Notes: generated from the letters alone by a model not told the origin. 51,346 nucleotides of DNA from a virus (IMGVR_UViG_3300049259_000157:1-51346); one strand, 5' to 3'. Positions 1 through 51,346 are shown, numbered from the stretch's first letter. A program made the numbers and translations.

Positions 1-127
1 CAAGCATGCGCTCACGCTCGCGCGCCCCAAGCCGGCCTCGCTCCTGCGCCAGGGCGAAGCGTTCGGGCATGCCGCGGTGAGGTCTGCGCGTGCGGCGCGC
101 CGACGCGCGTTGCAGGCCGCGCGCCCC
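1..127. repeat. Terminal direct repeat (127 bp), identical to 51220-51346; circular assembly overlap
   Basis: First 127 nt match the last 127 nt exactly; an ORF reads across the junction. Confidence 0.97.
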
Positions 128-421
128 GAGCCGGGGCGCGGCCATATCGCCAGACTCCTCCGCGCGCCCAAGTGCGTGTGGCGGTGCGCGTTCTGCGGCG
201 CCGAGCCGCTGTTTCGTCATACGCGAGAAGGCGCGCACGGCACTGACGAAGGCACGAGCTACCGCGTAGCGTTCTACGACCTGGTCGACGCCGTGTGCCC
301 TCGCGGATCGTGCACCGAGCATGACGCCGCGCCGATCGAGCTGCGCTGGCGCCACGTTGATCACGCCGAGCCGAGCTGCGCGCACGGCGTCCAGTGCTGG
401 TGCGAGGACGCGCCGCAATGA
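1..421 (+). CDS. Cys/His-rich hypothetical protein, 3' part (gene starts at GTG 51197 and crosses the circular junction)
   Basis: GTG at 51197 overlaps the upstream TGA (GTGA) and is in frame with the 77..421 ORF (MSTHVEYIKHALTLARPKP...CAFCGAEP...CAHGVQCWC). Confidence 0.75.
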   Translation, partial: KHALTLARPKPASLLRQGEAFGHAAVRSARAARRRALQAARPEPGRGHIARLLRAPKCVWRCAFCGAEPLFRHTREGAHGTDEGTSYRVAFYDLVDAVCPRGSCTEHDAAPIELRWRHVDHAEPSCAHGVQCWCEDAPQ

Positions 422-636
422 AGCTCTGGCTCGTGACCGTCATCGACAAGGAGCTCGCCGGCGAGCCGCACATAGGCGTGGTGATCGTCGAGGGCAACGT
501 CGCAGCCGCGGTGCGCGCGGTCGAGGATCTCGAGCGCGCCTGCATGGATGGCGGCCGCCGGCGGTGCGTCGGCAGCTACCGCGAGATCATTCGCGGCAAG
601 CAGTACCGCGCGAAGGCGCTGATCCGCACCGGCTGA
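418..636 (+). CDS. Hypothetical protein (MKLWLVTVIDKELAGEPHIG...)
   Basis: ATGA overlap with the upstream stop; GC3-rich codons. Confidence 0.75.
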   Translation: MKLWLVTVIDKELAGEPHIGVVIVEGNVAAAVRAVEDLERACMDGGRRRCVGSYREIIRGKQYRAKALIRTG

Positions 637-641
637 CGGGA

Positions 642-672
642 ACCCACAGGATTATCCACACCCTGTGGGTAA
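642..672. promoter_or_regulatory. Inverted repeat ACCCACAGG/CCTGTGGGT enclosing a perfect DnaA box TTATCCACA (652-660)
   Basis: Read directly; a second 1-mismatch box (TTACCCACA) lies on the minus strand at 664-672. Confidence 0.6.
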
Positions 673-711
673 CCAGCTTGCACGGCGCGCTGTCCTGTGC
701 GACCACGTGGC

Positions 712-951
712 ATGCCCAATCAGGCCCTCGAAACCGTCATCGTCATGGTCAACAACGAAACCAACAGCATCGCCGTCACGGTGACCACCCTCCGCGATGA
801 GCTGGCCGGCGGAGATCCCCCGAGCCAGGCGCAGCTCGATCAGTTGTCCGCGATCGCCGCCCGGCTGCATGCGATCGCGGCCGATCCGAACGACCCGGTT
901 CCCGTTGCGCCCACGTCGACGGCGACCGCGGTTCCGACGTCGGCGGCCTGA
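712..951 (+). CDS. Small helical hypothetical protein (MPNQALETVIVMVNNETN...)
   Basis: Clean ORF with normal codon bias, converging on 957..2228. Confidence 0.7.
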   Translation: MPNQALETVIVMVNNETNSIAVTVTTLRDELAGGDPPSQAQLDQLSAIAARLHAIAADPNDPVPVAPTSTATAVPTSAA

Positions 952-956
952 GGCTT

Positions 957-2228
957 CTACTCGCCGCCGGAGCCGAGCGCCTTTTTCTTCGGCTGATGCG
1001 GCTTGAACGCCTCGCTCGTATTGATCGAGACGCCGCCAATCTTCGTGATCTCCAGGGTGACGGCGTCGAACACGCCGTCACCTTTTCTCGTTTCCATCTT
1101 GTCCTTGGGTCCCTTGTTCGCGGCGACGACCTCACGCAGCGCGGAGAACGACGTCTTGAGCTCGAACGCGGTCATCGCGCGCTCGGCCCCGTAGCGGCGC
1201 TCCATCACCTGGTAGGCGATCTTGGGATCGACGGTTCGCCACTTTCGCTCGACGCGCTCGATGATGCGCCCGTCGGCCAGCGGGATCGGCCCGGCGACCG
1301 CGCTGATGTTGCAGATCTCCTGCTTGACGCGCGCGAGCGCTTCCTCGATCCGCTCCGCCATCATGAAAACGTCGGCCGCGTTCCGAATGGTGATCGCCTT
1401 GGCATCGAACGCCAGCTTGCCCTCGGGATCGAGCGGACCGACGCCCATCGCGACGAGCTCGGCCGGCACCGAGCGGAGCATCTCGGTTTTGGCCCGACAG
1501 TTCAGATACGCCGGGCAGTAGTCGCAGTGCGCCCCCTCGCGGAGCGGCACGAGACGGCCGGCCTGGAGGTCATCGCGGTAGCCCTCGGCGAGCACGAACG
1601 CGGCGCGCAGCTCGAGGTCGAAGGCGTCAAGGTCCCACGAGTCGACGACGCGCCGCACGCTGTGGTGATCGCCGTCGTCATGGATGTACGTGAGCGAGAC
1701 CTCGACCTCGTCGACGCCATAGATCCGCTGGATGCACAGCGCGCCGAGCATCGTCTGGCCCCACTGGTCGGGCGTGGGGTACTTCGTGTGGCCGCTCTTG
1801 TAGTCGTCGCAGATGCCGCGCACGGCGTCGTGGTAGATGCCGGCGACGTCGATCGTGATGGGGATCTCGGGCCAGACCGGCGGATCCGCGACTCCGCCGT
1901 AGCCGCGGTTGAGGCCACGGCCCAGCACGCGCGCGCCGCCCGTCTGGCAATTCCACGCGAAGGCGACCTCGCAGGTCACCTCGGCGGGCAGGCGATCCAG
2001 GTCGATGCAGCTCAGCATCAGCCGCAGATCCTTGGGCGCGGCCGCGAGCGCGGCGTCGATCCCGATCTCGCGCACCGTCTCGAGAAACTTGTGGATGTCT
2101 TTGCCGCGGTTTCGCGCCGGCTCGGTGCGCGCTTCCTCGGTGTCGTTGATGACGCCAGGCAGCTCGGCGCTGGCGGGGCACTTCCAGAGGCGGTGCACCT
2201 TGGACCCAGTTATTTCGCGGCAGGTCAC
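957..2228 (-). CDS. PD-(D/E)XK exonuclease, Cas4/AddB-like
   Basis: N-terminal KCPAS, IH motif, IDV...DDYKSG nuclease motif, C-terminal HCDYCPAYLNC Cys cluster; same operon as the RecT-like gene. Confidence 0.85.
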   Translation of the reverse strand: MTCREITGSKVHRLWKCPASAELPGVINDTEEARTEPARNRGKDIHKFLETVREIGIDAALAAAPKDLRLMLSCIDLDRLPAEVTCEVAFAWNCQTGGARVLGRGLNRGYGGVADPPVWPEIPITIDVAGIYHDAVRGICDDYKSGHTKYPTPDQWGQTMLGALCIQRIYGVDEVEVSLTYIHDDGDHHSVRRVVDSWDLDAFDLELRAAFVLAEGYRDDLQAGRLVPLREGAHCDYCPAYLNCRAKTEMLRSVPAELVAMGVGPLDPEGKLAFDAKAITIRNAADVFMMAERIEEALARVKQEICNISAVAGPIPLADGRIIERVERKWRTVDPKIAYQVMERRYGAERAMTAFELKTSFSALREVVAANKGPKDKMETRKGDGVFDAVTLEITKIGGVSINTSEAFKPHQPKKKALGSGGE

Positions 2229-2743
2229 GTTGAAGGCTCCGAGCGCTCAATCCGAGGGAGCCCAAGGGCTCGCCGCACCTCTTGCTTCGTGGGGTACCTC
2301 GAAATCCGATCGGTCCAATACGAGGTGACCCAGGCATCGAACCCTGACAGCCCGCATGCCAGGAATCCGAACGGGATATCGTTCGGATGCAGCCAGAGCG
2401 CGGTCAGGTCATAGACAACGAACGCGCCGGAGAATCCGCACCCCTCGCGGATCCCATGGAGCCGCTCCTCGTCCATGCCTTCCGATATCCTGCTTCCCAG
2501 CAGCACGATCCCGTCGGTGCGCTCTACCGTTGCGCAGTCATCGCGCATGCCGTGGCGTCGCTGGTCGTGGTCATGGTCGTCCGCCCCGGCGAGGATCGCG
2601 GCGATCCATGGAGCGATAAACACGGTCTCTGGGAACGTCTTGCGCAACCACGCGAGCCATCGCATAGCGTTTTCGATGTTGGCCTTCACGCCTTCCGGCG
2701 TTGATGCACCGAGCGGATGGGCTACATAGAGCACGAGCGTCAA
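2225..2743 (-). CDS. DUF4406/nucleoside-deoxyribosyltransferase-like fold protein
   Basis: TTG start overlapping the upstream TGA; LYVAHP...NIENA...FIAPW...DGIVLLGSRISEGMDEE pattern. Confidence 0.65.
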   Translation of the reverse strand: MTLVLYVAHPLGASTPEGVKANIENAMRWLAWLRKTFPETVFIAPWIAAILAGADDHDHDQRRHGMRDDCATVERTDGIVLLGSRISEGMDEERLHGIREGCGFSGAFVVYDLTALWLHPNDIPFGFLACGLSGFDAWVTSYWTDRISRYPTKQEVRRALGLPRIERSEPST

Positions 2744-2970
2744 GGCGTCACCTCGAGCTCGCGGTCGACGGCGCTGGCGAATACGCCATAGGCGTATGCC
2801 GCCGATCGCAGGTCCGCCGACGTCGTCGCGTTCGCCGCGGCGCCATACGCGATCGCGGCACCGCGCAGCCGACGGTCGAGCTCGAACAGCCGGTCGACCA
2901 CGGATACCGCGATCGCGGGTGGCGGCCACGCGACGTCGGCGACCACCTCCATCTTGACGGTACGCGTCAC
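2740..2970 (-). CDS. Hypothetical protein
   Basis: 4-nt overlaps with both neighbours. Confidence 0.65.
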   Translation of the reverse strand: MTRTVKMEVVADVAWPPPAIAVSVVDRLFELDRRLRGAAIAYGAAANATTSADLRSAAYAYGVFASAVDRELEVTP

Positions 2971-4202
2971 TTGGTGAGCTCCGTCATGCGCTTCGCATAC
3001 GCCTGCTGCATGGCGGCTGCTTCAGGGCTGCCCGATGCGATCCCACTTTCGTCGGTCTGCGCCCACGCGCGCCATCCCGCCTTGCCGCGGCGGAGGTCGG
3101 CTTCGGTGGCGCACGACGAGACCCACGTGTAGTAGTCGGCCAGCGTCTTGGGCGGCGGCGTCGCGTCACGCGGATCGTCCTCGTAGAAGTCATCGCCGCC
3201 GGCACCATGGGGCGTCGCGGCAGGGCTCGACTCCGATGCGGTCGACGCTGAGCTCGAGGTCGGCGCCGGCGAAGTAGGGCGCGACTTAGCGAGCTCCTCG
3301 CGCACGTCGGCCGGAACGGAGCCGGGAAAGGGAGCCGCCGTCGAGGCCGCTGGGGCGGCGGTTGACGATGTCACGGAGGGCGCAGGAGCGCTCGTCGCGC
3401 CCGACGACGAATCGCCGGATGTCGGGCGCGACGTAGGGACCTCGGTCGACTTGGCATCGATCGGCTTGGCGGCCGCGCGAGGCTTCGCCGCCGCGGTGGC
3501 GGGCTTGGCCGGCTCGGCCGCGGCAACCTGAACCTGCGCCGGTCGGGCGACGTCGGGCAGCGGGCCCGGCGTGACGTTGATGATAGGCGAGCTCGCGTCC
3601 GGCATGCCGTCGTTGGCCTCTTCCAGCGTCAGCAGGCCCGCCATGACGTCGGGCCACACCAGCCGGCACAGCTCGGCGCCGGCGCGCGCGAGCAGCATGT
3701 TCTCGGGGAACTTCATCCACATCCCCGGGCCGCCGTCGCGGTTCGTCTTGATGAGGCCGGCACGCTTCGCGCGCTCGATCGTCCAGGTGACGCTTTTTTC
3801 CGGGCGCCCGCGGCGCTTGCCTACCCAGGTCGCGCGCGTCTCGGTCGACTCGATGAACTCGAGGTATTCGCAGAGCGGAGAGCTGAGGATGAGGCCGCGA
3901 ACGCCCTCGGAGCTGAGTCGCGGCACCCCCTCGATCAGGTGGTAGCTCCGCAGCGCCGCCATCGGCGCGATGCCGAGCTCGGCGCCCGACATGATCACGA
4001 TCGCCATGTCCTGCGGCTTGTCCTTGTACGCCTTGGGCACCAGGTCGGACAATGTGAGCGCAGAGCACATGGCCTGCACCTGGACGAAGTTGGTGGGCAC
4101 GATGGGGAGCGGCCGCGATGCGCCGACCTCCATGCCGTCGCGTACTTGCATCAGCTGTTGGTTGCGCGTGGTGAGAGCTGTTTCCTGTGGCTGCGTCGTC
4201 AT
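2967..4202 (-). CDS. RecT-like single-strand annealing protein with a low-complexity linker
   Basis: LVPKAYKDKPQD...GAELGIAPMAAL...IEGVPRL and WMKFPENMLLARA...WPDVMAGL motifs; AGGAG RBS upstream. Confidence 0.85.
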   Translation of the reverse strand: MTTQPQETALTTRNQQLMQVRDGMEVGASRPLPIVPTNFVQVQAMCSALTLSDLVPKAYKDKPQDMAIVIMSGAELGIAPMAALRSYHLIEGVPRLSSEGVRGLILSSPLCEYLEFIESTETRATWVGKRRGRPEKSVTWTIERAKRAGLIKTNRDGGPGMWMKFPENMLLARAGAELCRLVWPDVMAGLLTLEEANDGMPDASSPIINVTPGPLPDVARPAQVQVAAAEPAKPATAAAKPRAAAKPIDAKSTEVPTSRPTSGDSSSGATSAPAPSVTSSTAAPAASTAAPFPGSVPADVREELAKSRPTSPAPTSSSASTASESSPAATPHGAGGDDFYEDDPRDATPPPKTLADYYTWVSSCATEADLRRGKAGWRAWAQTDESGIASGSPEAAAMQQAYAKRMTELTK

Positions 4203-4227
4203 CTGCGATGGCTCCTAGGCGCCCAAA

Positions 4228-4259
4228 TTGACAGGGGCGCACAGATTCTGTACTACTTT
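4228..4259 (+). promoter_or_regulatory. Sigma70-like promoter in a divergent intergenic region, with an overlapping ACAG-ATT-CTGT inverted repeat (4241-4251)
   Basis: TTGACA at 4228-4233, 17-nt spacer, AT-rich TACTACTTT. Confidence 0.6.
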
Positions 4260-4265
4260 TCTAGA

Positions 4266-4514
4266 ATGAGCGGCAAGCCGTTACCCAGACCACCGGCGCC
4301 GCAACGGCGGCTGCCGACGAAAATGGAAGCCTGGTACCTCGACTGCCTGACGAGGTGGACCAGCTACTACAAGCGGGCGCCGAAGATCTCGGAGCTCGCG
4401 GCCTACTGCGACAGGAGCAACACCGCGGTTCACTCGGCGCTGATCTCGCTCCTCAACAAGGGGCACGTCATCCAGAACACGGACCGCAGGTTCGAGCCCC
4501 GCGGAGCATCGTGA
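4266..4514 (+). CDS. Winged-HTH protein resembling the LexA DNA-binding domain (no peptidase domain)
   Basis: APKISELAAYCDRSNTAVHSALISLLNKGHV matches the LexA N-domain pattern; 82 aa. Confidence 0.7.
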   Translation: MSGKPLPRPPAPQRRLPTKMEAWYLDCLTRWTSYYKRAPKISELAAYCDRSNTAVHSALISLLNKGHVIQNTDRRFEPRGAS

Positions 4515-5701
4515 CCCGGCTCGACAAGGATGCGGTGCTCGCCGCGTTGCGAGCCGAGGACGTCGCGTCCCACATCGGGATCAAGGGCACGTGGCGCGGG
4601 CTGTGGATGCGGTCGCGCCGCTGCGCCGAGACCGACCACCCCACGGACTGCTTCGGGATCAAGCGCGACGGCCACTGGCACTGCTGGAGCTGCGACAAGG
4701 GCGGGGATCTCCTTGGCCTGGTCGCGCTCGCCGCGGGGCTGAATCTCAGCTCCGACTTCCCGCGGGTGCTCGCCGCCGCGGCCGAGATCGCCGGGCTCGA
4801 CGACGACGATTCGTTCGGCGCGCCGGCGCCCAAGCGGCCGAGGCCCGAGCTACCGCCCGAGATCCCGATCGAGCAGCGGATCGCCACCGCCCGCAAGCGC
4901 GCCGCGTGGACCTGGGATCGGCTGCACGACGGCGCGAACAGCACGCTCGTCCGCATGTACCTCGAGATGCGCGGCCTCGATCCGGACGCTGTGCAGCGCC
5001 GCGAGACGCTGCGCTCGACGCCGCTCAAGCTCGACAAGCCGACCGAGCAGGGCGACCTCTACACGCTGTGGCGCACCATGCGCCCGCTGTCCCTGGTCAT
5101 CCCCGTCCGCTCCGTCGTCGACGGCGCGTTCGTCGATCTGCGGGCCCGCCGTGTCGAGCCCGAGGAAGGCCAGCCGAAGATCGTCGGCATGGTGGGCGGC
5201 GTGACGACGTCGCCGGCGATGGGCGCGAAGTCCCGCGAGCTCGTCGGCTGCTACGGGGTGCCCAACATCATCTTCGGCGACCTGGTCGTCGTGGTCGAGG
5301 GCGCCCTTGACTACCTGACCGGGCTGCAGCTCTGGCCCAACGCGCAGATCCTCGGCGCGACCGAGGCGGGATCGTTCTCGCTGGTCGCCAAGCTCGTCGC
5401 CCAGCAGCTCGCGTGGCAGGACGACGACTCGAGGCTGCTCATCGTCGAGCAGGCCGACCCGCCACGGACGCTGCGCGACGGGTCGACAGTCGCCGGCGCG
5501 GCCGATGGCGCGATCAACGAGGACCCGAACGCGGCCGCGAAGGTCGCGCTGCGGCACCTCGGCCCCAAGCGCGTCGGGTGGCTGTACTGCGGCAGGCCCC
5601 AGCACCCTGGGTGCAAGGATCTGAACGACCTGCTGCGTATCGAGGGCGAGGATTGTGTTCGCGACGCTGTGACATGGTCAAGCCTCGCGAGCGAGGGGTG
5701 A
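4511..5701 (+). CDS. DNA primase (CHC2-like zinc finger + TOPRIM)
   Basis: C...H...WHCWSCDKGGDLL zinc finger; VVVVEGALDYL TOPRIM; KDLNDLL; GTG start overlapping the upstream stop. Confidence 0.88.
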   Translation: MTRLDKDAVLAALRAEDVASHIGIKGTWRGLWMRSRRCAETDHPTDCFGIKRDGHWHCWSCDKGGDLLGLVALAAGLNLSSDFPRVLAAAAEIAGLDDDDSFGAPAPKRPRPELPPEIPIEQRIATARKRAAWTWDRLHDGANSTLVRMYLEMRGLDPDAVQRRETLRSTPLKLDKPTEQGDLYTLWRTMRPLSLVIPVRSVVDGAFVDLRARRVEPEEGQPKIVGMVGGVTTSPAMGAKSRELVGCYGVPNIIFGDLVVVVEGALDYLTGLQLWPNAQILGATEAGSFSLVAKLVAQQLAWQDDDSRLLIVEQADPPRTLRDGSTVAGAADGAINEDPNAAAKVALRHLGPKRVGWLYCGRPQHPGCKDLNDLLRIEGEDCVRDAVTWSSLASEG

Positions 5702-7014
5702 TGCCGGCGGAGCAAGACGACGAGGAGTTCGGCGCTCCGGCGCGCCCAGCCGACGTCATCCCGTTCCCGCAGATCCGGGCCAACCCCAAGGTCACCGACG
5801 CCTGGAGCTCGGCGGTCGTCGCGCTCAACAAGAAGCAGGCGACGAGCTACCAGTTCCTGAACCCGCTGACCGTGGTGGACCTGGTCATGCAGCAGCGCTC
5901 GCTGCCTCCCATGTTCTGGCCCGCGGCGTGGCCGGAGTCGGGCCGCCGGATGCGCACCTACCCCGGCGACATGGTCGGCGTGGTCGGATCGCAGGGCGGC
6001 GGCAAGACGAGCTACGCGATCCAGATCTGCATCGCGAACACCGCCGAGGGTACGCCTGTCATATGGGCGGCCCTCGAGCTCGACCCGGGCCAGATCTCGG
6101 TGCGCATCGCCGCGAACATGCACCGCGTGCACGCCATGGTGGTGCGCGACAGCTGGCCCCGCGCACGGCTCGACCGCGCGATGGTCACGGTCGCCGACCT
6201 GTGGCACTTCATCGACCGCTACCGCGACGCCGAGAAACAGATCGCGGCGATCCGGCACGCGGTCGGCGTATGCTGGGAAATCTACCGGCGCCCGCCCGTG
6301 GTGGTCGTCGACCACGTTGGCAAGCTGGCGAACGACGCGCGCGACATCCAGTCGGGCACGCGGTTCGCGCTCGAAGCGCTCCGCGAGCTGACCGTGGAGG
6401 GTCGCTGCTACACGCTGGCGCTCTCGCAGGGATCGCGCGCCAACCAGGCGACGCTGACGGGCAAGATGGACCACGCGTCGGCGACCGATGCGCTCGGGGT
6501 AGCCGCCGACTCGAAGTCGTTCGAGGACGATTGCGCCAACGTCGTCGCGCTGGCCTTGTTCAAGCGCGATGACGCCACCGAGCTCGATTCGCATGCGCTG
6601 ATCGGCAAGGCCCGCTGGACCGGGCTTGAGGACAAGGTGGGCATGCGGTTCTGGAAGGCGGGCGGGTTCTGGGGCGAGCTCGGCTACCTGCCCAGCTCGC
6701 CCACGGAGATCGCGCAGAAGCACGCGGCCGAGCTCAAAGACAAGCACCGCGCCGGGCCCGCGCCGTCGCTCCCCCAGGTCCGCGCCGACCTCAACGCGGC
6801 CCGCGCCGGTGACGCGGCGGCCATGCGGCGATCGCTGATTCTCGAGGCCCTGCTGCGCCACGGCCAGCTCGGCATGGAGATCGGCCAGGTCAGGACGATT
6901 CGCGGCGCTGGGCGAGGCCCCGCGCTACAGCAAGCACTCCAGGAGCTCGAACGCGCCGGCTCCGCGGAGCGCATCCCCGGCAACAAGTGGCGCGCGATAG
7001 CGAGGATGGAATGA
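5701..7014 (+). CDS. DnaB/RecA-fold replicative helicase with a C-terminal wHTH
   Basis: Walker A GSQGGGKTS, ALELD, Walker B VVVVDH, LALSQ, KARW; follows the primase. Confidence 0.85.
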   Translation: MPAEQDDEEFGAPARPADVIPFPQIRANPKVTDAWSSAVVALNKKQATSYQFLNPLTVVDLVMQQRSLPPMFWPAAWPESGRRMRTYPGDMVGVVGSQGGGKTSYAIQICIANTAEGTPVIWAALELDPGQISVRIAANMHRVHAMVVRDSWPRARLDRAMVTVADLWHFIDRYRDAEKQIAAIRHAVGVCWEIYRRPPVVVVDHVGKLANDARDIQSGTRFALEALRELTVEGRCYTLALSQGSRANQATLTGKMDHASATDALGVAADSKSFEDDCANVVALALFKRDDATELDSHALIGKARWTGLEDKVGMRFWKAGGFWGELGYLPSSPTEIAQKHAAELKDKHRAGPAPSLPQVRADLNAARAGDAAAMRRSLILEALLRHGQLGMEIGQVRTIRGAGRGPALQQALQELERAGSAERIPGNKWRAIARME

Positions 7015-7039
7015 GCGAATCCTGCGGTCCGGCCCGCCG

Positions 7040-7234
7040 ATGAGCTCGCTACCGCGCGGCGCGCGCCGGCTGTGGTGGGCGACGCCACCGAGCAGCCTCG
7101 TGCACGCCATCCATGACCAGGCCGATCGCGAGGTCCCACGCGAGGCCATGCAGTCGGACACGCGGCGCCGCAAGGTCGCCAACGCTTTCTATCGGCTGCT
7201 CAAAGAGGCAGGCATCTACGTCGAGGGCGCGTAG
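7040..7234 (+). CDS. Small hypothetical protein
   Basis: ORF between helicase and beta-helix gene. Confidence 0.55.
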   Translation: MSSLPRGARRLWWATPPSSLVHAIHDQADREVPREAMQSDTRRRKVANAFYRLLKEAGIYVEGA

Positions 7235-7282
7235 CCCATCAACAATCCGCACGCACGGTCGACCCACACCAGACAGGAACCC

Positions 7283-8620
7283 ATGAGCGACACCACAGAT
7301 CTCCAGGCAATCATCAACGCGATCACGTCGCCGACGTTCGTGCTCCGGCTCGACCCGGGTCGGACCTATGTCATAGAGCCCGGCCCCAACACCACACGCG
7401 GGCTGTACATCCCGCCGTCTGCGGCCGGCTTGCGGATCATCGGACGCGGCGCGGCGTTCTCCGTGGTCCGCGGCGTTCCTGCCGCGTTCAACACCATCGT
7501 GGTCGATGCGCCAGGGGTCGTCGTCTGCGACCTCGACCTCGAAGGCGGCGTCCAGCCGGATGGTACAGGACACCGGCACGGCGTATTCGTCAGCGCGCCA
7601 TCGGTGACGCTTGAGCGGGTGTCAGCGTCGCTGCACGAAGGCGATGGAATCGTCCTCTACACGGGTGCCGATGACGCACAGATCAGGTCGTGCAAAGCGC
7701 GCGGCAACAAGCGAAACGGACTGACGTTCAACGGTGCGACGCGGCACGTAACCGTACAGGACAGCGAATTCGCGGCGAACGCCGCTCAGCAGGTCGACTT
7801 CGAGATCGGAGTGGGCGCACCCGAGTCGGCCGGGGTGGTCGACTCGACGCTCCTGCGCTGCACGATGAGTCCAGGGCCCAGCCAGGACTACGTGTTGACG
7901 CTCGGCGACCACGGCATGAACCAGCGCGTGCTCGACTGCGTCATCAACGGCGGCATCAAGATCGTCAACGGGACCGACATCGAGATCAGTCGGTGCAGAG
8001 GCGACAACGAGACCGCGAAGGCGATCGAGATCACCGGCGCGAGCGACAAGGTTCGCATCCTCGACAGCCAGTTCTCGGCGCTCGTCGCCAAGCGCGCGAT
8101 CTGGATCGCCGGCGGGACGGGCGGGGTTCCGGGCCGAATCGAGCTTAACGATCTCGGGCTGTCAGTGCACGACGTCGGCGCCTGCGCGATCGAGATCAAC
8201 GGTGCGGCCGACACCGTGATCTCGCAATGCCAGCTGCAGGGCGCCGGCGTTCCGGTGGCCGGCCGCGGCGGCGTGATGATCCGTTCGACGCTCATGGATC
8301 ACCCGATGGAGACGGTCAAGATCGACTCGACCTCGTTCGACTCGTTCGGCGAGGCCGGGATCGTAGTCGGAGGGATTACCGCGGTCGACAGCGCCGGCGT
8401 GCGCCACTACTCGCAGCTTCGCCGGCTCGTCGTGTCGGAGTGCGACTTCGGCAACAACCCGGGCGACGCCTCGCTGACCACCGCGATCCTCGCCGACCGG
8501 ACCTTGCTGCAGCTGGTGATCGGCCCTGACATCACGCTCGAGGGCGGCGTCACGCTGGGCGGCGTGCCATCCATCGGCGCCGGATGGGCGACAACCACGG
8601 TTGTTGTGCCGCAGCCGTAG
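7283..8620 (+). CDS. Right-handed parallel beta-helix (pectate-lyase-like) protein, possible polysaccharide depolymerase
   Basis: N-terminal DTTDLQAIIN...LDPGRTY; repeated GDGIVL / RNGLTF / VTVQDSEFAAN beta-helix rungs; AGGA RBS. Confidence 0.85.
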   Translation: MSDTTDLQAIINAITSPTFVLRLDPGRTYVIEPGPNTTRGLYIPPSAAGLRIIGRGAAFSVVRGVPAAFNTIVVDAPGVVVCDLDLEGGVQPDGTGHRHGVFVSAPSVTLERVSASLHEGDGIVLYTGADDAQIRSCKARGNKRNGLTFNGATRHVTVQDSEFAANAAQQVDFEIGVGAPESAGVVDSTLLRCTMSPGPSQDYVLTLGDHGMNQRVLDCVINGGIKIVNGTDIEISRCRGDNETAKAIEITGASDKVRILDSQFSALVAKRAIWIAGGTGGVPGRIELNDLGLSVHDVGACAIEINGAADTVISQCQLQGAGVPVAGRGGVMIRSTLMDHPMETVKIDSTSFDSFGEAGIVVGGITAVDSAGVRHYSQLRRLVVSECDFGNNPGDASLTTAILADRTLLQLVIGPDITLEGGVTLGGVPSIGAGWATTTVVVPQP

Positions 8621-8621
8621 G

Positions 8622-8801
8622 CTACAGCCCGCCCCGGCCGTAGCCGCGCACCGGGCCGCGCGCGGGGTTGATCGTCCGGTAGTCCTCGAGCTCGAGGCGC
8701 TTGCGGTCGCGGATGATCTCGATCTGGCGCTGGGTCGGGCGGCCCGGGAACGGCGAGACCCAGAGCGCGGTATTCGCGGGCGGCGGCATTGCAGAGGCCA
8801 T
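8622..8801 (-). CDS. 59-aa basic hypothetical protein, not in the ORF track (MASAMPPPANTALWVSPFPGRPTQRQIEIIRDRKRLELEDYRTINPARGPVRGYGRGGL)
   Basis: Translated by hand; strong GC3 bias; fills the gap between convergent genes. Confidence 0.6.
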   Translation of the reverse strand: MASAMPPPANTALWVSPFPGRPTQRQIEIIRDRKRLELEDYRTINPARGPVRGYGRGGL

Positions 8802-8826
8802 GCGCCCAGGCTACCAGGAAGCAGCC

Positions 8827-8861
8827 GGGGGCCGGGATCGATGAGCGCGATCCCGGCCCCC
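8827..8861. terminator. 14-bp perfect stem-loop downstream of the receiver gene
   Basis: GGGGGCCGGGATCG-N7-CGATCCCGGCCCCC; no clear U-tract. Confidence 0.5.
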
Positions 8862-8884
8862 ATCGCACGCAGCCCCCGCAGCTC

Positions 8885-9301
8885 CTAGACCATAGGGGCA
8901 TGCAGGATCGACGTCAAGTAGGCGCGTGACTCCGACGTCGGCGCACCCTTGACGAGAACCTGGGCGTGCATCGCGCCGGCGAGCTCCTCCGCCCCGGTCA
9001 GGAACACGAAGCGCGCGGCGAGCGCCGGCTGCTGGCGCCTGATCCACAGCAGGATGTTGCCGCCATTCTCGCTGGGATCGGCGAGCTCGAAGTCTGAGAC
9101 GACCAGGTCGACCTTGATGCAGGCCAGCACTGCGATCGCTGAGGACGCCGTGTCCCTGGCGACCACGTACGAGCCGGGGAAGCAGCGCGCGAGCCAGCGC
9201 TTGTGGGCCTCGAGCAGCCGGGGGTCATCGTCGACGACGAGGATGGTGTGCTGGATGATCTTACGGGTGACGTCCTGCGATTCGGTGGGATGCATGCCCA
9301 T
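8885..9301 (-). CDS. Single-domain response regulator (CheY-like receiver)
   Basis: ILVVDDD acidic pocket, VDLVVSD phospho-acceptor Asp, FLTG, VK. Confidence 0.9.
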   Translation of the reverse strand: MGMHPTESQDVTRKIIQHTILVVDDDPRLLEAHKRWLARCFPGSYVVARDTASSAIAVLACIKVDLVVSDFELADPSENGGNILLWIRRQQPALAARFVFLTGAEELAGAMHAQVLVKGAPTSESRAYLTSILHAPMV

Positions 9302-9352
9302 GATGTTCGTCCTGTGCGCAGAGTTGTTGGGGTACGGACCGGGTAGCTCGGC

Positions 9353-9397
9353 ACATGTTTGACATGTCTTCCAACCGGTGGCAGGATGTTTGACATG
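9353..9397 (+). promoter_or_regulatory. Promoter/operator with two direct repeats ATGTTTGACATG (9355-9366, 9386-9397)
   Basis: TTGACA 9359-9364, 17 nt, CAGGAT; second repeat overlaps the start codon. Confidence 0.7.
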
Positions 9398-9844
9398 GCA
9401 ACCAAAAAACCAAAGCCCAAGTCACGTAGGCCGGCAACCAGGCGCGATCCCGCGCCGGCGCGCCGCGGCCCAGCACCGCGCGCGGAGTCGGCTCGGACGG
9501 ACAGCCCGATCGGACTGCGCATGAACCCCGCCGAGATGGCCCACGTGCGCGCCGCGCTGGCCCAGCTCAACGAAGAGACCGGGCTCGTGCTGACGCCCGG
9601 AGCCTACGCCAAGCACGCTACGCTGTCGTATCGCAGGTTCCGGCTGATGGAACAGGCGATCCGTGCGTTGCGCGCCGACATGCGGCGGCCGCTCGATAAC
9701 GTCACGATCGATCGCCTCGACGCGATCATCTACACGCTGTCAGATGGCGTCGCGCCCAGCAAGCTGGCTCCGGACGAGGCCGCTACCGAGCAGGCCGCGA
9801 TCGCCGAGCACGAGGTCGCGGCGGATGTCGGGGGTGAGTCGTGA
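9395..9844 (+). CDS. Putative ribbon-helix-helix DNA-binding protein
   Basis: Basic N-tail then PIGLRMNPAEMAHVRAA...GLVLTPGAYAKHA, resembling the RHH beta-alpha-alpha pattern. Confidence 0.6.
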   Translation: MATKKPKPKSRRPATRRDPAPARRGPAPRAESARTDSPIGLRMNPAEMAHVRAALAQLNEETGLVLTPGAYAKHATLSYRRFRLMEQAIRALRADMRRPLDNVTIDRLDAIIYTLSDGVAPSKLAPDEAATEQAAIAEHEVAADVGGES

Positions 9845-11460
9845 TCTTGCTGTCGACCTGCGTCGCCAATAGGCATTGGCGACTGAGGGAGCTGGCGACC
9901 GGACATCCGAGGCCAGGATGGCTGGGCGCCCAATGCAACGCCGTGCTCGAGGAGCTCGCGTCGATCGGCTTGAGCCGCAGGTCGTGGCGGATCTGCGATG
10001 GCGTCGGTGTGATCCTGCCGGCGCACGCTGTCGGCATTGACGTACAGCACAACATCTTGCGGTGCGTGATTGATAGATTCCTGACGATCGAGAAGACGAT
10101 GCGGTTCCAATTTTCGAACTACCTCGACACGCTCGACTTTCGAGGCATTCCAGCCGATTACCAACACGCGCCGTTGATGGTCCGCATGTCCATCGTCCAG
10201 CTCGGGGCGATCATGGAGCTGGAGGCCGGCCGAGCACGGGACGACTGGCGGCCATGGCACACCCGCATCGGCGTGCTGGCCGGCACCGGCGTCGCGGTCG
10301 GCAGGTATCTGCAGAACCTGTGGGGCGTGCTGCCGTCCATTGCACCCGAGCTGCGCGGCGGCCTCGAGTCGATCCTGATCGACAAGGCGGCGATCCCGGC
10401 CGACGTCGAGGTCCAGCCGGTGACGTCGCCTGACGTCCTGACTGACCGTATCAAGAATGCCCTGGGCAAGCTCGGCGCCGACGTCGAGCAGCCAACCGCG
10501 GTCGGCCAGTGGGCCAAGCGCATCGCCGAGCTCGAGGGCCAGCTCGAAGAGACCTCCGCTATCGCCGCGTCTGCACGGGCCTTCGAACGCGAACGCGACA
10601 AGCTCAAGGGCTGCCTCGACGTGGCATACGCCGATATCGCCAGCCTGCGCCAAGACGCCGCGTTCTTCGCGCTGTCCGGGTTCAACCTGGACCTCGATGC
10701 CGAGCGTCAGACCGTCAAGCGGCTGACGCGCGAGCTCGAGTCGGTGCGAGCGGAGCTGGCATCGGTGATCAAGCTGCGCGACCAGGCGATCAAGGACGGT
10801 ATCGGCGCCGCCCAGCAGGCGAACATCGAGATCGTGCGCGCCATGAACGATGCGCAGAACCGGCTCAGGACTGAGGTCAGCGAGGCGACGGCGGCACTGG
10901 AAATCGAATGCTCGCGCGTACGCTTGCTCCAGGAAGCACGGGCCACCGACCAGCGCAGCCAGAACGACACCGTTCGATGGCTCACGCAGTCCAACCATGA
11001 TCTGAAGAACCAGTTCCGTGCGGCAGAGCAGATCGCCGCCCGCCGCAAGGACGAGAACGAGGTGCTGGCCAACAGCATGGCCAAGCTGCAGGCCAACTTC
11101 GACGCGTCGTCCGAGCACTGCAAGGAGCTGGTTGAGCAGGTCGATAAGCTCGAACGCCAGAACAGCGCTGAGGGAAAACTCGATACGGCTGCAGCGCTCA
11201 GGGAGTACGGCGACCGCAACATGGCCCTCGAGCTCAAGCTCGACCGCGCCACCGCTGCGCTGAGCGAAGCCGCCGTCCGCAACAAAACGCTCGACGTCCA
11301 GCTCAGCGCGATCGCCGACAGCAACAAAGCGCTCGAAGGCAAGCTGGTTGACCTCGAGAAGGTTCTGGCGGCGACCCGGGTTGCCTTCGGCCGGTGGCGC
11401 GATGCTGCGATTGGGCGCCGCTCGAAGTCCAACATCGAACTCGGCAAGGAGGAGCCATGA
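9841..11460 (+). CDS. Large coiled-coil protein
   Basis: C-terminal 300 aa rich in heptad E/K/L/A; GTGA overlap. Confidence 0.8.
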   Translation: MILLSTCVANRHWRLRELATGHPRPGWLGAQCNAVLEELASIGLSRRSWRICDGVGVILPAHAVGIDVQHNILRCVIDRFLTIEKTMRFQFSNYLDTLDFRGIPADYQHAPLMVRMSIVQLGAIMELEAGRARDDWRPWHTRIGVLAGTGVAVGRYLQNLWGVLPSIAPELRGGLESILIDKAAIPADVEVQPVTSPDVLTDRIKNALGKLGADVEQPTAVGQWAKRIAELEGQLEETSAIAASARAFERERDKLKGCLDVAYADIASLRQDAAFFALSGFNLDLDAERQTVKRLTRELESVRAELASVIKLRDQAIKDGIGAAQQANIEIVRAMNDAQNRLRTEVSEATAALEIECSRVRLLQEARATDQRSQNDTVRWLTQSNHDLKNQFRAAEQIAARRKDENEVLANSMAKLQANFDASSEHCKELVEQVDKLERQNSAEGKLDTAAALREYGDRNMALELKLDRATAALSEAAVRNKTLDVQLSAIADSNKALEGKLVDLEKVLAATRVAFGRWRDAAIGRRSKSNIELGKEEP

Positions 11461-11795
11461 TCGAGCGCACCATGGAGGTCTCGGCCACGGTCGACCGCTT
11501 CGTCGCGCTCGGGCTGATCCTGATCGTCGCTGGATGCGCCGGCGTCCTCGTCGTCATGCTCCTGCGCGCGCGGCGCGAGATCCACCGGCTGGAGGTCATG
11601 AACTGGGCGCTGATGCAGCCGCGGCGCGTGAACGAGATCCTCGCGACCGCAGTGGGCTCGATTCGCAAGGGCGACATGGTCACGACGATCGACGCGCCGC
11701 TCAACGGTCCCATCCGGGTCGGCACCATCATCTCGCCAGCGCCGGGCGGTCGCTACTGGGTCGACGTCGACGGCGTCACCCGGAGGCGCCATTGA
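11457..11795 (+). CDS. Single-pass membrane protein
   Basis: FVALGLILIVAGCAGVLVVMLL hydrophobic segment; GGAGGAG RBS; ATGA overlap. Confidence 0.75.
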   Translation: MIERTMEVSATVDRFVALGLILIVAGCAGVLVVMLLRARREIHRLEVMNWALMQPRRVNEILATAVGSIRKGDMVTTIDAPLNGPIRVGTIISPAPGGRYWVDVDGVTRRRH

Positions 11796-12205
11796 ATCTT
11801 CCGATCGTGCTCCTCGAGCTGGCCAGCGGTTACGCCGCGCGCGTCCTGTACGACTACGTGCGCGATCGCCTGCGCAAGCGCCCCACCGACTGGCGTGGCG
11901 AGCTCGAGGCCACACCGCTCCGCCTGCACAAGGCGCCCAACGATGGGCTGTCGGTCATCGAGTACCACCAGGACGCCAACAGCTTCGGATGGAGCGTGGT
12001 GGCGCTGATCGTCGCGTCGGTCACCGGCCCCTGGGGCAAGGAGCGCTGGGGAGTGCTCACCGCCCTGGTCGGCACGGATGTCGGCATGGTCGGCGGTCGC
12101 TCGCGACAGGATGTCGTGCGCGACAGTTGGCACATCGTCGACTGGTACGGCTCGATGGCTGACGCCCACCAGGCCTACGACGAGGTCAAGAGCAGGACAC
12201 GGTGA
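11792..12205 (+). CDS. Hypothetical protein
   Basis: TTG start overlapping the upstream TGA; GGAGG RBS. Confidence 0.65.
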   Translation: MNLPIVLLELASGYAARVLYDYVRDRLRKRPTDWRGELEATPLRLHKAPNDGLSVIEYHQDANSFGWSVVALIVASVTGPWGKERWGVLTALVGTDVGMVGGRSRQDVVRDSWHIVDWYGSMADAHQAYDEVKSRTR

Positions 12206-12336
12206 TCGTCGTGCTCGTCCTGATGGGGTGGCTTGTGATCAGCGGCACGCGCGCCATCCTGTTCGATCCGCCGCGGCCCATCGCAATTCGTGACTACCGA
12301 ATCGGCCGGCTCGGCGCCGGCAAGGAATACAGATGA
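12202..12336 (+). CDS. 44-aa membrane peptide (MIVVLVLMGWLVISGTRAILFDPP...)
   Basis: Translated by hand; 4-nt overlaps at both ends. Confidence 0.6.
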   Translation: MIVVLVLMGWLVISGTRAILFDPPRPIAIRDYRIGRLGAGKEYR

Positions 12337-12740
12337 ACAGAAAGATCAAAATCGTCGCCGTCCTGATCGGCATCGCGGCAGTCTCGCTCGCCGTGGCCAT
12401 CGTCATGCTCGTGGTCGATCTCGTGGAGGATGCCTATGCCAGGCGTACCTATCGCGACCCGCCCAAGCATGACGTCCTCAGGTGGGACATCGATAAGGAT
12501 TGCGACAACTCCAAGGGTCCGTGCGCCACGCACCCGATGACCGCTGACGAGGCACGCATGGTCGCGCGCGAGGCATTCGTTCGCCACTACCCGAAGATCG
12601 TCGACATCAAGATGTCTGAGCCGTGCTTCGCGGCGGCGGCGGGCGCCGGGTGGACGTGCACGGCCTACGGGGATCTGGAGGGCGTCACGGTCAAGCTGCA
12701 GGGCACGGTCAACGGCCGTGTCCAGGATGACCGGCCATGA
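12333..12740 (+). CDS. N-terminally membrane-anchored protein with four Cys
   Basis: MNRKIKIVAVLIGIAAVSLAVAIVMLVV. Confidence 0.75.
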   Translation: MNRKIKIVAVLIGIAAVSLAVAIVMLVVDLVEDAYARRTYRDPPKHDVLRWDIDKDCDNSKGPCATHPMTADEARMVAREAFVRHYPKIVDIKMSEPCFAAAAGAGWTCTAYGDLEGVTVKLQGTVNGRVQDDRP

Positions 12741-12871
12741 GCGTTGGGCACAAGGTCATGTGCAAATGCGGATCGCTGGTCGACGCCGTCGATAGCTATT
12801 TTGGGATTCCGCTTCACCGAATCGGCAGCGTTTACCGCGTATGCCGCCTGTGGTCAGGACTGCCTCGATGA
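12737..12871 (+). CDS. 44-aa Cys/His peptide (MSVGHKVMCKCGSLVDAV...)
   Basis: Translated by hand; ATGA overlaps at both ends. Confidence 0.5.
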   Translation: MSVGHKVMCKCGSLVDAVDSYFGIPLHRIGSVYRVCRLWSGLPR

Positions 12872-13050
12872 GGCAGTCAGAATGGAACCGGTGGCACACG
12901 ATGTTCGTGGTCGGCACGGTCGCGGTGTGGAGCGGGATCGTGATGGCCATCGTCACAGGCGGCATCGGGATCTGCGACGCGAGTCCCGCATCTGTGCTCG
13001 TCGTGTTCGGTGCGCTTTCGGTCGTGTGGGCATCAAGGAAGATGCCGTGA
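12868..13050 (+). CDS. Small two-helix membrane protein
   Basis: Two hydrophobic segments; ATGA overlap. Confidence 0.6.
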   Translation: MRQSEWNRWHTMFVVGTVAVWSGIVMAIVTGGIGICDASPASVLVVFGALSVVWASRKMP

Positions 13051-13235
13051 AGCTCTGGCCGTTCGAGACCGTCGACGCACCCAGCGCCGAGCACGCATGC
13101 CATGACGACCCGCTGGGCGTCGTTGCGTTCGGCAGCTGCGGCCGCTACACGGTGTTGCGTTGGACGCTGCTTCCGTACATCGCGCTCGCGCAGGTCGCCG
13201 GCGTCGCGATCGTTCGCCTGCTGCGCTGGCTCTGA
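13047..13235 (+). CDS. Small protein with a C-terminal hydrophobic helix
   Basis: GTGA overlap, AAGGA RBS. Confidence 0.6.
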   Translation: MKLWPFETVDAPSAEHACHDDPLGVVAFGSCGRYTVLRWTLLPYIALAQVAGVAIVRLLRWL

Positions 13236-13344
13236 CGCAAATCGCGCTACCCGATTGCGGTCGTCGATCCTGTTGCGGTCCTGGCTCGGAGGAACGAGAG
13301 TGCACAGGACTCGGAATTCCTCCGAGCGACTGGAGATACCGCAG

Positions 13345-14058
13345 ATGAAGCACGTGACTGGATTCTTATCGTTATTATTTCTGATGTTCGTAGTGTGCCA
13401 GGTCGACGCCGCCCCGAGCTCGCCCGCGAAGCCAGACGCCAAGTGCAACGACTGCCCGACGACGCCGCATCCACCGGTGCTCACCGAGGAGCAAGCCCAG
13501 AACAAAACACAGGAGCGGATCATCCTGGATCTGGGCGGCGGGATTCTGATCCAGATCAACAACGTATTCTGCAACGTCTGGGCGGATGGCGCGTGGGGAT
13601 GCGAGGCAGAGGTTATATTTGGGGGCCTACTGTGGAACGCAGGGTGCCTATGGAACACCCGCCCAGAGGACGGCGAGGAGGGCTGCACCTACGGCCTCGG
13701 GTTCGCGCCGGCGGCGCCGTCATCCTTGGCGGATCCGCAAGCGTGCCGCGAGGGACCCGACGGCCCGATCTGCTCGGGAAACAAGTTCGACCAGGCCCAG
13801 CACGTCAACGACACCGAGGCGCGGCTGCGATCCTCTCACCCCGACTACACGGACGACACCGCTGATGTCCGGGGATGCGATCTGATCTGGCGCGACCCGG
13901 GTGGAGTCGGCGACCTGTACTCGTGCGGCTGGCACGTGTTCGGTCCATTCGGGATCCGAGTCAACTGGTCGTGCGAATACTCGGTCAACGACGTCGGCAC
14001 CGAGACGTTCCAGGGCTGCTCGCTGTCAGCCACGAGCGGCGCCCGGAACCCGCCCTGA
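13345..14058 (+). CDS. Secreted Cys-rich protein with an internal two-domain duplication
   Basis: Signal peptide MKHVTGFLSLLFLMFVVCQVDA; two units starting AAPSS, six Cys each; GGAG RBS. Confidence 0.8.
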   Translation: MKHVTGFLSLLFLMFVVCQVDAAPSSPAKPDAKCNDCPTTPHPPVLTEEQAQNKTQERIILDLGGGILIQINNVFCNVWADGAWGCEAEVIFGGLLWNAGCLWNTRPEDGEEGCTYGLGFAPAAPSSLADPQACREGPDGPICSGNKFDQAQHVNDTEARLRSSHPDYTDDTADVRGCDLIWRDPGGVGDLYSCGWHVFGPFGIRVNWSCEYSVNDVGTETFQGCSLSATSGARNPP

Positions 14059-14059
14059 C

Positions 14060-14623
14060 CTACGGACGTACGCGCAGCAGGTAGGCGCGGTGCTCGGGCT
14101 TCGACCAGGTCTCGTTATGCTGGTCGATGCCCTGCCCGGTTGAGCGACGGATGGCCGGGTGGTTGCCGTTCGGTCCGACGCACTCCAGGATGTCGAGGTT
14201 GCGGAACACCGGCTTCGCCGGATCCCATCCGACGAACGTCCTCGAGACCCCCGTGACGATCACGGCGTGCCCCGGCCACGGCCCGGCGTCCACGCCAGGC
14301 AACCGGATAGTCGGGTAGGCGATGATGTCGCCCTCGCGCGGCAGGTCCGCGACGAGCTCGAACAGATCCCGCCGGTGCTTGGCGTCCTCGATCGCGCTGT
14401 TGCTGTTCGTGTCGTCGCTGACGGTCGCCCAGCCGCCCTGGTTGTAGCCGGGGCGATGCGTCGGGATCCGGTAGCAGTAATTCACCGCGTACCGGAAGCA
14501 GTCGAACACCAGGTGCTCGGCGGCCGCATCGTCAGCGCCCCAGAGGTACGTGCCGCGGCCGAGCAGGGACCATGCGCGAGAAACCGCTTCGGCCGCGGTC
14601 GCGCCAGGTCGAGGTCCGGTCAT
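14060..14623 (-). CDS. NlpC/P60 (CHAP-like) peptidoglycan hydrolase, putative endolysin
   Basis: YLWG...FDC catalytic Cys, GDII...GHAVIV catalytic His; last gene of the late operon. Confidence 0.8.
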   Translation of the reverse strand: MTGPRPGATAAEAVSRAWSLLGRGTYLWGADDAAAEHLVFDCFRYAVNYCYRIPTHRPGYNQGGWATVSDDTNSNSAIEDAKHRRDLFELVADLPREGDIIAYPTIRLPGVDAGPWPGHAVIVTGVSRTFVGWDPAKPVFRNLDILECVGPNGNHPAIRRSTGQGIDQHNETWSKPEHRAYLLRVRP

Positions 14624-14841
14624 CGCTGGACCTCGACCTGGATGTCCCCGTCGACCTTGAGCTCCAGGGAATCGTCCACCATCAAGATCGCGAGATGGAG
14701 TATCGGGATGTTTCCTGCATCGCACTCGAGCTTGAAGCTCACGATCCTCTGCGAGAGGATGCCGTTGATCCAGATCTTGGTGTTGTTAGATTGCCCCTTG
14801 GATTCGATGCGGACGTGGGTGTTGCCAACCTCCTCCATCAC
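14620..14841 (-). CDS. Small beta-rich hypothetical protein
   Basis: (V)MEEVGNTHVRIESKG...; overlaps both neighbours. Confidence 0.65.
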   Translation of the reverse strand: MMEEVGNTHVRIESKGQSNNTKIWINGILSQRIVSFKLECDAGNIPILHLAILMVDDSLELKVDGDIQVEVQR

Positions 14842-15170
14842 GCACCTTCCTGATGTGCGGCGACCTGGACCACGCACGACCCCGGAACGACGACGTCGAC
14901 GGTGGGATACACGAAGCAGTGGCCGGTGACGGTGTGGCCGCGCTCTCGCGCGATGGCAATGGCCGCCATCTTGACGTCGTTGATCGTGGCCGGGAGTCCA
15001 ATCCCGCTGACGCTCGGCTTCTTGACGATCACGCAGACCGGCCCGCCGATGTCCGTCAGTGGCTCGCTGGTGCCGTCGTCTCCCACCATGACGAGCTCGT
15101 AGCACACGAAGTCGTCGCGGTTGATCTCGTACGGATACGGCACCCAGCGGATCTCGATGGTGCCGATCAC
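14838..15170 (-). CDS. Hypothetical protein
   Basis: GTG start overlapping the upstream stop; VIGTIEIRWVPYPYE... Confidence 0.65.
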   Translation of the reverse strand: MIGTIEIRWVPYPYEINRDDFVCYELVMVGDDGTSEPLTDIGGPVCVIVKKPSVSGIGLPATINDVKMAAIAIARERGHTVTGHCFVYPTVDVVVPGSCVVQVAAHQEGA

Positions 15171-15670
15171 GACGCGACCACCTTCGCGCTCGGGATGCTG
15201 GACGCGGCGGCCGCCGTCGCGCCGCCCGGGATGTGGGCCTTGATCCATTCCCACAGGCCGGCCGCGGTTGCCGCGGTTGCGAGCGCGCTGGCGACCAGCA
15301 TCCACGAGATCGTCACGCCGACCGCGAGGGCCGCACCGAGCGTGCCGGCCAGCGAGATCGCGAACGCCAGCACGAGCCCGCCGAACGCCGTCTTGAACAC
15401 GTCGGGCCCGAACACGCGCAGCGGGTAGACGATCCCGATGAGGCCGACGCCGGCGAGCACGCCCCACTGCTTGCTCGTCACCGCGACGTAGAGCGCCTGC
15501 AGCCACGCGCTGGCGTTCTGGTCGGGCGGGGGCGGCGCGGTCGCCGCGAGCGCGCTACCGGCCAGGCAGAGCAGGAACAGCGTCGCCAGCGGGAACCGCC
15601 AGCGGGGCAACCGCGCCAGCGGGCGGAACAGGGGCCACAGGAACGACTTGCGAGGGGTCAGGTTCTGCAT
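15167..15670 (-). CDS. Multi-pass membrane protein, putative holin
   Basis: 3-4 hydrophobic segments; within the lysis cassette. Confidence 0.6.
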   Translation of the reverse strand: MQNLTPRKSFLWPLFRPLARLPRWRFPLATLFLLCLAGSALAATAPPPPDQNASAWLQALYVAVTSKQWGVLAGVGLIGIVYPLRVFGPDVFKTAFGGLVLAFAISLAGTLGAALAVGVTISWMLVASALATAATAAGLWEWIKAHIPGGATAAAASSIPSAKVVAS

Positions 15671-15992
15671 GACCCCCGGTTTCGCACGCCGCGCGCGCTT
15701 CGTACAGTCCTGTCAACGTGTCCAGCAGGCTCGCCAGCCTCACCGCGTTCGCCGGGTCTAAGCAGAGCGATCCCGCGCCGAACGCTGCGCCACAGGACGC
15801 GCTGTCAAGTCTTTGCGGCGGGCTTGCCGGCAACGGTGGGAGGGTCGGTGGGCAGAGGGTTCGCACCTCCACCGGCACCGGTACTCGCACTTCCACTGGA
15901 TGGTCGACGGTCACGGTTCGCGTACAGCCGACTGGTGGCGCTGTCATACAGAGCGTCACCCACAGGAGCACCGAGCTTGGCGAGTTTTTCAT
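15555..15992 (-). CDS. Putative outer-membrane spanin (Rz1-like lipoprotein)
   Basis: MKNSPSSVLLWVTLCMTAPPVGC lipoprotein-like leader, Pro-rich, overlaps the i-spanin candidate in another frame. Confidence 0.55.
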   Translation of the reverse strand: MKNSPSSVLLWVTLCMTAPPVGCTRTVTVDHPVEVRVPVPVEVRTLCPPTLPPLPASPPQRLDSASCGAAFGAGSLCLDPANAVRLASLLDTLTGLYEARAACETGGHAEPDPSQVVPVAPVPPAGAVAPLAVPAGDAVPALPGR

Positions 15993-16281
15993 AGATGGCG
16001 TCCTTGTCGAGTCGCGTCCGCTGCAACTCGAGCTGCAGCGATCCGATGGTTGCCTGCGCCGCCTTGAGCTGCATGGTCGCCGTCGCGGTGCCAGCCTCCG
16101 CGACCTCCGCCCGGTGCAGCATGGCGTCCGTCTTGGCCTCTGCGATCCGCCTGCCGTCCGCCATCGCGTTCGCATCGACCCGGGCGTCAATGCCGTCGCC
16201 TCGAGCTCGCCAGGCAAAAAACCATCCGCTCGCGGTGCCGGCGAGACCGACGACGATCGAGACCCAGGTTGCGATATCCAT
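15805..16281 (-). CDS. Putative inner-membrane spanin (Rz-like)
   Basis: N-terminal TM helix, then coiled coil, then flexible tail. Confidence 0.6.
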   Translation of the reverse strand: MDIATWVSIVVGLAGTASGWFFAWRARGDGIDARVDANAMADGRRIAEAKTDAMLHRAEVAEAGTATATMQLKAAQATIGSLQLELQRTRLDKDAIYEKLAKLGAPVGDALYDSATSRLYANRDRRPSSGSASTGAGGGANPLPTDPPTVAGKPAAKT

Positions 16282-16809
16282 CTAGCATTTCCCCGACAGC
16301 ATCAGCCCGGATACCACAGCCCACAGCGCGGCGATCGCGGCGAACACGCGCAGCGCGACGTCGCGCCAGAACTTGCCGCGCTCGCGCCGCGCCTCGATGG
16401 CCGCGATCTGGTTCGTCTCGCGCACCTTGATCTCGCTGCGTACCGACTCGACCCGGATGGTCGCCCCGGCCTGGCGATCTACGGCGCGGTCCTCGAGCAC
16501 CAGGTCGAGCTTGCCGACCATCTCGGCCTGGCTCAGCGACAGGTTGACGACATGTCCGGCGAGCTCGTCCACCTTGCGGTCGACCTCCTTGATGCCGTCC
16601 TGCATCTCGGAGCGGACCTGGTGCAGTGCGCTGACCTGATCCTGTGACGCCCGCTTGACCCGGCCGTCGACGTGCTGCAGCGCCTGGATCGCCCCGTCGG
16701 GCAGGGGTGTTACCTCATGATCCCAGGACAGCTCGACGGGGGTCGTCGGCGCCGACGCCGCTCGGGCCTGTGGGGTTCCGAGGTACGGCGTCTTGGGGCG
16801 TGGTGCCAT
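16282..16809 (-). CDS. Coiled-coil protein with a C-terminal TM helix (lysis-associated)
   Basis: Heptad region then VALRVFAAIAALWAVVSGLML. Confidence 0.65.
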   Translation of the reverse strand: MAPRPKTPYLGTPQARAASAPTTPVELSWDHEVTPLPDGAIQALQHVDGRVKRASQDQVSALHQVRSEMQDGIKEVDRKVDELAGHVVNLSLSQAEMVGKLDLVLEDRAVDRQAGATIRVESVRSEIKVRETNQIAAIEARRERGKFWRDVALRVFAAIAALWAVVSGLMLSGKC

Positions 16810-16842
16810 GCGATCGGGGTTACACGCGGCTCGATGTCGGGG

Positions 16843-17565
16843 TCAAGGCGCGCGCTGGAAGGCGAACCGCAACACGCCTACCCTCAGGCTCATCCCGCCC
16901 GTGGTCGCCGACGCGATCAGGCGGATGTTCATCCAGCTTCCGGGTGCAATCACCTGCGGCGTTATCGCACCTCCGCCAACCGCGGTGAGCGCGTAGGTCG
17001 TGAACGTCGCCGATGGGTTAGTTAGCGCCTTGCGCGCGATGATATTGACCGAGCTTGACGGGTCGACATACACGATATCCATCTGAAGCTGGTGATCGGC
17101 AACACCGTCGCCTGCGGCCTCCAGCGTTCCGCCGAGGAACGTCTCGCCCTCTTCGAATTGGAGCTCGAGGTACACCTCGCATGCGGCAGTCGCCTTGATC
17201 GCGGGCCTGTCAAAGCTGGGGCCCGCGTCGAGCCTGTCGACCTGCCATGCGTTGGTTGCGTCAACCTTGACGATCTTCGGCGCAAACACCCTTGTGAAAG
17301 GCTTCCTGGCGCCGGCCACTATGTTCTGCTGAATCTCATTAAGCAGGGCAGGCGAGATCGGATCATGCGATCCCAGCGTCGTGGTCACGGCGAATGGCAG
17401 GTTGCCCATGCAGTCTCCTTGTGCGCGCGGTGGCGCAGCGTCGTGGTTCGCGGCATCGGCGGCCGCATCGATAGATGTCGCATCCTGCGGCAACGGATCG
17501 GGCGTTGCGGGACTGGAAGAGAACTGACACCCGACCATGACCAGGACAGCTGCGAGAATTTTCAT
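16843..17565 (-). CDS. Tail-fibre-like protein (internal start 17409) with an in-frame upstream lipoprotein-like leader
   Basis: MKILAAVLVMVGC leader at 17565; AAGGAG RBS before MGNLPF at 17409; PALLNEIQQNIV resembles tail-fibre N-termini; follows the gp48-like gene. Confidence 0.65.
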   Translation of the reverse strand: MKILAAVLVMVGCQFSSSPATPDPLPQDATSIDAAADAANHDAAPPRAQGDCMGNLPFAVTTTLGSHDPISPALLNEIQQNIVAGARKPFTRVFAPKIVKVDATNAWQVDRLDAGPSFDRPAIKATAACEVYLELQFEEGETFLGGTLEAAGDGVADHQLQMDIVYVDPSSSVNIIARKALTNPSATFTTYALTAVGGGAITPQVIAPGSWMNIRLIASATTGGMSLRVGVLRFAFQRAP

Positions 17566-17606
17566 TCCGCGAATCATTGACACTGTCCTGTGCGTTCGCC
17601 AGTGGG

Positions 17607-19574
17607 TCAAAGCGCACCCATCGGCGTCCAGTCGGTCAGGCTATCCGGGTCGTCGGCGATGAACGACCTGGTCGTGATGAACGCGGCATCCGTAAATGCG
17701 TGCTTGATCGCGGCGATAACCGCGTTTGACGCTGCGACATCTGGGTGATGGCCTAGCGCGCTATCCAGCATGACGTACGCGACCAGCGGGCGACCCCAGA
17801 ACGGGATGTAGGCGATCGCCTCGTCCGAGTCGACCGTGGCCGTGCCGGCAAGCGCGGCGATCGACCGTGCGTAGATGCCGCACCACTGGGCCCCTGTGGG
17901 GTGCGCGATGTCGCCGCCGATTTGGGTATACCCGGTGCGCGCGTCGGTCTGGGAGAACTCGATGTGCCACACGCCATCGGTCTCGGTCTGGAAGAGGTGC
18001 AGCCACAGCTGCGACGGGTTTCCCGATACGAATCCGAGCAGGTTCACCGCGCCAGTGCTGACCTGGCTGACGAACGTCTCGCGGAACAGCTGGAAGCTCC
18101 CCGCGGTATCGCGTAGCCCAAACAGGATATAATTCCCGGCCACGCGATCGCCAAAGAACACGCCGGTCTCGAGCCCGCTTTGCGGCGTATTCATCATGAT
18201 CTTCGCGATCATGTGAGACTGCTTGGCATCGGCGCCCACTGGCATCTGCATGTAATGCCAATCCTTCACCACTCCGTCGAACGAATAAGATCCAGCGGGG
18301 AGCGATGCGCGGGCCTGTCCCGCAACCGACGTCCAGCTGCCGGCCGGGGTGACGTCCCACCTCTGAAGCAAGATCTCGTCGAACCCGTCGGAGATCTCGT
18401 TGGAGAATGAGATGTATTGCAGCTCGGTGAGATCGAGCGTGTCGACGATCCCGCCGATGGCGTCCTCGATTCCGGGGATCGAGCAGCCGCGGCGCTGCCG
18501 AAGGCGGGCCAGGACACGCTGTCGCAGCGTGTCGATGCTGTCGCCGGCGACGACCGGCGGCCGGGTCACGGTGATCCAGTCCTGTAGCACCTGGCCGTAC
18601 GCGCGGCCTGGCAGGAAGTTGGCGCGCATCTCCTCGATCTTGGCGCCGGCGAACCCGAGCGCATGGCCCGCCATACGGTTGTCGAGCTGCACATCGCTGT
18701 CGAGCTTGTCGCTGATCGGGAACCCCAGGTCGTGCGACTCGATGAACAGCTGGGTCCCGAGCGGCTGGTACCGGGTGACTCGAAGCCAGGTGGCTTCGAT
18801 CTCCTCCTGGCAGAGCTCGCGCGGAACGACCATGAGCTCATCGATCACGCCGGCGTAGAGCCGGCGGAACCCGTCGGTCGGGTCGCCGAAGATGAACCTC
18901 GACCCGACGAACGAGAAGTCCGTGGTTGACCCGGCGATCGAGCCGTCACTGCTGGCGACCTCTCCGAGCAGCAGATCTCCGATGTAGTAACGGAGCACGA
19001 CGGAAGTCGGCGAGATCCACCGGCGCGTCGCCGTGAGGATCGTAAACTGGCCCGGCGGCAGCGTGAACTCGGCGCCGGTCTGGATGTGGAGCGCGCCGGC
19101 GGTGTCGTTCCAGAGCATCTCGAGCCGCCCGGTTGCAGACGGCGCATCGACCACCGAGATCTGCAGGCCGTAGCAGGCGCCCGTGCCAGCGTCGTTGAAG
19201 ATACCGCGGACCATGATGGTGCCAGCCTCGCCGTAGGCACCCTGGGTGACAGCGTCCCACGACACGACGGCCTGGATGCTGACGTCGCCGGTCAGCATCG
19301 TCGAGCCCGGAACGCGATCCTTGGCGACGATCGCGGTGCTCGCGCTTGGCGCGAACTTGCGGCCGCGGCCGCACGCGGCGCCGACGATCGGCGGCATCGT
19401 CACCGGCGGGTCGTTGAGCGGAGCTATCAGATCCTGCAGGCCGCCGGCGGAGTCGCGCGGTCGCTCGACGTCGTCGCGCTCGAGGAACCGCAGCATGATC
19501 ACGGCCTGGTCGTCGGTCAGCCCAATCGCGCCCGGCGGGTCGTACGAGAACGTGCGGTCAGCGCCCGGCGCCAT
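17607..19574 (-). CDS. Baseplate gp48/DUF2313-like protein fused to LamG/ConA-like domain(s)
   Basis: YAGVIDELMVVPRELCQEEI (LamG C-terminus); LQDW...DSIDTLRQRVLARLR...SIPGI (gp48-like); follows baseplate J. Confidence 0.7.
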   Translation of the reverse strand: MAPGADRTFSYDPPGAIGLTDDQAVIMLRFLERDDVERPRDSAGGLQDLIAPLNDPPVTMPPIVGAACGRGRKFAPSASTAIVAKDRVPGSTMLTGDVSIQAVVSWDAVTQGAYGEAGTIMVRGIFNDAGTGACYGLQISVVDAPSATGRLEMLWNDTAGALHIQTGAEFTLPPGQFTILTATRRWISPTSVVLRYYIGDLLLGEVASSDGSIAGSTTDFSFVGSRFIFGDPTDGFRRLYAGVIDELMVVPRELCQEEIEATWLRVTRYQPLGTQLFIESHDLGFPISDKLDSDVQLDNRMAGHALGFAGAKIEEMRANFLPGRAYGQVLQDWITVTRPPVVAGDSIDTLRQRVLARLRQRRGCSIPGIEDAIGGIVDTLDLTELQYISFSNEISDGFDEILLQRWDVTPAGSWTSVAGQARASLPAGSYSFDGVVKDWHYMQMPVGADAKQSHMIAKIMMNTPQSGLETGVFFGDRVAGNYILFGLRDTAGSFQLFRETFVSQVSTGAVNLLGFVSGNPSQLWLHLFQTETDGVWHIEFSQTDARTGYTQIGGDIAHPTGAQWCGIYARSIAALAGTATVDSDEAIAYIPFWGRPLVAYVMLDSALGHHPDVAASNAVIAAIKHAFTDAAFITTRSFIADDPDSLTDWTPMGAL

Positions 19575-21103
19575 TACGCCTTCCTCACGATCACCACGCC
19601 GGGCGTCACGTAGTGGATCTGGCCGCTGCTCGGGAACGGATCATCGAGGGGCTCGTAGTCGGCCGCCGGCGACAGGATGAGGGCGTTGCGCACGCCCTGC
19701 TTGTACGCCGCGATCATCGACACCGTCGCCAGGTTGATGCCGCCGATCCAGGGCCCGTATTTGCCACCGGGGTTGGCGCTGCCGATGCCGTTGGCGAGCA
19801 CGTCGAGGCCGATGATGCTCTGCCCTGTCGGCACGGTGGGCGCCGCACTGCTTGCCGGAAGGGGGAGCTGGCCGCGGCCCGCGTAGACGATCTGACCGTT
19901 CAAATGGGCCACGATCGCGTCGCGGATCGGAGTGACCAGCGGGCCACCCGAATAGACCTTGTCGGTGGCCGCAGGCGCGTTGACCGGGGCGACCTCGAGA
20001 ACAACCTTGTCGGTGCCGCTGATCGCCTGAATGCGAAACGGCCGCCCGTCCTGCGCACTCGCAACGCCGTCAAGGATCAGGTCGTGGCCGGCGCGTAGTG
20101 ACGCGGGAAGCGGTGTGGTGAGTCGGAGCTCGCGGGTGCTCGGCGTCCAGGACAGCACGGTCAGCCCCCCGCTGTCCTCGAAGTTGAAGTTGAACGCGGC
20201 GATCCCGTTCGGCGTCAGAACGATCTCGACGCGCTGCGGATCGGCGACGGTGGCCAGCACGCGCAACGCGCCGCCCGTTCCCGAGATCGTGAACGGCGCC
20301 TTTGTCCTGATGTACGCGGCGACGGCGTCGCGATCATCCGACGTCAGCGAGCGGTCGGTGCCCGATCCGTTGTAGAACGCGACGACGTCGATCGAGCCCC
20401 GGCCGGCTCGGTTGGGGTAGGCGTATGCCGAGCTCACCGAGGGCAGCGACTCGATCGCCCAGCGCACGAAGTCGTCCTGGTTGCCGCCGGACGGTGTCTG
20501 AGAAAACGTGTCGAGGAACCGGGCGCGGTAGCCGCCGAACGGCTCGACGTCGAAGCCATCCTCGTCCATGTCGAGCTGCAGGATCACGCCCGACTCGATG
20601 CCGTCGGGCAGCGCCAGGAACCTCAGCGTCGATCCGGCGTCGAGTCGGGTCTGGGATCCGGTGTCGATCGCGGCAACGTCGACATCGACGAACGAGTCGG
20701 GGTCGACGCCTACGGTCCCGGGGATCGTCGCGCCGTTCGGTAGCTCGAAGAGCAGGCCGGTCTCGTCGTGGCGGAGCTGCGCGCCGGCGTCGGCTGCCTT
20801 GCCGGCGGCGCCACGGACCCTCGCGGCGGCCGACTTGCGCGCCGGCGTTGCGCCCTTGCGCTGGACGCCGATGGTGCTGCCCCAATCGTTGATCGGCTTG
20901 CCGTCGCCCGCGGTGAGCGGATGGAGGTCGCGTTGCGCCGAGTCGACGTGGGCGTGCAGTTGGGTCTCGGCGCCCGCCATGTAGCTCGCGCGGCGCCCGT
21001 GGTAGCTCTGCGTCGACGAGAAATTGAGCGTGGGAAATAGCGCCTGGCCGAGGTTGATCAGGAAGTCTCGGGCCTGGGCGAACGTGGGGATCGAGAACGG
21101 CAT
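19574..21103 (-). CDS. Baseplate J / Mu gp47-like wedge protein
   Basis: TGSQTRLDAG, DGFDVE...YRARFL...GGNQDDFVRWA...AYAYPNRAGRGSIDV. Confidence 0.92.
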   Translation of the reverse strand: MPFSIPTFAQARDFLINLGQALFPTLNFSSTQSYHGRRASYMAGAETQLHAHVDSAQRDLHPLTAGDGKPINDWGSTIGVQRKGATPARKSAAARVRGAAGKAADAGAQLRHDETGLLFELPNGATIPGTVGVDPDSFVDVDVAAIDTGSQTRLDAGSTLRFLALPDGIESGVILQLDMDEDGFDVEPFGGYRARFLDTFSQTPSGGNQDDFVRWAIESLPSVSSAYAYPNRAGRGSIDVVAFYNGSGTDRSLTSDDRDAVAAYIRTKAPFTISGTGGALRVLATVADPQRVEIVLTPNGIAAFNFNFEDSGGLTVLSWTPSTRELRLTTPLPASLRAGHDLILDGVASAQDGRPFRIQAISGTDKVVLEVAPVNAPAATDKVYSGGPLVTPIRDAIVAHLNGQIVYAGRGQLPLPASSAAPTVPTGQSIIGLDVLANGIGSANPGGKYGPWIGGINLATVSMIAAYKQGVRNALILSPAADYEPLDDPFPSSGQIHYVTPGVVIVRKA

Positions 21104-21106
21104 CGG

Positions 21107-21625
21107 CTACCTCGGGTTGAAAGCCTGGTTGATCGCTGACCCCGTGGTGAGGTCCGTATAGTCGAGCTCGACGACCAGCCGGCCGGTCTCGTCGACCAGC
21201 TCGGCGCCGTCGCGGTCGCGCACCGTGACGTTCAGGTTGCCGATGAGGCCGCTGATCACGAGCAGACCGGCCGCGCGCGCGATGTCGGCCTGCAGCATCT
21301 CGGGGGTCACCGGCTCGCCGTCGCGGATCAGCGACGCGACCGACGTGCCGTCCTCGGGCGTGTACGCTGACAGCCCGAGCTCGATCTCGAGCATCAGCAT
21401 CATCGCGGTGCGGGCGTCGCCGGTCTCTGCCCACTCACCGTTGGCGGTCCGCACGTAGTCGCGGGTGACCGGGTCGAGCAGGCGATCGCCTGTGCCGAGC
21501 TTCGAGCCCGCAACCGCGGTCGGGTTGAGCGACGCCAGCGAGCTTCCACCGGCGCCGCCCGGCGGCACGAACGAGAACGCAGTGCCGAACGGAGACGGGA
21601 ACGGGAACGAGAATGACGTGCCCAC
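21107..21625 (-). CDS. Mu gp46-like baseplate protein
   Basis: LDPVTRDY...; size and position just upstream of J. Confidence 0.65.
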   Translation of the reverse strand: MGTSFSFPFPSPFGTAFSFVPPGGAGGSSLASLNPTAVAGSKLGTGDRLLDPVTRDYVRTANGEWAETGDARTAMMLMLEIELGLSAYTPEDGTSVASLIRDGEPVTPEMLQADIARAAGLLVISGLIGNLNVTVRDRDGAELVDETGRLVVELDYTDLTTGSAINQAFNPR

Positions 21626-21626
21626 G

Positions 21627-22175
21627 TCAGGTTCCGCTCGTCGACATGATCTCTTCCCACTGCTTGGGCGTGGTGGCCTCGTTGAACCAGTACCAAATCG
21701 ATCCGTTGACCCCGCCGCCAGCCGCCTCGATCCCGCCGGAGTTCTTCATCTGGCCGTCGCCGCCTTGGAGATGTTGCCAGCGGGGCGATCCCGAGGTGTT
21801 CTCGCTCTTGAGGCAGATCACCGATCCGTGTACCGCGTTGCGGATCGAGATCTGATTGACGTTGCGCGACGAGCCGTCGGTGACGCAGTGGATCAGCGTG
21901 ACGCTGCCGTAATCGGTTCCGGGATCCCACGGCGACACCGAGGGGCCGAACGTGATCGTCGATCCGGTGAACTCGACATCGAACAGCGCGGTGGCCCCGC
22001 CGCCCCCGCCGGAGAGCGCCAAGATCGCCGCGCGCAAGTCGAACATCGCTTGCCTGACGATGTTGTACTCGGCGTTGGTGATCCACATCTCTGGGTGGGC
22101 GCCGATCGTGGATACCCCGTCCCATTCGGACTTGGGGCCCGGGAGATCGGTCATGTCGTCAACGAAGTTAGTCAC
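21627..22175 (-). CDS. Hypothetical virion protein within the baseplate cluster
   Basis: ITNAEYNIVRQA helix, Gly linker, beta-rich C-domain. Confidence 0.65.
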   Translation of the reverse strand: MTNFVDDMTDLPGPKSEWDGVSTIGAHPEMWITNAEYNIVRQAMFDLRAAILALSGGGGGATALFDVEFTGSTITFGPSVSPWDPGTDYGSVTLIHCVTDGSSRNVNQISIRNAVHGSVICLKSENTSGSPRWQHLQGGDGQMKNSGGIEAAGGGVNGSIWYWFNEATTPKQWEEIMSTSGT

Positions 22176-22207
22176 CGCCCGGTGTTACCGGATCGGCCGC
22201 GGGCGGT

Positions 22208-22798
22208 CTACTCCGCCATGAAAACGCTGGTCCCGGTCGGATCCGGGCAGGACGACTCCGGTGCGGCCGGGGTACTGGTGACGCCGCCCAGCGCTGGCGC
22301 CACGTGCGTATGGTCATTGAAGGTCTCGATGAAGTGGTTGAGCTTGTCGATCGCGTTCTGCAGGTCGATCAACATCGACAGCGGGACCGCGACGCCGTCG
22401 ATCGACCGCGCCTCGATGATCGGGTCCTGGCTCAGGGTGACGGCTGCCTTGCGGGTGAACACCCGCGTTTCGTTGCTGCGCAGCTTGGGCCAGAGCTTGC
22501 GGGCGTCCTCGTCCCTGTGGGCCAGCAGGATCGGGTTCTCCATCCCTCCGACGTTGGCCATGATGCCCTCGGCGTTGCTGTCGCCCGACGGCCGCGCGTC
22601 GAACCCGATCCCGGAGAACACCTCGACCTCGCGCCGCTCCTTCGTCTTGCCGTCGATCAGCAGGTGGCCGACGACCTGCCAGAATGAGCTCGAGGTCAGC
22701 GTGACAGCGACGCGGCGGATCATGCCGGCCAGCGCCCGCGCCTCGTGCGACACGCTATGGCGGGACTCGTCGATCGATGAATCACTCTTGACGCTCAC
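22208..22798 (-). CDS. Baseplate central spike (Mu gp45-like)
   Basis: VEVFSGIGFDARP, LRSNETRVF, C-terminal FNDHTH metal-binding tip. Confidence 0.88.
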   Translation of the reverse strand: MSVKSDSSIDESRHSVSHEARALAGMIRRVAVTLTSSSFWQVVGHLLIDGKTKERREVEVFSGIGFDARPSGDSNAEGIMANVGGMENPILLAHRDEDARKLWPKLRSNETRVFTRKAAVTLSQDPIIEARSIDGVAVPLSMLIDLQNAIDKLNHFIETFNDHTHVAPALGGVTSTPAAPESSCPDPTGTSVFMAE

Positions 22799-23925
22799 AG
22801 GACGATCTCCGTTCCGGTCGGAACCATGTGGATGTTGGTAACGTCTCCGGTGTCGTGCGCGCCGCTGTACGAGCACGACACCAGCAGGTACGTGTCATCG
22901 ATCTCGGCCTCTGCGTCGATCAGGTGGCCGACCGTGTCTGGCGCGAACAGCGTCAGCGCTCCACCTCCCAGGTTCTGCCCGAACCCGTCCATCTCGATCG
23001 ACGCGACGTGGCGCTTGTAGTCGCGCCGCGCCTGTTCATTCTTCGCAACGCGCTGCGCATCGCCATAGCTGTCGAACGCGCGTTCCGGGAGGAACAGGCG
23101 CTTGGGATGGATGAAGTCGCGGCCGGTCCCGTCGAGCTTGTTGAACGGGTTGTCGAACACCACGCCGCGGTTGTCGATCACGTTCTTGCCGTAGTTCGTC
23201 GTGCTCTGGCCGCCGACGCCGGCGCACAGGATCAGCGAGTAACGATCTCCATCGTCCTCGGAGATCATGATGTCCTTGACGGTTCCCGGATCGGAGTTGC
23301 CGAACTGGTAGACGAACTTGTACTGCGGCGCCTGGGTCTGGTTCGGCTTGCCGATGATCAGCTCCTTGCCGTCGGAGCTCGAGTAGCAGATGAGTCCTGC
23401 GCGCGAGACGATCTCGTGGATGAGGTGCCACCTGGACTCGCCAGGGTGGACCTGGCCGCGCCGCGGCACGCGCACGTTGATCGTCACCACCGGCTCGTTG
23501 CCGGAGGCCACGCGTCGGCCCTTGCCGCGGCGCAGGAGCCGGTTCTTGGCGTCGCTCAGCGTGATCGTGGAGAACCACGGCGACGCGAGCAGCTTCACCG
23601 CCTGCTCGATCGTCAGGCCGTCGTATGTGATCGCCGGCGCCGACTCGTCGATCAGGCGGCCGACCCGGTCGCGGCCGTTGATCTCGAGGACGCCCTGTCG
23701 GCCGTGCCGAACCCGCCGGTCGATGAACCCGTCGAGCATGGTCACGCCGTCGACCAGGATCGTGATTCGCGAGTCGCGGCGCAGCGTGCGGTACGCGGTC
23801 GCGTTGAACGGCATCCGCATCACGAACGTATCGGCCGGGGTGATCAGCGAGCTCTCGAAGTTGTACGACTGCCAGCCATCGATCTGCTGGCCGTTCACGA
23901 TCGCGGTGACGTCGTGGCTGATCAC
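22795..23925 (-). CDS. Baseplate hub (Mu gpP/gp44-like)
   Basis: IVNGQQIDGWQSY...ADTF...DGFID...GRDRVGRLIDESAP, HPGES. Confidence 0.9.
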   Translation of the reverse strand: MISHDVTAIVNGQQIDGWQSYNFESSLITPADTFVMRMPFNATAYRTLRRDSRITILVDGVTMLDGFIDRRVRHGRQGVLEINGRDRVGRLIDESAPAITYDGLTIEQAVKLLASPWFSTITLSDAKNRLLRRGKGRRVASGNEPVVTINVRVPRRGQVHPGESRWHLIHEIVSRAGLICYSSSDGKELIIGKPNQTQAPQYKFVYQFGNSDPGTVKDIMISEDDGDRYSLILCAGVGGQSTTNYGKNVIDNRGVVFDNPFNKLDGTGRDFIHPKRLFLPERAFDSYGDAQRVAKNEQARRDYKRHVASIEMDGFGQNLGGGALTLFAPDTVGHLIDAEAEIDDTYLLVSCSYSGAHDTGDVTNIHMVPTGTEIVL

Positions 23926-25124
23926 CGGAATCCGCCGGACTGCCGCGCCGGCATGACGTAGTCTCCGGGGTCGAGCCACCCCTGGGTCGCGATGTCGTTG
24001 AGCTGCGCGATCTGCCTCGCCCGATCCTGCGCCGCGGCGCCGCCGTAGACGCGCGCGGCGAGCGGCAGAAGCGACGTCTGGTGCAGGACGCGCATCGTGA
24101 ACAGCCGCGGCGTATCGGCGGTCGCGGCCTGGGCCGCCGAGCGGATCGCCGCGCCCAGCTGGATCGCCGCGACGAACGCCGGCCAGAGCAGCAGATCCTG
24201 TTCCAGCTGGCCGACGCCGATCATCAGGTTGATGCTGTCGCTGATTCGCGCGGCGTCGGTGAGCACCTTGCGCGGCGTCGGCGGGTCGCCTGTGTTCCAC
24301 GATGCCGCTGACAGCCGAGCGTCCATGGTGAGCGCGGCGCTCGCGTAGGCGAACGCGAAGTTGCCAGACGCCTGGGTCAAGCCGGCGGTGATCCCCGCGG
24401 CGACAGCGGCGCTGGCGCGCGCGTAGGCGCCGGCGAACGCCATGGCCGAGGCGTCGGCGGCCGCGGAGGCGCTGGCCGCGGCGGTTGCGGTCGCTGAGGC
24501 CGAGGCGTTCGCGCTCGCTGACGCCGAGAAGTTCGCGCTCACGCTGACGTCGGCGTTGACATCGACGTCGAACGCCACGTCGATGCTCTGCTGCACGGGC
24601 TGCGAGAAATCGATCTTGCCCGGTACGCCCGGGTCAAACCCGTGGTCGATGTTCGCGAGCTCCTGGTCGAGCGCGTCGGCCGCCGCCGAGACCGCGCCCT
24701 CGCCGGCGGCCGCGCTCGTGCCGATCCCGGCGGGCTGCACCACGACGTCGGAGTCGCCGTCGAACACGAATTCGATCTCGGCCGTGGTCACCGAGCTCTC
24801 ATCGATGGCCGGGTCGAAGTCGCCGACCAGGGCGAAGAACGCGCCGTCCATCGGGTGAATGAACAGACGCCGCTCGTGCCGGCGCGCGGCGTCGCGCAGC
24901 GCTCGATACGCCTGCGCCCCGGTCACCGTGGCGTCGGGGAAGTCGTCGAACTGGACCGTCAGCTTGGTGCGGTTCGCCTTGTCGCCGCGGTCCTGCACGG
25001 GGTGCGCGTTGCCCGATGCCAGATCGTGGACCACGAGCGTGTTGCCTGCGTTCCAGTTGCACTTGGACGCGTAGAGGCGGATGTCGCCCCACGCGCAGAG
25101 GTAGAGCTCTCCGGGGTTCGGCAT
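23922..25124 (-). CDS. Mu gpN-like DNA circularisation / tail-tube initiator protein
   Basis: VVHDL...VQDRG...LFIHPMDG N-domain; C-terminal LAARVYG...IAQLNDI. Confidence 0.82.
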   Translation of the reverse strand: MPNPGELYLCAWGDIRLYASKCNWNAGNTLVVHDLASGNAHPVQDRGDKANRTKLTVQFDDFPDATVTGAQAYRALRDAARRHERRLFIHPMDGAFFALVGDFDPAIDESSVTTAEIEFVFDGDSDVVVQPAGIGTSAAAGEGAVSAAADALDQELANIDHGFDPGVPGKIDFSQPVQQSIDVAFDVDVNADVSVSANFSASASANASASATATAAASASAAADASAMAFAGAYARASAAVAAGITAGLTQASGNFAFAYASAALTMDARLSAASWNTGDPPTPRKVLTDAARISDSINLMIGVGQLEQDLLLWPAFVAAIQLGAAIRSAAQAATADTPRLFTMRVLHQTSLLPLAARVYGGAAAQDRARQIAQLNDIATQGWLDPGDYVMPARQSGGFR

Positions 25125-26950
25125 CAGGGCTTTCTGCGGCGGTCGGTCGAGTTATGGACCGCGGTGGCAACGTGCTTGCCATCAACGTGTAGCTGCGGCG
25201 CCGGAGCGGCGACCATGGCCTCCGACACCGCCTTGGCGATCGCCGGCGCCATGACCGCGCTCACAGCCTGGTTGAACTCCCATATCGCGCTCACCGATGC
25301 CTTGCGTTGGGCGGCGTCGACGATGTCGCTCGCGTGTTGCTGCTGGAGCTCCTTGATCAACTTGTCTCGGCGATCGAGCGACATCCCGGTGTCCTCGAGA
25401 TACTTGCTTCCGATCGACCTGCGCCCCGCCACCCCGGCCTCTCCGGGGAACGGGAACGCGGCGGCGATCGCCAGGCGGTCTGACTTCTGCGTCGTCTTGT
25501 CGTCGACGATCGCGTCCTTGATGTCGTTGTACGCCTTTACCTTGGCCTCGTGGTCGCGCTGGATCTTCTGAACTGCTTCGAGCTCGCTGATGCCGTTGTT
25601 CTTGGCGGTCGCCTTGATGTCGCCGATCGACGGCTGCGCCAGCTTGCCGAGGTACGGCCCCGAGAATGTCCCTCGCACCTTTTTGCCGATCTCGTAGATG
25701 CCGCCCATGATGTCGGCGAACTTGCCGACCATCTCGACGAGCGGGCCGACCTTGTCGGTGAGGCCCTCGATCGCGGACACGAACGCCTCGATACGCTCTG
25801 GCGTCACGGCCGCCGCTATCGAGTTGCGCATCTTCTCGAACGCGATGTCGATCCGGCCAGCGTCGCTCTCGGTGACCGTCGCCAGATCCTTCGGGATGAC
25901 GCCGTTGACCATGCCGCTCGCCACGAGATCCTTCAACCTCTTGACGTTGCCGAGCAGCAGCTCGACGGTGCGCCAGCCTTCCTGACGGCCGAATGCTTTC
26001 TTGAGGAGCTCGGGATCTTTCATCAGCTTGCTCTTGCCGATGTCTTCGAGGATTTCGCCGAATGCGCGTGCGTGCTTGACGCCGTTGGCGTCCGTCACGT
26101 TGACCTTGACGCCTGCCTTTTCGAACCGGCTCGCGTAGGTGCGCAGGCCGACGAGCACGCGCTGTAGCCCGGTACCGGCCTCGCTGGCCGAGTTGAACCC
26201 GTCGCGCGTGATCTGGAATGCCGCGCCGATCTCGACCGCGCCCTTGCGCCCCTGGGCTCCGTCGAACTTCGAGAACAACGGCAGCAGGCCGGCGAACTCG
26301 GCCGCCATTTGCTTCGCCTCGATGCCGCCGTCCTTGGCCTGGTTGATGAGGCCGCCGATGGTGTTCTCCATCTCGCCGTCCGCCACATGCATCGAGCGAG
26401 TCAGCTGGTACATCATGCCGGCCAGATCGCTGGCCTCGGACTTTGACGCCCGCGCGGCGCGCGCCAGGATGTTCATCTTGTCGATCGTGAACTCCTCGGC
26501 GCCGGCCAGGTCGGAATATGCCTTGCCGCCGGCGAGCACCGAGTCTGCGCCGACCCCGATGTCGGCCGCGGTCTGGCGCGAGGCGCGCGCGATCTCCTTG
26601 AGCTGCAGCGGCGTCGACCTGGCGGCGATGCCGAACTCGACCAGCCTCTTGTTGAAGTCCCACACCTTCTTGCCCTCGTCGACGATCGTGTCCATGCCTC
26701 GCACCGCGAGGTTGCCGACCAGCGCGCCGGCGGCGCGCTTGATGACCCCGGCCGGGGTCATGATGCCGGCGCCGGGCTTTCCACCCTTGCCGGCCGGCCC
26801 GAACATGTTCGGCGCCAGGTTCATCTTCGACAGCATGGCGCTCACGCCTTGCGCGAAGCCTGACACCATCGACAGCGCCCGCCGCAGGCCGAGCGGAAGC
26901 TGCGAGGAGTTCGCCGTGATCTGGATCTGTGCGGTTGTTCCGGGCGGCAT
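25124..26950 (-). CDS. Tape measure protein
   Basis: 608-aa helical Ala/Gly-rich protein; QAKDGGIEAKQMA, ASEAGTGL; follows the tail chaperone. Confidence 0.9.
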   Translation of the reverse strand: MPPGTTAQIQITANSSQLPLGLRRALSMVSGFAQGVSAMLSKMNLAPNMFGPAGKGGKPGAGIMTPAGVIKRAAGALVGNLAVRGMDTIVDEGKKVWDFNKRLVEFGIAARSTPLQLKEIARASRQTAADIGVGADSVLAGGKAYSDLAGAEEFTIDKMNILARAARASKSEASDLAGMMYQLTRSMHVADGEMENTIGGLINQAKDGGIEAKQMAAEFAGLLPLFSKFDGAQGRKGAVEIGAAFQITRDGFNSASEAGTGLQRVLVGLRTYASRFEKAGVKVNVTDANGVKHARAFGEILEDIGKSKLMKDPELLKKAFGRQEGWRTVELLLGNVKRLKDLVASGMVNGVIPKDLATVTESDAGRIDIAFEKMRNSIAAAVTPERIEAFVSAIEGLTDKVGPLVEMVGKFADIMGGIYEIGKKVRGTFSGPYLGKLAQPSIGDIKATAKNNGISELEAVQKIQRDHEAKVKAYNDIKDAIVDDKTTQKSDRLAIAAAFPFPGEAGVAGRRSIGSKYLEDTGMSLDRRDKLIKELQQQHASDIVDAAQRKASVSAIWEFNQAVSAVMAPAIAKAVSEAMVAAPAPQLHVDGKHVATAVHNSTDRRRKP

Positions 26951-26954
26951 CCGG

Positions 26955-27156
26955 TTACTTTCTGAACGCGGAGTTCACGAACCGGGTTACGCCGGGTGCC
27001 GCGGGTCCATCAACGTCCTCTAAGAGTCCGCCGACGACGCTGGCCCAGTAGACGACGTTGGTGTCGGTGAGCTGGATAGCCGGAACTCCGAAGTAAGCAT
27101 GAAGATCACCAGCGCGGACACACCGAATCCTCTCAACAGCCGAGGATCTTTTTTTT
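26955..27156 (-). CDS. Frameshifted extension of the tail assembly chaperone (gpT-like segment)
   Basis: -1 frame stays open from the slippery site to TAA at 26955, 4 nt before the tape measure start. Confidence 0.75.
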
Positions 27157-27607
27157 CGAACGCGTGCTTGATGAGCTTGAAGTCGTCGTCCGAGATCGAG
27201 TCGCCGCCGATCGGGTCGAGTCGGTGGCGAACGTCCATGTAGACGTAGCCGCACGCGTTCACCAGGTCGTCGTCCAAGTCGAGCCACTCGTCGACCGAGC
27301 CGAACTGGACCGCGTGGTCCTCGGTGGTTCGCACGGCGCGCGCCAGCGTGCGGGCGGCACGCTGGAGCTCGAGGGTGTTGTGGTGCAGCGGGATCGGGTC
27401 GAGCTCCAGCTCGGACATCCGCTTGTAGACCTCGGCCTCGATCTCGTCGGTGACGTGCCGCGGGTTGAGCTCGATGTAGCAGGCCCCGAGCAGCGGAAGC
27501 GTGACATCCTCGCCGCGCGCGATCGCCGCACGGCGCTTGCCGAGCGCCGAGGTGGGCGGCGGGGCCTTGGTGAGGCCGCCACGAATTTTTTCTCCGAGGG
27601 CCGACAT
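27020..27607 (-). CDS. Tail assembly chaperone (gpG-like)
   Basis: MSALGEKIRGG... between tube and tape measure; contains the slippery site. Confidence 0.8.
   Translation of the reverse strand: MSALGEKIRGGLTKAPPPTSALGKRRAAIARGEDVTLPLLGACYIELNPRHVTDEIEAEVYKRMSELELDPIPLHHNTLELQRAARTLARAVRTTEDHAVQFGSVDEWLDLDDDLVNACGYVYMDVRHRLDPIGGDSISDDDFKLIKHAFEKKDPRLLRGFGVSALVIFMLTSEFRLSSSPTPTSSTGPASSADS
27148..27157 (-). other. -1 programmed ribosomal frameshift site G-AAAAAAAA-G
   Basis: TTC GAA AAA AAA GAT; run of eight A in a high-GC genome at the canonical G/GT position. Confidence 0.8.
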
Positions 27608-28008
27608 CAGGTCTCGTACGCCTGGCTGCAGGCCAGCGTAACGGTGTCCTCGAAGTTGCCCTCCGCGTCCTTCTTCGGATCGATCTTCGAGACGCGGCAC
27701 GTGTATGCGCGGCGCTGGCCGTTGCCCTCGTCCTGCGTCGTGATCGTGAACGTGCGCTGGACGCGGTTGGCCTCGTACCAGTCGTACTCGGGCGTCTTGG
27801 ACACCTCGCGGTAGACCACCATGTCGATCTCGAACCCGCCCTGCTTGCGCCGGAATCCCGCGCCGCGCGTCACGCCGATCGCCATCACGACCTCGGTAGC
27901 GGCGTTGTCCTTGGCGTCGAAGTTCTTGACCTTCAGGAGCTGCTTGAGCGCTCCGTTGCCGGCGCCGCTGTTGATGAAGATCTGTCCCTGTGAAGCAATA
28001 TCCGGCAT
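27607..28008 (-). CDS. Tail tube protein
   Basis: 133-aa beta-rich protein directly after the sheath; GGAGG RBS. Confidence 0.8.
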   Translation of the reverse strand: MPDIASQGQIFINSGAGNGALKQLLKVKNFDAKDNAATEVVMAIGVTRGAGFRRKQGGFEIDMVVYREVSKTPEYDWYEANRVQRTFTITTQDEGNGQRRAYTCRVSKIDPKKDAEGNFEDTVTLACSQAYET

Positions 28009-28011
28009 GGG

Positions 28012-29484
28012 TCACCCTCCGATCTGAATGTTGTGCACCCAGGCGATCTGGTGCAGGTTGACCGCTACGGTGTAGGGCAGCAGGACGTTGTTGCGGCCGC
28101 TGGTGATCGTGTCGTGCTCGACGATGATCCCCGCGATGTCGCTCTCGACCTTGGACTGCACCAATACCTTGGCGATGGCCTCGGAGCGCATGATCGCGGC
28201 CGCGAGATCCTTGATCTGGTCGTCGGTGTCTTCGTCCTGCGAGACGCCGTCGGGGTTCGAGTCAGCGCCGAGCGCGATCCCCGTGGCGATGTCGAGCTGG
28301 ATCGCCAGCGCGACGCCGGTTCGCGACACCGCGATGTCGCGATTCCGGGCATCTGGTTGACTCGAGGTCGTCGTCTTGGTGGTGACCAGGCGCTCGCACT
28401 TCGCCCGGTTCGCGGTGAACTGCCCGGTCGAGTCGACGACGCCGGTGTAGGCCGTGAGGCCAGCCAGGATCGCGGTCTCGACCTCCGGTCCGGTGTAGAC
28501 GGTCGCCGCGCCCGGTGGGAACAGCGGCACGGTGGCGCCGTCGTAGTTCGCGTTGGGCCGCTCGCGCGACCACACCAGCATAGCGGTGGCGGTCGCGATC
28601 TCGCCGGCGGTGTTGAGGCAGCCCTCGAACGACGAGACCACGACGGCCTGGTGGTTCGCCGCGGCCGCGAGCGACGTCGCGGTGCCGATCGACCCCATCT
28701 CGCCGATGAAGTACCACCCCCACGTCTTGGATGACGCCGACCAGCGCGCGGCGATGTCGAGGTTGATCTCCGTGATGTCGGCCGCCGCGTGGTTGGCGAT
28801 CGCGATCCCGTCGTAGCGCAGCGGCGAGAGCGCGTCGATCGCCGGCTGGCAGTCGGCGACCCCGGTGCCGGCGACGGTGTTGGCCGCGGTCGCGGTCAGG
28901 CCGGCGACCTGGAAGTCGACGGTGACCACGATGTCGGCGCCGTTGGCGCCCTTGGTGGCGTGGGTCAGCGTCACGACCGCGCCGGCGACCGTGACGATCA
29001 CGGGCAGGTTGGCCTGGTCAGCCTTGAGCACGCTGGCGATCGCGGCCGCGTTCGTCGCTGCGACGTCGCCCGACCGCACGCCGACCAGGTAGGTGCGGCC
29101 GGCAATCCGGATCTTCTGGTTGCCGTCGGTCGTCGCCGTTCCGGCGCAAGTGATCGTCTTGACGTTCGCGGCGCCGCCGCCCGGCTCCGCGATCGACACC
29201 ACCTTGACGCGCGGGCCGCGCCCGAACAGCACGTTGCATTCGTACGACTTGCGACACATCAGCGCCGCCTCGCTGCCGATCCCGAACAGCGCGTCAGTGG
29301 TCGCCGCGTCGGTCGCGTCGTAGATCGTGCCGAGCACGGCGGTGCCGCTTGACGCCTTCATCCCGACCAGCGCGATCGTCAGCGGGACCGCGGTCAGCGA
29401 CCCGCTCTGCAACAGGTAGTTGAAGACGTGGAACGTCTGCGGGCGGTTGAGGTTGTTCGGGACGTTGGTGACGACCTGGTTCAC
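28012..29484 (-). CDS. Tail sheath protein (Mu gpL-like)
   Basis: VPNNLNRP...LVGMK...ALFGIGSEAALM; IAGR...VRSGD; VTLTHATKGANG; ERLVTT. Confidence 0.93.
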   Translation of the reverse strand: MNQVVTNVPNNLNRPQTFHVFNYLLQSGSLTAVPLTIALVGMKASSGTAVLGTIYDATDAATTDALFGIGSEAALMCRKSYECNVLFGRGPRVKVVSIAEPGGGAANVKTITCAGTATTDGNQKIRIAGRTYLVGVRSGDVAATNAAAIASVLKADQANLPVIVTVAGAVVTLTHATKGANGADIVVTVDFQVAGLTATAANTVAGTGVADCQPAIDALSPLRYDGIAIANHAAADITEINLDIAARWSASSKTWGWYFIGEMGSIGTATSLAAAANHQAVVVSSFEGCLNTAGEIATATAMLVWSRERPNANYDGATVPLFPPGAATVYTGPEVETAILAGLTAYTGVVDSTGQFTANRAKCERLVTTKTTTSSQPDARNRDIAVSRTGVALAIQLDIATGIALGADSNPDGVSQDEDTDDQIKDLAAAIMRSEAIAKVLVQSKVESDIAGIIVEHDTITSGRNNVLLPYTVAVNLHQIAWVHNIQIGG

Positions 29485-29750
29485 GGCGTGCCGCCTTTCT
29501 TGATCTCGATCTTGCCGAAGTCGGTGGGGGCCGCGGCGAGCTCGCAGCTCGCGACCGGCGCGCCGTCCATGTTGCAGAGCGTAAGGTCGAGACGAGTGAT
29601 CGACCGGCGGATGCTCTGGCTGTAGCGCACCCGGCTGATCCATCCCGGTTTGACGTACAGGATGTAACCGCCCGGCTCGCAGCCGTCCTCGGTGTGGATG
29701 GGGGTCAGCTTGCCCTCGGGGGCGGTGACCGAGACATGGGAGGGTGGCAT
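29481..29750 (-). CDS. Small gp38/DUF2635-like protein
   Basis: VTAPEGKLTP...RRSITRLDL; position just before the sheath. Confidence 0.6.
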   Translation of the reverse strand: MPPSHVSVTAPEGKLTPIHTEDGCEPGGYILYVKPGWISRVRYSQSIRRSITRLDLTLCNMDGAPVASCELAAAPTDFGKIEIKKGGTP

Positions 29751-29763
29751 CTCTGGTGTGCTC

Positions 29764-30471
29764 CTACAGAACGGTGTCTGCGTCAACAGAAGTTGAGAAG
29801 TTCGCCGCGGCCGGCCTGTTGACCTCGGTCGGCTCGGTCGTGGTGCGCCAGCCGATCGATTCAAGGAGCTGGCCGGCGGTGCGGAACTCGGCGCCGCCGC
29901 CCTTGAGCGGCGTCATCACCATCAGCTTGATCCGGAACGTCATCAGCCAGATCAGGATCGCGTCGCGCGACGCGAGCTCCTCCTCGCGCACCGGCCTGAT
30001 CTGCTTGATCGCCGTGCTGGCGTTGCAACGCTGTCCGATCAGGAGCTCGCGCACGTGCTCCATGATCACGTGGATGCCCGGGTCGGCACGGTCGTCGGCC
30101 AGGGCTACGCCGTCTGCGCGGTGACGGCCGCGCGAGCGACCGCGCTGGTGCTGCGTCGCGATGTAGACCAGCAGCTCCAGCTCGCCGGCCGACTGCATCC
30201 CGCCGCTGCCGATCGCGCCGCCGCCGAGGTTCGTCGTGTCGTAGGTGCAGGTTCCGGTCTGCAGCGCGATTGACGGCGTCACCTTCACCTGGTCCATGAG
30301 GCTGGCGATGCCCTCATCGTCGGTGTAGGTGCGCACGACGCCGCCGAACGGCTCGACGTTGTACAGGTAGCCGCCGTTGGAGCGCAGCAGGCCCGACAGA
30401 AGATCGGTCGCTCCCTCTTCGATCACGGTGCGCTGCGGAACATGGAGGCCGGTGTCAAACACGTGGGTCAT
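29764..30471 (-). CDS. Mu gp37-like tail terminator/neck protein
   Basis: IEEG...YNVEPFGG...; position. Confidence 0.65.
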   Translation of the reverse strand: MTHVFDTGLHVPQRTVIEEGATDLLSGLLRSNGGYLYNVEPFGGVVRTYTDDEGIASLMDQVKVTPSIALQTGTCTYDTTNLGGGAIGSGGMQSAGELELLVYIATQHQRGRSRGRHRADGVALADDRADPGIHVIMEHVRELLIGQRCNASTAIKQIRPVREEELASRDAILIWLMTFRIKLMVMTPLKGGGAEFRTAGQLLESIGWRTTTEPTEVNRPAAANFSTSVDADTVL

Positions 30472-30923
30472 GGGATTCCCATCCAGCGCCTGTAGAGCGC
30501 GTCCTCGAACTTGGCCTTGACCTGCTTCACGAGCCGCGGCCCGATCCACAGGTACTGCCGCTGCGGAACGATCGCGCCGTGGCCAACCCGGGTCGGGCCG
30601 TCCTGGTGCGCCAGGGACCAGCGCACGCGCGATTTCAGCAGCAGGCGATCGGCGTTGGTGGAGATACGGTTCGCGCCAGGTAGTCGCGCGAGGATCTGTC
30701 GGTTCTGCCGCTGGCCCATACGCACGCGGCGCGCGATGGTCGTCGAGGCCAGGTACGGCCAGGGCCCGCGGGGGCCGCGCATGCGGTTCTTGTGGTCGCG
30801 CATGTCGGCGTTCGTGGGCTTCCTGAGCTCGCGAAACACGCGACTGAAATCGCGCCTTCCGAGCTTCACGAACATCGCCTTGATGCCGCCGAACTTCACG
30901 ACGGCATCGACGTCTACGAGCAC
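30468..30923 (-). CDS. Virion morphogenesis protein (Mu gpG / tail completion S-like)
   Basis: WPYLASTT...LAHQDG...VPQRQYLWI. Confidence 0.82.
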   Translation of the reverse strand: MLVDVDAVVKFGGIKAMFVKLGRRDFSRVFRELRKPTNADMRDHKNRMRGPRGPWPYLASTTIARRVRMGQRQNRQILARLPGANRISTNADRLLLKSRVRWSLAHQDGPTRVGHGAIVPQRQYLWIGPRLVKQVKAKFEDALYRRWMGIP

Positions 30924-31372
30924 TAGATGAAGTCTTTCATCCTGCGGCGCGAGACGAACAGCGAGGGGTCGCGCGGCGCCGCCTTATCGATCACGATGGT
31001 GGCGGCGAGCGGCTCGGGGTCGACGCCCAGCGAGATGACGCCCTTGGAGACGCCGTCGAGCCAGGCGATGTCGATCCGCTCGGCCTCCTGGTCGTCGACC
31101 ATGGGCTGACCCTTGTAGCGGTTCTTCCGCAGGATTCGCGCGGCCCAGCGGGCCGACATCGACGAGATCACGATCGGCGTCGTGACAAGAGGCACCTTCG
31201 AGCGGTGCGCCACGTACGAATCGATGTGGCCATCGGCCTCGGCGATCGCCGCGTCGATCACCGCAAGCGCGCCGGAATCGAGCGTGTTGGCTTCTTCGAG
31301 ATCGGCCAGCTGGACGAGGTTGGCCAACCCGCCCACGGCGATCTGAACCTGCGCGAGCGTCGAGTAGGCCAT
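30923..31372 (-). CDS. Mu gp36/DUF1320 head-tail adaptor
   Basis: MAYST...AIAEADGHIDSYV...VPL...WLDGVSKGVISLG. Confidence 0.9.
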   Translation of the reverse strand: MAYSTLAQVQIAVGGLANLVQLADLEEANTLDSGALAVIDAAIAEADGHIDSYVAHRSKVPLVTTPIVISSMSARWAARILRKNRYKGQPMVDDQEAERIDIAWLDGVSKGVISLGVDPEPLAATIVIDKAAPRDPSLFVSRRRMKDFI

Positions 31373-31380
31373 GGCCGAGG

Positions 31381-31992
31381 TTACTTCCGCTGAGGAGCGC
31401 CGAAGTCGTCAGCCTCGGTCGACGCCACGGGGCCCGTAACCGCGGCGCCGGCGGCAAGCCGCGATGACGAGCCGTCTCCCGGATCCTTGGCTGCGCGGCG
31501 AGCGTCACGGGCCGCCTTGGCCTTCGTGATCTCAGCGCGCATCGCCTCGTTCTCCTTGCGGAGATCCTCGTTCTCGGACTGCAGCCGCGCCGCGTCCTGC
31601 TCGATCGCCGGCGACTGGTGCGCGGTCAGCGCGTTGTCGGCGAGGATGCGCTCCGCGCCCCACGGGTTGACGACCATCTTGCCCGCGGCCTGGGCCTTGG
31701 CGACGTCGGCGTCGCTCAGATCGACGATGTCGACCTCGGTGCGCTTGCCGGCCGAGCCGTCGAAGCGCAGGCCGGCGCGCGAGCGCTGCTTGATGCCGCG
31801 CTGCGGGATGATGAACATCTTGTCGCCCGGCTTGGGCTCGGGGATCGACGACCGACGGTTCGCCGCGGCGACGTCGCGGCGCTCGCGGCGCTCGTTGAGG
31901 CGCGTCTCCTTGTCCATGATCTCTTGCTGGATCTGGTGGGCGGTCGGCGGGATGAAGTCGGGATCGTCTTCGTGGAGAGGCTGGTTCGGCAC
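31381..31992 (-). CDS. gp35/HI1506-like protein with a coiled coil
   Basis: RSRAGLRF motif; position between capsid and gp36. Confidence 0.6.
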   Translation of the reverse strand: MPNQPLHEDDPDFIPPTAHQIQQEIMDKETRLNERRERRDVAAANRRSSIPEPKPGDKMFIIPQRGIKQRSRAGLRFDGSAGKRTEVDIVDLSDADVAKAQAAGKMVVNPWGAERILADNALTAHQSPAIEQDAARLQSENEDLRKENEAMRAEITKAKAARDARRAAKDPGDGSSSRLAAGAAVTGPVASTEADDFGAPQRK

Positions 31993-32027
31993 GTCGGAGC
32001 TCCTGGAACGGGTTGGAATACGTGGTG

Positions 32028-32046
32028 GCGGCGATTCCCTCGCCGC
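32028..32046 (-). terminator. Stem-loop after the capsid gene
   Basis: GCGGCGA-N5-TCGCCGC; no strong U-tract. Confidence 0.4.
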
Positions 32047-32057
32047 TGGGCTACGAC

Positions 32058-33092
32058 TTACGAGCCGACGCCGCCGACGATCTCCTGCGGCAGGCCGTAC
32101 GCGGCGCCGTCCTCAGACTCGAGGCCGTACAGGTACTTTCCCGTGCGGAACACGAACTCCGAGTCGCTCGAGTCGACCGACATGAATTCGGGCAGGCGCT
32201 TGCGCTGCAGGATGACGGCCGTCGAGTCGACCGGGATCAGGAACCACTCGAGCCCGGTCAGCGTGACCGACTGGCCGAAGATGTTGTAGACCGCGCCGGC
32301 CGTGATCCATGACGTGCAGTCGGGGATCGCGGTCCCCTTGTCGAGGTTCGTCTGCGTCTGCCCGACGATATTCTCCTGCTGCAGCACCGAGCGGACAGCG
32401 GTTCGGTTTGCCGGGCCGTGGAGGAGTCGGAGCTGGCGACCAGCGATCGGGTTGATCGGCAGCCCGTACTCGTCCTTCATCTGCAGGAACAGGTTCCACG
32501 CCGTCGCGTAGGTCGTCGCCGAGAACGCGCCGGTGACCTTGTTGCTGTACTGCGTGCCCGTACCGTTGCCGAGGAACGTGTGATCGGTGTCGATCAAGTT
32601 CTGGCCGTCGTACGTCGTGCCGAGCGCCGTGCCCTGGATGCCGGCGATGAGCATCGCGATCACGATCTCGTCGAGGTGGCGGTCGTACGAGTCGCCGAGG
32701 CTGTTGATCTTCTCGCGGTACAGCCCGAACCGGTCGTTCAGGATGTCCCCTTTGGGGACCGTGATCGAGACCTCGTGCGGGCGCGTGATGATCGGCAGCG
32801 ACTCGGCGCGCAGCATCGAGACGACCTTGTCGCCCTCCCAGAGGCGCATCTTCGGAACGCTGTCGAGCCACAGCTGGCGATCGAGCAGGTTATCCGTGTC
32901 CATGACCTTGGCGTAAGTCTTCCAGAGCGCGCCCGGCCGGCCGAGCCGGTTGTTGAGCATCGTGCCGAAGCCGATGTAGGCGGCCTCGATCTTCGATGCA
33001 TCGGGAGAGCTTCCGCCCTGGCGGATGCTCGACAGCATGTCGGTGCCCGTGGGGGTCCATCCGGGGCCGCGAGCTAGGTAGGTGTGGCGCAT
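32058..33092 (-). CDS. Major capsid protein (Mu gpT-like)
   Basis: WLDSVPKMRLWEGD, EVSITV...DILNDRFGLY, YDGQNLIDTDH, YLYG...YGLPQ. Confidence 0.95.
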   Translation of the reverse strand: MRHTYLARGPGWTPTGTDMLSSIRQGGSSPDASKIEAAYIGFGTMLNNRLGRPGALWKTYAKVMDTDNLLDRQLWLDSVPKMRLWEGDKVVSMLRAESLPIITRPHEVSITVPKGDILNDRFGLYREKINSLGDSYDRHLDEIVIAMLIAGIQGTALGTTYDGQNLIDTDHTFLGNGTGTQYSNKVTGAFSATTYATAWNLFLQMKDEYGLPINPIAGRQLRLLHGPANRTAVRSVLQQENIVGQTQTNLDKGTAIPDCTSWITAGAVYNIFGQSVTLTGLEWFLIPVDSTAVILQRKRLPEFMSVDSSDSEFVFRTGKYLYGLESEDGAAYGLPQEIVGGVGS

Positions 33093-33120
33093 GTTACTGG
33101 TGGTTCCTTTCGTCGGCCGA

Positions 33121-33537
33121 TTACGCCGCGGCGACAAAGCCGCCGAGCATCGCGGTCCAGACGCCATCGGCGTCCACCTCTTCGATGTAGCCGGCGCCGA
33201 TGTCATTGGTGGTGGTGGCCGCTAGCGACACCGTCTGGTTGTCCAGAACAGTCGCCAGTGTGCCGACGTTGGCGACGGTGATCGTGCCGTCGTTTCCCAT
33301 GTTGAACACGCCGCGTTCGACGACGATCTTGATATCGCCGTTGACCGTGCTGGCCGGGTGGGCCGAGATCCCCTGGACCTTGAGCGCCGTCGTGTCGCTC
33401 GCGTTGACCGCGAGCCCCGAGGCGTTGGTGGCGACCATGACGCCCGCGGGGATCGTCGTGGAGGCCGCGAGCGTCAGCACGATCTGGCGCTCCACGAACC
33501 GCTTCTTGGTGTTCCGGTCGAGCGTGGTTGCCGCCAT
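33121..33537 (-). CDS. Head decoration/cement protein
   Basis: AASTTIPAGVMV...VERGVF...DNQTV...AGYIEEVDADGVW; between scaffold and capsid. Confidence 0.8.
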   Translation of the reverse strand: MAATTLDRNTKKRFVERQIVLTLAASTTIPAGVMVATNASGLAVNASDTTALKVQGISAHPASTVNGDIKIVVERGVFNMGNDGTITVANVGTLATVLDNQTVSLAATTTNDIGAGYIEEVDADGVWTAMLGGFVAAA

Positions 33538-34787
33538 TACGACACCCCGCCCTGCTCGCGCTGAAACGCGACCATATCCTCGACCTTGAGGCCGAGCTGG
33601 TCCGCCACGCGTTGGAAGTTGGGGTTGGCGCCTTCGGGCGCAGCGGTCGACGCCGGCGGCGCGCCGACGGTCTCGACCTGCAGGCGCTGGCCGACCGGCA
33701 CGATGACGTCGAGCTCAGCAAGCTCGGCCTCGAGCGCCACGATGCCGTCGCGCGCCGCGATCTTGCGTAGACGCTCCTCGCGCGGACTCGGAGTCGCCAG
33801 GCCGGCGGCGTCGCGGCCATGCTTGAGCTTGCCGGCCCGGTAGCAGCCCGACAGCAGGTCGTCGATCCGGATCTTCGACGCCGCGGCGAGCCCGGCGGTG
33901 GCCGCCGTGAGCTCCATCTGGGTGGTAGCGAGCTTGGATTCGGCGGTGAGGGCGCGCCGCTCCAGCGCCTCCACGGCTGCGACCGCCGACGGTTCGTCGG
34001 TCTCGGCCAGCGCGGTCAGTTTCAGAACTGCCGCAAGTCGGGGAAACGCCATCTGCTGTATCTCCTTGGGTGGTAGTTCGAGCTCGGCGGCCAGGTCCGC
34101 CCGGATATCGCTGATCCTGGTGCCTTTGACGGCCGGGACGTTGACGCCGGAGAGCTCCTTGCCCTCCCAGATACTGAACTCGTATTCGACGATCCGGGGC
34201 TTTCCGTCAACCTCCACGGTTTCCCCGAGCCAGCAGTGGCACGAATCGCGGCCTCGGACGTCGACGCCGTGCAGGGTGCAGAACACCGGGCCAAGCGGGA
34301 ACCAGCTGATCGAAAAGCTGTCGATCGTGCCGTCAATCACCGAGATCACGGCGTCGGGCTTGACGACGTTAAACGACATCTCGAACGCGTCGCGGCCCTT
34401 GTCGTCGACGAGCTTGCTGCCGAGGATCGTGCCCTTGCGAGAGCTTTGGGTGTGGGTGTCGTGATCCGTGAGGAACGGCAAGCCCTTGAATGTCGACGCG
34501 CTGGCGCCCAGATCTCCGCCGAGCCGCACAAATCGGCGGTTCGGCGCGCCGGGCGTCTTGCGTTGCCGGAACGTCAGCGCCGAGACCGCGAGCTCGACGT
34601 GCTTCCCGCCGCGAATCAACGTGATGAGCTCGGCGCGCTGGGCCTTGGCGTCCGGATCGGTCGCGCCGGCGCGCAGCTCGGTGAGCGCGCCGGCGCCGTC
34701 GACCTGGATGTTGCCGAGCCACGGGCTGATCTCGAAAGCCGATCGGCACGCCGTGGCGGTCAGGAGCGTAGGGTCCTTGAGCTTCAT
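33537..34787 (-). CDS. Prohead protease/scaffold (Mu I/Z-like), nested scaffold start at 34052
   Basis: PFLTDH, FSISW, ELSGVNVPAV protease motifs; internal AAGGAG + ATG (MAFPRLAAVLKL). Confidence 0.8.
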   Translation of the reverse strand: MKLKDPTLLTATACRSAFEISPWLGNIQVDGAGALTELRAGATDPDAKAQRAELITLIRGGKHVELAVSALTFRQRKTPGAPNRRFVRLGGDLGASASTFKGLPFLTDHDTHTQSSRKGTILGSKLVDDKGRDAFEMSFNVVKPDAVISVIDGTIDSFSISWFPLGPVFCTLHGVDVRGRDSCHCWLGETVEVDGKPRIVEYEFSIWEGKELSGVNVPAVKGTRISDIRADLAAELELPPKEIQQMAFPRLAAVLKLTALAETDEPSAVAAVEALERRALTAESKLATTQMELTAATAGLAAASKIRIDDLLSGCYRAGKLKHGRDAAGLATPSPREERLRKIAARDGIVALEAELAELDVIVPVGQRLQVETVGAPPASTAAPEGANPNFQRVADQLGLKVEDMVAFQREQGGVS

Positions 34788-36130
34788 TTCTTGTCCTCGC
34801 GGGCGTGGCCCGGTTCGGGCGGGGGCGTCGGCACGAAGATGATTCTGTCCTTGGGGTCGCCCACGGCCGGCTCTCGAAGGTTGAACTCCTCGCGGATTTG
34901 CGACGCGGAGATCGGCAGCGCCTGCCCGAGGATCTCGATCGCCTGCGCGCGCGCGAGCTCGTCGCGCGTCAGCTTGATCTTGAGCATCGGCGGGGCCGCC
35001 TTGTCGAACCCGTTCCACGCGATGAACGTGCGGCCGATGTCCCGCACGAACATCTCTTCGACGCACTTCGCGTCGTGGCGCTTCATCTTGTAGGCGCGGC
35101 TCTCGTGGACGGTGGCCGCGTTGTAGCTGCCAGCGCCGGTCGAGCTGACGTCGGTGTTGAGCGATCCGCCAGTGATGAGCTTCGTCATCATCGACTCGGC
35201 GATCTGCATGATCGTCGGCCAGATCGTCGAGGCGTCGCCGCCGCGAGCCGTCTCCTTGATCACGAGCTCGGTCAGCGACGACAGCACCGCGTAGCCGTCT
35301 TGGCCGATCGAGCGCACCGAGTCCTCGAGCGCGTCGCGCGATTTGCCGCTCGCGCCTTCCTCGTAGTAGCCGATCGCGAGGGGCAGGCCGAACATGTCGG
35401 CGAACACCTGGAAGTCCTTGAACCCGGCGAGCGCGAAGAACGCCCATGGCGCGCAGCTGCGCATGAGGCCGGCCGCGTACGGGTTCCGGAACCGGTTCCT
35501 CGAGATCGCCCACAGCCCCGGAACGAGATCGACGAGCTCAAACCTCGAGCTGTTGCCGTCGATCAGCATGATCTGGTCGGCCATGTCGGAGCGTGGTGCG
35601 CCGAACCGTCGAGCCGCCGGGTTCACGAATCGAGTCGGCACCACGGCGCCGTCGACGTAATCCCACTCCATGTTGGTGCACGCGAACCCGTTCGGGACTG
35701 CGGTCAGCTGGTGCCCGAGGAACTCGCGAAACTGCAGCTGGTTCTGCAGGCTGTCGTTGAGGATCGCCGCGGCCATGACAGACGGCTTGTCGGTGCGCCC
35801 AGGTGGCGGGATCACGACCCAGTCGCAGCCGGCGACGTCCTCGTTGCGGTCGTTGAGCAAGCCGCGGAGCTCGGCGTGGCGCTCGACCAGGCCGTCGAAC
35901 AGGTCGAACTGCTTCGTCGGCTGCCCGTTCTCGGCCTGGCGGTAGTAGCTAAACAGCGACTCGATCGTCAGGCCCTGCTCGGGGTGGGAGGAGTAGGTTT
36001 CCATCCCGCGTGGGTTCGGGGCGACCACCGATCGCCGGGTCGTCGGCAGTGGAATCGGTCGGCCGTTCTCGTCCAGTATCGTCGGCGCCGGCTGGCGCAG
36101 CTTCGGCCGGGTCGCAAGAGCGTTCGTCAC
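34784..36130 (-). CDS. Portal protein (Mu gp29/DUF935-like)
   Basis: AENG...DLF...HAELRGLL, GLMRSC, FADMFGLP...GYY, KLITGGSL...GSYNAATVH. Confidence 0.93.
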   Translation of the reverse strand: MTNALATRPKLRQPAPTILDENGRPIPLPTTRRSVVAPNPRGMETYSSHPEQGLTIESLFSYYRQAENGQPTKQFDLFDGLVERHAELRGLLNDRNEDVAGCDWVVIPPPGRTDKPSVMAAAILNDSLQNQLQFREFLGHQLTAVPNGFACTNMEWDYVDGAVVPTRFVNPAARRFGAPRSDMADQIMLIDGNSSRFELVDLVPGLWAISRNRFRNPYAAGLMRSCAPWAFFALAGFKDFQVFADMFGLPLAIGYYEEGASGKSRDALEDSVRSIGQDGYAVLSSLTELVIKETARGGDASTIWPTIMQIAESMMTKLITGGSLNTDVSSTGAGSYNAATVHESRAYKMKRHDAKCVEEMFVRDIGRTFIAWNGFDKAAPPMLKIKLTRDELARAQAIEILGQALPISASQIREEFNLREPAVGDPKDRIIFVPTPPPEPGHAREDKK

Positions 36131-37923
36131 AGGCCCCGATTTCGAGTCCCCCGGCGCCCTGGCGCGCGCGGGCGGTCGGGGGCCGCGCCTAGACCGCGCT
36201 CTGCGGGGGCGGGCTTGTCCAGGGCCTTCTGGATGGCATCCACCCCGCCGGGTTTGTCAGATCTGAAGATTCTTGGGAAGAGCCTAACGATCGGATACGA
36301 AACGGCGTCTCCCAGGTGGGCGTGCTCCTGGATGCGGCTCGGTCGGCCGTGGACCGTCTTCCAGCCGCGGATCGCCGCGCAGCACTTCGGGGCGAGCTCG
36401 GGATCGGCGAACAGCCGGCGCTTCTTGTCGGCCGCCTGGATCAGCGAGGTGAACGAGCGGATCCGGTCGAGCACGTCGGGGTTCTTGCGCCGGAACCGGC
36501 GCGATGGAGGCCGGATGTTGGTGTATCCGCCGTCGCGGATGATGTCCCACGAGCCCTTGCCTTTCCATTCTGGCGGCGGGCTGTCGGCCTGGCGCCGGCG
36601 CGAATGCTGATACTCCGCGGTGGCGTCGCTGACGATGATCGTCGTCTCGTTGCTAAATCCGCGATCGCGAAGCAGGGCCGTCCAGTGCTCCTCGTCGCCG
36701 GCTTCGACAATCGCCTCACCTACGATCCAGGCGATCACGTTGTCGTGGTTCGCAACCTCGCCGGGCTTGGCATAGAACCGATAGACCGGGCCGCCGATGT
36801 GCGGATGCACCTGGACGTCGAGGCCGAGCAGATCATCGAACCCCTCGCCCTCTTCCTCGATCTCGAGGAATTCTGCCGTGACGTCGAGCAGGCCGGTCAC
36901 CGGGCATGGCAGCTGTCGGCCCTCGGCGTCGCGCGTCGGCCGCGGCATCGGCCGCTCGCACTCGATCCGCGTCCAGTTGTAGGCGACCGCGTCGATCGCT
37001 GCGCGGAACTCGCCGAGTACCTCGATCGAAAACGTCCGCTCGTCGAGCTCCTTGCGCATGGCGAGGAGCGCGCGGCGGTTGATATGAGGGTTGTCGAGCG
37101 GGTTGAAGTGTTTGTAGACGGCCTCGCGGCGCTTCGCGATGCAGTCGGCCGCGAAGTCGTTGACCCAATCCTGATCGCCGGCCTCGACCGGCGGGTTCGC
37201 GCAGACCAGCACCAGCCCCGCCTTGTCGCTGATGGCGCCACGGGCCACCACGTACACGCGGTGCTTCATCTTCTGGCCCTCGTTGAGCCAGATGAGGTGC
37301 GCTTCGCCCTCCTTGATCGCGTCGGTGTCGGCGCCGATGTACGCGCTCTTGAGGTCGATGATCGAGCCGTTGATCAGCTCGTATTTCTGCGCCGTCGGGC
37401 GACGCGCGAGCCAGTTCGGCGACAGCAACCTGCTGAGGTAGCGCTTCACCTCGGCGTCTTTTTTCTCGCTCGGCGAGACCGGCCACACGATCCCCTCGGG
37501 GAACATCACCGCGTACATCGCGCAGCAGACCGCGGCGATCCACGTCTTGCCGCCGCGGCGCCCGCCGGCGAACAGCGCCGAGTACGCTTCGTCGTCGATC
37601 GACTCGACCGTCGAGATCGCGCCCTCGAGCTCCTCCTGGGTCAACTCGGGGGGGTCGTCGCGGCGCCCCGCGTGGACGCCGAGCCAGTCGATGAACCACT
37701 TGATCGCCGGGATCTGGCCGGGGTGCGGCCGAACCACAACGCCTTGCTCAGGCTCGTCCTCCGTGAACTCCTCGGCGCGCTTGTCCCATCGCCCGCCGAC
37801 CCATCCAAGGATCTCGCCATCGAATTCGACGTCGATCCGCATATCGACCAGCGCCGCGCCGGTCTGGCGCTCGCGCCGGCGCCGCTCGAGCGCCTCCCCC
37901 TCGGTCGCGCGCGCCTTACCCAT
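36127..37923 (-). CDS. terL: Terminase large subunit
   Basis: Walker A GGRRGGKT, Walker B-like LIWLNEGQ, ANP motif, DNPHI, nuclease GLDV and HLGDAVSY; upstream of the portal. Confidence 0.92.
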   Translation of the reverse strand: MGKARATEGEALERRRRERQTGAALVDMRIDVEFDGEILGWVGGRWDKRAEEFTEDEPEQGVVVRPHPGQIPAIKWFIDWLGVHAGRRDDPPELTQEELEGAISTVESIDDEAYSALFAGGRRGGKTWIAAVCCAMYAVMFPEGIVWPVSPSEKKDAEVKRYLSRLLSPNWLARRPTAQKYELINGSIIDLKSAYIGADTDAIKEGEAHLIWLNEGQKMKHRVYVVARGAISDKAGLVLVCANPPVEAGDQDWVNDFAADCIAKRREAVYKHFNPLDNPHINRRALLAMRKELDERTFSIEVLGEFRAAIDAVAYNWTRIECERPMPRPTRDAEGRQLPCPVTGLLDVTAEFLEIEEEGEGFDDLLGLDVQVHPHIGGPVYRFYAKPGEVANHDNVIAWIVGEAIVEAGDEEHWTALLRDRGFSNETTIIVSDATAEYQHSRRRQADSPPPEWKGKGSWDIIRDGGYTNIRPPSRRFRRKNPDVLDRIRSFTSLIQAADKKRRLFADPELAPKCCAAIRGWKTVHGRPSRIQEHAHLGDAVSYPIVRLFPRIFRSDKPGGVDAIQKALDKPAPAERGLGAAPDRPRAPGRRGTRNRGL

Positions 37924-38383
37924 CGCGGCGGATCGGAATCACCTTGGCGCCGGCGGACTTCGGTCGGCGTTCGAGCTTCGCCGCGGCGCGATTGCGCTTC
38001 TTGGCATCGAGCTCCTCCCGGTCGGCGTTGATCTGCTGGCTCAGATCGTACTTGGCGGCCTCGGGGAAGTGCTTCGACGCGCTCGCCAGGATGATCCGTA
38101 GCTCCTTCCGGCGCGCCGTCTGGCTCAGCGTCGGGTCGACCACGGTCTCGTACGCCTGCGCGGCGAGGAGCTGGTACATCCATTTCTGTAGCGCGGCCGC
38201 ATCGGACGGTGGTTCGCCGAGGTCGAGCATCCGCTGGGGCGCCGGCGCCGCCGGATCCATCGCGGCGCCGGGGTACGAAGGCGGTGCAGGCGCCGGTCCG
38301 AGCCGTTCCGGTGGCTCGTCATCGTCTGATTCGTCGCTCCAGAAGTCGAGATCTGGGTCAATCGGCTCCCGATCCTGTCGCAT
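37916..38383 (-). CDS. Putative terminase small subunit
   Basis: Position directly upstream of terL; helical core; start uncertain. Confidence 0.5.
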   Translation of the reverse strand: MRQDREPIDPDLDFWSDESDDDEPPERLGPAPAPPSYPGAAMDPAAPAPQRMLDLGEPPSDAAALQKWMYQLLAAQAYETVVDPTLSQTARRKELRIILASASKHFPEAAKYDLSQQINADREELDAKKRNRAAAKLERRPKSAGAKVIPIRRDG

Positions 38384-38663
38384 CCTCGGATGGTTGCTCT
38401 GGAGCGCTCCATTCCGCAAGGCCCTCGGCGTATGCCGCCACCATGCGGAGCTCGTCGTCCGACAATCGAGCGATCAGGTCGTTCAGGCGCCGGATGTCCC
38501 GTAGTGGTAGCCGGTAGGCGCGGTGCGCCAGCCGATTTCGCTCGAAATAGAGCTGTTCGCCCAGCTCGGCCTGCTTCAGAGCGGGCGAGACCTTAGTTTC
38601 TGCCAAATTGCTTTCTCTTTCCGGATCTTTTGCCGCGATCGGTCCTGCTGATAGGTCAGGCAA
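38358..38663 (-). CDS. Hypothetical protein (start uncertain)
   Basis: GC3-biased helical C-terminal 75 aa. Confidence 0.5.
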   Translation of the reverse strand: MPDLSAGPIAAKDPERESNLAETKVSPALKQAELGEQLYFERNRLAHRAYRLPLRDIRRLNDLIARLSDDELRMVAAYAEGLAEWSAPEQPSEDATGSGAD

Positions 38664-38872
38664 AGCTCTGCATGTAGGCGTCTTGCGGTGATCTGCCGCC
38701 TGCTCGACGGCGACGACCCCGTGACCACCGAGATGATCTCGGGATCGACGGCGACCAGGGCCTGATCGAGCCTGATCATGTGCACAGTCCTGTCACAATC
38801 GCGGCACACCTGCCGCCGCGGACCCTCGGTTTTGACGTCGTGGTAGGCCAGGTCAGCGCGGCGTGATGACAT
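38576..38872 (-). CDS. Zinc-finger protein (CxxC...HxxxC)
   Basis: CRDC...VDPE...HAELC; GAGGAGG RBS. Confidence 0.75.
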   Translation of the reverse strand: MSSRRADLAYHDVKTEGPRRQVCRDCDRTVHMIRLDQALVAVDPEIISVVTGSSPSSRRQITARRLHAELCLTYQQDRSRQKIRKEKAIWQKLRSRPL

Positions 38873-38905
38873 CGATTCCTCCTCAGTCACCGGCCATCGT
38901 AACAC

Positions 38906-39403
38906 CTAGTGAGGCTGGCTGCCGAAGTCGTCCTGTGTATCGAGATCGCTCTCCGGCTCGTCCTCTTCCTGTGACGCCTCGGTATCCGCCGGGAACAGCG
39001 GCTCCTGGAGCTCCGACGACGACGCCGTGCGAGCGCCGACTTGCTCCTGTGTGTCTGTGCGCACACGTATCACCTCGTTGGAGGCCGTCAGCCACTCCTC
39101 GATCGTGACGTCGACGCTTTTCTTGCCGCTCGCGTCGATTCGCCGCAGGGTCGAGCGCTCCAATCGGATCGCCTGTATCCGCGCCTTGAACTGAGCCTTG
39201 ACGTCGGCGAGCGCGTCATCGGCATGATCCTCGTCGGCCATGAGCTCGACGATGCGGCGGCGGCCCCGGTCGAGCTCGGCCGGCGAGACCTCGACGGTGA
39301 TCGTCTCGTCGCGCTGGCCGATCTTGCGGACGCGGCGCTTCGGGTCTGGCTTGGTGACCGGGCTGGCCGGCGCGGTGGCGGTGTACTTCTTGGGCTGCGT
39401 CAT
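38906..39403 (-). CDS. Hypothetical protein with coiled coil and acidic tail
   Basis: Clean ORF, ATGA overlap. Confidence 0.75.
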   Translation of the reverse strand: MTQPKKYTATAPASPVTKPDPKRRVRKIGQRDETITVEVSPAELDRGRRRIVELMADEDHADDALADVKAQFKARIQAIRLERSTLRRIDASGKKSVDVTIEEWLTASNEVIRVRTDTQEQVGARTASSSELQEPLFPADTEASQEEDEPESDLDTQDDFGSQPH

Positions 39404-39819
39404 CGTCTTGCCTTTCTCATGGGATCTTCGTTGTCCTGTCGTTCACCTTGGTGGTCGTTATCCTCGCACCATCTCGCATCGGCGACGCTCGAAACGCCGA
39501 TGCTCGATGGGTACATGGTCGTGTAGGTGCTCTCGACATCGTCGAAGTCGCCGATCAGCGTGATGAACGTCATCGGCGTTCCGTTCTTGGTGTGGCGCTG
39601 GATTCGGCCACGATCGCCGTTGCCGAGCGTCACGATCTCGCCGCGCTTGCGAGATCCGAGGGTCATCGTGCAGCCGAACAGCGGGGCGCCCTCGACAAGC
39701 TGGTGGCCGGAGCCGTCGCAGATCGAGCAACGCAGCCACGCGAGATCGGCGGGCGGCGGGAAGATATGGCCGCACCCGCCGCATTGCTGGCACTTCCTGT
39801 AGACCGGGCTCAGAGCCAA
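39400..39819 (-). CDS. DnaJ-type CxxCxGxG zinc-finger protein (start approximate)
   Basis: CQQCGGCG...CSICDGSG. Confidence 0.7.
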   Translation of the reverse strand: MALSPVYRKCQQCGGCGHIFPPPADLAWLRCSICDGSGHQLVEGAPLFGCTMTLGSRKRGEIVTLGNGDRGRIQRHTKNGTPMTFITLIGDFDDVESTYTTMYPSSIGVSSVADARWCEDNDHQGERQDNEDPMRKARR

Positions 39820-40130
39820 CGCAGCTCCACGCAGCGATCCGTGAAGCGATCCGTGAAGCGCTGCGCCTTGCGCTTCTTGAGCTGGGCCTTGAGCGTCTCG
39901 CGGGTCCGCACGGAGCGGGGTGGAAGCGGAGAGCTGGTGCGCGCCGCAGACTTGCGCTCGGATTCTGCGCGCAGGTGATGACGGCACTGCTTCTTGACGA
40001 TCCCGGTGGCCTTGTCGACCTCCGCGGGCGCCCCGCACGTCATGCAGAGGCCGTGACGGATCCGGGCGTCGCGGATGTTCTTCTGTCGTTCGGCGTTCCG
40101 GGCCCGCCGTTCCGCGATTGTCTTAGCCAT
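39810..40130 (-). CDS. Basic zinc-finger protein
   Basis: GLCMTCG...QCRHH. Confidence 0.7.
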   Translation of the reverse strand: MAKTIAERRARNAERQKNIRDARIRHGLCMTCGAPAEVDKATGIVKKQCRHHLRAESERKSAARTSSPLPPRSVRTRETLKAQLKKRKAQRFTDRFTDRCVELRWL

Positions 40131-40347
40131 CCGCGGACTCTACAGCAATCACCATTCCGTTCGACAGGACGATGGACCGGTCGGCGTCAGCGCGCGGGTC
40201 GCGTTCCCGGCGGATGTCGACGCCGGCGTCGGTTTCCTCGACGATGAGGTCGACGTAGTCCGGCACAGGACCGGCGTAGTGCTGGGCGATCTGCAAGGCA
40301 GGCAGAGCGCCGGTTCCCGTGTAGACGCGAAGCAGTAGTTTCTTCAT
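40123..40347 (-). CDS. Small hypothetical protein (MKKLLLRVYTG...)
   Basis: GAGGA RBS, ATGA overlap. Confidence 0.65.
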   Translation of the reverse strand: MKKLLLRVYTGTGALPALQIAQHYAGPVPDYVDLIVEETDAGVDIRRERDPRADADRSIVLSNGMVIAVESADG

Positions 40348-40817
40348 TTGTCCTCGATCTGGCTGATCTTGATCCAGGCGCCCTCCCTGCCCGGGTCGAC
40401 GTAGATCTTGCGCATGCTCGTTCTGACGACGCGGGCATCGTCGTCCCACACCAGCTTGTTGAGCCAGTCCTCGGTGCTGCGCAGGAGCTTGCTGGTATCG
40501 GGCGCCGAGAGCGGATAGCGCGGCGCCGTCCCCTTGATCTGTCCGATCAGTGGGCCCTTTTTGTGGAAGTGACCCATCGGCCGAGGCATGAACCATTCGG
40601 CCGTCAGGAACAGCGGAACCCCGACGAACAGGATGAGCGGAGCCCCGCCGGTCATCTTCTCGACCGCGCTCAACGCGGCCGCGCGTACCGCGCCGCCCCA
40701 ATCGACCTGCGCGGCGCGGTTCACCGGGGAGCCGCTCGGGATCACGCGGTTTCCGGCGGCGCGAACGCTGCCCTTGGGGGCCGGGAATCCGAAGACGCGA
40801 AACTCGATGACCTTCAT
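40344..40817 (-). CDS. rusA: RusA-family Holliday junction resolvase
   Basis: VFGFPAPKGS...FMPRP...PDTSKLLRSTEDWL...VWDDDARVV...KIY. Confidence 0.92.
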   Translation of the reverse strand: MKVIEFRVFGFPAPKGSVRAAGNRVIPSGSPVNRAAQVDWGGAVRAAALSAVEKMTGGAPLILFVGVPLFLTAEWFMPRPMGHFHKKGPLIGQIKGTAPRYPLSAPDTSKLLRSTEDWLNKLVWDDDARVVRTSMRKIYVDPGREGAWIKISQIEDK

Positions 40818-41359
40818 GGCTCGACGTTGACCATTCCCGCCTGGCGCTCGATGAACTGCTCGTGCGCGCGGGCGTTGTGCGGCGGCATCGAGGGCGGGAT
40901 GCCGAGCGCTCGGCACTTCCGGCAGTAGTAATAGCGAACTCCCATGGCCTCGCGTTCGCTTGGCGTCGTCACGCCGCGGCGATGCCGCTGGCGCTCGCAT
41001 TCGCGCGCTGCGCACCGTACGCAGAGCGTCTTGGTGTGCAGCGGGCCGGTGGCGCACTTCACGCAGAGCCCCTTGGCCTTGAGCTCCTGCTTGAGCGCCC
41101 TCCGCTTGATGGTCTGCGAATCGCGGCACTTCTCGCAGAGCTGCATGCCGACGCGATCGCCCAGCTCACCGCCACACGTCAGGCAGATGATGCCGATCTT
41201 AACGCGGCGGTTTTCGATGACGAGCTCGATGCACGGACGGCACGTCATCCGACCAGGTTGCGGAGGCCGCTTCGCGCAGCGCGTGCACAGCTGGGCTGCC
41301 AGTGCGCGTTCCCTGCGGACGGCGGCCGCGGCGCGATAGCGGGCCTTGGGGTCTCTCAT
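40814..41359 (-). CDS. Multi-zinc-finger protein (three CxxC..CxxC units + CxxC..H..H)
   Basis: Seven CxxC pairs, highly basic. Confidence 0.8.
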   Translation of the reverse strand: MRDPKARYRAAAAVRRERALAAQLCTRCAKRPPQPGRMTCRPCIELVIENRRVKIGIICLTCGGELGDRVGMQLCEKCRDSQTIKRRALKQELKAKGLCVKCATGPLHTKTLCVRCAARECERQRHRRGVTTPSEREAMGVRYYYCRKCRALGIPPSMPPHNARAHEQFIERQAGMVNVEP

Positions 41360-41652
41360 GGGCTTTGTCCTGTATCATGGTCGACAGGACGCTCGCAACC
41401 TTCTTCGACGTGGCGATCGTGGCTTCGACGGGTGTGTCCTGTATTGCCGCAGATGCCGCAGTGGTAGACCGTGGGTCGGCGATGTCGCGCTGCGAGCAGC
41501 GCGTTCCTGCGCTTTCGCTGCCGATCGAGCTTTTGGTTGGCGCAGCGCGCGCACAGCATGATGTTGGGCGCTCGCGTAGACCCGCATTGCGTGCACACGC
41601 CAGCGGTGCGGCGCGCTGCCATCAACGCGGCGAACCGCTCTTTCCAGTTCAC
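41356..41652 (-). CDS. Zinc-finger / zinc-knuckle protein
   Basis: GVCTQCG...LCARC and YHCGICGNTGHTRRSH. Confidence 0.75.
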   Translation of the reverse strand: MNWKERFAALMAARRTAGVCTQCGSTRAPNIMLCARCANQKLDRQRKRRNALLAARHRRPTVYHCGICGNTGHTRRSHDRHVEEGCERPVDHDTGQSP

Positions 41653-42182
41653 GCGCTGCCCTGGGTATCGGCCGGGGCTTCCTGCAGTGCGGCGAGCTGC
41701 GCCGTCGTCGTCGCGGCGTCGACCCACGGATCGAGGCCGAGCTCGCTGAGCGCTTCGCAGACCTCGCAGGTCTCGGCCCGGCCCGGCTCGCAGATGCAGA
41801 GGGAATCCGGGTCGGGCGCGGTCACCAGCAGCAGCCCGAACATGTTAATCAGCGACTGGCGGACGCCGTCGAAGCGCCTCGACTTGGAAGCCTTGGAGCG
41901 GATCTCGTTGAGCCGCTCGAGCTTGCGCTTCTGGAACGCGTCGACGGGGAGCTCGCGGTACGCGGCGATGAGCTCGGCGGTCTGCGCGTCGTCGAGCTGA
42001 TAGAACAGCGCCAGGCGCTCGATCTTGTCGATGCGGCACGTGATCCTGTTCAGGCTCTCGAGGTTGCCGTACGACGACCCCGCGATGCCGATCGCGGCCG
42101 CAACCTCGCGCTGGCGGTAGCGATTCTTGACCCTGAGGTCGCGAACCATCTTCGGAAGCTTCATCTTCTCTGTTGTCGTCAT
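41649..42182 (-). CDS. XRE-family HTH regulator with a C-terminal Cys cluster
   Basis: VRDLRVKNRYRQREVAAAIGIAGSSYGNLE; CIC...CEVC. Confidence 0.88.
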   Translation of the reverse strand: MTTTEKMKLPKMVRDLRVKNRYRQREVAAAIGIAGSSYGNLESLNRITCRIDKIERLALFYQLDDAQTAELIAAYRELPVDAFQKRKLERLNEIRSKASKSRRFDGVRQSLINMFGLLLVTAPDPDSLCICEPGRAETCEVCEALSELGLDPWVDAATTTAQLAALQEAPADTQGSA

Positions 42183-43027
42183 TTGACCATCCTATCGGAT
42201 AAGTAAGGGTGATGTTCTACTCATGTGCTACCGAATATGTGTGCACGCAACTAGAACGTGCATGGCGCGCAACAGGTCTTAGTTTGGGTGGAGTTACATG
42301 TTTCATGTAACTCTCTTTTCTCCCCTCTCTCTCTCCCTCCCCGAAGGGGAGGAGAGAGGGAGAGAATTAAGAATCTGGTATCCTGCCAGATATAGGTACA
42401 GCAAGTAGAACGTCTAGCTGACGCGAGATAGCAGTTGTAAGCCAGCTCTATCATGTGTCCAATCGAGACCGCACGCCGACCAGGATGTCGGTAATGCAGG
42501 TCACTTCACCTATGGGAAAAGGAAGGAAGCTTTCTTTGCGAACCAACGCCTCGGCTGTCCTGCCCACCCGCCCCCAGTTAAAGCCCCGCCCCGCACACCA
42601 CGTGACGCCAGGCTGACGCCTGCCGCATCTGCTGCCCGACCCGGCTCAGCACCACCACCCCACGCCACTGAACGCGCTACAACGCACGCCATGCGATGCC
42701 CCCAATCGCGGTCTGACCATGCCCCGTTGCGCACTGCGCAACGCACTTGCGTGCACACGACCACACCAAGCGTGCTCGCGAACACGGGGTTTGCAGGCAG
42801 GCCGATCGTGCGTGATTGCGCGCCCGTCTTGACTTGCCTGCTCGCGCCTAGGCGCACACGCGTTTCTCGCGCGCCTGCGTCATCACATACGCGTGATCGC
42901 ACGCGAGGAAATCCTGAACAATTTCGCTGGGTTGCGAAAATGAGACGAGCCTCCCCTTGACGCCGATCCTCGGGATGACTAACCTGAGAATCTCGGGTCG
43001 TTCATCCCACGGCCCCCAAGGCACCCC
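42183..43027. promoter_or_regulatory. Divergent non-coding control region with palindromes and pyrimidine/purine tracts
   Basis: No convincing ORF; lower GC; GAGTTACATG-TTT-CATGTAACTC (42291-42313); CCTCCCC-GAA-GGGGAGG (42336-42352). Confidence 0.75.
42957..42985 (+). promoter_or_regulatory. Sigma70-like promoter for the rightward early genes
   Basis: TTGACG-17 nt-TAACCT. Confidence 0.7.
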
Positions 43028-43270
43028 ATGACCACCGCCGCCCACGCAGCCCTCGCCGAACTCGACCTCGCCCGGACCTACGCCCGGTCGCTGCACCTCG
43101 CCAAGACGGAGCGCCAGCAGGCGGCCCGACTCGCGACGTGCATGGCCTGCCTCCAGGCCGCACGGGCGGCCGGCGTCGCCGCTGGGATGCTGACCATCGT
43201 CGCTGCCTGCGACGAGCTCGCCACTGCCCTCCGCGCCGCGGTCGTCCAGACCGCCTCGCTTGCCGCCTGA
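43028..43270 (+). CDS. Small Ala-rich hypothetical protein
   Basis: First ORF after the promoter; AAGG RBS. Confidence 0.7.
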   Translation: MTTAAHAALAELDLARTYARSLHLAKTERQQAARLATCMACLQAARAAGVAAGMLTIVAACDELATALRAAVVQTASLAA

Positions 43271-43294
43271 TCACCCCGGACACCAGGAGCCACC

Positions 43295-43867
43295 ATGCAG
43301 AACATCGCAGCCCTCGCGAGCCACCTCGCCAGCATCAACACGCTCACCACCCGCACCGACGGCCATATCCGCGTCAAGCCACTCGAGCACGTCGCGGTGC
43401 GCACCAACCTCGGCCCCGGGCAGCTGCTGAGCGTCACCGACGACGCGTGGTGCCAGGTCCGCCTGACGGGCGAGGCTCGCACCGACGAGTACCCCATCGA
43501 GCTCTGCACCCTCGCTCTGCCCGATGCGACGGGCCCCCGGCAGCTCGACGTCGTGCTGCTCGCCGACCTCACCAGCATCCCCGAGGACGACCTCGCGATG
43601 GGCGTCGCGTCGGCGGGCCTCGACCCCGACGGCGAAGCGCAGCCCTGGTCGGCGGGCTACCCGCAGTCTGGGCAGACGGTCGCGGCCCTGGACTGCGAGG
43701 GCACGATGCGCCTCTGGGTGGTCGTCGCCAAGGAGAGCGGGCCGGGCGCGGGGATGCCGACCGCGATGGTCAGGCTCGCCGGCTACTCGAGCAACGCTCG
43801 GCAGCAGTGCAGCGTCGCCAGCGAGGTCTACGCGGTGACGTCGCTCCGGCCGCTGCGCGAGGTCTAG
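43295..43867 (+). CDS. Hypothetical protein
   Basis: AGGAG RBS, strong GC3 bias. Confidence 0.8.
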   Translation: MQNIAALASHLASINTLTTRTDGHIRVKPLEHVAVRTNLGPGQLLSVTDDAWCQVRLTGEARTDEYPIELCTLALPDATGPRQLDVVLLADLTSIPEDDLAMGVASAGLDPDGEAQPWSAGYPQSGQTVAALDCEGTMRLWVVVAKESGPGAGMPTAMVRLAGYSSNARQQCSVASEVYAVTSLRPLREV

Positions 43868-43960
43868 TCACCAGGGCCGCGAGGCCCGCTGGGTGCCGCC
43901 GGTTGCCGGCGACCCTCAGCGGACATCCCGTCCAGCCACCCAAGATACCAGGAGCCACCC

Positions 43961-44389
43961 ATGCGCCGCACCAAGTGCTTGTTCACCGCCCTCTGCCTCA
44001 TGCTGACCGCTGCAACCCCCGCCCTCGCCGGCAAGCGCCACGCCGATGCGCCGACCCTCGCGAGCGCCAAGCACGCGGTCGCTGCCTCGAAGCTGCGGCT
44101 CGCGAGCGCCAAGGGCGAGGCCAAGCTCGCCGCGCACCGCCTGAAGCTGGCCAAGGCCCAGGCCGCGGTCACCAAGGCGCAGCACAAGCTCGCCGTCGAG
44201 GCCTGGATCGAGCAGTGCATCTACGAGCGCACCGGGCCGACCGAGGGCATCACGGAGGGGGAGGCCGCGGTGATCTGCGCTGCCGAGGTCCCCGACGAGG
44301 CCGGCGACGACGCGCTCAATGCCTGGGCGCAGCGCACCCTGGGCCAGCCGATCATCACGCCCGCGGTGCTCGACGCCAGCCAGCAGTAG
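43961..44389 (+). CDS. Secreted protein (signal peptide, Ala/Lys-rich helix)
   Basis: MRRTKCLFTALCLMLTAATPALA; AGGAG RBS. Confidence 0.8.
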   Translation: MRRTKCLFTALCLMLTAATPALAGKRHADAPTLASAKHAVAASKLRLASAKGEAKLAAHRLKLAKAQAAVTKAQHKLAVEAWIEQCIYERTGPTEGITEGEAAVICAAEVPDEAGDDALNAWAQRTLGQPIITPAVLDASQQ

Positions 44390-44466
44390 CCGACGGGGCC
44401 CGGCGCCCTCTGGCTGCATGCCTCGTTGCCTGCAGCTCCTCGACGCCGAGCACTGTCGCCCCCTTG

Positions 44467-44520
44467 TTACAGTTCGATACTCGCGACGCCCGCTCAAACC
44501 GCAACCCCGGACACCAGGAG
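44467..44520 (+). promoter_or_regulatory. Conserved early intergenic element, copy A
   Basis: 25/31 identity with 46071-46101; followed by GGACACCAGGAG. Confidence 0.65.
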
Positions 44521-44525
44521 AGACC

Positions 44526-44843
44526 GTGAAGAACCTCGCACCCTCTACCCTCGCATCCCTGCCGCCCGCCGCGGCCATCGAGCTGCACTCGCTCGCCGAC
44601 CTTGAGGCCGCGTTCAACGCGCGACGCCTCGCGCTCCGCGAGCAAGCCGATGCCCAGCTCCTCGCGGGGCGCGTGCTGATCGGCACGATCCCCCAGCCGT
44701 CGATGGCATCGCCGACGGGCCCCCGCACCCAGCCGCGCGACGGCCGCGGCAGGTTCCTGAACCGGGCGTGGCTCGCTGCGGCCGAGAGCTACTCGCCGGC
44801 CGAGCTCGCCTGGTTCCGGGCCCCGATCGCGGAGGGCAAGTAA
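44526..44843 (+). CDS. Hypothetical protein with a QPRDGRGRF motif, ends AEGK
   Basis: GTG start with AGGAG RBS. Confidence 0.75.
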   Translation: MKNLAPSTLASLPPAAAIELHSLADLEAAFNARRLALREQADAQLLAGRVLIGTIPQPSMASPTGPRTQPRDGRGRFLNRAWLAAAESYSPAELAWFRAPIAEGK

Positions 44844-44847
44844 CATG
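44828..44847 (+). repeat. Gene-junction repeat CGCGGAGGGCAAGTARCATG (also 45090-45109, 45244-45264, 45672-45691, partial 46586-46602)
   Basis: Read directly; each copy encodes the C-terminus, stop, RBS and next start. Confidence 0.9.
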
Positions 44848-45105
44848 GAGGCGCCGACGTTCGGCTACGTCGCGAACCGCTCGCCCACGGGCGACGCGAG
44901 CGCGCTCCTCGTCAGTCGCGCCGACGATGGCCGCTGGATGTTCCAGCCTGACGAGGGCGGGCCGCTGCGCGAGCTCGTCGGGCGCCACAGGCTCTACGCG
45001 AAGCGCGACGAGGCCGTGCTGATCGCTCGATTCCTGTGGCGGTGCAACGGCGGTCGGCCCCGTTCGATGCGGCCCGTGTCCATCGGCTACGCGGAGGGCA
45101 AGTAG
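44845..45105 (+). CDS. Hypothetical protein, ends AEGK
   Basis: Bounded by junction repeats. Confidence 0.75.
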   Translation: MEAPTFGYVANRSPTGDASALLVSRADDGRWMFQPDEGGPLRELVGRHRLYAKRDEAVLIARFLWRCNGGRPRSMRPVSIGYAEGK

Positions 45106-45106
45106 C

Positions 45107-45259
45107 ATGTCGATCTACAACAAGTTCGGTCCTCGCGGCCAGGTTGGCGGACATGACGTTGTGCCGCCACGCTGCATGGTGTGCAAGACGCCCGTACGAC
45201 CCGGCATGAACGATCCCTGCAGATGCTTCCCTGCAGATGCTTCCGCGAAGGGCAAATAG
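45107..45259 (+). CDS. 50-aa Cys-containing peptide, ends AKGK (not in the ORF track)
   Basis: MSIYNKFGPRGQVGGHDVVPPRCMVCKTPVRPGMNDPCRCFPADASAKGK. Confidence 0.65.
   Translation: MSIYNKFGPRGQVGGHDVVPPRCMVCKTPVRPGMNDPCRCFPADASAKGK
45214..45241 (+). repeat. 14-nt tandem duplication TCCCTGCAGATGCT x2
   Basis: Read directly. Confidence 0.9.
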
Positions 45260-45261
45260 CC

Positions 45262-45687
45262 ATGGCGCAGAAACTCGTGCGCTTCGAAACCTGGGAGCAA
45301 GTGCTGGAAGCGGCGCGTTCCGGAGAGCGTCTCTGGTACGCCTCACCGATGGACGTCGCATCGGCGTATGGGCGTCGCATCGTCGCGGTGATCCGCGTGT
45401 ACAAGAACGGCAAGCTGCGCATCGACGCGATGTCGAGCCAGCTGGACAACTTCACCGCAGACGCTGGCCATCTGTATAGGTTCTTTCGCCGCGCGAAAGA
45501 CGAGCCTCTGCCCGATGCCACCTCGATCGCCAGCGCGGTCAGGCAACTCGGCCATCACGCGAATCTCACTAATCTCGCACACCTCGGCTGGACGCGTCGG
45601 GATGTCCAGGCCGCGGTCAGACGGGGCGAAATCGCCTGGACTGCTAGCGGAACACTTGAAGCCAGCGACGTCGCGGAGGGTAAGTAG
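45262..45687 (+). CDS. Hypothetical protein with a possible C-terminal HTH, ends AEGK
   Basis: MAQKLVRFETWEQV...; bounded by junction repeats. Confidence 0.75.
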   Translation: MAQKLVRFETWEQVLEAARSGERLWYASPMDVASAYGRRIVAVIRVYKNGKLRIDAMSSQLDNFTADAGHLYRFFRRAKDEPLPDATSIASAVRQLGHHANLTNLAHLGWTRRDVQAAVRRGEIAWTASGTLEASDVAEGK

Positions 45688-45688
45688 C

Positions 45689-46003
45689 ATGGCAGGCTCA
45701 AAACGCTCCGCCATCGAGGTGTGCGCGCTTCGCGTTCGAGCACTAGTCGCCCATGATGCCAAGAGACACGCTCTTGTCCGTTCGGTTCTGAACGCACGCG
45801 CCGAGCGCTGTGATGCGAAATGCCCTGGCTGGCTCATCGATTCGGAGCGAGCTGGACGCATCATGCGGTGCGACGAATGCGCAAGCCTCAACGGCTACGC
45901 TGACGTCCTGCGTGACGCCGATGTTTCGAAGCTGCCCGCGGCGATCGATGCACAGATCGCATCGCTGCCTAACAGCGCCGGCGCTCGACGGAAGCGCACC
46001 TAG
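45689..46003 (+). CDS. Cys-containing hypothetical protein
   Basis: CDAKC...CDEC; starts at a junction repeat. Confidence 0.7.
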   Translation: MAGSKRSAIEVCALRVRALVAHDAKRHALVRSVLNARAERCDAKCPGWLIDSERAGRIMRCDECASLNGYADVLRDADVSKLPAAIDAQIASLPNSAGARRKRT

Positions 46004-46070
46004 CCCCTCGGCCCGTGGGGCCCAGCGACGGCATCGGTCAGTCTGTGCCGCGGCTCGACGCCACGACCTA

Positions 46071-46117
46071 TTGCAATTGGATACTTGCCACGCACGCTCA
46101 ACACAGGACACCAGGAG
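46071..46117 (+). promoter_or_regulatory. Conserved early intergenic element, copy B
   Basis: TTGCAATTGGATACTTGCCACGCACGCTCAA then GGACACCAGGAG. Confidence 0.65.
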
Positions 46118-46122
46118 GGACT

Positions 46123-46428
46123 ATGCCGTTTTACAGGACGCCACCGCTCACTCGCCTCGCCGAGACCTACGTCTCGATCATGCCACGAACCTGCAGCCTC
46201 GCGCTGCAGGGCCACGCCGAGGCGATTCGCTCGCTAGAGCTCGTCGCGCTCGCCGACTCGGTGCAGCCGATCGCCGAGGCGTCGTGCTTGCGCCTGTTCG
46301 GACGCGGCGTGTCTTGGAGGGCAATCGCGACGACCATGGCGATCTGCCGCAATGCTGCCAAGTCGGACAGGGCACGCGCCATCCTCGGCCGCGCCTCAAT
46401 CTACGCCGAGCGCAAGGCGGTGTCGTGA
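46123..46428 (+). CDS. Hypothetical protein
   Basis: AGGAGG RBS. Confidence 0.7.
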   Translation: MPFYRTPPLTRLAETYVSIMPRTCSLALQGHAEAIRSLELVALADSVQPIAEASCLRLFGRGVSWRAIATTMAICRNAAKSDRARAILGRASIYAERKAVS

Positions 46429-46598
46429 TGGACCGCTGGAACGTCCACACTGGTCGCCCGTCGTGGCATCAGGCCAAGGCTGGCCACATCTCCGCGGGCT
46501 GCACGAGCTTCACGGATCGCCAAGCTGCCGATCGCTACGCCGACACCTATCGCCGCAACCACCCTGACGATCCGTGCTTCGTGCAGGAGGTCAAGTAG
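46428..46598 (+). CDS. 56-aa hypothetical protein (MDRWNVHTGRP...)
   Basis: TGATG coupling. Confidence 0.65.
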   Translation: MDRWNVHTGRPSWHQAKAGHISAGCTSFTDRQAADRYADTYRRNHPDDPCFVQEVK

Positions 46599-46599
46599 C

Positions 46600-46830
46600 A
46601 TGCCGGCGCGCGGCGACCTCACGGTGCCATACGCCTACCACGGAGTCTCCGACGGCGTTCCCACGCCATGGATCGCGCAGGACCTGACGCTCCTCGAGCA
46701 GATCGCAATCGAGGCCGCGCTGCACGACGATCACCTCACGGTCGAGCTGTGCGAGCTCGCGGTCCACGGATCGCCCAACGTGAGGGAGGCCGCATGCGAT
46801 GCGATCTACGCGAAGCTCGGTGGGCGATGA
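46600..46830 (+). CDS. Hypothetical protein
   Basis: AGGAGG RBS in a junction repeat. Confidence 0.7.
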   Translation: MPARGDLTVPYAYHGVSDGVPTPWIAQDLTLLEQIAIEAALHDDHLTVELCELAVHGSPNVREAACDAIYAKLGGR

Positions 46831-47075
46831 GCTTGAAATTCGCAGTCAACGGCGCTCCGATACCGTGTCCGGGCGCCACTCTCGAGTACCACAACGGGTC
46901 CGTCCGTTGCCCAGAATGCGCAGCGGCGTGGGGCTCGGTCGAGCCATTCATCGTAGCATCCAAGCGGCTAATTCAGGCGCTCGAGACATCCGACCCGCGC
47001 GGCGTCCTGCCGGAGCTCGCCGAGCGTATGATGCTTATCTGGGGCGAGGCCATGCGGGGGACCGAGGGCCAATAG
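46827..47075 (+). CDS. Small Cys protein (CPG...CPEC)
   Basis: ATGA overlap. Confidence 0.7.
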   Translation: MSLKFAVNGAPIPCPGATLEYHNGSVRCPECAAAWGSVEPFIVASKRLIQALETSDPRGVLPELAERMMLIWGEAMRGTEGQ

Positions 47076-47130
47076 CGTCCGTGGCGCCCAGCGATTTCAC
47101 AGGTATGTCCTGTGCGCTCGCTAGACCCCA

Positions 47131-47177
47131 TTGACAATGTGATACTTCGGACGACACTTCACACAGGACACAGGAGG
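47131..47177 (+). promoter_or_regulatory. Conserved early element, copy C, with a perfect TTGACA and AGGAGG RBS
   Basis: TTGACAATGTGATACTTCGGACGACACT; flanked by GTCCTGT (47107) and ACAGGAC (47163). Confidence 0.65.
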
Positions 47178-47183
47178 TTTGGA

Positions 47184-48725
47184 ATGGAAATCGAGCTCGA
47201 AATCGACGCACCGTGCAACCAATGCGGCCGCGTCAGACTCCTCGGCGTGGATGGCAGCTGCCGACCGTGCGCAACCGACCGACCGACGGTCAGCTACCAG
47301 GCCGATCCGCCCGCCATCATCGTCAACGGATCTTCGCAGGCATCGGTGGATGCGGTGAGCGAATCGCTTCGCGATATCGTCGCGGCATCCCGTCACAACT
47401 CGTCCGTGCAGGGCATCGGATCTCTGGCCGGGGGCCAGCTGCAGGGGATCGGGTTCTCCAACAAGGAGGGCTACATCACGGCGATCCGCAACGGGGTTCC
47501 TGGCCGCACGCACGCCGAGTACATGACGGTGCTGCGCTCGCGGTACGGCATGACCACGGCCGACATCGCGGCGCTCGCGCTGCCGGGCCCCATGACGCCG
47601 ACCGCGCTCCCCGATGGCCCCGGCATCAAGCATGTGCCGACCGGGCCGTCCGTCTTCGACCGGCCGCGCTCGGAACGCACGTTCGTCGTCGGGCCCAAGG
47701 CGAACGACGTCGTTGAGGCCGCGCCGATCGTCAAGCTTGAGCACGGCCAGCTCATCGCCGGCGCGACGGCCGAGGGGCACGGAGTCCTGGTCGGCTGGCA
47801 GGGCCAGGGCAAGCTCTCCCGCGGTGCGCTTGTCGCGGCGATCGAGACGCTGGGCGTCAGGGTGCCGCTCGCGACGTCGGCTCGCGCACAGGCAGGCCGG
47901 GTCATGGGCGAGCTGAACGGGCTCGGCTACGTGGTCCGCGTCGCCCGCGAGGCCAGGGCGGTCAACACCACGATATGGACGATCGGGCGGGTCAATCACA
48001 AGTCGCTCGTGGGCAGCGAGCTCGGCGAGGTCACGATGCGCGCCACGCTGCATCCCGACGGCTCGATCACGACCGATGGCGGCGGGGGTCTCGCAGAGCA
48101 AGTGCAGGCCAAGTACAAGACGCTCGTCGAGGGCGAGATCTACCAGGCCGCCGACATCACCGGCTGGCTCGTCCGCACGCTGATGATCGGCTACGACGCG
48201 GTGCGGTTCGGCGTCGGCTGGTACGTGCCAGCGCGGCATGCCGCGGCCGCGGGCGAGCTGTGCGCGACGGTCTCTAAGATCTGGGGCTCGGACTGGATCG
48301 TGCCCGCGCTGCCCGTGGCGACCAGCGACCAGCTGCGCGATGGCATCGTTCGTGGACTCACGGACGAGGTCGCGAGCCTGCTGCACAAGCTGGCGACTGA
48401 GCGCAACACGGCACAGGTGGCATATGAGGACCGCGTTGCGACGCACAAGGCCAACCAGCAAGACCTGATGATCGGGCGCGGCGACATCGGCCCCAAGCGC
48501 GCGGCGTCGTTCCTGGTCGAGCTCCGCGCGATCGGCGCCCGCATGGTGGCCTACGGGCAGATCCTCGGCGAGGAGCGCGTGAAGCTCGCCAGCGACAGCG
48601 TGCGCGCCGCGGTCGTCGAGCTCGAGTCGGTGCTCAGCGATGACTTCTCGGGGATCAGCGCACGGTTCGCCGCGGTGTGGGACGAGATCGAGCTCGACCG
48701 CAAGCGCTCGGGCGGGGTGCTCTGA
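47184..48725 (+). CDS. Large early protein: N-terminal CxxC-CxxC finger, C-terminal DUF6744/DUF3150-like region
   Basis: CNQC...CRPC; VLVGW...GWYVP...helical C-terminus; family call tentative. Confidence 0.7.
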   Translation: MEIELEIDAPCNQCGRVRLLGVDGSCRPCATDRPTVSYQADPPAIIVNGSSQASVDAVSESLRDIVAASRHNSSVQGIGSLAGGQLQGIGFSNKEGYITAIRNGVPGRTHAEYMTVLRSRYGMTTADIAALALPGPMTPTALPDGPGIKHVPTGPSVFDRPRSERTFVVGPKANDVVEAAPIVKLEHGQLIAGATAEGHGVLVGWQGQGKLSRGALVAAIETLGVRVPLATSARAQAGRVMGELNGLGYVVRVAREARAVNTTIWTIGRVNHKSLVGSELGEVTMRATLHPDGSITTDGGGGLAEQVQAKYKTLVEGEIYQAADITGWLVRTLMIGYDAVRFGVGWYVPARHAAAAGELCATVSKIWGSDWIVPALPVATSDQLRDGIVRGLTDEVASLLHKLATERNTAQVAYEDRVATHKANQQDLMIGRGDIGPKRAASFLVELRAIGARMVAYGQILGEERVKLASDSVRAAVVELESVLSDDFSGISARFAAVWDEIELDRKRSGGVL

Positions 48726-48961
48726 TGCCGACTCGCACAGAGCTGCAGCTCGAACTACAGGGCATCATGCGCGCCCTTGACGAGACGATGCAGGAGATCC
48801 ACGGCGAGCGCATCGGCGTGACGCTGTTCGTGTTCGAGCTCGGCAAGGATGGCGGCACGAACCTCGCGTACGTCTCGAACGCCGAGATCCCGGCGATGAT
48901 CCAGACCGTCAAGGGATGGCTCGCGATGGTGGAGAGCGGCATGACGAGCGAACCGCGGTGA
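48725..48961 (+). CDS. Hypothetical protein (GVTLFVFE...YVSNA)
   Basis: TGATG coupling. Confidence 0.75.
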   Translation: MPTRTELQLELQGIMRALDETMQEIHGERIGVTLFVFELGKDGGTNLAYVSNAEIPAMIQTVKGWLAMVESGMTSEPR

Positions 48962-49164
48962 ACCGCCAGCGCCGCGACCAGGTCAGACGGCATACGCTCG
49001 AGTATCTCGGGAACCTGCTGCATTGTTGTCCCGATCAACGCGGTCAACTATACGTTGACGACACGGGCAGGGTGATAAACGACGACGAACAACGGTTTAT
49101 CGTCTCCATTTGCCAGCAAGAGGGGATGCGGCTCATCGCCCGCGCCAAGAGGAGCAAGCCGTGA
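48958..49164 (+). CDS. Hypothetical protein, ends KRSKP; more AT-rich codons
   Basis: GTGA coupling. Confidence 0.65.
   Translation: MNRQRRDQVRRHTLEYLGNLLHCCPDQRGQLYVDDTGRVINDDEQRFIVSICQQEGMRLIARAKRSKP
49147..49164 (+). repeat. Gene-junction repeat AAGAGGAGCAAGCCGTGA (exact copy 49344-49361, partial 49603-49612)
   Basis: Read directly. Confidence 0.9.
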
Positions 49165-49361
49165 TCACCGGGTGTTACGACCTCGTGCTGTATTGCGACG
49201 CCGACGGATGCCACGGCGGACGGGCTCGCGGGCCATCCAGGTTCGAGGCGACCGATGAGTTCGGATCGGTGTGCCGCACGATGGCACGCCAAGACGGATG
49301 GGTGCTGCGGCGTGACGGCACCTGCGTATGCCCGGCCTGCGCAAAGAGGAGCAAGCCGTGA
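49161..49361 (+). CDS. Small zinc-finger protein, ends KRSKP
   Basis: LYCDADGC...GW...CVCPAC. Confidence 0.75.
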   Translation: MITGCYDLVLYCDADGCHGGRARGPSRFEATDEFGSVCRTMARQDGWVLRRDGTCVCPACAKRSKP

Positions 49362-49612
49362 GTAGGGCCAAGTTCAAACCCGGTCAGGCCGTCGAGGTTC
49401 TTCGGGACATGCAGAGAACGTGGGAAGCTGCCACCTACGTGGGACGATGTCAGTCGATCGGGCGCTCGTTCCATCGCGTGAAGCTTGCGACACCTAAGCG
49501 CATAGACAGCGGCACCGGAATTGACATCGACGCCGATGATCCGCGCGGATACCTGACGGACAATGATGTCCTGCCTGCCATGCGGATTCGCCACCCCAAG
49601 GCCAAGCCGTGA
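49358..49612 (+). CDS. Small SH3/Tudor-like beta protein, ends KAKP
   Basis: FKPGQAVEV...WEAATYVG. Confidence 0.7.
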   Translation: MSRAKFKPGQAVEVLRDMQRTWEAATYVGRCQSIGRSFHRVKLATPKRIDSGTGIDIDADDPRGYLTDNDVLPAMRIRHPKAKP

Positions 49613-49917
49613 GACTTCGCAAGCCAGGGGTCACCGATCTGACGCTCATGACCACCATCGTGCTGACCGACGGCATCCCGCAGATCCGCTTCTGGGACGA
49701 TGACGAGGAGGACGACGCCATGGAGTACATCCGCAAGATCAAGGAGCCCGGCGCGGCATACGTCAGCCGCGTGACCTGGAATGGCGAGCTCAAGCTCGCC
49801 TCCGTGAAGTACCAGGCGAGCTCGATCACCAGGGCTTGCCCGAAGTGCAACGCCCCGGTCGGCGCGGGCTGCAAGAAGCCCAACGGTGACCCCACAGCGC
49901 TACACAGGATGCGATGA
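49609..49917 (+). CDS. Protein with a C-terminal zinc finger
   Basis: CPKCNAPVGAGC...H. Confidence 0.75.
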   Translation: MRLRKPGVTDLTLMTTIVLTDGIPQIRFWDDDEEDDAMEYIRKIKEPGAAYVSRVTWNGELKLASVKYQASSITRACPKCNAPVGAGCKKPNGDPTALHRMR

Positions 49918-50016
49918 CGCCTCCGGGGTGGAAGGCGACCGAGCCGTTCCAATAGGACGCCGCGCGTTGGCGCCTTGCGGCGCGCCCATCATGTGGGCGG
50001 ACCGGAGGGATTCAAC

Positions 50017-50526
50017 ATGAGTACAGACGACAACCCAGACACCACGCGCGCGAAGATGATCGCGCTCCTCGCCCTACTCGACGTACTCGAGGGCGGCGGC
50101 GACATGACAGCGATCGGCATCGACCGCATCGACAAGGTCGGCGACCACAACGGAGGCAGATTCGCCGGCAAGCTCCGGCTCAAGTTCACCGTGTTCGCGA
50201 CGGAGTCGCGCACGATGGAGCTCGCCGACGAGCTGCGCTCGAGTAGCTCAGAGCAGGCCATGCTTTCCATGGTCGCTCAGCGGATCGGCCGCGACGACAA
50301 GCTCAAGTTCGCGCTGCGGATGATCGGCGCCTGGTCGGAGCTTGCGCAGCGCCTGGTCGACATGTTCTACACCAAGGGCAAGCTACTCGCCGAGGGCCGC
50401 AGGCAGTTGCCCGAGCCCGTCACCGCGGGCCCAGTTCCGGCGGCGCACTGCTTCGACGCAAGCGCATGCGTGTTGGGAAAGCCCTGCAAATGCTCTTGTT
50501 TAGCCTGCAGGCCAAAGCTGAAATGA
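50017..50526 (+). CDS. Hypothetical protein with a Cys-rich tail
   Basis: GGAGG RBS; HCF...CKCSCLAC. Confidence 0.75.
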   Translation: MSTDDNPDTTRAKMIALLALLDVLEGGGDMTAIGIDRIDKVGDHNGGRFAGKLRLKFTVFATESRTMELADELRSSSSEQAMLSMVAQRIGRDDKLKFALRMIGAWSELAQRLVDMFYTKGKLLAEGRRQLPEPVTAGPVPAAHCFDASACVLGKPCKCSCLACRPKLK

Positions 50527-50738
50527 AGCCCAAGGGCTACATCGACCTCGATCAGCTGCGCGACCAGATCGCACAGGCCGCTGAGGAGATCGCGGCGGGC
50601 GCCGGGATCGAGAACCCACGCGCCCGCGTCGAGCTCGACCTGCCCAGCAAGGGCAAGCGAACCATCCGCGTCTACGTCTCGCACGCCTCGAAAGAGGACT
50701 ACGAGCGCCAGACCGGCCTCAAGTGGCAAGACAACTAA
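50523..50738 (+). CDS. Hypothetical protein
   Basis: ATGA overlap. Confidence 0.7.
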   Translation: MKPKGYIDLDQLRDQIAQAAEEIAAGAGIENPRARVELDLPSKGKRTIRVYVSHASKEDYERQTGLKWQDN

Positions 50739-50760
50739 CGCTACAGGACAGGAGCGGGAC

Positions 50761-50979
50761 ATGTACCAAGTTCGACAGGATGGACAGGACTGTGACAGCG
50801 ACATTTCGCTGATCGGCGCGACGATTCGCGCAAAGTCGCGGGCGACCTACGCCGGCAAGGGCAAGTTCACCGTGATGCGCCTGCTGTTCGCGCCGGGCCG
50901 CGAGGGCAAGCACCTCGGCGAGGAGCTCGCAGCGTCGTACACCTGGACCGGCGGCAAGCTGATCGCGTGGGTGCGATGA
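50761..50979 (+). CDS. Hypothetical protein; leader and 5' end dense in CAGGA motifs
   Basis: AGGAG RBS. Confidence 0.7.
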   Translation: MYQVRQDGQDCDSDISLIGATIRAKSRATYAGKGKFTVMRLLFAPGREGKHLGEELAASYTWTGGKLIAWVR

Positions 50980-51200
50980 GCGATCACGGCAAAGACATGC
51001 TCTACCGCGATGAGCTCCAGGCGCTGCTGCTTGCCGTCGAGCTGACAGCTATGACGCTGGGCCCGCATGCCCCTATCGATCACAAGGCTGCGCTGGGGCG
51101 TCTGTTCGTAAAGTTGGAGCGCATGGCCGCGGTGGCCCCGAGCAGGCCGGCCGCCTTGGCCGCCGGCCAGGGCAACGACTCGATCTCGGTGGACAAGTGA
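50976..51200 (+). CDS. Hypothetical protein
   Basis: ATGA overlap. Confidence 0.7.
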   Translation: MSDHGKDMLYRDELQALLLAVELTAMTLGPHAPIDHKAALGRLFVKLERMAAVAPSRPAALAAGQGNDSISVDK

Positions 51201-51219
51201 GCACGCACGTCGAGTACAT

Positions 51220-51346
51220 CAAGCATGCGCTCACGCTCGCGCGCCCCAAGCCGGCCTCGCTCCTGCGCCAGGGCGAAGCGTTCGGGCATGCCGCGGTGAG
51301 GTCTGCGCGTGCGGCGCGCCGACGCGCGTTGCAGGCCGCGCGCCCC
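51220..51346. repeat. Terminal direct repeat (127 bp), identical to 1-127
   Basis: Exact match to window start. Confidence 0.97.

Follow-up and report, generated by a model that had tools for sequence, protein, structure and literature searches.

Why does the heptamer ACAGGAC, with its complement GTCCTGT, recur so often in the genome of this phage, and is it read in DNA or in RNA? The window analyzed here, that is, the whole stretch of 51,346 nucleotides, is a complete 51.3-kb phage genome (G000) with a computed GC content of 66.9%, slightly below the 68% or so estimated by eye in the original prediction. All 23 heptamer coordinates listed there are present in the sequence, and two further copies, at 11843 (ACAGGAC on the minus strand) and 22797 (ACAGGAC on the plus strand), bring the total to 25; the second lies within 18586-38786, which is therefore not the empty stretch it was taken for. 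The excess over chance is upheld, with 4.51 ± 1.98 copies (maximum 9) in 100 dinucleotide shuffles, none of which reached 25, and 4.4-5.5 expected from Markov models of orders 1-3. Five related phages carry three to seven copies per genome. The heptamer is non-random and almost certainly under selection in this phage.

The distribution of the copies is far from even. For this analysis we used our own gene and start calls, based on codon usage and GC3, with three starts corrected by eye and one ORF, gX (41356-41727), added. The motif had been described as kept through rare codons, absent from the virion core, and dispersed genome-wide. Within coding DNA, 11 copies are found versus 5.08 expected under synonymous-codon shuffling (p = 0.007), a mild excess that ranks the heptamer only 173rd among all canonical 7-mers. 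Rare-codon readings are indeed in frame at 7565, 7756, 18579, 41436, and 46133, but those proposed at 15707 and 38787 fall between genes by our calls, at 36 and 7 nt, respectively, from the ATG that follows. Deep within genes, copies are about as numerous as chance would give. Sense copies inside genes include two in the interior of g12 (7565..7762, plus strand; GGT ACA GGA at 7565 and GTA CAG GAC at 7756), one near the 3' end of g54 (38930..38936, minus strand), 150 nt before g53, and one within gX (41436..41442, minus strand; sense AAT ACA GGA CAC) that encodes the N-T-G-H of a knuckle-like C-x2-C-x4-H-x4-H motif. Antisense coding copies, at 11843 (11843..11849, minus strand; GTC CTG T on the sense strand of g18), 22797, 40164, and 40265, number four versus 2.3 expected, which fits codon-driven chance. 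The virion block (17607-38383) contains two copies versus 1.9 expected and is thus at baseline, with no depletion or avoidance; one of the two is a sense copy in g31 (18579..18585, minus strand; CTA CAG GAC) that also fits chance. What had been read as a genome-wide network is an excess concentrated in the leaders and translation-initiation regions of non-structural genes.

This association with gene starts is pronounced. Counted from a start codon, 16 of the 25 copies (12 sense, 4 antisense) fall between -60 and +30 nt, an interval that makes up 14% of the genome (p = 1.3e-8), and the 12 sense copies fall within -45..+27. Seven sense copies are at -25..-1 versus 0.49 expected (p = 8e-7), and 11 copies are fully intergenic versus 0.44 expected (p = 2e-12). 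In four cases the heptamer is located exactly 7 nt before an ATG and is the sole Shine-Dalgarno (SD) element (AGGA); in three more it is 11-14 nt upstream and precedes a second SD; all seven SD-position copies precede ATG. Five others are 29-36 nt upstream of a start or inside the first ten codons. Among one-mismatch variants near starts, 7 of 12 differ at base 7; the core of the motif is ACAGGA, and its last base is variable. At -22..-3, no hexamer is more frequent than ACAGGA (10 occurrences, 80 genes), which at -25..-1 precedes 8 of 58 non-structural genes versus none of the 22 virion-block genes (Fisher p = 0.10). Across the whole genome, 17 of 25 copies do read ACAGGAC on the local sense strand, as had been counted approximately, but this bias is not significant (two-sided p = 0.11). 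Near starts the sense orientation is partly forced by the SD core and is thus no proof of a role at the RNA level. Several of the gene junctions that hold a copy leave no room for a promoter: two are gaps of 29 and 22 nt, and one is an ATGA overlap.

In four genes, ACAGGAC itself would serve as the ribosome-binding site through its AGGA core. Upstream of g14 (8885-9301, a receiver-domain protein), the copy at 9309..9315 (minus strand) is 7 nt from ATG 9301, is the only SD-like element, and forms part of the 10-mer CGCACAGGAC, which also holds the copy at 17585..17591 (minus strand), 7 nt from ATG 17577 of g30 (16843-17577, with a lipoprotein-like signal peptide identified by eye) in the 29-nt gap after g31. 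The g53 copy (38787..38793, minus strand; 7 nt from ATG 38779) makes the quasi-palindrome ACAGGACTGT before a 67-residue protein conserved in five of six relatives. That of g59 (41367..41373, minus strand; 7 nt from ATG 41359), which encodes a Cys-rich protein of 181 residues, lies inside the 3' end of the overlapping gX, where a run of rare codons coincides exactly with the SD and with an inverted partner (41384..41390, plus strand; GTCCTGT on the g59 mRNA strand), 10 nt upstream. Pairing of the two arms is predicted to give a 7-bp hairpin, in which the SD of g59 would be hidden.

In three further genes a canonical SD follows closely after the motif, which thereby forms a second purine box in tandem. 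The g68 copy (46103..46109, plus strand) is 13 nt upstream of ATG 46123 and is followed directly by the SD CCAGGAGG; a second copy, 30 nt past the first (46133..46139, plus strand), spans codons 4-6 as TAC AGG ACG, with the rare AGG. The g71 leader (47163..47175, plus strand) holds ACAGGAC and then ACAGGAG in tandem (ACAGGACACAGGAGG), the heptamer ending 14 nt before ATG 47184, with an inverted partner (47107..47113, minus strand) 49 nt upstream that is contained in CGCACAGGAC and sits inside a local palindrome, CACAGG-N5-CCTGTG. Before g77, ACAGGAC overlaps ACAGGAG (50743..50753, plus strand), beginning 5 nt past the stop of g76 and ending 11 nt before ATG 50761, and codons 5-10 (50775..50790, plus strand) contain ACAGGAT and ACAGGAC, the latter making another ACAGGACTGT.

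More distant copies are those of g54 (39433..39439, minus strand), 29 nt upstream of ATG 39403 in the 3' end of g55 (CGA CAG GAC); of 13304..13310 (plus strand), 34 nt upstream of ATG 13345, flanked by the arms of a 10-bp inverted repeat (CTCGGAGGAA/TTCCTCCGAG) and with a six-base partner (13268..13273, minus strand; TCCTGT on the plus strand) 30 nt upstream; and of g27 (15707..15713, minus strand), which reads TTGACAGGACTGT 36 nt upstream of ATG 15670 and has an inverted partner (15792..15798, plus strand) 78 nt upstream on the g27 mRNA strand. Before g3, a 75-nt gap (leader 646..698) combines ACAGGA (646, plus strand), within a stable hairpin holding TTATCCACA, with GTCCTGT (692, plus strand; ACAGGAC on the minus strand), 13 nt before ATG 712. 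The g12 gene, encoding a beta-helix protein, has the variant ACAGGAA (7273..7278, plus strand) 4 nt before ATG 7283, and related leader words are found before g62 (GGACACCAGGAG, 43278..43289, plus strand; again at 44509 for g64 and 46106 for g68) and before g63 (GATACCAGGAG). The original claims that the 10-mer GTCCTGTGCG occurs four times (692, 9309, 17585, and 47107) and the quasi-palindromic extension ACAGTCCTGT three times are both accurate.

We judge that ACAGGAC may well be a start-associated leader element of non-structural genes, specific to this phage lineage and read on the mRNA; the RNA site was the best-fitting of the interpretations offered originally. Such an element would set or co-ordinate the translation or mRNA fate of a set of genes, read either by the ribosome together with a putative trans-acting factor or by that factor alone. 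Of 11 leader sites, 4 have an anti-copy no more than 90 nt upstream (p = 8e-4), and each of the four intergenic antisense heptamers pairs with a sense copy nearby. In four leaders, an upstream GUCCUGU could pair with the motif and mask the site. Folding of the paired leaders gave no shared structural context and no significant stability.

Heptamers on both strands and five intergenic inverted arrangements, including GTCCTGT-N10-ACAGGAC and three ACAGGACTGT quasi-palindromes, are also what would be seen if ACAGGAC were a site or half-site for a phage DNA-binding regulator, acting as an operator or a stoperator-like roadblock near starts. The candidate binders would be the XRE protein g60, the small winged-helix protein g8, and the zinc-ribbon proteins gX and g59. 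We consider this unlikely. The spacing of the inverted pairs is inconsistent (10 to 78 nt), no copy occurs in the main regulatory gap (845 bp, beside the XRE gene), and 7-8 bases are too unspecific against a host genome of several Mb (87-1213 copies in each genome sampled from the candidate host order). No tyrosine or serine recombinase (PF00589, PF00239) was found in the window, and hence there is no sign of lysogeny. Across the relatives, none of the XRE, winged-helix, and zinc-ribbon genes tracks the motif, and no binding protein could be assigned; more generally, no G000 gene co-occurs with it across eight relatives, the best matching two of three positives.

None of the related phages is close: terminase identity to G000 does not exceed 64% among those compared, and is at most 22-23% (tblastn) to any deposited phage. 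In G002, ACAGGA is again the top hexamer at -22..-3 (10 occurrences, 81 genes), and all five copies of ACAGGAC are sense and at the SD position, before the ATGs of small early genes with no G000 homolog, an arrangement that speaks against a DNA site. In G009, ACAGGA ranks third (6 occurrences, 77 genes), and in both phages it fronts genes non-homologous to those of G000. The pre-start regions of 10 related genomes hold 37 sense versus 5 antisense copies. Pre-start ACAGGA is absent or rare in G001, G003, G004, G006, and G007, and the favored word varies between relatives. At the SD of the g71 orthologs of G009 and of a metagenome locus (L188), ACAGGAG is preserved, and L188 also retains GATACTT-N15.

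Part of this pattern could have arisen by copying. The g68 and g71 leaders of G000 are evidently paralogs across some 50 nt (GATACTT-N15/16-ACAGGACAC..AGGAGG), with GATACTT at 46080-46086 and 47141-47147, 16 and 15 nt upstream of ACAGGAC, respectively. The g69 and g71 leaders of G002 are identical over 45 nt, and the start regions of g71 orthologs carry tandem duplications (18 nt x2 in G009, 30 nt x2 in L194, and 7 nt x2 in G000). With AGGAC(A) a frequent SD form in this phage and the low rank of the coding copies, these features would accord with a composite that has no dedicated reader: a habit of AGGAC/ACAGGA-type ribosome-binding sites, copied leader or promoter cassettes, and codon-driven copies (GTC CTG T, CAG GAC). 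Several observations make this improbable in our estimation. Outside the g68/g71 pair, leader flanks are alike over 10-11 nt at most, and in old duplicates the 7-mer would have decayed too unless selected. Two phages share their most frequent pre-start hexamer, and the genes it precedes are non-homologous; upstream anti-copies are over-represented. Furthermore, the conserved C2 and final C (C7) cannot pair with the canonical 16S tail CCTCCTTTCT, taken from a genome of the candidate host order that may not be that of the host.

That order is the one carrying terminase relatives, and the assignment is tentative; the host is probably Gram-negative with a high GC content. The 16S 3' end of the candidate-order genome is canonical and lacks GTCCTGT, and in 400 kb of one such genome (299 called genes) none of the 20 ACAGGAC copies is pre-start, while two copies of ACAGGA are; neither word is thus preferred ahead of genes there. 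A host-derived word, whether Chi-like, uptake-like, or repair-driven, mirrored in the phage would suit the variation of the favored word among relatives, as for phages of different hosts, but is highly improbable: the density of ACAGGAC is 0.02-0.13 per kb in 61 candidate-host-order genomes (unchanged without G070, flagged as unpublished) versus a phage value of 0.49 per kb, the copies show no strand polarity along the phage genome, and the excess is uneven, concentrated at gene starts.

One set of observations is unexplained by an mRNA leader element. G009 has 33 copies of GACAGGA inside genes, 23 of them antisense (6.1 antisense expected), and, against codon shuffling, the relatives' own heptamers are in excess inside genes on both strands (33 versus 8.1 in G009 and 21 versus 3.8 in G006). 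This would favor reading at the DNA level, as would two unrelated high-GC phage contigs (G072 and G073) in which 12-bp tandem GGACAGGACAGC arrays and inverted GGACAG clusters adjoin a winged-helix coding stretch weakly resembling g8. A broader scheme, which we put forward with low confidence, is that heptamer codes differ by lineage within this soil phage family (ACAGGAC in G000 and G002, RGACAGGA in G009, and CATTGGA/TCCAATG in G006) and are read by a trans-acting phage factor, either a protein or a small RNA. In mRNA leaders these would form a post-transcriptional early-gene regulon with masking by cis anti-motifs, and in some members DNA or RNA inside genes would be read as well, on both strands.

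How does the leader element that we favor compare with known systems? A short SD-embedded purine motif in the initiation regions of early genes recalls T4 RegB/RegA; in the available text of PMC3014915, GGAG is targeted by a phage factor, RegB alone recognizes GGA, and late messages escape. In ACAGGAC, conservation extends further 5' of GGA, and RegB-type SD cleavage was rejected at the family level, with no match to RegB or RelE/ParE families (PF10715, PF05016) in the window at E ≤ 1. CsrA/RsmA targets come to mind where several GGA boxes surround an SD and the first codons, as at 50743-50790. A CsrA regulon was rejected too, given a lack of consistent hairpin-loop context and the absence of CsrA (PF02599) from the window, from both MAGs with terminase relatives, and from all 41 genomes of the tentative host order. 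The ACA-GGA spacing is also unlike the CsrA consensus. The stoperators of Cluster A mycobacteriophages, as described in the available portions of PMC9283540 and PMC6550527, are likewise numerous, short, asymmetric sites dispersed along a phage genome, often in short intergenic gaps, with a lineage-specific consensus; they are 13 bp long, occupy both arms, and serve as targets for a temperate phage's immunity repressor. A stoperator network was rejected for ACAGGAC: its conserved core measures 7-8 bp, the search for an integrase gave no match, and copies in the virion operon do not rise above background.

The closest parallel is with the start-associated sequences (SAS) of Cluster K mycobacteriophages (Pope et al. 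2011, PMC3203893; surveyed in 188 genomes in PMC12699233), known from that one cluster since 2011. In the accessible parts of these papers, SAS are defined by the consensus GGGATAGGAGCCC (13 nt, at most two mismatches) 3-7 bp before the start, and their role was still unverified in 2025. In both systems, a short asymmetric repeat is linked to about a dozen gene starts, mostly ATG, a few nucleotides upstream of them, and is restricted to non-structural genes (none of 22 virion-block genes here has a pre-start ACAGGA); both combine an SD core with conserved bases unable to pair with 16S rRNA, precede genes of different families in related phages, and have some copies with inverted repeats. This shared anatomy, as far as those texts go, tempers the original proposal of an undescribed regulatory system. 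The differences are a motif of 7-8 nt rather than 13, looser placement (-7 to -36 and +10/+23, with seven copies at 7-14 nt versus 3-7 bp), the existence of antisense partner copies, and an unrelated phage lineage, uncultivated and from soil metagenomes, with a probably Gram-negative, high-GC host. SAS are present in one orientation only; the near-start copies here are 12 sense and 4 antisense, and those of G002 are all sense (five of five). The ACAGGAC element is thus an analogue of SAS and not a member, differing in sequence and phage lineage. That an anatomically similar but unrelated motif exists in an uncultivated high-GC soil phage family, in which some relatives share it and others use other words, suggests that tagging the starts of non-structural genes is a strategy to which phages resort repeatedly, and not in one cluster alone. 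Were the heptamer-code scheme true, it would represent an independent second occurrence of the SAS type, with specificity evolving between relatives. Seven leaders of 20-60 nt provide short, mutable test cases, and within this family the motif can aid the placement of start codons and the separation of early from virion modules during annotation.

The record is a complete virus genome of 51,346 bp in IMG/VR (GC 66.9%) with a 127-bp direct terminal repeat. Its genes were called with our own codon- and GC3-based caller, which returned 79 genes, and three starts were adjusted by eye (ATG at 17577, 41359 and 13345); a further minus-strand ORF, gX (41356-41727), was added, which shares an ATGA overlap with the next gene and has tblastn relatives in two related phages, G002 and G004. 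The virion genes form a block on the minus strand (17607-38383), with PHROGs matches to the large terminase and the major head protein. Outside it lie a replication and recombination set (exonuclease, RecT, primase, DnaB-like helicase and RusA), an XRE protein, a receiver-domain protein and numerous small ORFs without assigned function. The receiver domain (8885-9301; 138 aa, Pfam PF00072, 32 bits) is a stand-alone response-regulator domain, and the heptamer ACAGGAC tags its start. gX and g59 (together 40814-41727), joined by the ATGA overlap, encode paralogous basic, Cys-rich proteins with homologs only in G002 and G004: that of gX (123 aa) carries a knuckle-like motif, C-x2-C-x4-H-x4-H, and that of g59 (181 aa) has 15 Cys and seven CxxC motifs.

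Among deposited phages, megablast gave no match for 25 kb of the window, and the best terminase match (tblastn) is at 23% identity. Metagenomes hold many relatives of the terminase at 50-64% identity on ~52 kb contigs, the nearest at 64%; nine relatives occur in IMG/VR (46-60% identity), and a further two were found in MAGs carrying the labels Haliangiales and Kofleriaceae. Because of these two binned contigs, the order of those MAGs is our tentative candidate for that of the host. The relatives compared were nine IMG/VR records, eight near-complete and one (G008) a 57% fragment, with genes called by the same caller. One study contributed four DNA runs from soil metagenomes; their longer contig pieces matched the window without differences over 31347-51346 and showed no informative diverged variant.

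ACAGGAC, or GTCCTGT on the other strand, occurs 25 times in the window. The original prediction had listed 23 copies, all at correct coordinates, and had overlooked those at 11843 and 22797, the latter within a stretch (18586-38786) that it had described as empty; its counts of the 10-mer GTCCTGTGCG (four copies) and of the quasi-palindrome ACAGTCCTGT (three) are exact. Dinucleotide shuffles predict 4.5 +/- 2.0 copies and reached 25 in none of 100 trials, Markov models of orders 1-3 predict 4.4-5.5, and five relatives, used as an empirical control, contain 3-7 copies each. Under a maximal-order Markov model, no hexamer is more over-represented than the core ACAGGA (52 copies). Other words are abundant too: GAGCTC is present 198 times against about 56 expected, and CGAGCTCG 84 times against about 11 (low-order Markov), both still about 2-fold above codon-shuffle expectation, and CCWGG-containing words are likewise high. 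These excesses are probably related to codon context or repair.

The excess of the heptamer is concentrated between genes and near their starts. When synonymous codons were shuffled within each gene (2000 shuffles), the 11 in-gene copies compared with 5.08 expected (P = 0.007); non-structural genes had 6 copies in sense orientation against 1.95 (P = 0.006), and the virion block had 2 against 1.9. Of all canonical 7-mers in coding DNA, this scoring puts ACAGGAC no higher than 173rd. The proposed retention through rare codons is therefore at best a weak effect, and the supposed absence from the virion core is background occurrence with no avoidance. Non-coding DNA amounts to 4,436 bp and contains 11 fully intergenic copies, where 0.44 would be expected (P = 2e-12), and no 7-mer is more enriched there. 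Windows from -60 to +30 nt around start codons, which make up 14% of the genome, take in 16 of the 25 copies (P = 1.3e-8), 12 of them sense and 4 antisense. The repeated heptamer that had been noted is real and selected, but it does not form a dispersed genome-wide network, and it is narrower and more ordinary than envisaged. Its best-supported reading is that of a start-associated leader element, which would work on mRNA.

The arrangement at gene starts takes a few recurrent forms. In four cases exactly 7 nt separate the end of the copy from the ATG, and its AGGA is the only Shine-Dalgarno (SD)-like element (9309, g14; 17585, g30; 38787, g53; 41367, g59); in three, the copy ends 11-14 nt before the ATG and a canonical SD comes after it (50743, g77; 46103, g68; 47163, g71, here as the tandem ACAGGACACAGGAGG). 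Three further copies lie 29-36 nt upstream of starts (39433, 13304 and 15707), and two fall within codons 4-10 (46133 and 50784). Some copies occupy junctions without room for a promoter, namely a 29-nt gap, a 22-nt gap and the ATGA overlap; the 3' codons of gX, a run rare for this GC3-rich genome, cover a GTCCTGT-N10-ACAGGAC pair and the SD of g59. Among one-mismatch variants near starts, base 7 is the one that differs in 7 of 12, which makes ACAGGA the core, with C preferred after it. Each of the four intergenic antisense copies (692, 15792, 41384 and 47107) lies 10-78 nt from a sense ACAGGA, and a complementary copy stands no more than 90 nt upstream on the same strand at 4 of 11 leader sites (P = 8e-4). 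A second leader word, GGACACCAGGAG, precedes g62, g64 and g68, and the leaders of g68 and g71 have GATACTT-N15/16-ACAGGAC in common.

It is very improbable that the phage simply mirrors a host word: the phage has 0.49 copies of ACAGGAC per kb, the 61 sampled genomes of the candidate order 0.02-0.13 (the same without one of them, G070). One of these genomes was examined over 400 kb: its 20 ACAGGAC copies all lay away from starts, and only two ACAGGA copies fell at -25 to -1 of 299 called genes, the usual pre-start words being GAGGAG and AGGAGC. The 16S rRNA of that genome has the canonical end CCTCCTTTCT without GTCCTGT, and extended pairing of the motif with 16S rRNA was rejected on this basis.

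The tag is common to part of the phage family and is placed before unrelated genes, as follows from hexamer rankings, from its sites in G002 and from the orthologs of g71. At -22 to -3 of starts, ACAGGA ranks first in the window (10 occurrences, 80 genes) and in G002 (10, 81 genes) and third in G009 (6, 77 genes); it occurs four times in G005 and 0-2 times in G001, G003, G004, G006 and G007. All five ACAGGAC copies of G002 precede the ATGs of small early genes without a homolog in the window, as in ccACAGGACaggatacagaccATG. Pooling the -25 to -1 windows of the ten genomes gives 37 sense and 5 antisense copies, a bias for which the SD core is partly responsible. In G009, the g71 ortholog carries a tandemly duplicated GGACAGGAGCACTGCGATG with a TCCTGTC hairpin ahead of it, that on the metagenomic contig L188 (58% identity) has GATACTT-N15-ACAGGAG-N8-ATG, and that of G006 bears TCCAATG, which is the word of G006 itself.

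Start regions of the g71 family are tandemly duplicated in G009 (18 nt twice, L018:6440-6476), in the metagenomic locus L194 (30 nt twice, 1100-1170) and in the window (7 nt twice, 47163-47177). These duplications, together with the paralogous leaders of g68 and g71, speak for a composite without a dedicated reader, in which a favoured SD variant, duplicated leader cassettes and chance come together. Such a composite leaves the conserved non-pairing bases unexplained, as it does the reuse ahead of unrelated genes in two phages, and we consider it improbable.

Word excesses of other kinds were seen in the relatives. Throughout G009, RGACAGGA is strongly over-represented on both strands within genes, virion genes included: GACAGGA totals 44 copies, with 10 sense copies in genes against 2.0 expected and 23 antisense against 6.1 (codon shuffles), many of the latter reading xTC CTG TCx. 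In G006, CATTGGA/TCCAATG occurs 38 times against about 3.6 expected; ten genes begin TCCA-ATG, often as AGGAGCATCCAATG, and the SD of other genes is CATTGGAGG. The top words of G001, G002 and G005 were rejected as analogues, being tandem arrays or part of a pentapeptide-repeat gene; G001 has a long (ACGGGN)n hexamer microsatellite at 46620-46800, and in G002, 17-bp repeats of the CAGTACGGA type form arrays at the terminal repeat (1-200 and 53130-53469).

The leader-element model leaves the in-gene excess of G009 on both strands unexplained. A site in DNA, an operator or stoperator-like element read by a phage DNA-binding regulator, would accommodate such excesses (33 GACAGGA against 8.1 in G009; 21 CATTGGA against 3.8, both strands, in G006), the inverted arrangements of the heptamer, and the GGACAG arrays that adjoin a winged-helix coding stretch in unrelated contigs. 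We nevertheless judge it unlikely: the site is short and variably spaced, the main regulatory gap is without a copy, no recombinase was found, and the pattern in G002 is purely sense and at the SD position. The contigs in question, L119 and L126 (IMG/VR, about 58-60 kb, GC 0.68), are from unrelated phages; GGACAGGACAGC forms 12-bp tandem arrays in them, and inverted GGACAG/CTGTCC copies cluster densely beside the winged-helix-motif stretch, which is weakly similar to g8 (38.7% over 31 aa). g8 (4323-4514) is a small winged-helix gene heading the primase-helicase operon; the promoter-like block upstream of it, TTGACn-N15-TGTACTACTTTTCTAG (4240-4290), is conserved in four phages of the group (the window, G009, G005 and G001).

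Two further non-coding regions have features of their own. The 845 bp at 42183-43027 carry no gene and separate the XRE gene (41649-42182, minus strand) from the early genes that run rightward; a long CT/GA-rich palindrome, ctctctccctccccgaaggggaggagagag, and two terminator-like hairpins lie there, and ACAGGAC is absent. The receiver-domain gene and g15 are divergent, and between them (9302-9520) two copies of ATGTTTGACATG, 32 nt apart, resemble an operator/promoter pair separate from the heptamer.

Several other roles were considered and set aside. A sigma-70 promoter was rejected, as no shared -35/-10 register was visible by eye and 38300-51346 held no consensus promoter; a -10 element conflicts with the SDs downstream of three copies. 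For a trans-acting antisense RNA, the 15-nt complement of the g68 leader had no opposite-strand copy, all seven near matches being leaders. The strands and positions of the copies do not match what a primase site, Chi or methylation would call for, and these readings were discarded too. Copies share no common hairpin loop, and the stability of paired leaders is not significant against shuffles except at 636-720 and 13255-13365. Between g2 and g3, a stable hairpin (646-675; CCCACAGG...CCTGTGGG, region z = -2.8) holds a perfect DnaA-box-like TTATCCACA in its loop and may be replication-related. Rfam matched no family in the window; IMG/VR scans for ACAGGACACCAGGAG and GTCCTGT-N8-12-ACAGGAC gave mostly chance matches, the copies in locus L045 lying within one long coding region; and a literature search on ACAGGAC in phages found nothing relevant.

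As a leader element, ACAGGAC would either form the ribosome-binding site or supply an auxiliary purine box. A factor that treats the non-structural genes collectively would probably recognize it as a tag as well, and in some leaders complementary copies upstream could mask it. A precedent is found in T4, where, according to PMC3014915, RegB cleaves GGAG in the initiation regions of early genes, sparing late messages, and by itself recognizes GGA. The window has no match to the RegB, RelE/ParE or CsrA families, and no gene in it tracks the motif across relatives, so that the putative reader may be host-encoded; CsrA was likewise absent from two MAGs and from 41 genomes of the candidate order. 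As binders, gX and g59 were rejected for having homologs only in G002 and G004, and g8 and g71 for occurring in motif-negative relatives; g71 has no Pfam, PHROG or PDB sequence match, and a weak fold likeness to DUF6744 is the sole lead on its function. The closest parallel lies in the start-associated sequences, the leader repeats of Cluster K mycobacteriophages, which Pope et al. (PMC3203893) describe as present in part of a phage family and ahead of unrelated genes, as is the tag here. The ACAGGAC tag is an element of this kind in a new phage lineage.
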